From the NCBI GenBank assembly GCA_000934665.2, contig JYFJ02001606.1, positions 1 to 64,000 of the forward strand: a stretch of DNA of 64,000 bases, written 5' to 3'. Source of the stretch: Catajapyx aquilonaris. Taxonomy: Eukaryota. Both the position numbers and the translations under genes were made by a program. The notes below the pieces were generated by a model. The model made no database searches, was not told where the DNA came from, and worked only from the letters and a program-made list of their open reading frames with translations. Shown here piece by piece: positions 1 through 64,000 of this stretch. How positions within the stretch are numbered: the stretch's first letter is position 1; each line of letters starts with the position of its first letter.

Positions 1-2699
1 CTAAACTCGGAAGACTTTTGGTGGGGGAGGCTGGAAAGGGGCCTTCGTGGCTGCTGCTGTAGAGGGGGCGGGGGTGGGGTTCTGCCGGAGGAGGGGTTAA
101 TCAAATTGGACGGGGCTTCAGGATGGCTGGTGGCTTCGGACAATCGAGGTTTCCGCTGCCCAAAGGAAATCAAACGGCGACCCCCGCTTATCGGACAAGG
201 AGAGGGGGGGTTCACATGGCAGTCGTTGTCGTTGGGTCTTTGCGGTTAGGCGGATTTTTTTCAAACGAGCGCAACCGAGCAGTTGAAATTCATGTATCTA
301 CAACGCTACGCTTAGGAGGGGGAAACAAAATGGCTGACGTTATGGCGGCAAAAGAGCGAATCGCCCCAGACAAACAGAGTCACCGACGCCAATTCTAAGG
401 ACAATGTGGGTCATCCGAAAATGGCGCATAATCGGGGAAATAAGTTGGCGACTTCCTCGTTTCCTTATCCGGTTGTTTACGAGCTTAATCTGTCCATTTC
501 CGGCTAGGAAAAACGTCTCCACTTTGGGAAAAAAAACAAAGAGTGGGGGCAACTTCCGGCCACGTCGTAAAAAATTTGGCAACACCCCCCCTCCCAACAA
601 TCGGGAGTGATCTTCCAGCCTTATCGCACCCTTGTTTTTCAGGTGTCTCAACTGATAGTCCTTATCTAGTGTCTATGTGCTGAGTAAACAACCTGCGTTT
701 TGCGGAAAAAAATCCTGGACAGGTTCCCATCACTAAATTGCTAATAGATGCTACTAGTGAGTCTTATTAGCAATACTCGCTATGCTCGGCGGTGGGGCTT
801 CGCCGCTCCTCTCTTGGGGCTTCGCCCTACTTCATCTGCACCTACATGGGTACTAAATGGCTATTTTTCCAGCAAAAATAAACTAGCAGGTGCGTTAAGG
901 CGTAAATGGCCAGTTATGCCGTTTTTTTCCTGTCGCTAAAACAAGAAATGAGCCGCATTTCCTGCCAGCTGCCCTAATAACAATAAGGAGCTGCCATCTT
1001 TTTTTCTCTCTCTTATCCTTCCAAGCCCTGTGTGCACATCAAGTACGAAAGCAGGCCAAATGTCTCGCCCACACTCCTTTCAAAAGATGGGGGTCCTCCA
1101 AAGAGGCTCCATCAAGAAGCATGCTGAAGAATACAGGGAGGAACCCAGGGCCCGAATTACCCCCAATTATTATGAATGACAACAGGAAATTCTGGCGCAC
1201 GTGTCCGGACGGAATGATCTCATTCTTGTGTTGACCCTAAGAATACTAAGCAGTAGGTCCTCTGGTTAAGTAAGAAAGAAAAAAAATTAAGTCAAAATTT
1301 TCGGTTCGACTCCTGGTGTGTGAGGGTGGTAATAACGCCTATTCCGCTCTTGATTACTCGCAATCAAGACCCATTACTGTAATGACTCGCCTGCCGCTTA
1401 CATTATAGGATGCTTGCAAGTGTTCTTATTTGCAGCCCTCCCAAGTGACGCCCGTTTTACCAAAATGTGGGGTGTGGTCTCGCATGTTGTTTTTTTTACA
1501 GGCATAACTTTCGAGCGAATAAACTGGTTTCAAAAACCGAGACTTTTCCGCGGTCAACGCCTCATCTGGATTTATTTATAAACGTACGGAGATAAAGTGG
1601 TGCGGTAACCACATCCCATTCTTGCTAGTGATTTATACGCATTTAATATAAAAAGGTGATTAAAATCAGACATTTCTGGATGAACGCCATCTTGGATTAC
1701 TGAAATGTCGCCAGTGTCGCTAAATGCAATTATGTAAATACGTCGTTTTTTACACCCATGTTGATTCAATGTATGAGAATCTAATTTTACAAGCTCTTTC
1801 CAAAATGAGCTTACGTATGCCCGGTAATTAAATCCTAAAATCACGAGACGGTGATGCTGCCATTTTGGAACTCAGCCTCCATCTTATTTTAACGAAGAAG
1901 TACTGCAATTATTAGAAGTATTTAAATCGGTGCCACCTCCAAGTCTTGATCTTTATCGGTAAAAAATTCCCCCGAAAATTCCACACATCTCAGGTCACCA
2001 GGAAGACTTCACACTATAAAAGCAGGGTGTTTTGTTCAACACCCAAGCCAGTGGGTGGGGACATTGCAGAAAGCTTCATATAACGGGGACCGTTCATAAA
2101 TTTAATTAACACCCCAGCTGGAGTGAAATTAGGATTGGAAAAAAGAGAAGCCTCGCCCTTCTATACTCTCTCTCCCTCTCACACACTGCACATACGCACA
2201 CATTATGTGCACACATGGATATGGAGACTAATTCTGACACTTTCTTCCTGTTGCCAGACGCGTCGAACGACTGATTCTCCTAACAAGCTGAATAGCTTTA
2301 ATGTCAAACTTCCTTCCTTAGTTCATCCGGGACACGAGGGGGCTCCACCCACCCACTATATACTATTTTTTTTACAACGCATTTTTTGTCTACCCCATTG
2401 TGTTGCTCTAGTCTCCAAATTTTTTAAACGACACACATTATGCATATTAGCCAGTGTGTAATTAAGGTGTAATTGGCTGCCTTGCGCAGAAGTGATTTAC
2501 TTCTCTTTGTTAATATTTCGAGGTGGCGCATGTGCTACAGACGCTACCAACCGATTATATTTGCGATAATACAATTTTGCGAATAATTTGTGCTGTTAGG
2601 TGTGTGAAAATTAATGGATTTTCCAAAAAAATGTCGCTTATCGCAATAACTCTAAATTATTAATCTTCATTAATATAACGAACTTCTGACTTCACTCAC

Positions 2700-2844
2700 T
2701 CCTCCTTATACAGACATGTAGTACACGTGTATGTACTGCACCGTCTTTTACGACCACCGAGATGACTCGTACTAACATCTGCCCTGCACGTGTGCAATTC
2801 CCAAAAACTGCAAAGGGCTTCATCTGGCCATAGACCATTGCCAT
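2700..2844 (-). other. Possible first exon of an unidentified minus-strand gene extending off the left edge
   Basis: TATATATA near 3088-3097 upstream, an ORF starting MAMVYGQMKP, and a donor A|GTGAGT at 2699. No recognisable protein similarity and no downstream exon identified. Confidence 0.25.
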
Positions 2845-5800
2845 CACAGTAGTTCTGAGGTGGTCGACGACACCCTCTTTTAATTTGTGAGCAGATATAT
2901 GCGAGTGTGTGCACATATGTTGCGACCCACGCCCTTCGAGGCCACACAAACGAAAAAGCCCTTGAACAGGACACTGTTCTGAAGCAAAGAAGTGACCGCT
3001 GATTCCTTGCTGATTGGAGGAATTGGGAACATCCTGTTGTTATCGCTGGGGAAGGGCCCCACTGGTGGTGGAGGGAGGGAGGGGGGTATATATATATGTG
3101 GGGAACTGTCAGGAAGCCCTTCATCTTTGCCGAAAATTACTGTCAATCACGCTTACTCCGACTCGAAACATTGTGGGGGCAGCACAGCACACGTGGAGCC
3201 GGGGTTCGAACCCAGGGGCTTGGTTTAACAATCAAGTGGAGTCTCATTTCTTACCTTTGTAGCTTAGGGCGTCGTTGCTGCTTCGATCGTCTTCAGACGT
3301 CACTTCAGGAGACGGCGTCCCCATGTTGCAGCCACCAGTATCTAAAAAAACCACGGGAGGAAATTATGGTCATGAGTTGTCCCCCTGCTGAGAACTAGTC
3401 ACCTATCATGGTACCAGAACAACTATGAATAATATCCTCTGAAGTAGATCTGTCTATCTATGGGCATGCCCTCGGTACATGTACAGCCGTGGGAACAAAC
3501 ATGGAATGAACATTGTATTTTGTGGTGGAAAAAACAAAAAAACATTTCTCAGCACATTAAAACAGGCCTTCCCACAATACCAGGTCGTTTTCGCATTATA
3601 CTGTACACAGGGTGGTATACACTATAGCCAAGTCCTTATAATAATCCATAGCTTCATCGACTGTATAAACGTATTTACATTATGCAGTATAGATAAGGGA
3701 AGATGTAGGGCAGGATCTGATGTCCCAATTGCGATTTCAATTAAGCAACTATACGCACCTATAGTTACGACACAACCGTGAAGGACGATGGTTCATTACA
3801 CTACCTATCGCAAAACTTTCTAGCTTTAGATACGGACCCGGCAAAACCGGTAAACAAGATGATAACGGTAATTCCTACTCATCGACACTGCTAGTACATG
3901 ATAGGTCAATGACGACAATAACTTGCAAAATCACATAATTCGATATGTTTTGCAAATATCTCAAACCCACGTGTTTCTCGCAAACCATACACCTGTTGAT
4001 CTCCAGGATACAAAAATTCCGTGTCCTGACCCTGACTTTGACCTACTCTAACCAGCAGGTAACTATTTCCATCCTAACAAAGGTTCCATCCCAAGGTCTC
4101 AAGATTCTGCATTTTTTTTTAAACCAGAAGATGAGGCTGCCATGATGTTAAGCTTTTTTGCCCCCGAGGCCATTGGAATCGCTCCCGGAACTCATGCCAC
4201 AAGCCGACAGAACTGAAGGACATGACCGGCCCTTCCCACACGTCGATGTGACGACGTGACGGACAGTGACACACCCAAAAAATCGGTATCCACTTTGCCA
4301 ATTTACACTGTGCAATAATGTTACATAACCAATTTTCACAACATGATTGGACCGGTTTCGTTTGCGCCACCTTTTTTTGCATCACACATTGTTAACACAC
4401 ATGCCAATTACTTACACACCACGTTTTTTTCGCAGTCCAACTAACACTTCATCGTACACACTCCTTCGATTCCACAGCACAGACTGAGGTCTACCTTTCG
4501 AGTGATGACCCTTCGAAGCTATGACGTCAACACTTCCGAGAACACTTGTGACGCAACACCCCGCCCTTTTTCAGGTGGAGCTTGCAACTTGGCAATGGGG
4601 GGAGAGTTGGGGTGAACTCCTTTTTTTTATTTTTGCAAATGTGTGGGGTCAGCCAATAGCAAAGCACGTGCACAGGGTGATTGCAAAAAAATTTAACTAT
4701 ATATTCACGCGAGACGTCAGCGCGTAAAACCTTGAGAAAACAGGTTTAGGACAGGTCGTTTACAGTGCGGAGACTGGGGAAAATCCGCGAATTTTGTGTG
4801 CGAATACGCAGCTGATAACAACCAATCAAACAATACTTAGCACTTTATTACACAAAAAAAATTTATATGGAGAGATCGGTCCAAAGTGCAGCGCAATCTG
4901 CTAAATATCAAGTGGCGCAATGACGCAGGAAATATCACGTGCCGTATGTAACCTACCTCATATCCTTTTATCTGGATATGGCCAGCTTGAATCCTGATCA
5001 GTTAAAACTGCGCGCTTTGTGATTACCCCGTATTGTGCACGTGCAAGTGGTCCGGGTTGATGGCTAGCTCTTAATTAATCATCATCTTCATTAAAGTATG
5101 GTGGGGGGTCGAAACCAAATACGCCGCAAAAATGATAACAGAATCAGAATATTTCGTGAAGGAATCGGGGGAAATCATGTTTTCACATCAAATTATAAGT
5201 ATCCAGTAAAAAATATTTCAGAAATATGAATCGTTGCTATTTTAAAAATTACTGTCTGTACTGGCCATATGGAGCCGACAAACAGCTGCTTAAAATGCTA
5301 ATGAAAATATTAGCAAATATTAGCTCGAATTAACAAGTGCATACTGTCGACTTTTAATTCAGAAATAGCTGCAATATCCCATAACCTCAACAATCTGTGC
5401 CAAACTGGACATTATTGACACAAATGCAAGCCAAAATGTCTCCAAATAGTTATCAGAAATATATCTACAACTGTTTAGTGATAAGCAGCTCACTTCACGC
5501 ACATAGCACCCTATATGTGAATCCAGTCCAGTTAATATCCAAGCTCCAATCCGTCGCGTAAAATATGCATGTAATTGTTACGCAACACTTGTCATTAGTC
5601 ATTCACGACGTGCACGAAAAACGTTTGAGTCATGACAGATATGCGCTGACTTGTGGCTTTTTTTTAAACCACTCTCAGCTCTATCCATCCGTGGCATCAC
5701 ACACAACACGACGTATACTCACATGTCAAAGGCCAGTCCACCCTGGTCACCACCATACCCTTTTGTGCTATGTGTTTTTCCTCCTTAGCAACCGATCTAC

Positions 5801-7063
5801 AGGAACCAGGAACTATCCGAAGTTATAGACTGTACTATCGGAGCAAAAGGCTTCGACGGACTAGAGAGGAGGGGGAAAAAATAGGTCTATGATAACCCCG
5901 CCCCTCCTAGCCCTCATTTAATCTAATCTGGAAGCAGATACACCAATTCCGTTGGTCCGTCTTCTGCTGGTGTGAGACTAACTCTCAAGTGCACTCCAGT
6001 GCGAGATATATTTTATAAAGTGCGCGTATGAACTACGTCAAACATTAATTATAAATGCGTTTAAATGATATATACACCCGGCGGTCAAAATGCAGCAAGG
6101 TCACTGCGTAAAATTATTAATAGACCTACAGCAGCGCAAAAGGCCAAAAATTGTAAAGCTATGTCACGAGTGAAATGTCATTGTTATGGTACATGGATAA
6201 TACACATTAACTTAACCCAGATATGCCTGAATTATTTTTGTTTCCTTTTTAAAAATATTTTCTTATTATATGAACAATTGAAGATTACAATAACTAAAAA
6301 CCTAATATTTGTACAATATACAGCACGCTAAGCCTATCTGAAATGAGAAAGGAACTTAAGTAAAATAAAATTATAGAATGAGCTTAAATTCGTATAAAAA
6401 TTAAATCAGACGATTTTAATCGTCGGTTTATGTTACACGTTAGACACCTCTCCGAATTCCACCCTTTCATTTCCAAAAAATTCTTCACCTAATTCTCCTC
6501 AACACATGGCAGTTAAGTACAGGGTTAACGTCCACTCCAAATATAACCCACCAAACAGGCCCACATAATTCAGCGGAATGTGCAAAATGGGTTCAAAAAA
6601 TCAGGTTATGCCATGCAATTAAAACGGAGGATGCTTTTTTGGCATACCGGGCAGGTCGGTGACGTCAATCACGGTAAACAAATAAGGGTATGCTAAGGTA
6701 CAATAATAGAGCCGGATACGACACAACAAGCAAAAATTTTTGTTCAGCAGGAGTCAGCAACGGAATTTTTTCCTCCTTATCCGTACACGCCATCGGTATA
6801 CTCAGGTTTACGAACCCTTTTTATCCCGACTGGCAATCCGGATTCTTTTCCTTAACGTGTTTTACAACCAGCTGGCACGAGTTCGCATGGGTCGTGATCC
6901 GGAGTCAACCCAAATTGAATGCCCGGAAATTGCAAAGTCCACCTTAAAAAAAAAACTGCCAAAGTTATGACCTTAACATGTTGCCAACAATAAAGGCGCA
7001 AACCGCGATAATTTGCAACTAAAACATTAGCATCTACGCAATCCTACATTGTTAGAGACAAAT

Positions 7064-7134
7064 GGTGGAATTTTCGTCCCACTCCTTCTTACTGCTAACT
7101 TAGCAGTAACTAGCAGTGGTACGAAAATTCCACC
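7064..7134. repeat. 71-bp near-perfect palindrome (probable miniature MITE)
   Basis: Arms 7064-7098 and 7100-7134 match at 31/35 positions as reverse complements, with a 1-nt spacer. Confidence 0.85.
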
Positions 7135-9000
7135 CATAATCCTTCGATATAACCTGCAATTATTTTCCATTTTATTATGTTAACGAGAGTAAACCCCTTG
7201 GAACTCTTGGAACTTCGTTCGTCACCCTGTATACGAAAATGCGCGGTAATTCAACCGTATCTATAACAGTGACCTTTAGCCCGAACAGGTTTGCTTTGAC
7301 GCATTAATGTGTGTTAAAAAAATTCTTAACGTTAAAAAAAAATCAAAACCTGTTCGGAGTAATTCCTAGAACTGGTGCCAGGTAGTAGCCACCTTTTGTA
7401 ATGCCTCATATGTGTGTATGTATATGTGTACTTTTAAGCATCGAAAAAAAAAACATCACTTGCGTTCTCACGTACTCAGGTTCGAGAATCCTGCGGTGCT
7501 CTCAGAGTTACAGATCAGGTGCAGAGCATTGGAAATAATGCAAGCTCATGCTGTTTCCTTGTTTATGAAGAGTTCCAAAGTACAACGATTTTGCAGTGAC
7601 GTATCAGAAGGCTTGGTCCAGCAAGGATTTCAAATTACCTTGACACTGCAAGGCGTTCAAGTGATGTATGGTAAAGTAATTAGACAACAATTTATGCGCG
7701 GGACGTGGCGCGTCAATGCCATGCGTCTTCCGGCAAACAATATTTAGTTTCATCATTACAAATTAGTATTTTTAATAATTTGTAAATGAAAATTAGATAT
7801 TTTGCGGTCAATCACTTTGTAACTATATTGTTAACCCATTTGGGAGTAATTTCCCCGCAAAATTAGACGTCGGTATAAAAATATTCAGAGCACTATATCG
7901 TGTCCGTTTCTGATAGACTGTCGTTTAGTCACGATTTATATACAGAAATCCCCCCGCCTTGATACGACGATTGTTCGAACTTTCCTGTTGGTTAAATTCT
8001 ATCATGTGATCTTCAGAATGTCAAATCACCTACAAAAAGTATCGAAGCCATCATTACACGCCTTAGACAAACAGGTGCACTGCTCAAGTCCAAGGTCTGA
8101 AGGAAGTCACGGATCATTTACCACCTCAACCAGTTTAAATTGTCTCCCCCCCCCCCNCCCCCCTTTTTTTTTGCAACAATCATATTCGCGTGTGATGCTT
8201 CTCTTGGAACAGGTTGCCAGGGTAAACAATAAATAACTTTCCCCAGGAATGGATACATGAACATCATTGCACAGATGACTGCAGTCCTTCTTCATATGCA
8301 ATATTGACATGAAATCAGCCAAATGATTGGTTGATTTTAGGGTAACACTGTTACAGCTAAATTTTCCACAATATTTTCCACAATATTTTCTCCAGCTACT
8401 GTATTTTTAAAATGTCAATATTAAACAGCGTCTTACCTTCTTCTCTGCAAAGCATTCTCTCCCCTTGTTCTCCTGCGCTGTTCCCCCACTGCATGCTTGC
8501 CTCCTTCTAGTGACAAGCAATTCTCCCAACTCGTTATCTGTGGTATTTCCGGAAAAATAAGAACAAAAAAGGAGAACCAAATCCTGTCCGGAAGCTCCAC
8601 CCACTTCTAGAGAGAGGGCCAGACTGTATTTTCTTGTTGTTGTTGTTGTAGTATTTGTTTCAGGGAGGCAGCAGAGCGGCCAGGCGACAACCCTTTATTC
8701 CTCCAGAGCCAAGGTGGAAGAACACGGTTCTGGTTTCTTGCTGGCCTGCTCTTCCATGACGGGCCCAGATGAGGGTGGAGAAGGACTTCCTCTGATTCTC
8801 ACCACATTTCTGCGAAACAAAAGTGCGAAAAAAAGCACGTCCCATTTAGAGCATGTAGGGCGTAACAATGCGTCAAACACACCCAACGCAACTTAAGGGC
8901 GGTCAAGCAGTTGGGAAAAACCGCGCACAGATGGCGCCACACAACATAACTATACGATTCGCAAAATGACCGTAAGGGTGTGTCGGTTACACGTAATAAG

Positions 9001-9450
9001 ACTAATAATAAATAAACAAAAAAATATAAACCAATAAAATTTTACGATCATGGCAAAATTCCGATATTCCGATACGTATACAATAACTTAAAACAAATAT
9101 AATACAATAAAATTGAAATTTAGAGAAAATGTCAAAATATCCAACAAAATACATGAATTATAAAATAAAAGCAACAGTAAAATAATATTACAATGAAAGA
9201 AAACACAAAATAATGATCAATAAATAAAATTACAAAGAAAAATAAACCTAAATGAAACATTAAATAAACAATATATAAAATACACTCATGAAATACTGTA
9301 TTACAAAATTAATTACGATATAATTACAATGCTATAAAATTGAAATTACTACAAAATAAAATATAAAAATTAAATTACTATAAAATAAAATACCGGTACT
9401 ACAAAATCAAAATAATGAAATACTATAAAATGCTATAAAATTTTTTAAAT
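9001..9450. repeat. A-rich low-complexity / degenerate minisatellite tract
   Basis: Strongly A-biased, with recurring units such as TACTATAAAAT / ATAAAATTGAAATT / AATGCTATAAAATT. Confidence 0.7.
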
Positions 9451-12400
9451 AATCACTGTCAGTGATTCCAGTTCTGTACAACACGCACTGCAATGCTACT
9501 GACTGGAGTTCGAAAATTGACCAACAGAGGGCGCCAGTTGCGATAAGCAGTTGGAAAATCTTCGCAGAGATGGAGCCACAAGACAACGGCAAAGGAAATT
9601 CAAAACACGTGTCTTGTCGCTCCCCATGCCCTGCCCTGATTAATTACCAGCTTCCACCATTCCAATTAGTCACTTACGGCGACATTACCCAGACTGAAAC
9701 ACGCACAGCAAACCTGCGTCGCATTTATCTGCGCCCATCATTGATTTAACCACAAGTCCTCCAGGGGGGGAGGCGGTTTTTGACGTTACATCACCCCCCA
9801 ACAACCCACTCACCTCCGGTATATAGTTTTGGGATCAATAACTAGCCGGAAGTACAAAAATAGCGAGCCAGAGAGTGTCAAATTGAGGAGGCTTCACTCT
9901 CTCAATTGATTAAACTTTTTTTTTTAAAAAAAAGCAACACCAAGTGTATGCCCCGTTCAAAAAAATGTGTTTACTCTGAACTAGCGGGTGTCAGAATTAG
10001 CCGGGTTCAAATCACCATTGGTGAATCAAGGGTCGTTGTCCTCGGATCACAAAGTGTCAGTTACTTCACCAGAGATGACAACACGCGCAAAAATTCGCCA
10101 AATTTCACCTGAATGCATGGGGGCATCGACATATAAACGCAATTACTCAACATACAGCTCTGTGGGGCAACATTAAGTAAATAATTCAACATAATATATG
10201 ACCATCTTATGAGCACATGGTCCAATCCCCCCAGTATGACAGCATCCATTACGCTGTGCCCGATTAACTCTAATAATTCTATTGCGAACACAATATTTTC
10301 TCTAATTGTATTTCATACAACATGCTTACAAGGCGTTACAAGGTTACAAAGTAGTTGATAAAACCCCAGTTATTCCGTATCTTGACCCACCTTCAAAAAA
10401 CAACCCGAGGCAAAAACCGCTCTTACCATTCCCCAAAGTGCCATCCAACAAAGGAACCAAAAACCTCCCCCGAAAATGGTCAGGATAAATCAGTGGTAGT
10501 CCAACAAAACAGAATAAGAGAGAGAGAGCGCGAGACAACAAGGGATGGCCGCTCTAGTGGAGCTCCAAGGCCCGAGTAGTCTCCCAAGGCTTCCCGGAAG
10601 TGCCAAACCGAAGTGTAAACAAGGCGAGGGAATGACGCTGGAAATATTTGCTGACGTCACTCTATGGGGGGAAGGTGGGAAGAAATTGTTCACCCAAAAA
10701 TCTTCAGACATCAAACCCACAAAAGGTGGATGGAAAAAAAATTTGGAACCGGCTCACCCGTTGCAAGAGGATGAGACACCCACATTTAAAAAAATGGTGG
10801 TTGAAAAAAATAAAAATCGGTTTAAAAGGATGTGTCTTGTCATGGTGCGTGGTCGGAGAAGACAGCGTGTTTCCTTTTTCCCGTACCTTGGCGATGTTCT
10901 CCAGTGGTTTTTCACAGTCTGAAAGACCCGCCAAGGCACTACTGTCCTACTCTTTGATTTTGCTTGGAAATATGTCCTATTGGGTCGTAATCCAGTTGAA
11001 TCCGAATATAACAGACTGGAAAGGCAAACTTCCATAAAGCGCTTTACTCCTGATATAACATACTCACTTCTACCCCACCTGGGCTGTAACGGACCATTTA
11101 TTGGCCACTCGGTGGGAAAATATGCTGCTTTTGATAATACAACTTCCTTTCCCACGCGAGGAAAGCATGTGCCATACTGGAGCGGGAGTGATTTTCGCAT
11201 CTGTCACTGATCTATGTCAAAATCATTCTTTTGTTGGTGTTTATATTTGCCAAGGACAAGAAGGCAGAATAAAATTAAATATTTTTTTTTGGGTCCTACG
11301 AACTAATTTTGCATTTTTGTGGCTATAGTTTCATAAATCAGTATGCAGTAGCGTGCATTATAAGCATAATAATTATGAAAGCAGAAAACGTGTGTATTTG
11401 TTGCAAAAGAGGCGAATTGACTATAACAGACCTCGGTTATAACATACTATTTCATCGGTCTCTTGAAGTCTGGTATATCTGGATTCAACTGTATTATCAG
11501 CTAATGGCAACAGTTACACGTAATGTAGTACCGGTACATATCTGGTTAAAAATAATTAGGAAAAATACACTAATGACTGTGGAAAATTTAATTGGGCCAC
11601 AGCAGCATTAACAAGCTTTCTGATCACATGATCCAAAAATCGGCCAATTTTGGTGGGTTGATGCTCGAAATTGCTCATTCTAATTGGCTGACATGACATA
11701 CGTATTTTGTCACAGGCAAGGTCACAGGTATGCCAAATCGACAACCTTTATCTGAAGGTGATAACACATCAGTAACATGTCTTACAGCAGCAGTGGTGTG
11801 ACAAGACAGTTCAGTACGTACCAGTACCTTGAATGGCTTAGGCTAAGTACACTAGGTGTAAAGTTACATTTAAATTCACATTAATACATATTAACAGGCT
11901 TGTAATAACAAACCTGCATTGTTAACCTACATGCCTCTCCCTCCAAATGCAATAGTGCAGGTGTTTAATCAAGTTTAGTGCTATCCTGCCTATCACATGG
12001 TGTAATCTGGCAACACTGATTAATTATAAGGAAAATGATTGCACAAGAGGAAATAGTGTGCTTCATATTCCCCTGATATGGCCCTTTTCCTGTTAGGAAT
12101 AAACCTGTTTGTGAATAGCAATTATTTGACACCACGGAAAAGACATACACACAACCTTCATTTCTGTGACCAGAGCACTTTTTCCCAGAAAATCGTGATA
12201 AGAACTTGATTGATATGCAAGGCCATGGCTGACAATAAAAACAAACAGATTTTGATCTACGTTATGTAAGCCAGCAACTCACTAAAAATTTCATACCACA
12301 TGTTGCGGAGGTCAGTAAAGAATTTCTATACGTACTGGTTGAAATACAATCGGCAAACTAGATTTTAGCTGGAATATTATTCTTCATAAAATGTCAGTAT

Positions 12401-13606
12401 TATACTGGCTTCAGTAATTGTATTCATACAGTTTTTTGCTAATATGATGCAAGTGTTCAGCAGCTGCACCAGGTCCCCACTAATAGTGGGCCAAATTCGC
12501 ATTAATCTATTATGAAGGCTTCATCGAGACAAATGGCTCAGTTTGAGAGGCGCGTAAGACCAGTGGCAGTTGAGGAACTTCTAAGACACGAGCCAGTCAA
12601 GTGCTGTGGACAAAAGCATACGCCCAGTGGCTGTGCCTCCTTTTATAATATATAAAAAAGAAGCCAGACCCAATTATCCAATTGGTGGTCCACTCTGTCT
12701 CCCTCCCATCGCCCACCCTCCTCACTCAACCCATGCCTTTATGCACCACGATCCTTCAATTGCCTGTCTGAACAGCCAGAACTGCCCTGTTTAAACTCCC
12801 ACTTCCCTTTCCCCTTCCCCTCCTCAGCACCCATCTTCTCACAGCCGATGTGCATCCAAGCGGAGTCACATACGCTATATGGTGCAGATCTAAACAAGTA
12901 CCGGATACGTTGAATAACAAGGGACCCACCGATGGGGGTCGCGGACAATCATCGCTACCGTTTGAGCCAATGTGCTATGCGGTGTCGAGTTTGATGTTCG
13001 GTTGAGAAGTAGAACTTACTTAGAGAGGCCAGTGGTTCATTCACAACTGTGATGTATGGCCTACATGTGGTGTGCATCTGTCAGGTGCTGGCCATGCAAT
13101 TGGGAAAGCAATAAATGTTACCTGCATCATAATCTCGTTTGATCATAGCTTATCCAGCCGACTCGACATGCAGGCTGGCGTCATCCAACGAAGGCTTCAT
13201 AAGTATTTTTTAAAGTACTTTTGACAAATTTAGACCTAATTTACTTTAAAATATTAATTATGCACACAGGAGTGCAAAACTTAAATTGGCATCTATAATG
13301 TCGCAAATGTTTCATCATAGGATCATGTGCGTTTTCATCGGTATCAATTGTTTAGCAACAAGATCATGTTGCTAAGTTATGTTCAGTGCAAATATTCTCA
13401 CTACAATATTTTCAAATAATATAATAATGCTGCAGCTCTGTAAGATGTCGTCAATGTCTTTGCTTCAAAGTAAGATAAAAATATGTGTCATGGCTTTTGT
13501 TTCAACATTTGTACAATAGAAGCAGGGTATGATGGCTTGACCTGGTTTGAATAATCTGGTTACAAGGGTTCTTCCCTAGTATGTAAACATACCGTATGTG
13601 CAATAA

Positions 13607-13968
13607 GGGCCTGTTTCCACCAGCATAATTTCCAAGCACAAAAAGAAAAGCACAAAAATGGAGCATAAAATCAAACAAACTCTATTATTATGAAGGTGCA
13701 TTTACATGCGAGCGACTTGATCGCACGATGTCATTGCAGCCGATAACAATGCTGAGTAACCCAAGTAACCAGTATTGTTTGAGGTGAAAATCGATTGTTA
13801 CTTTCACCTCAAACAATATTGGTTATGTCACTCGGCAATGCCTTCGCTTGTCAAATTGCTCACGCAGCTTTACTTTTGTTACTTTATTACTTATAGCCTA
13901 GCAACAAAAAAATTGTACTGGGATGAATTTTATCCATGGAACAAAAATTCGCTGGTGGAAACAGATCT
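13607..13968. mobile_element. PIF/Harbinger-type MITE (~360 bp)
   Basis: TAA on both sides (13604-13606, 13969-13971). Perfect 14-bp inverted repeat CTGTTTCCACCAGC (13611-13624) / GCTGGTGGAAACAG (13951-13964). The left end starts GGGC; the outer 4 bp of the right end are decayed. Confidence 0.75.
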
Positions 13969-14392
13969 TAAGCAAACAGGACATGGCATCTGCATAACCT
14001 AGACAAATGCGGCACCATTATTTCAGACTACGCAGTACAGGCAAGTGTTATGGTCACAACTTCTCACGTTCAATTATTGGACAATTTTAAGTGTTCTTCA
14101 TCCAAGACTAGAAAAATCCTAAATTTTGGGTATTCAGACTTAAAAATGTGCAGACGTTTCCCTCAATAAGCAGCGCACAAGGCAAGTTTTAGCACTCTCA
14201 GGTGTCCAGAAGTGGGTTAGGTAGCTTCCTTGGATATACAAACTTCCTCTTTTATATATAAGAGATATTATTAGTAAAGTAATAAGGGTAAGTTTGAGTA
14301 CTGTCAGGTGTCCGAAAGTGAGTTAAGTAGCCCCGGTAGTCCGGACCTTCAAACTTTCTTCTTGGTCGATGTCATGTAAGATTGCAGATTAA

Positions 14393-14667
14393 CCCTGGAA
14401 CAGTGCTTTTTGGACCCCACGGAATAAAATGCATTTAAATGATCATTACGATGAACTTTTGCCATTTTTTTTTACAGTATATAACAGGAAGTGCAGGTTT
14501 ATTGTGAATTAGTAATCCATTTAGGCATTGTTCAAAGAATGATTGTACATTGTCAATACATTGAAAAGTATTATAGAATAATTAATAAAAATTAAAATAT
14601 GGTGGGGTCGGAAAAGACCCCACGGCACGGTTTCCGTAATACTCGTAGGCACGGCACGGTTCCAGGG
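14393..14667. mobile_element. piggyBac-type non-autonomous MITE (~275 bp)
   Basis: TTAA on both sides (14389-14392, 14668-14671). Termini CCCTGGAACAGTGC / GCACGGTTCCAGGG match 13/14 as inverted repeats. GACCCCAC sub-terminal motifs occur in both orientations. No ORF. Confidence 0.85.
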
Positions 14668-15169
14668 TTAAGTTTGGGATACTTCACATTTTAATCAAAT
14701 CACAAGTTACAATCATGTAATGCTGATGTGCATGTGTGCATTATTGTATTATTATTTAAAGTACCGTCTAATCACTTACATACGCAATGCGCATGATTTT
14801 TATACATGCGGTTGGCTGAACCTGCTGAAATTTTGGCTTAGATGGAGTACAACCAATCTGGGCAATAATCACGTGCACAGACCAGGTCAAGTGCACCAAA
14901 TAATTAGTGTAATTACTTACTACAAATGAACGCCTGACAACAAAGCAACCGCATGCTTTTTTGTCTCCATTCCGAACAGTTGGCTACAGTGCCAGTTTGG
15001 CTCCACTGTGGAAGCCCCCCCAGTGTGCCCAACCTGTAATGCACCCAACAATGTCCCCAACCTTAAAGTAATTAGCAGTAATTAGCGTGCAAATATTTAC
15101 ATTGACGTGTACTTCATTGTCCGCACCCGCCGCCGGCGACACACTGTCGGACGATACCACCGACATGTA

Positions 15170-15620
15170 CTACCCCAGAATCGTTTGATATGACGTCATT
15201 TGACCTCCTAAATTTAATCTGAGGTCGAAAGGTCACGGGTCATTTGGCGCGTGGTTTAAATTTTGCTAAAAATGTCCATTAAGGGCTTGACCGGTGGTTG
15301 CATCTGGGGCCGCCAGATGTCAGCAGTGCCCAACCCCGCTCCTCTATTGTTAGCCCAGCTGCAATAAATGGGGGTAATAATAATTGTAATGTACTGGTGG
15401 TAAAAAGCAGGGGAGGGCAGCAGGAAAAGAGGGGCAGGAAGGAAACGGAGGTTCCGGCCAGGGTCCTATCATTTTTGAAGGGATGGTGACGTGAAGAGTG
15501 CGGAGAGGACCTCAGCACATTCTGGTGCGCACTGTACTTTTGCTGGGAACGGGTGATTTTATTGTTGGTACAGAGATGTACCGGTACTGGTTATATTTAC
15601 ATGTACGCACTGTTGTAAGG
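15170..15620. promoter_or_regulatory. Probable promoter / 5'UTR exon region of the SLC35A gene
   Basis: Locally GC-richer than its flanks, with CRE palindrome TGACGTCA (15191-15198) and TGACGTG (15487-15493), upstream of the acceptor at 16278. Confidence 0.4.
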
Positions 15621-15679
15621 TATCACTGTACAGACTTGTACGGAATGCATCACATGGTTGTAGCAGAGTCCGTCGCAAT

Positions 15680-15680
<1 letters not shown>

Positions 15681-15738
<58 letters not shown>
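15681..15738. repeat. (TAA)n microsatellite
   Basis: About 19 uninterrupted TAA units. Confidence 0.97.
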
Positions 15739-15739
<1 letters not shown>

Positions 15740-15841
15740 GCAATAGACAGTACAGACGTGTAGACTCATAGAAAACACATTACACGTTCGCAGTGAAGTC
15801 TGCTGTAATTTATTTATTTAAATTATGGGAGTTCCCCCTGT

Positions 15842-15925
15842 TAATAATGTTAATAATAATAATAATAATACGAAGAAGAAGAAGAAGAAGAAGAAGAAGA
15901 AGAAGAATATAATAAGAATAATAAC

Positions 15926-15958
<33 letters not shown>

Positions 15959-15987
15959 TATTATTATTATTATTATTATTTAATAAT
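15842..15987. repeat. Compound microsatellite (TAA)n-(GAA)n-(TAA)n-(TTA)n
   Basis: Directly visible trinucleotide runs, including a head-to-head TAA/TTA switch near 15958. Confidence 0.97.
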
Positions 15988-16300
15988 ACAGGCATGTGGA
16001 GACTCATAGAAATGCATTACATGGTCGCAGAGAATTCCATCTCAATTTATTAATTTAAAAAAAAGAAATTGTGGGAATTCCCCGTTGTTGTTAGTAACAA
16101 CAACAACAACAACATGGCAGTTCCCCAGAACATTTTCTAATATTCCTAAGGTAAAAATTGCAGATCTGTAAGAACAATCATCAAACAGTCCTTTGCGATT
16201 CAGATAGTCGTAACATTGAATGCATCCTTGCACTGGTTAACATGATGGTTCTGTACATGTTAATTAATTTTTTGGCAGGTGCGACATATTACCGGCTCGA

Positions 16301-18233
16301 ATGATGGGGGTCTTTCAAGGCCTCAGAATTCCGACCATTCACCTCCAGTATGGGATCCTCGTACTGCTGACGCTTGAGACTAGTGCGATGGTTCTGATCC
16401 TGCGATACTCACGACTCAGGGGGCTGAGCGAGGGGCAGTACCTGTCCACAACGGCTGTCTTCCTGGCCGAGGTTATGAAGCTGGTAATGTGCGTCCTGGT
16501 ACTCTGGCACCAGAAGGGATATTCGATATTAAGGACGAGGGAATCGGTTAAGGTGGAGGTGTGGCAGAAGCCGGAGGAGACCTTCAAACTGATCATTCCC
16601 AGCATCCTCTACACGCTGCAGAACAACTTTTTGTTCTACGCCCTCACAGTACTTGACGCCACCACTTACCAGGTCTGTCAGGTGTTGTTAAAATAGACAG
16701 ACGGTTTCTCTACGAATAATTTTACTTCTCAGGTGTCGTACCAGTTGAAGATCCTGACAACGGCCCTGTTTTCTGCTCTGATCCTGGACACTGTGATCCG
16801 CCCACAACAGTGGGCCTCCTTGGTTCTCCTGCTGGTTGGGGTCGCCTTGGTGCAGGTCCAAGGCCCCCCTTCCGACCCATCGCCTGCCTGTGCCACAAAC
16901 CCAAACTCCCCTAGTTGCCTGGAGAACGCAGCCATCCCATTTGGCATACAGATGATGGGCCTCTTAGCTATCCTGGCATCCTGCGTATGTAGTGGGTATT
17001 CGTGTGTTTATTACGAGCAGCTGGTCAAGCAGGGAGCGCAGCCTTCTGTTGTGTTGCGCAATATACAGCTAGGTAAGTTGCAGTACGCTAAAATCAGGCC
17101 ATAAAAATAAATTGTCAAGCCATAAGGCTTCGTTGAGTGATTGCAAACAGGTCTAAGATGGTTCATATTTACTAACTTTTCTTTTGGGTTTCTTGGTGAT
17201 TTACTTATGGATATTTTTGGTACATTTTAAAAATCTCTATTAACAAACACTGGTTTTCCTTCTCTTTGCGCCCATGCTACCATGGAAGGAATCTTTGCTG
17301 TGTTGTTTGGTGCTGTGGGTGTTGTCTACAATGACTGGGAAGCATTGCGTGCGAATGGGTTCTTTCAGGGTTATAACTGGCTCACATGGATTGTGGTCAT
17401 TTTCCAAGTGAGTTCTGTCATCCGTCCGTGTTTTGTTGCATGTCTTTGTAATGTATAGACTTTAAGAAGTTTGGAACACACCTCTTGAGAGTTGAGAAGG
17501 TCTGACTCAATCAAACCGCACTACCTTGCATGGTTAACCTCAAAAGTTCATAAAAAGCCTTGCATGACTTATGTAAATCCAAAGTTCTTGGTATACTAAT
17601 GGTTGGTTGTAATAACAACGTACATGAAAATTCATTATGTTGGATTGCGTAACATGAATGTCTACCCAACATTGGACATTTTCACTAATTTACCAATTTA
17701 CTAATTTCAACTGGTCCTTATTAACTCGCCTGTCAATTTCCAAATGTAAATTGTGGTTATCATGGTGTTCGTGTCAGATCCTCATCATTTTTGACGAGAT
17801 CTTTGAGATGGTAAAAGTTAAATTTTGTAATGTTTTAAAAATGTGAGGTGCTGTTTGGAATTGAGCATATGCACATGCGTTTTCCCATTGCCTGTAGAGA
17901 AAAGGTTCTCTAAATATCCGCACTGACTACGTATGCATTGCTCAGGCTGTTGGCGGACTGACAGTGGCAGCCACCATAAAATATGCTGACAACATTCAGA
18001 AGAGCTTCGCTACGTCCCTGTCCATCGTATTATCTGCTGTCTGCTCAAACTACCTTCTGAACAGTCCCGAGCCCACCTGGCTGTTCACTGTCGGGGTGGC
18101 CCTCGTCATAGTGGCCACAGTATTATACGGTTACTTCTCCCCATCCGCTCCTAGTGCCAAGACTGAGGCTGAGGAAGACTTGATCACTAAGGTGAGGGAA
18201 AAGATTTTCAAGTCTAGCGGGGGATGCAAGTGA
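16301..18233 (+). CDS. SLC35A-family nucleotide-sugar transporter (UDP-galactose/UDP-GlcNAc transporter-like), 4 coding exons
   Basis: Exons 16301-16672, 16733-17072, 17289-17407, 17946-18233 join in frame across GT..AG introns. The protein is polytopic, with SLC35A motifs YLSTTAVFLAEVMKL, PSILYTLQNN, LDATTYQ|VSYQLKILTTALFS, GFFQGY and KYADNIQKSFATSLSI. An acceptor at 16277-16278 implies an upstream non-coding exon. SLC35A2 versus A3 orthology cannot be resolved by eye. Confidence 0.93.
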
Positions 18234-19124
18234 TATTGCGGGCTGACAATAGTGTGTTACAGCCGTTATTTTCTAAATAGATATCTCATCCTTCATAAAG
18301 TAAATTTTTCATGTTTGAAGTGTGTCAGCAAATTGCATAGTACGTACTCTCGAGAATGGAAAGTTACAGCAAGCAATAATTCGAGAGCCGAGATCTGAAA
18401 TTTTGTCACCCATTTTGGAAAACTTGATGTTATATCATGTTTCACATAATTTAGTTTCACCATTTCTGGAAGAGTTATTTTATATTTAAAAATTCTAACT
18501 CCAAACATCCAGTCTAGAACCGCAAGGAAGTACTGTAGAGCATTGTGAAACACTGAGTATTTTAAATGGAGAATTTTCAAGCAGTGATGTCTAGCATTGT
18601 TCTAATCACTATCATGTTGGTTATTTGATTGTGCTAACATTGTGGATGAGCTTTGTCAGTTGAGGTAAGGCTTGATTTTTAAGTGAATTTGTGGTACAGG
18701 TAATGGCAACAGGGACACATACTTTCCACATTAATTATGGAAAATATTCAATCTGTTGTGCCATACTTCAGCACTATGCTGGTTGTATCAACTGAAAGTG
18801 TCGAATTATATTTGTTTTATAAGTTAGATCACATCCGTATTGGTATAATGTTGCAGATGCTATTTTCTACTCTCTTTTGTGACCTCAGTTTCAAAGTTTT
18901 AAGTAGAATCAATGCATACGATTGAAGGTGACGTGAGGTGAATGGAAATAAGAATCCGTGATATTTTGACCATAATGGATGTGAGCTAAATTATGAACTG
19001 CTTTGTAATTGTTTGAATACCTGCACATAATTGGAAATTTTGTGTTGATACAACCGGCCATAATTAAGTTTTACTAATAATATTTATGACAACGTGGCTA
19101 ATTTTGTGTTTGTTTTTTATACAG

Positions 19125-19145
19125 GTGACAGTCGAGAGTGTATGA
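19125..19145 (+). CDS. Putative alternative terminal coding exon of the SLC35A gene (VTVESV*)
   Basis: In-frame phase-0 donor AAG|GTGAGG at 18192. A CTAAT branch-like motif near 19098, a T-rich tract and ACAG acceptor ending at 19124 are followed by GTG ACA GTC GAG AGT GTA TGA. Confidence 0.55.
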   Translation: MTVESV

Positions 19146-19605
19146 CAAATCTAGTCTGCAGCGGTTCAGGGTATGCAACGCTATCGTGAGTCAAAGATGG
19201 AATGTCACAAATGGTAGATATTTGAATATATTTTGCTAAACAGGTGGTTTGTTTTGTGTGTGGTGATATACAAATCTGGATGAAATGCAATTGCGATATT
19301 TTACGAAACTGTACAGTATTATACTTTTTTCTGTGTGAAATTCTGTGTGTTGCACTTAAGTTAAAAATGGCTGGTCTGATATTAAAAAGTCACATTTTGA
19401 ATCACATTGCAGGGCATAATTATATTATTGACATGTACTTAATGCAAGTCTACATTATGCAAACTTGCGCAGTCATTCCAAATAAAGATTTCAACCCGAG
19501 ACTTATACAAAAAAAGGAACAGCAATATAAATACATCCCTCAATTTTTTTTTAAACGTTCCAAGTGATTAAAACGTTCAGGGTGAATGAGATCAGGGTGG
19601 GTACC

Positions 19606-22600
19606 TCAATGTAAGCAGTTTTCCAGGTAGTTTTTCTCGTTGATGTGCATGGGACCTATTTTGACATGCTTGTATTGCGTCATTAGCGCCTTGGCCAGTT
19701 CAGTGGCATGCTCCTTATCACGTGTTTCGCACACAACTTTCACCTAAGTAGGGAAAATTCAGGAAAATTATTTAATTCAATATACACTTGCTCATAAAAG
19801 AGACTAAAAACTAATCGCATTTTTACTGGCCTGTCCAGTAATGGAATTACAGAAGTCCCAGAATTCTGCAACACTTACCTCCACACTAAAGATGTCCCTT
19901 GCAATCCATGCTCTCTCGTGAATAATGTCCTTGATGCTGACTCCAAGAGCGGCCAGCATCCTCGTCAACTCTGCAATCCCGCCTGGTCGGTCGCTCACTG
20001 TCACAGCAAACTTGACCAACCTCCCGTCTGCTGCCAGGCCACGCTCGAGGCACCTTCCAAGGACTGTGGTGTCTATGTTTCCGCCACACAGAGGTATCAC
20101 CACCCTCTTGCCTCTGAGTTCGTCTAGCTCACCAGCCAGTACAGCAGCCAGGGCAGCCGCTCCTGCACCTTCAACCACAGCCTTTTCCATCTCAACAAGT
20201 CTCAAAATGGCAATTGCAATCCACTCCTCTTTGACCACCACCATTTTGTCTATTAGCGGAGCTGCTGTTGCAAAGGCATTGCAGCCAACTAAGGGGACAG
20301 CAAGTCCATCTGCAAGTGTCGATTCTGCACAAGTGTAGGTTGGGTCGTTGCACTTCAGGGCTTCACTGAAGCTGGCACATCGCTCTGATTCGACACCCTA
20401 AAAATTGAGGTACATTTTAGGGTACAGCAGTATCATTCATTATGCAAAGGCCTGCTGTGGGATCAACTAGTTTACTAGCCTAATTCCTTTTGATTGATAA
20501 CTTGAAAGAAATGATATAATCTAAATACAAGTGCCGTTGGCCTGAATCTCAATATCGTAACAGTTCAACCTAATCACTTTAATTCTCATATGATGTGCTT
20601 TTCTGTCCAATACAATTTTCATATAATTATGATGCATCCAAATACTTAATATTTTGGAAAAATTGCTGTTTCAGACAAAGAGTTGCATCTGATAAGAAAT
20701 CCATTGGACAAAAATGATGTCAAAGTATATGAAACTTTAATTTCACATATGAAAATAATGTAACTTTGATTTCCATTTTCACTTACAATGACTTTGACGT
20801 TTGGGCAGAGTGTCTTGACGGCAAGTGCAACACCTGCAATAAGTCCTCCCCCACCAACCGGCACAACCACTGCATCTATGTCTGGAACTTGCTCTACAAT
20901 CTCCAGCCCCATGGTGCCTTGTCCAGCCAAAATGTGCGGATGATCATAACTGTAATGGTTAGCATAAAACAGCGAAGTCAACACTTGCAGTATCGTGGAT
21001 TTTGTGTTTCTAACCTACCCATTGATATATAACAGGCCCCTGTCCTTTCCGAGCTTCATGGCATGCTCCTTGGCTTCCCCAATATCCTTTCCATACTCCA
21101 GGACATTGGCTCCATACTGTCGGCAGGACTGTACCTTCATCATGGGTGCCACCATTGGCATCACCACTGTCACAGGGATCCCCAGCTCATGTCCATGGTA
21201 CGACAGAGCCAGGGCATGGTTTCCTGCCGAGGCTGCAATGACCCCTTTCTCCTTCTGCTTGGCCGACAGCATCATCAGTGTGTTGCGTGCTCCTCGCTCC
21301 TTAAAGCTGGAAATTGAATGAGGATTGGATTTATCACATGCCTGAATCACCTGAATAAAGAGCTAAACTGATGAAATGCATGGAACCATCAATTATGTGA
21401 TTTTTATCCGTTTGCATGAATACACATGAAAATTAATCAATATTGTTCACCTCAGAAACAATAACAGAAACATTACAGTAATGTGATTGTTAAATTTAAA
21501 CTGGTTGCTGGAATGAACAATATTCATTTGATCTCTCTTACAGTTAGAGGATTGTAATTAACCATCCTGCTTACAATACACACCTTCCTGTGTATTGAAG
21601 AAATTCCTTCTTTAGGTATATCTCCATTCCTGTCATACTGCACATGTGTGATCTCTGCAACAAAATACACACATTAAATTCATCAAAAATTTTCAAGCAT
21701 ATTATATTTCTCATTAACACTTATGCATGTATGATGTTCCAGTCTACTGACCCTTGTAATCACACTAATTATCAATTTGGCTTTGGTCCGCATGTATCCA
21801 GTATGTGAAAGAAATGGCCTTCTTGAAGGTCATTTTCTTTGTGTGATGAAATAGTCTGATCGCAGTTAGCATATATTGTATAAAACATGCAATATTACAA
21901 GGGATCATAATTAATAAACCAACTCGATGCAAGGTCGGGTCTTTGAAGAAAAAAAACAGCGATAAAAGTAGGCCATGTCTAGGTCATGCATTATGTGTAT
22001 GACTAGTGTGTTACAAAGTTGATAACATGATTTATTTTTCTCCTCTTTTGTGACGCATTTATGCATTATTGATGTTACGGAACATTTTTTTTGCTCCATG
22101 GATGCATTTTTACTCTGCCACTTTTGGCCTAAACACCAGAATGATTCATAGTACCCTTTAATGTATGTAGATTAAAATTAAGTTATGCGTAAATGAAGTT
22201 GGCTACATTATTATGAACACATACGTAATTATGCACATTACACTGTATATGCTACAAAATTTGGCATTTTTCTCCTATAATTGGCGTTTATGTCAACAGT
22301 CCTTAAATTGATTTATACCATAATAAAAATTCATAAATTCATGAAATATTGCATCATTCACACATACGGTTGGTATGAATCCTACAATTTTTAATTGGCA
22401 TTAAAATTGACAATATATTCAAGTTGAAAAATGTGATTGAAACAAAAATTAATAAATCAAATTCCTGATCAGTGAAAAAAAAATCATTGTTAATCTTCGA
22501 CCTGGTGCATATGCCAAAATAGAATATTTTTTTTTTGCTTCCCTTTAAAAAAAAATTACTTGGCGTATTTATTTAATACTCAATCACACAGTAAAATGAT

Positions 22601-22783
22601 ACAACTTACAGGACACGGGGTGACCACAATTCCTCCCTTGATCTGGAAATGAGCCGCAGAGATGTCTTTGAACTTGATAGGCCTTGGCCTGGCCGGGTCA
22701 CACCAAGGGTCATACATGGGATCAGAATTTTCCACGAAGTCAGGACCCACTCCATTAGTCTCAATCTTGTTTTCAAACACCAT
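19606..22783 (-). CDS. PLP-dependent L-threonine/serine dehydratase (threonine ammonia-lyase) with C-terminal ACT domain, ~450 aa, 6 coding exons
   Basis: Exons 22610-22783, 21584-21654, 21019-21306, 20787-20949, 19879-20397 and 19606-19743 are all in frame with GT..AG introns. Motifs: [15 protein letters not shown] (PLP lysine), [51 protein letters not shown], and ACT-like [14 protein letters not shown]. Confidence 0.96.
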
Positions 22784-22798
22784 TTTTCTGGTCTTCTC

Positions 22799-23198
22799 CT
22801 ATAGCAAAATTTGACACTTCCTTCCTTGACGACTCCCCGTCAAAGACTATCAATGTGCCAGGCTCGTGGGTGATCCTTAAGACCTTACTCAGATTAACCA
22901 ACATCCCATGTTGCCATGCTGTGACCCATCCTGATATATCTAGACACGTGCATATATATTGAATCAGTCAAATGACGCATAGGACCATTGTTGCATCACC
23001 CACCGTTAAATGCCCTACTCATCAGAACGCGGAACTTGGCAAAGGATAACACTGACCTACAGACCTATTGTTTGTGTTTTTCCAGAAATAATAGACAATT
23101 TTTTAAAAAACAAACCGGGTATGTCCGGAGGCTTGCATTGTGTTTGCTAACAATAAATTCGATGGTATACCCGCACTTTTACCGGAGTTTGTGTAAAA
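22799..23198. promoter_or_regulatory. Compact divergent promoter region between the dehydratase and paralogue A, including a probable 5'UTR intron (22799-22888, minus strand)
   Basis: The two start codons are ~415 bp apart, head-to-head. Minus-strand GTAAG donor at 22888, TATAG acceptor ending at 22799, and ATATATAT near 22952. Confidence 0.5.
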
Positions 23199-25104
23199 AT
23201 GTGGTCGACGCTGGTTCTTCCGACGCTGCTGGTCGTCGGCTGTGTTGCGACCGACGTTCAGTATTCTCCTTCTTCATCATACTCAGCATCTTATTCCTCC
23301 ATGTCTCCATCTCCATCGTACTACACACCAAGCAACAGCAACGCAGCATACGACACATACCAGTCCTCTAACTACGCGTACCAACAGCAGGCACAGCAAC
23401 AGCCGTCACCAAATTACGGTGCACCTCAACGACGACCAGAAAGGTTGGTGTCACCTACCAAATCGGGTTGGTCCGACGCTGGTGGTGCTGCTGAAGATGA
23501 ATGGACCAACTCGGAGGAAGGAACATCTTGGAGAAATGCAAACAAGAGACCTACCGATTACGACACGTCTTCAACCGGACACAAATCCAGCGGACTTAGC
23601 AAAGATGGAGAGTCGTTTGTGGACGTAAGTTTATTTTTTGGGGACAAATATCCCGTCATATGTGCAATTAGTCAATTACCATAAGTGATAAAAATAACAA
23701 CATCATTAGACATACCCTTGCTTGGCCATTGACTAATTAATAGCCAAACAAACAAGTTAATGGCAATATTTGGCCATGTTCTTGCCTTTTAATGACGATC
23801 AATATTGATGTATTTGGCAATAGAGATATTTCACTGTCTACGGGAACGGAAAGCAAGGCAACTTGGGCCCCCCTCAGTCCGTCTGCACGTGTACGTTTGG
23901 TCACGTCGACAGCCAGCAGGGTCACGTAGGCCTTAGGGTACGTGCAAAAATATATCAGTTAATTGACGTAATAATTGTAACATCGAAAAGGCTTAGGGTG
24001 GCCCAAAGTATGCCGTGAAAATACCGCCAGTTTTGCATAAACTGATTGAGTAACACTGTGACAATATGATTTTGACTAATTCATTTTGCAGACCTGATCA
24101 CAATCACATGGGAATGATTTCGAGGGGTTTGAATATTCCATTACTCCTAATGGAATTCGGTTCCTTTTAAGCATTTCTCTAGAGACGGAACTCTATTGAT
24201 CTATCAGAAAAATTTGACTTGACCGTTACACGTCAAGGACTATGTCGAGCACAATGCCTAACATACGACATATATGACACTGATTTTTTTCGGAAATGAT
24301 TCAAATAGGCTCAAATTATTCCCTTAGGTCACATACGACATTTGCTCACTTTCTACTCAAAATCTATACCAGGTATATGTATATACAAGTATCTCTACAT
24401 ATATAAAACATAAAGTTTGTTAGTATGTATGTCACGGCTACCTAACCCACTTTCAGACCATTGAGAGTCCTGAAATTTGGCACACCGTGCCTCTGACTCA
24501 GGGAAAAGTCCGAAAACTGCAGTTTTTTTTAGTGCAAATAAATTTATTTTTTATTTTATATTTATAGAAATATCTGCCCATGATAGCCATGGGCGTGGGC
24601 ATCCCTCTTCTGGTCATGTTCGTACTGATGATGATGAGCTCAGTGTTCGACGACTCAGGGATGTCCGGCTCAGGTGGACACTGGGACAAGCGAGAGGCGT
24701 CCCCACTGGGCCTCCTCCTGTCCCGGACAATCCAGTGGGACCTGTCCAGAATATCCAGAGCCATTGCTTCAGAAGGAATCTGCTCTGAACGTATTCTCTG
24801 CAGACTTGGAGCTGCAGCAAAGCCCTATCAAGCCACTCGAGGACTTATCAAGTTAGTGAGAGAGACCTACTTTCTCTTTGCTTCTCCCGGATTATACCTG
24901 TTTCTATAAAGGAGGGGGCTCAATGTTTCGTTTTTTAACAATTTTTATTTCCTCTTTGTGCGCAGGATTTTGGACTATGTTCTACCGCAAACGCTTCTGA
25001 AGCAGTTGAACGCGTTCAAGAAAAGCGTGGTTTCTGATGACGACAAGTGCGACAAGTACACGTGCGACAAGAGTTTTCTGCTCAAGATGATGAATTTGAA
25101 CTGA
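23199..25104 (+). CDS. Paralogue A: uncharacterised signal-peptide protein with Ser/Tyr/Gln-rich region, hydrophobic segment and C-terminal 4-Cys domain (~282 aa)
   Basis: Exons 23199-23624, 24568-24851, 24966-25104 are in frame. Signal peptide MWSTLVLPTLLVVGCVA; hydrophobic IAMGVGIPLLVMFVLMMMSSV; dibasic DKR; CSERILCRLG...CDKYTC. Confidence 0.88.
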
Positions 25105-27183
25105 ACTGCCAGAAAATGTAAAGTGTGTTAAAAAAAAGTAATTTGGCAACAACTTTAAAATGTCAACACAGCTTCACCAGAGTGTTTCGATGATATGTGA
25201 ATATATTTATTTAGAACCGAGCTTGACTCATATAAGTCACGCTCCAGAGATAAATGTGCAAGCATCCGGAATGAAACTAACAGGAGGTTCTGGATCAGTC
25301 TGCGCGTCAACACCCGCCAAGCTGTTTATACAACGTTATAATATGCACATTATGATAATATTAAAACCAACAAAACAAATCCGCTTGGACATTTTAAATA
25401 AAAGTTTTCACACACTGTATGCCATGCAGTTCAGATTGTATTGTTACATCTACTGTCGAAATAAAATAAAATCGGATTGCACAATGTACAGTTCTTGGTA
25501 TGTCAGTGGAGGAAGTACATTCTGTATAGAAAATTGTGTCACAGCAGGGTACCGATGCAAAAGATGAATGTCAGGGCGTGGTGCATAACCTGCCAATGAA
25601 CAGTACAGGTCACCAATGGCACACCTTTTTTCCCCCCTTCATATGCATTATGAAGACCTTTTTGGCAGACATTCATAACTTTGAAGCAGTTGGTGCAGTA
25701 CAGTACAAGTGGCAGCAGACGGTAAGTTAATTTTAAACCTATTTTACTCTACCGCTTATGAAAAACAATAGCAAAAAAACCTGTAGCAAAACATCAGTAG
25801 CAAGAAAACAAAATAATGATATAAGTCGTATGTAACCAAAGATATTGTGTCCTATTGCATTATACGAGATTGTTCGTTTATATAGCTACAATAATAATAT
25901 GATGCAATTTCTTCAGAGGCATGTTTCTATCACGCAGTTAATAATTTATCCTTGCAATTCCAGTAGGGGTTATCGGTGCGGTTATGCGATTGCAAATGAC
26001 GTCTCCAATAAACGGAAACTTAGTTATAATCGAGGTCAATAACACGGAACAGGCTTTCTCGATGATGACAACAGGACTACAACTGTTGTGGTCTCGAAGA
26101 GTCAGACTGACCTTGTTGTGTCAGTCAATTTGCATAAGTTTGTTACATTCAATGTCCCTACAGGTTTAAAGTACGAGGGCGATATGTAAATAAAAATTAT
26201 GATACACTAAAAATAGCTATAGTCGCTACTTTTAAAAATATACGAGGAAAAAATAATCAACTGTTAGCAAAAATTTCAAACTTATCTTGAGCAAGTATCG
26301 TTGCTGCTTTTAAATTGGTTGCTGTACTGAACAATCCGTAACTTCGTGTTACTGCTCCTAAGTGTACTGTACCTTTTAAAAAGCTCATAAATATTCAAAT
26401 CTTGTTGCAAAAAAGGCCATAAACTGGCATGGTCTCTTTAATACGCTGCAGTGTTCCACAATGGCCAAGTGCATGCCTCATACTCGTACATAACCGTAAT
26501 TTTTGCAATGTTGCTATAGCAATTTGGCAAGCTGTCGTGGCTCCGCACGTTAGAGCAATATGTTAGACACTGCGAGTAAAGAGACTAGGCAAAGCGTGAA
26601 ACCCGTTTAAATGTATGAGCACTTGCACCTGTAGTATGACGTCAGCATAGAATAATTGCCATGATAATTACAAAAACAAACGTCATTTTGCAAATTTGCA
26701 TGAGCTTCACTTTGTGTGTTTCAAACATTGAGTATATCCTGGCAGATATGCGCCATTTTCACTGATTTAAATGAACTATGCTGTCTTATTAGGTGACGGA
26801 AGTGTCGTAGGGTGTGTCAGCTCATGTGGCATTTCATTAATAGGCTACTAATTAACACAATAACGAGGTTTATGACATCTACATGAAGTGATTATGCGGT
26901 GTCCAGTACTGCCACCTAATATATTGTCAGCAAAGTTTCATGTCTAAAAACTTGGGCAATGGTTCCGGTGCCTTGAGTTTCCAGGGACATAATTTTGCTC
27001 ATCATCGACAATCCTGGACAACAGTTAGTGGGTCGTCGGGTTGACATGTCTCATGGGTGCGGTCACGCCTGGTGTTTATGTGCCTGCCAAGTGTGCGCCT
27101 CATTTAAATAGAATGAACGTTCCAGAATGTCATTAAGAGGGACAGGGGGCACTCACCGAGACAGTCTTTTTGCAGTTGTCGAC

Positions 27184-28216
27184 ATGAAGACGCCCAAAGC
27201 AGCGGTCGGTTTGGTCCTCCTTGGTACCACAGTAGTCCAAGGGTCTTTCTTGCCATCCAAGAGCGATGCATACCTCAACAGCATCAGCAACCAGCAGCCT
27301 ATTGACCCCTACCACTACGACGACCATCACCACCAGTATCAGCACCAGCAACAGCAACAGCACCAGCACCAGTACCAGCTGCAGAAGGGTGCCAGTGCGA
27401 CAGCCCCTCCGACGACCCTGACAGGATATGGACCACCGTCGATGCCTCAGCCTCATCAGGAAGAGACATGGTACGGAAAGGTTGCTTCCAGACTTGGGGT
27501 CAGTCCAATGGTGCCCATCTTCCTGCTGCCTCTGATCACCGTCGCTGGATTGATGATGGTGCATGCGCCGACAACAGAGGTACCGGTACAATCCGATGGT
27601 AACGAGCAGGAGAAGATATTGGTCCAGGCACAGCTGCAACAACACAGCCAGATTCGACGACGACGTCAGTTAGGTACCGTATGACTATTTTACTGTTTCA
27701 AAGTGTAGAAAGTGACGTCACATGCACTAATCTGACATCCTAATTAATTATTAAATTAAATTATGGTCACGACGTCACAGTTCCAAATCGGCAAGGGTTA
27801 CGTCACGCACAATTAAAATGGCGATCGTGACGTCATGTATTACCAAAATGGGGCTCATTACAGATTACGCAGTGAATGACATAGAACCATACGACTCAGA
27901 GGAAGACTGCGTGCACCGCATTGTGTGCGAGATAGGAGAGTTGGCTTATGGCATACGAGGGACGAACTTCTTGGTGAGGTGAGTGAGCATACCTGGTGCA
28001 TGACTCGCTTGGTTTGTACCCTCCTGACCTTCTGAGCGAACTGACCTGAATAGTCTCGTCCCCTGTGCTTCTTCCAGATTGGTGGCCAAATGGGCTCCCG
28101 CGTCGCTCATGCCCTACGTGGAGACATTTGCGCGTTCCTCCACATCTACAGAAGGCGGCGGCTGCCATAAAATCTTCTGCGCCTTCATGCCTGCAAGAAA
28201 CACCGAACTCATGTAA
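27184..28216 (+). CDS. Paralogue B: uncharacterised signal-peptide protein with His/Gln repeats, hydrophobic segment and C-terminal 4-Cys domain (~247 aa)
   Basis: Exons 27184-27673, 27864-27978, 28078-28216 are in frame. Signal peptide MKTPKAAVGLVLLGTTVVQG; hydrophobic MVPIFLLPLITVAGLMMV; RRRR; CVHRIVCEIG...CHKIFC. TATA-like TTTAAATA near 27103, TCATT Inr-like near 27130 and AATAAA near 28283. Confidence 0.87.
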
Positions 28217-31200
28217 TCCACAGAAAACCCAACTATAATTTATTTTTTCATATTTATTCAACTATTTATTTCTGCCACTGTCAATAAAGAGCCAGTAATT
28301 CACTCTCTTTCTTATTCTCCCAAAATTACGCCAGAAATGTGAGCTAAGTCTGTGCCTCTGTTTGTCCGCGGTGAGTCATCAGTATAGTGTGCAGAGAGGT
28401 AGGATGCGCCATCTATGTACGACACTGTCGAGGAGACAAAGTTTTGGTAAAGGGTTCAAGTAATAAACAAACATTTTAGGTGACATCTGAAGCTGTTCAA
28501 AGGTTAATCATAAGCAGCTTTGTCACACCTGAGTTGGAACACAAGATGCTCCCATAGCAACGAAATTGCAAGTCTATTGGACTGTGCATGATCGGGATTA
28601 CTCTCACTCTCTCACAGACTGTTTTTATTCTGCCAAGTCAGACCTAATGTTCATTCATTCACCTGCTGCGGATGTTACTGTAAAGCAGCTCACGAGTGCA
28701 TCCTTTTTGTCATGGTGGGTTGGTCATGGTATTGTCATTCAGGTGGGGAAAAAGACGAGAGAGAACCTCCCAAGTACTTGCTGCACGACACAATATAAGT
28801 GTCGCAAAGTGGGGCAAAAAGCTGATGCCGTTGCATGATTTAAAGGCAAGAGGAAACAACACAGAATAAAACTTCCTTCCAAAAACGTTTTCCCTGTCCT
28901 TGACCCAAAGGTTTTTTTTCCACCCTGTATTTTCTCTCCTGTTCCTTTTAATGGATACCACGAAAAAAAAGTACCGTTAATCGAGGTCCATTCGTAGGTC
29001 AATATAAGAGAGCTCGGGATGGAAAAATCTATAGGTTTCCCATTAAATTGAACTTAACACACTCTAGTAAAAAAGTAATTTTCAAGATTATGGACTTGAC
29101 CTTTTAATGTTGATCGGCCCGGTCCGTTTACGTCGTTTCAACGTGTGTGACAATATGTCACTTTTCAAGTGTGCCAGTGACCTGTACTGCACAGTATGAA
29201 AACCAGGTGAGGCCATTAGCACACTTTTGTATGGACCAGATGGGAACATTTTCGGGGGCAAATGTATTTTTTAAAGGAATGGAAAGGGAAGATTGGACGA
29301 AAGAGAAGGTGTCCCACAAATACTTTTGAAAATAATAATTAATTGCTTAATTTACAGTGAAGCCATTCTTTCCCAAACGGTACGGTCTTTCAATAACTTT
29401 TGTTGTACAAAATGGAACCTGCTAAGAATGGAAAATATTTGGAGTGCCAGATTTCAGGAAATTTTAATTTGCTGAATTATTATTTGTTAATTTCTTAATA
29501 TAATTACTGATAACTTACCTTACTATTATTTGCTTATAACTAAGACTCATTTCATAACTTACTTAAATATTCTTGTGTCATCAATTTATTGCATTATGTT
29601 GTCTATAACTCTTAGCACTATTAAATTATATTTCTTTGCTGTTATTTAGGTTATTATTAACATTGTTGGTGACATTGCCCTTATTTCTTCTTTTAACATT
29701 TAATATATTTGTTTATTGACATGTTTATTAAATTATTTCAAAAGTGCATTTATATCCGTTTATTTCCCACTTGATCCCACACAGTTGCTCCAGTTAGACA
29801 GGAAAGGAACGGTTCGGCAAAAACTGGTCTCAGCCCGTCTGACATGATAATCACCATCATTACCAAGCCTATTCATGTGACGTCAGGTTCTACCCATCCC
29901 AATTCACACACACACATAACCTTTGGATTATGCAGAGTATGATGTGGGGTGAGGGAAACAAGAAAATGTTGAACCCTGTCTATACCACCAGCAGGTATAA
30001 GTTTAACGATGCAAAACTTTGCGCCTAATTATTTCCTGCCTCAAGAAGAGAGAAGTCCCAGCACGAAACCGAACCTTGGCCTATTTTCCACAGTATACCA
30101 AAGCAATTGGCTTTCAAAGTTTCCAAGGCATGTTAAAACCGCCTAGTGACAAAAGGGCCTCTCCCCCATTTTGACGAGTCGATTTTCAAGTAGGCCATGG
30201 AACTGCTGCCTGTCCTCCAAACAAACTATCCTCCGATGCTGCTACTTGCCAGTGAGCCTTTTAACTAGTCGGGATAGTAAACTTTCCTGCGGGAATCCGC
30301 AACACCGGTGGAAGGAAGAAGGAGAACAGGATGCACAACTTCCAAATGCCTGACTGCTGTTTGACTCACCTGCTACCATTTACATGCGACTTGATTGCCT
30401 CCATTCAGAGCGACATCAAACCCCTTCAAGCAGTGCCTCTCGCAAACAGACAAGTTCAAACAGAATTAAGTGTGGAATTAAATGGTCGCATTATTTTTTT
30501 TGTGAGGTTTTCCTGAAATGGTGACCTTATTGGACAGGTTCCACCATTTTGATACACTCCTGACATCCTCAGCACAGTTACTGTGTTGTACTTCCTGCTG
30601 TGCTAAAGGTCGAAAGGTGAATTAATATATGGACAGACTATCGCATTCCATTGGAAGACCTGAAATTTTAAAATGGCCCGAGTCCAATAAGAATGATTGT
30701 GAAATGTGAAGCTTTGTAGGTTTTTTCCTGACCACCCTGTATATAATTAGTTAAAAATTGCGGAGAAAATACGAGCAATTCATGTGTAACTCTCGTAGAA
30801 ATTCTACTTCTTCTATGTTACCGCGTATTTATGATATTGCATGTTATGCCCTCCCGTCAAGACCCTTGGTCTTACTTAGCACTGGATGGAAAATAAATAA
30901 ATAAAATGAATAGGATATTGCATGTTATGGTACTGGTCAGTTAATGGTCAAATTATTGAATGTAACGATTAGTGAGTTATCTCAACAGGGCTTCGATATC
31001 GGTATATTCAGGGACAATAAACTTTTAAATAAAATGCTCCTGTAAAGGGAAAACAATAAATGAAAACAATAAATAAAAACGCTAAATAAATAATATTGAA
31101 AATCACACATAAAATAAACACAGGGAAAGCTGCTCAACTGTATATTTTCATTACACTTGTATATAAATAATAACGGTACATCACATAATACAATAATAAT

Positions 31201-31846
31201 AAGAGTATTGTCTCAGCCTCTTTCTCTCTCCAGAGAAAGACGAATCAAAGTGGACAACACATTGATCGCCTGGGATTGAGGTCTGGTCACCGGGAATGCT
31301 TCTCCCTTGTTTGCATTGCACGCTACACATACGCTGACCCACATATACACACACGCTTTTGTACTAGTAATACTAAAATAGTCATGTCCAGTCTCGATAC
31401 GAAGGCTACATGCCTATCGCATGTCGACACTGGACTGATGACGGCCCTATCAAGGATTTCTTGCTTCCAAAAGTAATATTGGCATCCCTGATAAATCATA
31501 TTCCTATAAATCATAATGAAACGGTAATAATAAATGAATGGTAAAGTCATTTTCTTTATTTCCAGTTGAAGTTCATTAAAATCGTGAAAACAGCCAGTTT
31601 ATTTTGATATGAAATGTCAGCTTCGATTTCATTTGATAAATTAATGGCAGGGGTACCAATATTACATATTAATAAAGATTGTCCTTTTAACATTAATTAA
31701 TCAGTCTTAACGCTCCAAGTGCGGATGTTGGTCACATCCAATACTATAAACTACACATATGAGGTATTTGCGTTGTATAGATTATTTTAAATAAAAGTTT
31801 ATGAATACACAATAAAAAAATAAATGGATGACGAAAGATGGTGAAA

Positions 31847-32858
31847 TCAGTTCTTCTTGCTGTACTTTTCGATGGCGTCTGTCACCAAGGTTGTCAGACG
31901 CGCAATACGCTCAGGGGTTGCCACCTCCTTCAAAGCTCGAGCATTTACCTGTAGGTCAGAAAACGCATCGTCTCATGAATTTTATTTTATTTTCTTTGCT
32001 GTTTCTCGTGAACACTCCACTAACTAGCCCACAAAACTTGCGTGAGTTGCGCCACGTTACGGCTGCCAGGATTCACACACCCTTTACGAGTTTACGGTAA
32101 CGTGGCACACATGAGAAAAGAACCATTGCTTTAAGATGTATAGATTAGATACGAGCCCCCCATACTTAAGCTGGACTTGTCATTTACACGGCAAGGAGTG
32201 AACTGGACCCGGTCCACTAAATTTGGTTCTAGGAACAGTGACCCAGAGACACAACCCTCGACATGAATCGTTCCTAACCTAACCTAACTTGCTTTTCTCG
32301 TTTCCATGTGAATGACCCATTGAGATGAAATTTCTGTCGATCAGTGATCTATCCTTAGGACGTCATAACTATCCCGTTCTTGCCCACACTAACGAGAAAG
32401 GAACTGACCTGGACCAAGTTCGGATACAGGCCGATGACCACTCCTACCACGACGATCACTCCAATGACGGCCACGGCCAAGGCGATGTCAGTCATGCCCC
32501 ATCTGCTCCAGGACGAACCCAGGTCAAATCCATTGCCAAAAGTGGAAGTGCTCCAGCTATTAGCACTACCAGGATAGCCATTGGCATCTTTGACCGGATA
32601 GTAATAATAGTAGTATCCTTGTTGACCTGCTGCGTTTTGAGCGGCCGTGGTTGAGCTGTAGCCAAAGTCTTTGTCTGCAGCCTGTTGGGGCTGCTGGGGC
32701 TGCTGGGGACTGAAGCCCATGGGCGAGTTGGGACCAGGGGCGGCCCCGGGTTGGGGTGAGGATGGGGAGAACTGTTGGGCTGGGGATTGGTTCTGGAAGT
32801 TCTCTCCGGATGCCCAGGATAGGAGGGCAACCAGTACGACGACAAAAAGAGTCTTCAT
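31847..32858 (-). CDS. Paralogue C: uncharacterised signal-peptide protein with Gln/Pro-rich region, GYYYYYYPV motif, TM segment and short helical tail (~183 aa, no Cys domain)
   Basis: Exons 32409-32858 and 31847-31948 (phase 0). Signal peptide MKTLFVVVLVALLSWASG; QGYYYYYYPVK; TM IALAVAVIGVIVVVGVVIGL; tail VNARALKEVATPERIARLTTLVTDAIEKYSKKN*. The ATG is immediately preceded by an acceptor (CCAG|C ATG). Confidence 0.88.
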
Positions 32859-33402
32859 GCTGGTGGTGAAAGCACCAAATAAAAAATTTAAAATGTTACC
32901 AAATAATTTTACATAAAATTTTGCTAAGATAACAGCTGCATGACACGTACACACAATTTAAATATCGCCCCAAAAACAAGTCTGACGATGGAAAACTCCA
33001 TATCTCTCAAGATTGGAAGCTCAAAGTCCGTCACCAAAATGTCACAATAATATCGGGCAAATTACAAGGACCAGGGTTCGAAAAATTGGCAACGAAATAT
33101 TGTACACCTACATTTTTTTAATCCCCCCAAAAATGTGAAGCACTCATTGAGGGTACCGCTAGTTATGCAAGCATTTCATTGCAAAAAAATGGCACAGTCA
33201 ACCTATTCACAATGTTCCGCTACATGCAGAAATCCTCCCTGCCCATTATATTGACTTCCACTCCCAAGCCCATTCTTATGCGAATATTGCTTTATCAGTT
33301 TCCTGCGAATCTTTTTTCAGACTATGACCTAACCCAATTCCAGTACACAACCCCACTGATAATCACTATACCACACCATACAAAGTACAACAAAAAAATT
33401 GG

Positions 33403-33491
33403 GCTTACCTTTCAGAGTATGGAGACTACTGGAGGCTCGGATGAAACAGGGCTAACTGAGAGGTATGGAGGGACAACCCAGGGTTTTTCTA
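33403..33491 (-). promoter_or_regulatory. Candidate promoter and non-coding first exon of paralogue C
   Basis: Minus-strand Inr TCAGTT (33459-33454), TATA-like TAGAAAAA about 30 nt upstream and donor AAG|GTAAGC at 33408. These match the acceptor just before the ATG at 32858. Confidence 0.55.
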
Positions 33492-34234
33492 CCCTCGGAA
33501 TTTTTTGAGGGTTGGGTAAGGTGAGGTGGGTAAGGTGGGGGGTGATGAATAAGAAGGGGAGAGCTGACCATGAACCTTGAGGGTTCCTCTTGTTTACCAC
33601 CCTGCGCAATCTTTTCTACCTGCTGGAGTTGGCCTTCGCCTTTCTGTTCTGGAGAGTGACAAAAAACCTTCTAGGAGACTCCAAAAGCATGCTTTCAGAG
33701 AAGAGGAAAATAAAAGGAACATTGTGCTGTCCCTTGGCCAATAACAATCTGGGTGCCGGGACAACTGAGATGGTCAGATGAGGTCAATGTCACGACAAAA
33801 AATTGGTATAGAGTATTCTACCAATGTAACTAGATTTCAACATTTTTCAAGTGTTCCTTGCCGGTGTCCTATTTATAATTATCATGGGAATACAAATACA
33901 TCCATCAAATTTAAAATTTAAACAAGTTTTTAGATAACCCAAATCAGAGATTTGACCTAGAGAAACTACAGGTTTGATTGTGATCAAATGTTCCAATATT
34001 TCTTAATATTCTATCGTGCTGGGCTTGGGCTCTTAATTGGGTGTTGAAACAATTAATTTCTAGAATTGGCTTCATGTATGATGTTGCCATCAGTTGTTTT
34101 TTTGTCACAATAAGTACAGCGTTGGATTGAAAGTGACTTAATCAAATACAGTAATATAGTGTTTGGCTCAATATCAGTTATTTTTAGCGCAAGTTGATTT
34201 TGTTCTTATTGGCTTTTTATAATTTGTTATTTTA

Positions 34235-34280
34235 TTGAGACTATTGCTTATCACTTTCAAGTGATAAGCAATAATCTCAA
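34235..34280. repeat. 46-bp palindrome
   Basis: TTGAGACTATTGCTTATCACTT-TC-AAGTGATAAGCAATAATCTCAA; arms match 21/22. Confidence 0.85.
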
Positions 34281-35997
34281 GCGTGGAAATTCACATAGTT
34301 TTGTTACTAATTCAATAAAATTATGAAACATTGGCACTACATTTTTGTAATCACACATACACTAGTTTTAGGCTCAATTTTTCTCAATTTTTGTCACATT
34401 TTCTAGCCGATTGTTGACATTTCAAGTGAAGAACCCTTCTCAGTTGTGACCTTTTCTTTTTCTAAAATCACTCATTTGCTTTTGATAATCACTTCCAAAC
34501 TTTTTGAGCATACATTCTGTTGGAAATGTTTTAGTCAACATTGTAGTTAGACAGGAAATGTCCATCATTATCATTTAATACATCCTAATTTCCGCAGACA
34601 GGTATCATGACTGATGTCAGTGCTTTTGCTACATACTCGCACATGTACACCGTCATTCATAAGGTAATAACTAGGCCACCTTCGGAACTTAAACACCTGA
34701 TGCACCCAAAGGCGTTAATGCGGAAATCACGGAGTCACGAAATAAACAACGGCATTTTTTTTCTCCCCTCTCGTAACATGTTCTCTTGATTCATTATACG
34801 GTTATTACTATTGACGTGCTTGCCTGTGTAATGCAGGGCAATGAAAACATTTTAAAAAAGCATTTCGAAAATAACTTGCCACGCTCCCCATTGTGCAAAA
34901 ATGCGAGCTCACCTTGTAATTGGCTCATTAGTCCGCCAATTATACTCTAACATATATTTTTATTAGCCTATAGCCTAGGACACTCTCATTGTACTGAAAA
35001 GCAAAGCGGATGTTAGCAAAAAATATGTTCAGCATTTTATCACAACAACCGGACCCTTTACACAGTTTTAATTTACCAGACCCTTTGTGTTTCTAAATCC
35101 GAGTGACTATCTGGACATGGGAAAACAGTTTCCATCCCAAAAGTGATATCAAAAATTAATCTGGGCTCCAGGCGATATCGAGCGTGTTTGCTTCAAAAGA
35201 CTATACAGTAGGAAAGAAAATGAAGCGTATAATCACATTAATTTCATGTTACGCCGCCACCAGCACTATCATTATCTGAATGGCAAATCAACTAGAATTA
35301 CTACCAATGACTATTCATCCTCAATAAATGGCTATCAATAAATAGAAGTATGACGCATTTTCCAAGTAATATCCAAATTCTATTTTCAGCTATTGATGTA
35401 TTATAGACACATATTTTTGCAATTAATGATTGTGACATAAATGCTACAATTTATTGCAAAACCTGTTGCCATATTGCTCCAATGACCCACTGAACGTTTA
35501 CCCCACACACCCGTTTTTTTTCTTCCAAAATTCAGAAGAAGAAAAAAAAATTACCGTTCACCTTCTGACGAAATATGGCCACATATAGTGAGTCGTATTT
35601 TGGCAACCAAATAGCCTTGAAATCTCGCACATTTTCTCTCTACCACCTTTTGGTCAAGGCCGCATCGCGAGGGAAGTGACCTCCATTCTAGGTCACGGGC
35701 AAGTTCCGTCCTCTCACCACCAGGGATTAAATTTTTTTGTTGTTGTTGTTGTCTTCCTTAGAACATGCCTCGAAGCCTTCCGGGAGGCGGAGAGATATGA
35801 AACACCTTCATAGAAAATTGTTATATGCATGTTGAGGGAAGATGACTGGTTGGTGGAGCTATGGCTATTCCGTAAAATTCGTTTTCTAGAGCGACTCCTT
35901 TCCACGTGGGTGCAAGGAAAAAACCTCTTTGGAGGAGAGGTGTAAGGAGGGTGGGAGGTGGGGGTGGATATGTAGGAGGGGTCAAAAAACCGGTGCT

Positions 35998-36096
35998 TAT
36001 AAAACAACCTGAGAGACCTCGCGCACGGCCAGTTAAGGTCAAAACCTTGTGCCTAGTTGGTCGGATTTTGTTACATATCAGAGGGCAAAGGTAAGT
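35998..36096 (+). promoter_or_regulatory. Candidate TATA/Inr promoter and short non-coding first exon (probably of paralogue D)
   Basis: TATAAAA at 35998-36004, Inr-like CCAGTT at 36029-36034 and consensus donor AAG|GTAAGT at 36091. No ATG lies in the putative exon. Linkage to the acceptor at 47100 is inferred. Confidence 0.55.
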
Positions 36097-39000
36097 CTTC
36101 TTATTTACTAGTTTGAGAGAAAATATCTGAGTGATCTTCTATGGTGGGTTGACTTGGGAGGACCATTTGAGTCATGTTGAGCGGTCGTCCCTGACCTTCT
36201 TGGGGGGTGTCCCTTTTTTTTGCTTTCATTTCTTACCTGTCTAATTTCCCTCTCACCTTCCCCTCTCAGCTATTTTTAGAGTAGGACTAACGGGATGTTC
36301 GGAGATTACATAATGTTTTTGTTGGGAGGAACCCTTAGGAGAAAGGATTGCGACTGAATGGGAGTTTGGTTTTTTTGGAGTGATAGAGGAATTTTATTAA
36401 TTAACAATAGGAGCGTAAATAATTCGACGAGAAACTATTTTCTTGGGTAATGTTAAGGACTAGTTACATTTGTTAAAAATAATTCTCAGGAGAATGAGTG
36501 GAAATGAATTTTTTTTATTACTTAGATTTTCTAAAGTGTCCAAGAATTTTTATCAATTTAAAATCTTCACGAGGGTACTTGTTCATACATGTTGTATACA
36601 TAATGTAGCTTCCACGAGAATGAACAACTTCACATATTAGTCATGAACTTCTGCGTTAATCATGATTATTGTTGTCAACATATATCTACTCGTATATATT
36701 AAGCTTAACTGCATAATCGTCTTAAATACATTTTTAAAATTTATTGTATACCGGTACGGATTATTGGAAGAGGTGATTATTCATCAAGCTCGTGGCCCAA
36801 TTGTACTGTACCAAAGTAAAATTTTACAAATGTGGCTAGTACAGTATATCTAATTACATAAACTGAAACAATACTTTAATTTGCGTTACCGGTAATGCTA
36901 CTAGGTCCATGTCAATTCGCGTTATTATTGTAACCAGAATGAACCCCAACCATTTGAAAAATAAGGTACGTTTTCATTACCAAATTTGGAGGCACTTTAA
37001 AATATTAATTGCTTAGGCTTTAAACTAGTACACTTACAGCACATGTTTGACCAAAGCGTTATAAAAATATAGCTAGTTTTATATTCAAACATTCGTGCAT
37101 TTAATGTTTTTAAGAGTACTTACGTATACTAAACTTAACCAAATCACATCACTCGCGTTAAAGTCACTTTAAAAACTATCACATCTAATATATTCATTAT
37201 TCATAGTCACTACCAAGAATGGAATTTAAATAAAAACATTCGTTAGATGTTTGACAAAATCGTGAAAAATATAGATAAATCTACATTCATCGTTAATATA
37301 TTGTACTGGTATTAAAAAGTATTCTCGAAAATTCGAACCACACTAGAATAGACCGCAATTTAAGTCCGAGCTGCACGTCGTGATTTATGCAACTCAATTA
37401 ATCCAAAGGCACAGTGCGTCCATCATGGCGCAAAATACGAATCGTCACTTCCTTTTCCTTGAGCAAGCCTGTATGGCCCAGATTAAAAAGTTTGTAATTA
37501 ACGTACAACTCAGGTGGTTAAATTCGCCCCTAAATAATTGTGCAAAAATTCTGATTGCTCGTGGGAGGTCAGACCTTGCACTTTTTTTTCCCTACAGTTC
37601 GAAGCACTCTTTTCCTGTCGTGCCGACAACAATAATCCTCAACAACTTAATGGTCGCCATTAGCATGTATCCGAGCCGTAAGGTCACGACGATTTGTTTT
37701 TCATGGCCAATTTCTTCCGTATACCAAACGGCCAAGGAATGTCTATGACCTGTAGAAAAAACAAAAATCAAACGGTAACTTCCCCCAATAAATAATGCAT
37801 GAGACGGAAGACGGAAAAGTTCTTTTGCCAAGTGTACCATATTCATAAAAACTTTCTTTTCGAAACAATGCAAAATACCGGTTCTTATTTGTAACGAACT
37901 CTCAATTTATGTGGTGTTAAATAGTTGGTGTGTAGTAGTTAATATGATGTACAGAGAGTGGGTTGAATCGAAACCCCCCTCCCACGCCACGTCGATATCT
38001 ATCATAAAGCTCCGATATCATGGGTTAGAATCAGATAGGATCACGTGGGATGATCCGGGGGAATTTACGGCCATCTTGTCAAAGGTTTTTAAAAAACTGA
38101 CTCCCACGCAGAAAAATATCGCTTTTCGACTGTGGGCGGTTGGGTGGATAACTTACACGGATTATTAAAATAAGCTTGATTAGGTTCTGTGAGGTATTAT
38201 GTGGCAGCATCACATTATTAGCGGTTTGTGCGGGGGAGATTGGCGAAAAATCGGTACCTGCAATATGAAGCTAGAAAATAATAATAGTTTCTAAATAAGT
38301 CACTTAGGTAGAGATTCACGACGTAAAAGCGAGAAAAATAATTGTCAGATTCTGTATACATTTTTCCGTACATAACAGAAGCCAGTTTCGTATATATGAG
38401 CCAAAATTGACAGAAATTCTATGATTAGGTTCATTTTTAAAAATTTGCAATTAATATGGGTTCATATAAACGGGCATTAAATCATCAATTTCAGTCTTAT
38501 GCTCTTTTGCTAATATTGAATGTAATTACTGCACATGCTGCCGCCAAAATGATGCAGTGATTATTCACATAGGTTCGGTTGTATGAACATTAAATTATTA
38601 AGCCGAACACATATCTCCGATTGTGGTTAGGCATCGGAATACATAACCAGAGATTTTTAGTTCAATTAATTGGGGAATTGGTGAGCTTTTCGACCAATTC
38701 TGTCACCATACAGGGGATGTCACTGACATCTCGATCATAATGCAGTATAATATTCAATGCTAATTATTAGCATAACAATAGTACAGCATAATATCTGACA
38801 GTCAATGTCACATAAAGCATTATTATTATTATGATCATCGAGGCATGTTTGTACCACGAATTAGCTTCCATTTATCGTATTCTAAAATCAACAGTTTTTT
38901 TTACTCCAAATCTCAAAGGAAGATTCGACTCCTGTGAGAGGTTTTACTTACCAAATAGAAAAAAAGTACTCAAAAAGCGAGACTGTTCCACGCGAAGCAA

Positions 39001-40589
39001 TGTTTGATTGACGAGAAAGTGTGAGATCTCTCCTTGTAGTGATGAGATCAATTTCAGATCATCCTGCTAAGGGAGAGATCTTTAGTGAAACCTCACGTGA
39101 GCATCCATCGCAAATAAGGAAAGCTCAAATGAAAGTTATTAACAAGAATATTTATTAGAACAAGATTAATCAGTGCGAATAGCCTGGAACTCTATAACAA
39201 ATTTTTTTAAATGTGGCTTCTCACGAATTAAAAATTAATATATTCTTATCGCACATTCCGCTGTACCTTTTGTTTCATATATTTAGTTTCAAGGCCATGC
39301 TTTGTGAATGCGTGCGCCTAATCAATATCCTGTTCATAGTAACCGAGGAATTTGCACAATTCCTAGCGAAAAAGGTTAAATCAGCCTGATAGCCCTAAAT
39401 CCTCATAAAGGTTTATTATTCGTGGCTGATCATGACAACTAAATGCAATATGGCGAAAGAGTGGCATTCATGCAATTTTAAAATAAATCACGTTACGCAA
39501 AAACACAATTGATTATACGTAAAGTGATATGAATAGAAGTGTCCTTGATTACGAGTGCGAGTTTGAACTGTAACACACAATTCGCACCTAAATGCAATCA
39601 ATCAAGGTTTCAGCACAAACCAAAACGTGATGTATAATGTGAAAAAGCATACCACGTTGTTTTTATTATTTAAAAAGTCAAACAGTAGAAAAATAGCCAC
39701 ACTGTTCAACAGGCACTTTAAACTAACAACTAACGTGTAGTAGACACTTTCATTAAAATCTGAAAATTTAACATGCCTCATATGTGCAATAATGCGCAAA
39801 TATTTTCCAGGCGCAAGTGACAATTAATTAGGTTTGCCTTTATACAATATTATTAGCACAATCCGGTGTAAAATTGTGGTTCGTTTAAAATGGCGAATCA
39901 GCCTCATGTTACAATTTTTCCCCCCTGACATGTAACAATGGTAAGTACGTGCAATCTTGTGTCCAATAAGCCATGGCCTGAAGACACGCTCGCCCAACCA
40001 CCTTGGCTTGTTAGCTAAACCAAAGGCGGCAAACGACTCCCCAGAAAAATTCACACCCAATAAACCCACGAAAAAAAAAGCGTTCCTTATTCTTCCAACA
40101 CAATGGAATGTTTCTAACAGTATCTCGGCATTCAGGTCGTCATCCTAGCAAAACAAGAGTCATACCCATACAGTCCAAGCAGAAAGATCTCTCGTGATGC
40201 CAAAATAATCTTGACGTGATCTTATTTTTTTCTCTCTCTCATAAGACTTACATAAGCGTGAAGATCTAGTTGGTGCTTGGAGGTGTGACAAAGGGTCGTA
40301 GCCAGAATGATGACAGGACACGAGAAGGTGTGAGATATTACAGCACACTTGTCCAAGGGGGCTGAAAATTGGGCTCGTTTTGCTTGGGCCTTTTGCGGTG
40401 GTTTTACTGTACATATATGGCCTGTTTTAATTACTTGTTTTAATGGACTCGGTTTGTTACATAGTTGTGGGTGGCGGATTTATTACCGTCGTACTACACC
40501 ACTATTGATTATCTGTTAAATCAGAGTACGTGATATTGGCTTTCAGTATTTGTAAAATAAGATACTGAATGAACCGATACTAGCGCGTC

Positions 40590-40628
40590 ATTATCATTAT
40601 TATCATTATCGTTATAATTATAATTATA

Positions 40629-40674
<46 letters not shown>
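40590..40674. repeat. (TTA)n microsatellite with degenerate 5' part
   Basis: Direct reading of the trinucleotide run. Confidence 0.95.
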
Positions 40675-40675
<1 letters not shown>

Positions 40676-43230
40676 TGCTGGTGTTACAATGTGTATGTTA
40701 ACAAAAATAAAATTATAAATTTCAGCCAGTTGATTAATTTGTAGTAACCAGCCACTATGCTCAATAATTTAGTGGGCAATTAATTGTTGTAAAAACGTCG
40801 TTTGAGTAATATTAATAAAGCATTCCATCGGGGCATAAATTATGTTGGACTTTTTTCTAATGTGTGGCAATTCCTAGAATGGCAAATTTAATAACTGATA
40901 GAGTGGAAAATGTTTCCAAAATTGTTATTGGTGGTTTTCAATAATAGGGATAAGAAAAATTAACTCGATGAATTGGTATGTATTTCACGAAAACGTCACG
41001 TTATTTCATATTCCCCCCCCCCCCCCNCCAAATGAGGTTTAAAGCCTCAAACATATGAAGTATGACATTGCCAAGGTCGTACCATTGCAGAGCTCGATGA
41101 TATGAAATGTGCTCAATATGAAAACATTCGAGTAATGATGGCTGTAGGAGCGTAAAATTTTGGTAGACATGGAAATAATATTGGAGAAGAAAGAGTAGGC
41201 CTACATACTAAAACATGCTGGTGAGCTTTTAAAAATCAAGCCAATATAATTGCAAATTAATCGAATACTACAAGTTTTAATGTGGCCAAAATTCTATGAG
41301 CCCTCCTGCCTCCAAAATATAACTGACGTCCTTTCATAGCATATGCTGCTAATTACGACATGAAACAAACTTTGCTTATAATGTAATGATAACAAGGTGC
41401 TCCCATGCAACAGGAATAATGCTGGTTGCGTGATGGTATAGTAAATGGAAACAACTTGTTCAGTTTGTTACTAGCTTTTTGGTAAAATATTGTTGAAAAC
41501 CTTCCATAACAATGCTCTACAGGCCGTTAAAAAAAATTCGATCAATCATGAAAGAGGGCATAACCTGAGCTAAATAGTATAATTGAATCAGAGGCAAAAT
41601 TAATGAACTGACTTACATGGGCAGCAAAATTCAAGCAAAGAGCCACATGTATCTGGCGTCTTATGCTCTTAAACTTAATCACATTGACAGCACGCACCAA
41701 AATGTGACCAAAATTCATAAATGAAAATATGAATGATCACCAAAATTCTTGAATAAGTAAGAGAAACTTAGAATAAACGAGCGATAAATCCATAACAGGA
41801 AGACAAATATGCACCTGTTAATCGGTAAATAATATAAAATACATGAAATACGCAAATTTCACTTAAAGCGTAAATAATATACATAATAATTAATAAAATA
41901 TATAAAAATAATTGATACCTCCTTAACAGGCAGGTAAATGTAATATGCTGTATAGTAGGTCTAATGGAAAAGGTTTTTATTATTATGAAATGCACAAATT
42001 GTTAAATAATAATTAAATCAAATAGAACAGTATACAAAATGTCCAATTAATGTTAACTTACAAACGATGCAAGTAATGTAAAAATAATAATACGAAAATG
42101 TGATGCCATTGCAATCAAATCACCTCGATAGCAACTCGTGACAGATTACTGGCCCCGCAAATTTCAATTACACATCAATTGCCTGATGATCATGCGAAAA
42201 TTGTCTTATACTCTGGAGCATCACGCACGACCCCCGAGTGTATTGGTCACGACATATCAGTACCTTAAAACGACATGTAGGTCGGCATATCCCCCCACAC
42301 TTGATTTCAGACAACTTCTCTCCCACCCACCCTCCTTCCCTTTGCCTTCCTTCATCATCCTCGCCCGTGACATGCTTTTCTCGTTTCCCCGGCTGGCTCC
42401 ATGCAGCACGGAACACGAGCCAGCCCAGGAAGAAGAAAAGAAGGAGAGAAAAAGTTGGTCGCCGTACGTCGACTCGGACTACCTCTTTGACCTGCAGTCA
42501 AGGCAATCTTATCCGTCTGACCTACTAGGGAAGGGACCTACTAACTTAGCTTGGGTCGAGAGCGTGCCTCGAAATCCAAACGTGGGCCAACCAACCAACA
42601 TGGCCGGGGATTCAACAGAACAATAGATTGGAAAACAAAATAATATTCTGCATGACTATTGCTTTGTAACAAGTTGCTATAGCTAGGGGAGCGGGGAAAA
42701 AAACAATTGGGTGAAAATATGTGTCAACAGCCGGATGACCTTTCTGTAATCACAGAACTTTGGTCAGACTCTAAGGGGTTAGGCTTGGGTCTCGGTCGTT
42801 GTTTTGCAATGAGTCCTATTTTGATTGTGATCGCGAAATTTTTAAATGCAAATAGCAAAACAAGTCGCGCGTTGAAACTACTGCATTTATATGAACCACT
42901 GCCTAATAACACAAAAGGATTACAGATTTTTTAATAATTTAATGTTATTTTGTGTACAGTTTTGAATATTAAATTATGTCTAATCTGTATTAATAACATC
43001 AAGAAATATAGCAACAAAAAAGAAAGTGACAGCCATAAATAAATGGAAGGAATATCAATCTATGTAATTAATAAACAAATAGATTACGACGAATCATTAA
43101 TAGAATTCGAGTTAATAGAACACATAAATATATTAGTATAAGTACAGTAACTCATAGACTATTTGAAAGGGTTAGTCAAAATTAGAATTTTTCAATACAG
43201 TACTCGAAATCGTCAAATTAGATTGCATTT

Positions 43231-43346
43231 TGGACATTTTTGACGAATAATTGAAGGGCTCCATGAACGAAGGGGGTAGCTAAATAGTACAGTGTTAGTT
43301 ACCCCCTTCCTTCATGGAGTCCTTCAATTCTTCCTGATAATGTCCA
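43231..43346. repeat. Long inverted repeat / hairpin
   Basis: Core arms 43249-43283 and 43295-43329 match 32/35 with an 11-nt loop. Outer TGGACATT/AATGTCCA extends the stem. Confidence 0.85.
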
Positions 43347-46300
43347 CATTGTAATTAAAAATGATACCGGTACTTAATAATATCTTGCATCAATATTAAT
43401 TTTCTTGCAAATTTGCTAGCTAATTTCAGAATCTCACCCATTTTAGTACTTTAAATAAATTTGCGCACAAAATTTTGCTCGTCATACTCCATAACTGGCG
43501 TGCAAACGTGAACCGAAATTAACTTCTCCGCGCTGAAGCCGAGGGAGACAACAATGAGTTGCGAAACAATTTCCCCCCCACTACACATCCCAATACAAAC
43601 TGTCGCCTCCGTCCTAAACTTGTTGATATTTACGCAGTTGTTACCCTTTACCTCCCAACATAATCCCAGACCAACACCAGCTCGAAATAATAAAAAAGTG
43701 ACTAACGTGCCGCATAAAATCTGCATGTTTTCCCTACATAGCTGTCTCTCTAAAAAAAAATTCCCCCAACTCTAATTTTTTCCATTCCAATTTGAGATAC
43801 GTCCTTCCACACACATACACACACACGGGGATGGAGAAAAAAAAACTCCGGAGCTTTAGTGTGTTACATTTCGTGCGTCGTTGACCCAGTTGGCAGCTTT
43901 GTGATGGCGGAACTTCCGTCGGGAATTTACCCCTAGGCGCCAATCCGGAAAGGCGCAGCCCTCTTTTACAGGACTCGTCTTCTCTCTAAACCTCTTTCAC
44001 TGGGTATATCCTCAACCCACCAAATCCTCTATACCACAACAGGTTTCTCCACCTGGGCAGGTGTGCGCCTCAGATTTTTATTCCGTTCTCAAAGAAAGAG
44101 GGGCAAACATGCATAGGAGGAATACAGTAATTCCGTTGCATAATCGCTCTAGGAATCTAACAGGGAATTCAGATGGTTAAAAAAACATGTGAGTTAAAGT
44201 TGGGTCTGTAAATTGTTGGTTAGCAACGGAAATAATTTGTATCCTGGCAGGTAGGCAATTGTCAGGGTTGCATAAATTGCAGGATGAGTGCGAAATTATG
44301 CATATTATTGGGAGTCATTTGCATACACAGAAATTAAGTGGAAAAATGTATTATAAATGGAAAAAACGATTAAGTTTTAATTGAAGATGAGTAAAATCAC
44401 AGTTGTCTGCTATAGGATGAATTATTTAGTAAGTCGAAAATCCATTACATTCCGAGATCCGCACAAAGAGATGGATTTTACGTCCTCTTGAGAATAAGCT
44501 ACCATTGATAGAGCGATTCATTAGTGGGGATTTTCTCATAAGCTTTCCGTAGTGAAGATAGAGCGGCAGATAATTCTAGTAAAAGCTTACTGGAGTACAG
44601 TACTGTACATAAAGTGTGTGATCTAAGGATTTTCTTTTAAAAAATTGCAAAAATAAACCGCAAAGGCAGATGTGCACAAGTCACTTTAATTAGGGCAGTT
44701 GCAACACAAATGAAATGGAATGCTACACTGAATTGTTAAAAAATGAATAAAATATGCAAATCTCAAAAATAGCTTACTAATGACATCTGAAGATTGGCGG
44801 AAATTGCTCATAAATCATTCCTAGTATAAAGCGGACATGAGTGACAGGAACGTGCTCAACCCAGTGTTTTTGGATTGACAACACGTTGTGAATAGACCAG
44901 TGTGTCATCCTATGCGACGGAAGCAATTAGTCGTCGATGATATTGCAAAAATAGGAGCTCAGTGAAAATGAATTAAATGCACGGCCTGTACACAAAATTA
45001 GCATGAAATCGTAATTATTTTATGCCTTTCAAATAACATTCTTGTACAGCATGCTATGGATTTTCGCAATATGTTCAAAGCTGATATAGCTGGAATAAAA
45101 CACTGTACAGTAGGCTACGTGTCATATTATCCAGGCACGGGGGGCCCTGCACTTGCCACCAACCAAAAAGAACTTTTATGCAAATTTTCAACTGCAGGTC
45201 TCTCCTCTAAATATTTTTTTTTATCCATGACGCAAACGTGACCGCATTATTTTTCAGTCAAAGGGTAAACGGACACAATTGCGGTTATTGTTGCCTTTTA
45301 ATTTCGGTTCATTCAACGTTCTGCAAATTCGAAATGACAAAGCCACGCATCAATCAATTACATGTCAACACGGAGCACACCCAACGCCCAAATAGTACGA
45401 CAAAAAAAAGGTGCTCCACTTACGTAATTACTGAACCTGCAAAATTGACACATGCTCTACTTTTGAAGACACCTATTCGACTAATTGTGATGAGGGAGTC
45501 CATAAACTGGACAAAAAAATACAATAACAATGCGGCATAACGGATCTTTCTTCTAGATATGTTTTTCTGGGAGACAATTCGAGGAGACAATGGTTGAAAA
45601 ATTTGAACAAAACAGGTGTCCACTTTCTAGCCAGGATATATCTACTTCTTTCCAATGGGTTTTGACCATGGCGTCAGAATACAAAATACCAAGGGGTGTT
45701 GCTTACAAGGGGTCATGGCCAAGCACAGGTACCGTTATTTTACCTAAATGCCCCAAAGGTGTGGGGACCTAAAGAAAAAAAAAGGTGCAGGTAGAAGAGG
45801 GGTGGAAAAGGAAAAAAAGAGGAATTTTTGAAGGTTGGGTAGGTGGGTCCAGTTCCCTTTTTGATTGTTGCCAAGAAGGCAGGTTGCCCAATAGGAATGG
45901 TCTCAAAAAGACTGGGTTGGTGGCCCAGAAGCTGGTTTTAAAAAAATGTTTCAACCGTTAGACAAACCTGTCATTAGTCAGATTTTTGTTTGTGTCGTGA
46001 ATGTGAATGTGATAAAATGTCACAGCTCGGAAGGAAAATTAAGCGTGACAATGAGAAGCATAAACTAGGCTAATAGTATTATTAAAACCACAGCTACCAA
46101 TGACAGCATGCCAGTTTTTTTTCTTCAAAAATCACCATATCATCAGTCAATCATTTGAAAGGGAGTGTCAGTGATGAAGCATATAACTACAAATACATAA
46201 TTATGCTTACAAATTTTGTATTTTTTGTGTAAAAATCACAAAACAAACTCGTGTGTAACATGACAATTATTTGTATTAATTAATACAGTACAAACCACAT

Positions 46301-47100
46301 GTAAATGTATTAACATTAGTATTCATTGTTGGTGAGTCCACAATTCACTAGTGATTTGTGCGCATTATTGGTCCATATTTATTCGCAAAAATCTTTTCTT
46401 CAAAAACCAAGTGCTAATGGCCGGAGAAAGTCACCGTTCCAACACCGGTTCAATTCATCAGAAAAACCGTTGTCCATTTGCTCTTACCCACGATTAGCAC
46501 CTGTTTAAATCACAAGTGCAAAGTGCTCCGGGGCCCCTTTTCCCGGAATTGCGAATTTGCATTGCAGATGACACCTTCCGCGAAATTTAATGAGTACACG
46601 ACAGCTTCTGTATGTGTACCCTACATTAAAGCCCTTGTTCCAGTTGAAAAGTCCGCGTGTCACTTTTGCAAATTAAGCTGCTTATTTTTTCGCAGTTTAG
46701 ATGGCACCAAAATTACCTTCTTTTATTAGATCATGTATAGAATTGGCTAGGCGTGACTTTGTCCCTACATGCGATGACTCATCACCTAGGTGCATGCAGT
46801 TACTGCAGTCGCCACGGGGAGCGGTAGTGTGCATAGGGCGCCACCTTGTAGTAGCATATTGTACTACGTCCAAGTCGCACAAATTGTTTCCTACACTACC
46901 TTACAGGCGACCCTGCGATGTTGCCAAGAGGCTACCGGTATGAATTTGGCCCCTGAGGAGTAACTGTGGCAGCGTTGTTGTCTTAACAATGGACTTGCGC
47001 GAGTGTGGGTGCGCACTCGGTTGCGCTCGTAAAAAATTCATCTATAATGTAGATAAATTCAATGGAGTTATAACTCTGTGTTTATTGCTCATCTTTTCAG

Positions 47101-48185
47101 ATGATGACTCGGACAGCGCCTGTGGCGCTCTTGACCCTCCTGGTGACCCTGGTGACCTCCACACCCAACGGGTCGACGCATCCTCAAGTGATACCCCAGG
47201 CAGCCCAGGTGGTACCATCTGTTGTGGACACTCGAGGGGTGCCACAGACGGCCCAGAGCAGGGAGGCACCCGCATACACCGGAGGAGGATCCGGATTCGG
47301 AGGGTTCAGCGGTGGCGGCTCAGGAGGTCACAGCGGGGGCGGAGGCGGAGGTCACGGTGGAGGTCACGGCGGTGGTGACTACGGACAAGTGTCGCAACCG
47401 CAAGGAAACACAGGGTCAGTACCTGGCGATGGAAGTGTCGCAGGCTGTGTCATCATCTCTTGTGATTTCTCAGGTACTATTACTACTACTACCCGGTGGC
47501 CCAAGAGAAGGAACCTGCAGTGCACCACTCATCTCACGAATCATTCGGAATTGACCCCTGGGGCATAGTGGCCATGTTGGCCATCTGTGGTCTCCTCATG
47601 GGTGGAGCCTACTTCATGATGCCAGGCTGGTCGTGGGCGCCAGGTCACCAGGACGTGTACTACCGAGCCTTCCAGACAGCCGGACCTTCCCTGATCGGCA
47701 TGGAAAAGGACGACTTCAAGACTCTGACCGCGTTGGTGCTCACAGCTATCGAAGGGGAACAGTGCATGGAACGTCTCGCATGCGATGCAGGAAAGCTTGT
47801 CAAGAAGGTCAAGAGGGCCGAGACGTTCCTCAGGTATTAAAATGACACAAATTATGTAAAAGGTCGCACCAGTTGGGCTGTACCGTTGCACTTATTTCCA
47901 ACGCTACGTTTGGGAGAAAACAAAATGGCCGCCTTTTGCGACATTGCCAAAGCTCAGAGAGTTATTGTGTTCATTTACAATTTTTTTTACAAAAATATGA
48001 TATTTTAGGCATATCTGGGTTAAAGACAACAACGTCCACGATTTTAACTAATATTTGCGATGTTTTTCAGGCTGATGGAGGATTTCGCGCCGAATTCATT
48101 CGCGGCCAGCATCAAGTCTCTCCGAACCGGAATCAAATCGCCAGATCAATGCAGGAACGTCAATTGTCAAAGAAGAAGGAAGTAA
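47101..48185 (+). CDS. Paralogue D: uncharacterised signal-peptide protein with Gly/His-rich region, GYYYYYYPV motif, TM segment and C-terminal 4-Cys domain (~262 aa)
   Basis: Exons 47101-47414, 47474-47833, 48071-48185 are in frame (two phase-2 introns). Signal peptide MMTRTAPVALLTLLVTLVTS; GGGSGGHSGGGGGGHGGGHGGG; GYYYYYYPVAQ; TM WGIVAMLAICGLLMGGAYFMM; KTLTALVLTAIEGEQCMERLACDAG...CRNVNC. The ATG directly follows a TTTTCAG acceptor. Confidence 0.88.
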
Positions 48186-51100
48186 ATCCAACCCAAACAA
48201 CCCTGACAAATCCATGCTGCCTTTAAATTGAACCACTGTGTTTTTTCGAGCACAGACTTCAGGAGATTTAATTAGCAGAAGTGAGGCTATAATCCTCCAT
48301 TGTGCCACCTGCATACATTTGTATTTTTTTTGTTTGGGACGTTTCAGGCTGATGGGTATTGACAATATTTTTTTTTATTTTTAAGAAACTTACAAAGTAA
48401 AAAATGTACGAGCTCGCAGGGTGTGATTGTACGAATGGTTTTTTTTTGTTTCTTCTGCTCAACCAGCTGCCATCTTCTGCTGGGTCGAAGAACCAAGCCA
48501 ATCGTAACGGTTGTCTTTTACATTATTGTAGAGAAAAGTTGGGCTTTACAATGTTGTAACAATGTATGTGCAATATTGTAAATATTTGGCGACATATTGA
48601 AATCACAACTACATCGAGAATATTGTGTGCTGATAATATTGCAAACGAATGTAGAAAATCGCTAATTTGATATATCGCAAATATGTTCGATATCTCACTT
48701 GATTCAAATTGTCTGATTTTCATTATGGTATTTTAAACTGCCCAAATTTTCTCTTCAATATTGCAGTAGACTGGTATGCCAGCTCTCTTATGTACCAAAG
48801 TGTGAATTTATTTTGTACCGTAATTTATGTAGCGTTACATCACACGTAACTATAGAAATTACTTACGTTAAAACACTCAGGTTTAATTTTTTTTTGTAAA
48901 GGTTCAATGCTCAATAAGTAGCCCCACCAGCCCTACACGTTCAAGCAGCTTCCAACTGTGTACATAACGCGAATTACACGCACATCTGATATTTATTTGT
49001 GCACCCAAACCCCGTCCCGCTATCAAAAGCGAAGGTATGAATATTCCTTTCCCCCGAATTTTGTACGTTTCGCTCGAGACAGAAGATTCTGAATAAATTA
49101 ACATGTTTAATTTTGAAAGACACACTTTGCTGGAGTTTGCCACGACATTTTTGTTTTTAAGGGGTCGTCATCACACTGGAGGTGGCGATGTCCTCGACAA
49201 GCCAGCCAACAGTTGCAAATCAACGCATGGCCGATTTTGGCCCAACAAAGGACCGGGTGAACCGGAAGGAAGGTGAAGGACCAGATTTTTCATACACACC
49301 TTTTCCCCCCTAGTATATCTAAAAGCATACGCCCAAAAACGGATGGTAAAACATCCTATATAGTCGCACCGGGAGAGTTTGAATAAAGTCCTTTCGTGAT
49401 GTCGTGTGGTCGAAAAAAAAAAATCACACCCAACTCGCAACAAAAATGATGCACTTCCCAGAGTAATGACACGTGATTTTCATAGAAAGCGACCTAGACA
49501 TTGGCGTGGAAAGTGACCGCATGCATAAGCGGAGAGTTTTGCAATTGAGAAATGAGGACACACTCTGCGGGGGATTCGGTGGGAAATACCACTGTATTCT
49601 GTCTAGAATATGTAGTTTGGCTCCAAATGTTTAGTGGCAAAAAAAATTGCAATTTGGAACACTTTTGTGATAATCGAGCTTTCCAATTGGACATTTCCTC
49701 TAAAAGCATTGAATTATAAATTGAAAATACAAAAAGCCGTATGATGCAACTTTGCCTCGAACTTATCACTTCGTAGTCCTTATTTACACGAAATTCACTG
49801 ATTGCTCTTCCGATCAGCGATATGCAATTTTTTCATAATTAATCAAACAAAATGAAAAGATGGGGGATAAATTTATTTTCAAATATTGTAAGAAAATGGT
49901 CAGGTTTTAGACATTTAGAAATATTTTCAGGCTGCCCAATGATGTTGCGAATTGTTCAAATATTACAAAATTCTGCAATTATTATTGTACATCTTCACGT
50001 GTACATTTTTGCTAGCAATACCGAACGAATTGGAAGTAAAATTTTGACATGAGCAGTGTAGGTGATAATGCTGATTACAAGTGGCACAATCATATTGTCT
50101 CTCTTTTTTTTCTACCTTTAGATGAATTTCAAGATAATATCATTCGCCCCATATAATGAAAATGCAATAAAACCTGCAGTTTGCCAACAACAGTATTAAG
50201 TCGTGCAATATCTACATCATTCGTGTCAATAATACATTATCCAGCACAGCAAAACGGTCGCATTTTACCATGTTCAAATTTAGTTTAGTCAGGACGCCAC
50301 CGTGCATAATTACACGGTTATATTGCCGCACTTTATTGGTTAAAATATTTTCATCCACCGCAACACTGTTATAATCAAAACAGGTGTATCATCTCCTAAT
50401 TGGAGCAATGTTAAAAAAAGTAAACGCTTCCCTAGAGCAATATTTGCTATTCCACTAGTCCCATATAAGATTGACCTCTGCATTACAGTAATTAAGTGTT
50501 GATTGACGCAATCTTCTAATGGCCATGTAGTTTTGAGTTGAATAAGTTGGACGTCAGTTCAAGCTGTGCCGCGAAACACAAGTTGCCAAGGGAGAAGTCC
50601 AGTGGATTACAGTTATTGCCCTTATCTAGTCTATGTCATCACTTTGCCAAAAGGGATGGGCCAATATTGCACAGCGTTGCAGGACAGTATCTCATTTTTT
50701 TTGTAAGCCGGAAACATACTGTAAGGTTTGTGCTCGGTATGCTCTCCAGGGAAATGTTTCGTAATTGGCTTTCTAAGTGCATTCTAGCAAATGCAAAAAT
50801 AAATATTTCTCGTTTTCCAGAGTTGTGATGACTGTCGTGCAGTGTGCTGTAACTTATATTTTGATAAACGTGTACTTCAGTACAAGTAAAATTCTGCAAA
50901 AAAAAAGCAAAGATGAATGACGTCTGAAAATGAAGAATCATAGTTTTCCATTGCTCGAAAGGTGTTTTTGTGTCAGGCATATGCCATATACCCCGTAGAG
51001 TGCAGTACGTTGTCATGACTCAACTAGAGTAACCATTTTTGAAATATTGAGTAGTGAACAATAGAGTGCACTTACTTCGTTCCTTGGTGTACAAAAAAAT

Positions 51101-52914
51101 CCACGTTTTTTATAACATATCTGCTTTCTACATAAACTGTAGTCTACTTAAGAGACAGCCAAAACCCACTTGAAATGTCTTCAATTTGTTGCAGTGATTT
51201 GTTACTATTGCAAGGTTCCAAAAATATTTGCTGGTATAACATTAGGTGAAATAGACGCATTATTTCTAGAACATCTAGTCTGCTGAAAAAAGATGCGATC
51301 AATCATTGCTGGGTCGAAGTGGGTCACTCGTCATGCAATAAAAATAATTGCAATACAAGGCATGAAGGAATGTTTAATAATAATCGAAGCTGCATATCTG
51401 ATGGTCCCCAAAATAGGCCACTCTTGCATTCCGAAATTAATTTAAATTAGTAATTGTTTGGATAAATAATTAAATTTGGCATAGTTGATACTGTAATATC
51501 CACTAAAAATAACGGTTTAAAATTAATCAACTTAGTGCCAAAAATTTCTAACCACTAATTAAATTTAAATTTGACCACCATGTAGGCCTAATTCACGTTC
51601 AAACGAATCTTAGTTTCATTTTTGATGGAGGATAATGGACAACCGTCGGGAGAACCTCTACCATAATAAACTAAAGGGAAAATGTCAGATTTGATATCAT
51701 GACTGTATAGCATAATTATATATATTATATATTATATTCTTAATGCAGCATGTTTCATATTCAATTTATAATAACATAAAAGAAGCAAGAATGTTTCTTC
51801 AGAATATGACCCATGGCCTTGTAACAGCGTGTTAAATAAATAAATAAATATATGTCTCTATCAATTAACTCAATGCAATAATGCAACAGCCTGCAATACG
51901 CAGTACTGTACAACAATAATTTATGTGCAGTATTATAGTATCTTAACGGGCGAAACGTTTTGCTAATATCATCAAATCAGAAAAAAATCTGCCTGCAACA
52001 TTTCACCGTGAAACTTCCCAATTCCGCAATGTCATTGCTAACCATTTTTCGCAAAACTCTCCGTCAACTTCCCCGGCACTTTTTAACCCGAAATTTGATT
52101 ACCGATTGGTTGCGCCACAAGCAAGCAAAAGGAAGGCCCGGAGGGGGAAGTTCCACTCGATTTCTGCGAAGAGAACCGATTCGATACCATGTAATGGGAG
52201 CCAAGCAAGCGAAGGACACCCTGAAAGACACGCAACCAAACTTTCTCGAAGGCTTTAGACAGCATTCATCCATTTAGAGTCCAGCAAATAAAGGATAATA
52301 ACAACCGCAAAATGCGTCACATCGAGGCGTCAATACACCTCGGTTGAAGTGCATGTTTATTCTAGACGTGTCAGTCATGATGTCCATTATTATTGGCAAA
52401 ATTGTCCCCCAGTCGGTAAATAGCTTGCGTTTATTAATTCACTGAGGAGTCTCTTGGTACAATAATCGATCATTTCCCCTATCCCGATTTTTTTTTTCAA
52501 TTTTCGAAGAAGAAAAAATCGGTGCAGAAGTGTGAAATGATGCATATCTTTCCATGTTGGCGTTAACTGGTCTGTAATGTATTTGAAGGGAAAATAATAC
52601 GCTTCCTATTCACGAACAGGCTGCTAACATTTTCGCTGATAGTGCTTCATGCAATAATCCCATGCATTAATATCTGGAGATATGAGAAGGCTACGTTTGC
52701 AAGTAACTGAGGTGATTACTGGGTCAAGTTAAAATAAGTGTATTAAGTTAATTTCATACGCGGTAAACTTATAGATTGTATGCGTACTGTAAATAATGTT
52801 TCTCGTGCTTGAAGGATTGAAATTATACTTTTTTAAACGTGTTAAATACGGTTACTTAAACACTGCATTTAAAATAAGAAATTTCCCATGAGTGTTGAGT
52901 CAATTGAGTAATTC

Positions 52915-52984
52915 TACTCTCTAAGGTTTAAAAGAGTTAATTTAACTCTTATTGAGTTTTTTAACTCTATTTTTTTAGAGAGTA
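52915..52984. repeat. Small TIR-bounded element (possible MITE remnant)
   Basis: TACTCTCTAA...TTAGAGAGTA 10-bp inverted termini, plus an internal palindrome AAGAGTTAA-T-TTAACTCTT. Confidence 0.5.
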
Positions 52985-55900
52985 CGCTTTAAATCATACA
53001 AGACCAAAAAATAAATATGCACATTATTGATAACAGGATAATGCAAATACGACGACAACTAACTTGAGCAATAATACTATACTCTGAATTTATTTTTATA
53101 CTACTTGCATCTAAATTAGGTGTAATAAGTAATTTATAAGTCGCATAAAAATGCTCTACGCTCAAGGTCAGGATCATTAAATTTAAATTTACAGGATGCA
53201 ACTAGGAGTTAATTTTTTATTACGGATGTTATCAATGTTAAATGACTTTTAATAGTAACCAACAATTAAAGGCCAAGGACATCACTCTCCAGCACATATC
53301 AGATCACCTCTACACTGTACACGTGTATAAAGTCTTCGCATCATTTATATTGTTTGGCACATTTTTTTTCAGATCATGCATGTTATGCACCATGTATTTT
53401 TGAAGCACTGTTTCCACGGTCATTTTGATGAACCACTGCACAACAATACCCTCAGGATGGATATCATTCGCGTGTACTCTCTCGCCCAACAATATTTTCC
53501 TTTTAAAATTATTAAGAGTATCAAGGTTGCCCGTCACCGACTGTCACATAACCATGACTTTCAATCCAATTCATCAATCATTTGCTTTTGTCGTCAGCAG
53601 AGGAGGCCCTGCTTATTTCTAAAAGTTTCAACACACACTATAATATCCCTACTATCTTTAACTAACGATAGACCTATGTTACGCAAGCGATATTCTCAGA
53701 CATGCTCTCTAGCGTGGAGACCAAAGTTCAAGATACATTCTCATAATAAAACGCGCCTAACACCTCTCCTTCCCGGCCGTTAAAAAAATCAGGAAGAAAC
53801 GACCAATTGTAAAGACTTATGCAACCATCTGGTTTTCCTATATATTCATTTTAAAAATAACCTCGCTCCAACCTTGATGCTGAACCTAGATACCACAATA
53901 TTTTTTCATACCTTCTGTCGAAAGTTACTCGAGGAGAAGGAACAATAGTTTCCCCAAGTGTAAATAGATCCCCCCTTTGAGAGAAGGTACGGAAATGAAA
54001 CGTATCTGTCGCATCTGTGTGGTGAAGAGACGGGCGAAAACGCATCCCCGAAACTTCGAAGCGTATATATGCAACAATTGCTCTTAGGAAAAGTTTTTGA
54101 GAAGCTTCCACCAGGAAGAACAAGAGGAGATTGTCACGCATACGGAGCAATACAACCTGTAATTTCGCAACCTGTTTATATTTTTCCATGCACTACATTT
54201 TTTTCCTCCTTACCCAAGGAAATTTTTTTTTGTATGTAAAAATTAATTTGTTACACAACGAGCACACAATTTTGTATTAATATCAGAGGCCGGTTTTGCC
54301 ATGGATCACGTAGCATTTCAGCGGATGTTGGGTAAATTTGTTGCCAGGGTCGTTTAACCAAAAATCAAGGTAATCGCCACACATCCTGGATGTCGATTAG
54401 ATCAAAGTTCAAGGATCTTTTTGTCACCTTTTTTTCTATCTCACTCGAGGGATCGAACCAGCCTATGGTCCATATCAGAACGTGGAAAAAAAAATTGAAC
54501 GTAACGTATTATTTACAGACTCACAAATCATATTTGGGAAGATATTAGATTTTCACGAGCGTTTTCAGGACGACATGTTCAGGCAATCGATCACTCTAAA
54601 AATCCTGATTGATTTTTTCTGATAAACAACTGTAATAAAACGGTAGCAATAAATATGTATCTGGAAGCTACACATGCCGATGTGTGTTGATGCATGCTAT
54701 TAACTAGGGCTGAAAAACTGTTTGCGATGTATTTAATGCCTGATTACCAGGCAAATTGACCGCCTGTTTTTAACCGTAATAAATAACTTCAAAAAAACGA
54801 AACAGCTGGACACATCATTTGCAAAAACATGACTCTCTCATACAAGCCATCTGGCCTTCCTTTGTCCATCTGACCGAAAAAGCTTGTTAGCTCAAGTCAC
54901 GCGACCTCTGACACCAAATTTGCCGCGCCCTCAGATACAGCACATTTCCATAGACCCATAACCGTTAGAAACGTCGTAAAAAAGAGTTCAGAGGCTTTCC
55001 AATTAGGCGTTTTTTTATTTTCTGTGCCAGGACACATGCGGCGCGTGTGCACTGGGTTGCCTACCTTACCAGGATGCATCATTGGACTATTTGCTGCACA
55101 TAATTTTAGATCGAAATGATATGATTTAAGTGGAAATTGTCGACCAATAGAGCTCAAATCGACACTGAAATTATATCTGTAATTAATAATAAATTGATAG
55201 TATTAATTAATTTACACAGTCAATTATCGAATATTAATTAACCAACATGTAAGTAGGCAATTAGTAGTAGGCAGTGTTTAAAAAACCCTTTTAGTGTACC
55301 CCCCCCCCAAGTCATTATCATAAAATTTCATTTACCGGCGACTATTTCCGAATCTTTTTTATTATTTCCGACATCTTCTCTCTTGTGGTATAAATTCATT
55401 CACTTTGATATTAGATACCGTGGGCAATGAAAAAAAGCATATAATTTTTCAGGTCCATTTCCATTAATGAAAAGATAGAAAAATAATACAAGCACTTACT
55501 AACTGTCTACATGAATGTAAATGCCTTTTTTAAAGCATAGAAAATAATTGACTGATCCGCCCTTCACGTTTCCTTCACCCCTCCAGTTTCATTCAACCCC
55601 AAAATAATTCCATTCACCATGGATGAACAAGATGTCAGTTTAAGAAGCATTGGACTAGCCTACATGTAAGTGCACCGAAAATTAGTAAATTGACAAATCG
55701 ACAGACATTGAGAAAGAAATTTCAAACATGTCAATATAAATTAATTGGATGCCCAATATCTCGGTAATGAGGCCACATAGACCAAACGACCTACCTACCC
55801 AAAATGATCATCTCCATCCCAGAAACTCATCCCCCCAAAAAAATCATCTCCCGAACTACCAACCACCCTGTACATCACTCGACATGCGCACAGGTTTTGA

Positions 55901-56380
55901 GCGATGTCCTTCTGTAACATACCAAAAAAAAAAAAATCGCCTCCCATCCAGCAGCAGGCTATTATTTCGAAGGTAGCTGCAAGGTAAAGCAGTCGATAAA
56001 ACGATCCTCACCATCGCTGTTTTGTGCAATTGTGGGCGGAAGGGTGGCCATATACTTTTTCCACCTTCCCCACCTATACCCCCCCCCCCTTTCCAGCTTT
56101 TATTTTACCCATGCCAGAGCATGTCATGCGTTGAAACGGTTGCCTCGGAACCTCCCCAGCATACACGCCCCTCCTCCTTCTATATATCCCCCCCGCTCCT
56201 CCATCCCCCACCTCTCTTTGCACTGTGCCAAAACATAGCATGGGAGCCTACCTGTGGCCCATTGGACGATGAGCCGTGTGCATGCAAAGGTGTGGGAAAG
56301 ATCACTGGACCTCGTCACTGATATGAAGGCCAAAGGTTTCGTGATAATAGGTGCGGTTCGGACTAATATGTGAGGAAGCT

Positions 56381-59300
56381 ATGCTGCTTAGTTGGCCCCC
56401 CTGTGCCTTGGTCTCGTTTGTTGTTGTTGTTCTGCTGAGACCGGCTCGAACTCTGCAACCCGCACAGGTGAGCTTTTTACAATATTATCCTCTCTCTTTT
56501 TGTTGTATAGTCCGAGCAGATATTAAGCCCCTCGGTTTTAAACAAGTGGAGCTTGATGATGCTTGTTATTAACGGGTGGATGGGGATGATCGGAAATTTG
56601 ACAACGGGCTTCAAAGTGGAGGGGCAACAATGCTGTTACCGGGTGATTAAAGCGGAATGGCATGTGTTTGGTCACTTTACAACAAGCTTTTGCTGGTAGA
56701 GAGGGACATGCCGCTTGATATTACACTCCTGCTCTATATGTTCACACAAACGATTTTTTTTTCGAGATGAAATCAGGCGAATCACACACATTAAGGAGAA
56801 ATATACAGTAACAATAATCAAATATTACGATCATCATAATCTGAAATTTTCGCTTAATTTTCACTGATTCAACCGGTCATGTCTTATATTGCACATTTGA
56901 ATCGTTATGTATATAAGGCAAGTCTGATTTGTTTGTCCATTTTATACTAATTTTATTGTAGCTAGATAGGAGACATATTTTTGTTACACGTGACAGAAAT
57001 ATTCGCGTAGACACCATTGGGTAATGGGCAGGTTTATTCCGTTGACAGCAGTCAGTTCTCACAGTAATTACCCCAAACAGCCGGATATCGATCCTTGATT
57101 GATACAATCATTTGCCTTTTTTTCTCTAGGTGGTGTAAAACACATGCTTTGCACATGTTGGCTTCGGAAAAGATGCGCGACATTTTTGTTTATCAATTTT
57201 AAAAATGCTCGACATTGCCCAGAACAAGTCGTGTTGGTCATAAATTTGTAATAAGAAAAAGGGTTCGTTACAGATCAATAAGGACAACTCGGAGGGAAAA
57301 AAATGTTGCCCTACTTTTGTACATGACAGAAATATAACTGGTTCCGAAATATCGTTACTTTTACTTTCGGTTTGTTACGAACTATCAGTTTTTCTTTTCT
57401 TTCAATTTTGTGTATACTGTACTCAGCCTGTAGGAAAATTCTTATATTGTATTTAAATTTTTTTTGACAGCTATTGTTGCCCGTTGCGGAATTTTTCACT
57501 GCCACTTTTATAGCCCCGCAATCAACATAATTGACAGCCTGGAAAATTTTCTCTCCTCCCCTTAATGACCTACCCAATTATTTGCACCTACCAACAATTA
57601 GCACGAGCACTCGAACCTTAAGATGCTAATTCAGAGTCGGTCTCTCCTTTTGAATAATTTGACCACCACTATTTATAGCCATAGTCCCTCTCCAAGCCTT
57701 GCTTCTAAACTCCTAGAAATTCCTGAGGATAGTACTATATAGTCCTTTCCAGAACTATTACATCGATCGCACTCCGTTGCATCACTTTGGCAGCGTCTAA
57801 ACTGCCTATTAGCAAGGACGAGCCGCATGAAATATGCAGGGAGGGTAAGAGCAAGTTTTGCAAAAAAAAATCGCCAAAAAAAATATCCGACACGTGACCG
57901 CATGTTCGCGCCTCACCTGCAAAGACCTTGACAAAATATACGGAGGGTGAAAAGGGTCATATCCATAATAGATGGGGGTTAGTGCGATGATTAGGATGAA
58001 GATAGACCTAGGCTGGTAGAAATTTTAAAAGACAATGAATTTTGCAAAAATGCTGCAAAAATAAGGTACATTGTGCGAGGAAATGGGCCGAAAACTGAAT
58101 GCGGCAGAAGGCAAGGCCCCGGATAATTATTAATTAGGATGATTAAATTTGTACGGTGCGATTTAGTGAAGCAATCTGTCAGCTGATGTGACGCAACAGT
58201 AATAATTGCAGCATGTAATTAGCATCATACAGTACAAAGCAAGTGTGGAATGTAGGTCAGGTTTCTAAATAAATTATTAGTGGCTCCTTTAAATATGGTT
58301 AATCTGTATACAGCATCAGTTACACCAGCTCATCTTGGACATTTTCTGGCAAATTGAGAGAGAAATTAGCTATGCGATAACGTAAAAATTTTGATCAATT
58401 CGGTCGGCTTGTGCTGCTCAACTCTGTGAGTTTGTATGTAAACAGAGCCTGAAAACCAGCATAATTTTATAACCCCATTAAATGTAGTTTGGAAAATTAT
58501 GCAACACGCCCAACACAATCCAAATTAGGTATAAACTCTGTATTTCCGTTGAAAAATTTATAGTTACAAAGTTTTTATTAACAGAAGCTCAAGTTGCAAA
58601 TTTCTATAGACTGCCAATATCTAATACTAGATAATGATTTAAACATTTCTTTTACAATTCTGAGTTATATTAATAAAGTTCGTATTGCATATTTTATATT
58701 TGTATCTTATCAATTCTTATGTTCTTCACTTCTTATCAGTGTCTCATCACTTTATACTGTAAAAGAGCCTCTGTAATAAATTTTTCATTTGATTTAATAT
58801 AGCTTGCAATGATAAGATCAGCCTTACTAATACGTTGTTATCTGAACACACCTTATTGTACGATTTTGTTTATAAATATTGGGTTGAGCATGTATGAACA
58901 TTAAAATTTTACTACGTATACGTACTCACTGTGTTTATTATTGCCTAACAGTCTTTCACAAAGACCTTCTGTAATAAAAATTGTTTACTGATACAAATTG
59001 ATACAAATACACACCAACATAATATTAGTGCTTGATATTATTGATTTGTATATTTATGCGCACAGTATTATAACCTTTGTGATTTAATTGTACATTTATT
59101 AGCACTTATAGCCAATATGACACATCTAAATAAAGCGTCATTAGAATATACGCTCCATCAATCGATCCAAGTTCGATTCCCCTCTTTAAAAATCCTGCTA
59201 ATTGCTCTCTCATCAAGGCCGTGCTAAACTCCCTATCCGAACTGAAACAGGCGGAAAATCTCACTTATCTTCACTTCCAAACGAGTCAGCCCCACCCATT

Positions 59301-62173
59301 TGAAGCCCACCAAACCCAAACCGCCGGCAGGAGTATCAATACACAATCGCCATCCGGATTCTCTTCCTCTCCTGTTATCCTCCGATATTTTTTTCCATTC
59401 TCGCTCTTTCTATCCTTCCATCCATTCCAACCAATGAAGGGAGGAGTTCAGTAGTTTTGTGAAGCAAGGCCAAAGTTCTCTGTTTGTATCTGCATGAAGA
59501 GCTCGATTTATTGTCGAATTGCGTGGCACACAGAATTTCGTGAGTCTGCTCTTGTCACGAAATTTGTGTAGAAAAAAAGTTAAGAGTTGTTGAATAAATA
59601 AATAAATAAATGTCACTTCATATTTAAGTTTGATTAATATGACACACCCGGTACATTGTCTGGGAAGTTGAATGGACATATCGATTTGTAAAAAATAATA
59701 ATATATGGTGTGTACCTTAACGTGATGTGTGTAATCAGAGTGAGTCAGGGGTGTCTTGACCTAGGTCTTGAGATTGTGCGATTCGTAATGCAAGTTCCGT
59801 TACTGGACTGACCTTGAAATGTGTTATGCGGACAATCATGGGGTTTCATCATCGCAGTTTTTGTTTCCTTGGGAAGATCTGACCTTACACAAACACAGTA
59901 GGCGTAAACAAAAACATATATCGGAGGGAGTCATCTTATAATTGCCAGCAATGCTAATTAGGCGTCTTAGAATAAGCGCAGAGGCCCTGATTCGTGACAT
60001 GTTAATTATTGTTTTCGATACTGCTGGAAAAATGAACGAAAATACACTCAAAGCTCATTGTTGCGACCTTCGTGAATATTTTAAACGATGAAGAATAGCA
60101 AACTGACCAGGTATACGTGGAAGTAAATAAATAAATAAAACGCTATGTGAATGTGGGGCAATGTAATATTGCTCCACATTTAATATGCAAAAATCAATTG
60201 AGCGTGTCACACACCCGCATTTAAATATTGATATTGGACATCTCCCATGTTGACCAAAATTGTAACGCGCTTTTTGAATTAAACCGCATAATTAGTTAGA
60301 TAATATAATTGACACACATTTATTTATTTTCTGGTTCTTCCCCAATAGTTATATTTGTACAATGCGTTTGATAAAAACAATTATAAAAATTTGATTGCAT
60401 GAAATTGTTTCGATATACAAGGTGGTGCGAATTTCTGTGCCAAAATTCATCCAGTTGATTTTCTCTGCACAGACAGCATTGTACTTTTGAAGTGTATAAA
60501 ACGTCTCATTCAAAAACCATTCTTTTCTCTACAGTCTACAGTGTAAGGCATAACTCTGTTTTTTCCTCGCTTTATTCCTCTCGCTCAGCAAAGAAGTTTA
60601 ATGTATTCCTAGCGCTTCTTCTCTCTCGCAAACGTCTATCTCGCGTCTCCATTTCAAGAAAAAAAAAACGGTGTGGGTATATATATAAAAAATGAGAGCC
60701 GGCCATGCCAATGCATAATAAATCTTTCGCTCGTTTTAATGCTAAAAGGAGCACCGACGCTCCCCAAATAAATTGGCAGTTGAATATCACGAGAATCCAA
60801 GGCAAACCGATGAATAAATTACTAGATTCTCCTCTCTCAATATTTTTTTTTGTTCCAGGCAATTCAAATGATTCCAATATTTTTTTTGCTCCTTCTTGTT
60901 ATATCCAGCCGTCTATATCTGCTAGACTCATGTCTATCACGAAACCCTTCACAAAATTTGGGACTTTCTAAATGCATGTGGTGCATAGCCATACTACAGG
61001 ATGGGTCAACATTGGTTGAAAAAAAATGTGGCTTTCTTACCTGTTTGGCAAAAAAAATATTTTGGGCTGTACACCACCTTGTAGTTGTGGCTATAAAATG
61101 TTGATGCTCTCGTTTCCTTCATAGACATAACATATCTCCTCTTTCCAGTTTCCGCTTCTTGACGATTTCGACCTCTTCGACCTGTCGGATTGGGAACGAA
61201 AGTTTATTCTAGGGAATGATCCCAAAGGTAAGGACTCATTCAGTGACTCGATTGACTCTCTCTTCTTATTTTTTTTCTTATTTCTAGGACAAAATGGCTT
61301 AGTTTTTTTTATTATTTCCAGTAGTGGCTTAACATTTGTATGCCTGATTAGGGTGAAATCGATCTGTTATAAATCACTCAGGACTACGTTTTTCCCAGGG
61401 AGAATTGCAGTTTTATGCTTAATGGATGTGCTCATTGCTTCAGAACGATGTTTATTGCCAAGTGATTTAAACGGCTATTTTTGGTTGGAAACCCCCCATT
61501 ATTTAATAGTGCCAATTAATTTGTGCATGACGTTTCCCCCTCTCTGCTTAATGTATAGCAATCACTGCTGAAATCAAAGGTTTTCATAGGACACATCGTA
61601 TTAAATTTGAGCACTGTTTATCGTTAATGTATCAACTTTTTATGACATAATTTTGCGGTTATATAGACCACAATTTTTTACGTGCCAAAGAATGTTATAA
61701 CAATAAAGCAGATTTGCCAAAAATAACATTGCTTTTTATGCTGCTGTGGTTATTTTGTTTACAAAATGTAGTGACCACCTGTCTATTCGCTATGTTACGC
61801 AAAGAAATCGGATGCAAACATGTTTTCTGTAATAATTATAATTATAATAATGATGATGATGATAATTTCCTGACCAGAAAAGAGCATCGAGGTGGCTAGA
61901 GTGCTGCAGCACTCCTGGCAAGAGCCAGATGAGTCCGGAAGGCCGACCTCTGACCTGTCCCTCACCCTGGAGACCAGCGAAGGTGACCTCCACCTGCGGC
62001 TGCGAAGGCAGCTCGACCTGGTGTCACCCGCTTTTAAGGTGGTCATCCGAGGAGAGAAGGGAGTGGAGGAGAAGAGGCACGTCCCCCTGCCCCTTTGCCT
62101 CTTCACTGGAAAGGTGACCTCGGGTCACGGAGGTCACGCCGCCCTCTCCACATGCGGAAACGGCAACGGCCTC
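56381..62173 (+). CDS. ADAMTS/ADAM-family (M12B reprolysin) metalloprotease, 5' part (signal peptide and prodomain); continues beyond the window
   Basis: Exons 56381-56467 (MLLSWPPCALVSFVVVVLLRPARTLQPAQ|GTGAG), 61149-61227 (FPLLDDFDLFDLSDWERKFILGNDPK|GTAAG) and 61878-62173 have compatible phases 0 and 1. The last encodes LHLRLRRQLDLVSPAF...CLFTGKV...AALSTCGNGNGL|GTGAGT, typical of the reprolysin propeptide. The catalytic domain is not in the window. Confidence 0.8.
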
Positions 62174-64000
62174 GTGAGTTCATTCTCTTTAAGAAATATG
62201 GGATCATCACCAACGTGCATGTAGTACCACTTTCACTCGCAGAGTGGCAGTAATGTGCAGAGAGGGATGATCCGCCATCTATGATAAGAGTAAGGTATTA
62301 CATGGACAGTCGCGGCCCCGTGAAATTCTGCCACGTTTTAGTCACTAATTTAGACTTTAAAATTATTTATCACGTTCTGTTGGCAAGGTCAGACCCCAAT
62401 GTGTTCATTTAATCCGGATATTTACACGGAAGGGCATGTATTAATAAACACCCCCGCCCCGCATTTGCCCTGTTATGTACACATTACCCAATGCAGCCTC
62501 TCCCATCGTGGTCAATAAGCTTGTGTATACACCTGTGGAAAAAAAAACCTGACATTTTCACCTGTACTAGGAAAGTGAGGTTCATACATCTCATTGAAAG
62601 AACCGGTCGGCCTATTGATTCCTTTCGTAGAAACGTTGCAGGTGAAAATTGGTTTGAGGATGACAAAAGTTTATTGATCATCATTCATCAATATGTATAC
62701 ACACGAGAGAAAAATGACCTCTAAGTTCCCATTGTGTTGCACCCAGCCTTGGAAGCCATGGAGACATTACACAGGTGAAAGAGCTGGTGGTTACCAAGCC
62801 TGCAATTGACGCAACCAATCCACTCACCTCTCTGCAGTCTTAATTAGCAATCACGCGATATTAGCGCGGCATCTAAAATTCGACAATATGGCGATGAGGA
62901 AAGCGTCAAATTACATTACAGGAGCTACAGCTTTGTAACAGCTGATTTTCGCAATTTTAGCAACAAATTAGGGCAATGCCAAAAATACCTGCTATAGAAG
63001 ATTTTTTTACGAGCACAACCGAACAATTAGCGCATCTTGTACGGTTGGCATTATCAATGATATCTGGTCAACTCTCTGTATAATGGATGCACTTATTTCC
63101 AACGCTATGCTTGGGGGGAGGGCAAAATGGCAGACGTTTGCGACGTTGCCAAGGCTCTGGAACGAACCTCAACTGTGCGAATTATGAATCATGATTAATA
63201 ATTAGTTTGTGGTAGTATGCAAATGTTCTTCTTCTGAAGAATTCAGGGGCGTTTCCCTGTGCCCCTCCCACACTTTTGGATGCAATGGTCGTGTCGACCA
63301 CGAGGCCTCTCTTCTGATGCATCAATCAAAGCATGGGGAAGGGCAATGGAGAGAGTGGGGGGAGGGCAAAAAAGGAAGCTCCTGACTGGTATGGATCACG
63401 CGAAATCAGGATTCAAAATTCATCCTGAGCACATCACGTTGTTCGCTTCCACCTAATTGCTAGTGCTTCCCTGTCACCCAGTGTCCAACCCCACCATTTT
63501 TCAGGGGTAACTTATGGGTTTGAACGACTTGTAATGTCAGATAAGCCCGAAAAATAGTCCATGTTTCCTTACCCAGGTTTAAACAGGGTTGTCCAACAAG
63601 AAAGAAACACTGATTCAGGGAATGCTGATTATTTATATCATTCTTTAAAAAAAATGCCAAATCATGTAATAGCTGAAAGTAACTGCTACTCTGCGAGACA
63701 GATCAAGTGAGAAGATATGGCCAAACAATCGAGGCGTAAAGAGCAAAGAATTGCAGCTGCAAGATACGTAACATTTTTGCTTATAATAAAGCAGCTAAAT
63801 AATCAAAATTCTGTAATCAATGTTCTATTCTTATCATACCTTACTATATACAGTTTATGATTGTTACTTTATGCATTTTGTCCTTGAACCATGTGAGTTC
63901 CCGTAATTTACACAGCTTTTGCCAAAATCTATAATTAAAAATACTACCAAATTGAAATTAATAATTGATCGCCTCCCTGGATAAAACATGTAAGCTTTCC

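Follow-up and report, generated by a model that had tools for sequence, protein, structure and literature searches.

The four genes that we call A to D, located between positions 23199 and 48185 of the window (the whole 64,000-nt stretch of Catajapyx aquilonaris contig JYFJ02001606.1, assembly GCA_000934665.2), are, as judged from their sequences, members of an unnamed pancrustacean protein family and not orphans. The data support this family as distant kin, and probably a sister, of DM4/DM12 (PF07841). The orphan status proposed in a sequence-only reading fails: 61 relatives were found among 5068 candidates, and gene D has a springtail orthologue, Folsomia candida XP_021960970 (LOC110856745), with 63% identity in the conserved domain.

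The genes themselves, as observed earlier, are real: four open, GT-AG spliced models could be built at the positions claimed for them. Gene A (23199-25104, plus strand, 282 aa) encodes a signal peptide and an S/Y/Q/P-rich region in exon 1 (23199..23624, ending in a GT donor in phase 0); a hydrophobic segment, a KR site, helix 1, and CSERILC (about 24781-24801) in exon 2 (24568..24851); and a conserved Pro, CDKYTC, and the stop in exon 3 (24966..25104). In gene B (27184-28216, plus strand, 244 aa), exon 1 (27184..27673) carries the signal peptide, a Q/H/P-rich region, the hydrophobic segment, and RRRR before a phase-1 donor, exon 2 (27873..27978) a degenerate helix 1 and CVHRIVC (about 27908-27928), and exon 3 (28078..28216) the conserved Pro, CHKIFC, and the stop. 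Gene C (32858-31847, minus strand, 183 aa) has a first exon (32409..32858) with a signal peptide, a Q/P/A-rich region, GYYYYYYPV (about 32591-32617), and the hydrophobic segment, and a second (31847..31948) with helix 1 (LTTLVTDAIE) and a stop, without the cysteine domain. Gene D (47101-48185, plus strand, 262 aa) begins with a signal peptide, an AQSR motif common to the springtail orthologue, and a G-rich region (47101..47414, phase-2 donor, then a 59-nt intron), continues with a tyrosine run plus PV, the hydrophobic segment, LTALVLTAIE, and CMERLAC (about 47763-47783) in exon 2 (47474..47833), and closes with the conserved Pro, CRNVNC, and the stop (48071..48185). The second exons of A, B, and D all end at a conserved phase-2 intron. 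The start codons of C and D lie head to head, 14 kb apart; this unstranded interval (32859..47100) gave no significant family match (best profile score, 8.0 bits), and because acceptor-like sequences precede both ATGs, it probably holds noncoding first exons.

The layout described earlier, in which each protein has a signal peptide, a low-complexity region, and one hydrophobic segment, holds for all four, with the signal peptide as a putative element. Signal peptides were assigned by eye; a hydrophobicity of 1.6 in a 19-residue window is attained in A and C alone. The single internal segments score 2.13 to 3.14 on the Kyte-Doolittle scale (19 residues), and segments in the family layout are 19 to 25 residues long. 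The low-complexity regions differ in composition (A, 26% S, 14% Y, 13% Q, and 13% P; B, 23% Q, 12% P, and 12% H; C, 23% Q, 16% P, and 15% A), and the region of D, once read as G/H-rich, is indeed rich in G (52%) but contains just 6% H. The proposal that such regions had been swapped among the genes finds no support here. The first introns of A, B, C, and D are in phases 0, 1, 0, and 2 and sit at differing positions, with no low-complexity region enclosed by them, and D aligns end to end with the springtail protein, the flanks of its G-rich region included.

What unites A, B, and D is a domain of about 80 residues, with five helices and four cysteines, downstream of the hydrophobic segment. The three share CxxRxxCxxG...P...Cx4C, and all the motifs quoted earlier, those of C included, were found in the models. 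A count over the window's six frames gave CxxRxxCxxG 3 times, whereas 100 block shuffles contained it 0.21 times on average and never more than once. On a profile of 19 database domains, built without window sequences and without D orthologues, D scored 68.5, A 48.3, and B 36.3 bits, compared with at most 9.9 in 1200 shuffles, a test that is not fully independent because window exons had seeded the profiles used to collect those relatives. Identity in the domain is only 19 to 24% among the three proteins, and yet a phase-2 intron falls exactly 17 codons past the second cysteine (Cys2+17) in each. The same intron is present in all five genome members (A, B, D, and two unlinked paralogues) and in both insect-type loci that were read, and the last cysteine pair is Cx4C in 5/5 genome members. 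A, B, and D thus belong to the family by both the profile of database relatives and the Cys2+17 intron, and the low identity, the shared intron, and the closeness of D to the springtail protein bear out the earlier view of one old family.

Gene C, in turn, retains the tyrosine motif followed by the hydrophobic segment and then helix 1, with its stop preceding the first cysteine. On a 15-sequence profile of these three elements it scored 35.5 bits, a value that no shuffle attained in three controls of 1000 shuffles each (highest scores, 13.7, 29.0, and 21.2), and A and B scored 0.4 and 1.0 bits. This match supports the suggestion that D links C to A and B. On the cysteine-domain profile C reached 4.4 bits, with the CxxRxxC core absent; a further domain exon was not found on the minus strand within the window, nor was a C-like shortened relative among the retrieved database relatives. 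The YYYYYP pattern as such carries little weight in this genome, where it matched 55 times and its reversed control 94 times; the pattern is mostly microsatellite, and of 30 loci inspected, 28 proved to be TAT/TAC repeats or chance matches. In C and D, however, the motif is in frame and is kept in relatives.

Outside the window, unnamed relatives were found in Daphnia, shrimps, lobster, and insects (for example, Gryllus GBIM_13018, Zootermopsis LOC110831262, Daphnia carinata LOC130694942, Penaeus vannamei LOC113817882, and Panulirus XP_071546795), and the named relatives retrieved are from arthropods only. They share the layout, helix 1, CxxRxxC(E/D)xG, the Pro, and Cx4C with the window family, and springtail, insect, and shrimp types also have the tyrosine motif. 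Based on domain identity and on a tree that leaves most inner branches (16 of 26) open, D is nearer to the springtail protein than to A or B, which have long branches and are distant from all the uncharacterised pancrustacean relatives retrieved (best identity, 29% and 24%, respectively). None of the 61 relatives has a precomputed Pfam domain or an assigned function, and no Drosophila member was retrieved among them. A first homologue search, confined to proteins of 210 to 2000 residues, gave 0 of 123 candidates. Two of 16 representative matches (P0001 and P0006) were dropped as repeat artefacts, and genome matches L016-L020, L023, L080, L082, and L083 were spurious. As to synteny, no second member was seen in 11 metagenome loci (1 to 18 kb, too short to judge; bacterial-looking L069 excluded), and no convincing neighbour in about 33 kb around paralogue L002 or in the whole 7.4-kb contig of paralogue L014. 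Among the matches listed by literature searches on DM4/DM12, six gene identifiers, and the tyrosine motif, which covered few subscription papers, none described the family.

How close, then, is this family to DM4/DM12? Profile alignment and language-model features point to the resemblance noted earlier. None of the sequences scanned, however, reaches the gathering cut-off of Pfam (22 bits for PF07841, with 20.9 bits corresponding to an E value of 6e-4), and the last pair differs. PF07841 gave no match at E<=10 to the window exons or to the full-length D orthologues P0005 and P0024, and weak matches to 4 of 76 alignment rows (best E, 0.013); none of its five genome matches lies on the window's contig. 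With hhalign, the two families aligned with a probability of 87% locally (35 columns) and 51% globally against a template of just 6 sequences, and 67% over 17 columns with a 5-sequence template; the 87% alignment scored 32.9, whereas 40 shuffles of the columns gave no more than 14.2, and both local and global alignments exceeded the shuffles. In a language-model search of the Atlas, the best family-bearing match was PF07841, and the ten best all fall within its family or clan. Like A, B, and D, DM4/DM12 proteins have four cysteines with a CxxRxxC core after a helix, and 5 of the 6 genome members examined have a phase-2 intron in the following helix region; its position differs (Cys2+21 to +27, versus Cys2+17), so that it is at most a putative homologue of the intron in A, B, and D. 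In contrast, the window family has an invariant Gly and Pro, and its last pair is Cx4C where six DM4/DM12 comparison genes have Cx6C. The model of a D orthologue is helical (pLDDT of 70 to 78 over residues 191 to 260), and with D-orthologue models nothing clear emerged among 48,161 chains (best Z, 5.4, with an rmsd of 5.2 over 114 aligned; 4.8 in a second run, with an rmsd of 4.0 over 71), from Foldseek (best E, 0.28), from a PDB sequence search (no match at E<=1), or from Atlas structure rows (TM<=0.35); a homodimer prediction for the domain scored 0.11.

The likeness to the insect Osiris cluster is one of analogy. DUF1676 (PF07898) matched no window exon, and its two genome matches are on other contigs, as is the Osi17/24-type gene of this genome; AQxLAY is absent from the four translations (read by eye). 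The Osiris definition in PMC3284338 includes a two-Cys region near the N terminus, and in A to D the stretch from the signal peptide to the hydrophobic segment lacks a pair of cysteines; a putative transmembrane segment, also part of the Osiris layout, is present in all four. According to PMC12825958 and PMC3284338, Osiris genes are likewise clustered with orthologue-specific variable regions, and Osi17 and Osi24 have a signal peptide, a membrane segment, and a C-terminal DM4/DM12-type domain (DM4_12 in PMC12825958); the window genes resemble them in this layout, with putative signal peptides. Osi17/Osi24 knockdown leads to soft ovipositors, deformed wings, and hatching failure (PMC12825958), and both genes are lethal in Drosophila (PMC11151929). 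For Osi23, a C-terminal tag is treated as cytoplasmic (10.1101/2024.08.20.608717).

Based on these observations, we tentatively propose, as the most likely reading, that A to D act in the secretory pathway of cuticle-secreting epithelia as single-pass proteins whose outer region varies and whose helical tail is conserved and cytosolic, and that they form an ancient tandem set within the family that is sister to DM4/DM12. The signal peptide would be cleaved and the hydrophobic segment would act as a stop-transfer anchor, yielding a type I protein that resides in the secretory pathway of cuticle-secreting cells or in their apical membrane. The outer part, rich in Y/G/Q/P/H, may contact nascent cuticle or lumenal cargo, a different one for each paralogue, and the tail may be what they have in common, an adaptor or a module that shapes membranes, a role also conceivable for the DM4/DM12 tail in Osi17/24. 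Gene C would then be a D-type paralogue with a reduced tail. In 17 of 25 proteins, the segment is followed by more net positive charge than precedes it; the other 8 do not follow this trend, the shrimp group has a basic cluster before the segment, and three Daphnia models have no signal peptide (by eye). The putative cuticular role is taken from Osi17/24 only, proteins that also carry DUF1676.

Disulfides require a lumenal location, and the four invariant cysteines, as two pairs, would fit them, which argues against a cytosolic tail. It is possible, if on the doubtful side, that the four-cysteine domain is extracellular with two disulfides, that the segment dips into the membrane or is a pro-segment, and that a furin-type cut frees the helical domain, which would be secreted as a ligand or as part of the cuticle, leaving C as an anchor without a payload. 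Six of 25 proteins (0.33 expected), from about four independent lineages, have R-x-K/R-R in the linker that joins the segment to the domain; B has RRRR and A has KR there, and Daphnia members have a 36-residue hydrophobic run with inner lysines. However, 19 of 25 proteins, D and its orthologues among them, have no R-x-K/R-R in the linker window, a basic cluster right behind a membrane segment is equally an ordinary positive-inside signal, the length of most segments suits a single span, and N-glycosylation sequons after the segment are at chance (11 observed, 11.2 expected).

Could the same membrane anatomy serve a job other than cuticle, for instance in cells of glands, gut, or gills, in those that support sensilla, or in organising the apical membrane generally? 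We consider this unlikely. Nothing here ties A to D to moulting, and Drosophila Desiccate (CG14686), a 261-aa single-pass epidermal and accessory-cell protein and proposed channel organiser (PMC4661605), offers a parallel in role; compared by description only, it is similar in size and span but is described with SH2- and PDZ-binding motifs that set it apart from the window proteins. Against such a job stand the restriction of named relatives to arthropods and the cuticle phenotypes of the nearest characterised carriers of a related domain (PMC12825958 and PMC11151929). That the genes are lineage-specific orphans which diverged as one low-complexity module after another was exchanged on a common tail is very improbable: the differing compositions and the lack of a close retrieved relative for A and B speak for it, but D is collinear with the springtail protein throughout, the first introns do not enclose those modules, and relatives range over crustaceans and insects. 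We speculate further, at decidedly long range, that signal peptide, variable outer region, anchor, and four-cysteine tail formed a pre-insect chassis; that Osiris genes arose as DUF1676 replaced the low-complexity region, with Osi17/24 keeping the ancestral tail and C mirroring the tail loss of most Osiris genes; and that the cluster, in pancrustaceans other than insects, is syntenic, acts in cuticle patterning, and either preceded the Osiris cluster or parallels it.

The present result is a family definition derived from sequence, with a putative function. Four apparent orphans become members of a definable, conserved, and unannotated arthropod family of predicted membrane proteins with a diagnostic motif and intron, and members exist in laboratory animals, namely Folsomia, Daphnia, and Gryllus. 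If the link to the Osi17/24 tail is true, the family would offer a handle on the role of the DM4/DM12 domain and on the origin of the insect Osiris cuticle-patterning genes.

The window comes from an animal and its introns are short, of the GT-AG type; the predicted models of the four clustered genes, A (23199-25104, plus strand, 282 aa), B (27184-28216, plus strand, 244 aa), C (32858-31847, minus strand, 183 aa) and D (47101-48185, plus strand, 262 aa), all give stop-free translations. Third-position GC in these models is 0.57-0.65, compared with about 0.40 in the window as a whole. A single internal hydrophobic segment occurs in each protein, and signal peptides were assigned by eye. The motifs quoted in the earlier sequence-only reading were all found in the translated models, and the CxxRxxCxxG core matches three times in six frames of the window; 100 block shuffles averaged 0.21 matches and never gave more than 1. 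The cluster is flanked on the A side by a threonine-dehydratase-like gene with PALP and ACT domains (19804-22798, minus strand), which lies head to head with A, with some 400 bases or more between A and its start region, and on the other side by an ADAMTS-like metalloprotease gene (61874-64000, plus strand; reprolysin propeptide exon at about 61.9 kb). The ADAMTS-like gene, to which L006:2165-2698 was also assigned, has a later exon in which a Thr/Ser-rich stretch precedes an RVKR site, and at 16268-18233 on the plus strand lies a gene for a nucleotide-sugar transporter, one exon of which scores 106 bits against PF04142. A TAT microsatellite is present at 40590-40688; repeats of this kind, which often have a shared repeat element after them, are the source of most YYYYYP-like matches in the genome.

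Judged from sequence, three full genes and one truncated gene form an old cluster of one family. Identity among the cysteine domains of A, B and D is only 19-24%, and each domain is cut by a phase-2 intron exactly 17 codons past the second cysteine; seven residues beyond the intron comes a proline, and the last cysteine pair is Cx4C. This arrangement is common to 5/5 members in the genome, a count that is a lower bound (A, B, D, L002 and L014), and to both insect-type loci with junctions read. L002:1201-1930 and L014:1189-1887 are unlinked paralogues sharing the intron and Cx4C; the L002 model has no signal peptide, and its first exon was probably missed. A domain profile of 19 database domains, with window sequences and D orthologues left out, scored D at 68.5, A at 48.3 and B at 36.3 bits, and none of 1200 shuffles exceeded 9.9; this test is only partly independent, because the relatives were first retrieved by profiles seeded with window exons. 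C scores 4.4 bits here because it ends just ahead of the first cysteine. On a profile of the tyrosine motif, the hydrophobic segment and the first helix after it, C reaches 35.5, matched by 0/1000 shuffles in each of three controls, and neither A nor B gets beyond about 1. Thus, D, which matches the cysteine-domain profile, bridges C with A and B, as had been proposed.

These genes had been called orphans, a description that their relatives in a springtail, crustaceans and insects contradict. A search of 1.84 billion representatives returned 16 proteins (2 of them repeat artefacts), and cluster look-ups name relatives in Folsomia candida, Gryllus, a firefly, Penaeus, Daphnia and Panulirus. With a wider profile, 61 family proteins were recovered from a pool of 5068 candidates; no Pfam domain is assigned to any of them, and those with names are all "uncharacterised" or "hypothetical". 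A cricket query gave 13 of 115 candidates, adding termites, a bush cricket, a cockroach, thrips, a locust and stick insects. One thrips relative has been named automatically as a "repetitive proline-rich cell wall protein." Over its whole length D aligns with XP_021960970 of Folsomia, its orthologue (domain identity 63%, versus 32% to Gryllus), and this alignment confirms D's exon structure. No close relative of A or B was found among those retrieved. The genome probably does not belong to a winged insect: its best match to an insect-type query is 40% identical, whereas insect members are 61-79% identical to the cricket protein, and its top match to the odorant-receptor family reaches just 29 bits. 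Most of a 29-domain tree lacks resolution, and forcing A, B and D into one clade is rejected (p-AU 0.014, a test weakened by long branches), as expected if the duplications are older than the split from springtails. Two Penaeus vannamei members, P0012 and P0030 (LOC113817882 and LOC113817891), differ by nine in locus number, which hints at tandem copies in shrimp.

The low-complexity regions had been read as swapped modules, and divergence in place fits the data better. The G-rich region of D lines up in place with a G/A/Y-rich region in its orthologue, flanking motifs kept, and the first introns (phases 0, 1, 0 and 2 in A, B, C and D, at differing positions) do not enclose the regions.

The proposed likeness to DM4/DM12 (PF07841) is seen in the CxxRxxC core and suggested by profile and Atlas comparisons, and it does not extend to direct membership. 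No window exon, nor any full-length D orthologue, matched PF07841 at E<=10; a scan of 76 alignment rows gave weak matches in 4. The five PF07841 matches in the genome, three above cut-off, all lie on other contigs. At least five DM4/DM12-type genes are found elsewhere in the genome (L007 to L011), and in four of them a phase-2 intron follows the CxxRxxC helix. In these genes and in an Osiris-type gene the last pair is Cx6C, in contrast to Cx4C in the A/B/D family; in 5/6 of them, counting an Osiris-type acceptor that was the analyst's pick out of three, the phase-2 intron lies 21-27 codons past the second cysteine rather than 17. Profile alignment of the two groups gave a probability of 87% in local mode, over 35 columns, and of 51% in global mode; 40 column shuffles stayed well below both. 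In the Atlas, D's exon retrieved unnamed arthropod clusters at the top (0.90) and a DM4_12 cluster next (0.87); for the D orthologue, the top family-bearing match is to PF07841 and the ten best all share its family or clan, with scores up to 0.85; this serves only as a lead. The Cx4C family is best called DM4/DM12-like rather than a DM4/DM12 member, and is predicted to be its unnamed, conserved sister family.

The likeness to Osiris is also partial. Of five Osiris features defined in PMC3284338, three (the two-Cys region, DUF1676 and AQxLAY) are absent from A-D; the link that stands is through Osi17 and Osi24, which have DM4_12 near the C terminus (PMC12825958). Among Osiris proteins, these two alone have weak springtail and crustacean matches (PMC3284338), and PMC11151929 reports no Osiris homologues found in bristletails, crustaceans or other arthropods. 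A solitary Osiris 17/24-type gene lies on another contig of this genome (about 48.7-55.8 kb, minus strand; exons L073:183-776, L072:5170-6177 and L072:3682-4089), with DUF1676 at 40 bits, followed by a membrane segment that resembles those of Osiris and by cysteines in a DM4/DM12-type pattern, both seen by eye; Pfam gave no match on the segment and cysteine exons. That the cluster both keeps its synteny throughout the pancrustaceans and bears on how Osiris arose strikes us as quite improbable.

A cuticle role for the A-D family is predicted from the Osi17/24 phenotypes, the arthropod range of the named relatives and the Y/G/Q/P/H-rich compositions. Such composition is typical of cuticular proteins. 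No description of the Cx4C family was found in the literature searched, which was of limited coverage. Overall, the genes, motifs and single family of the sequence-only reading stand, "orphan" and "swapped" do not, and its interpretation is supported in part.

In an AlphaFold2 model of a D orthologue (alignment of 76 rows), the N-terminal region is disordered, the hydrophobic segment forms one helix and the domain folds into five, at pLDDT 70-78; pTM is only 0.35. If the signal peptide is cleaved and one span remains, the protein would be type I, with a cytosolic domain. We tentatively prefer this reading, at slightly under an even chance, to a lumenal domain that is shed, which we consider unlikely, although four invariant cysteines suggest disulfides and furin-type sites occur in the linker of 6/25 proteins against 0.33 expected. 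Charge bias is consistent with a cytosolic domain in 17/25 proteins, sequons carry no signal, and an Osi23 C-terminal tag is handled as cytoplasmic in the methods of 10.1101/2024.08.20.608717. Three Daphnia members (P0013, P0026 and P0027) show no evident signal peptide, and their hydrophobic run is 36 residues long with lysines inside it; these proteins are a natural test case for the topology of the Cx4C family.
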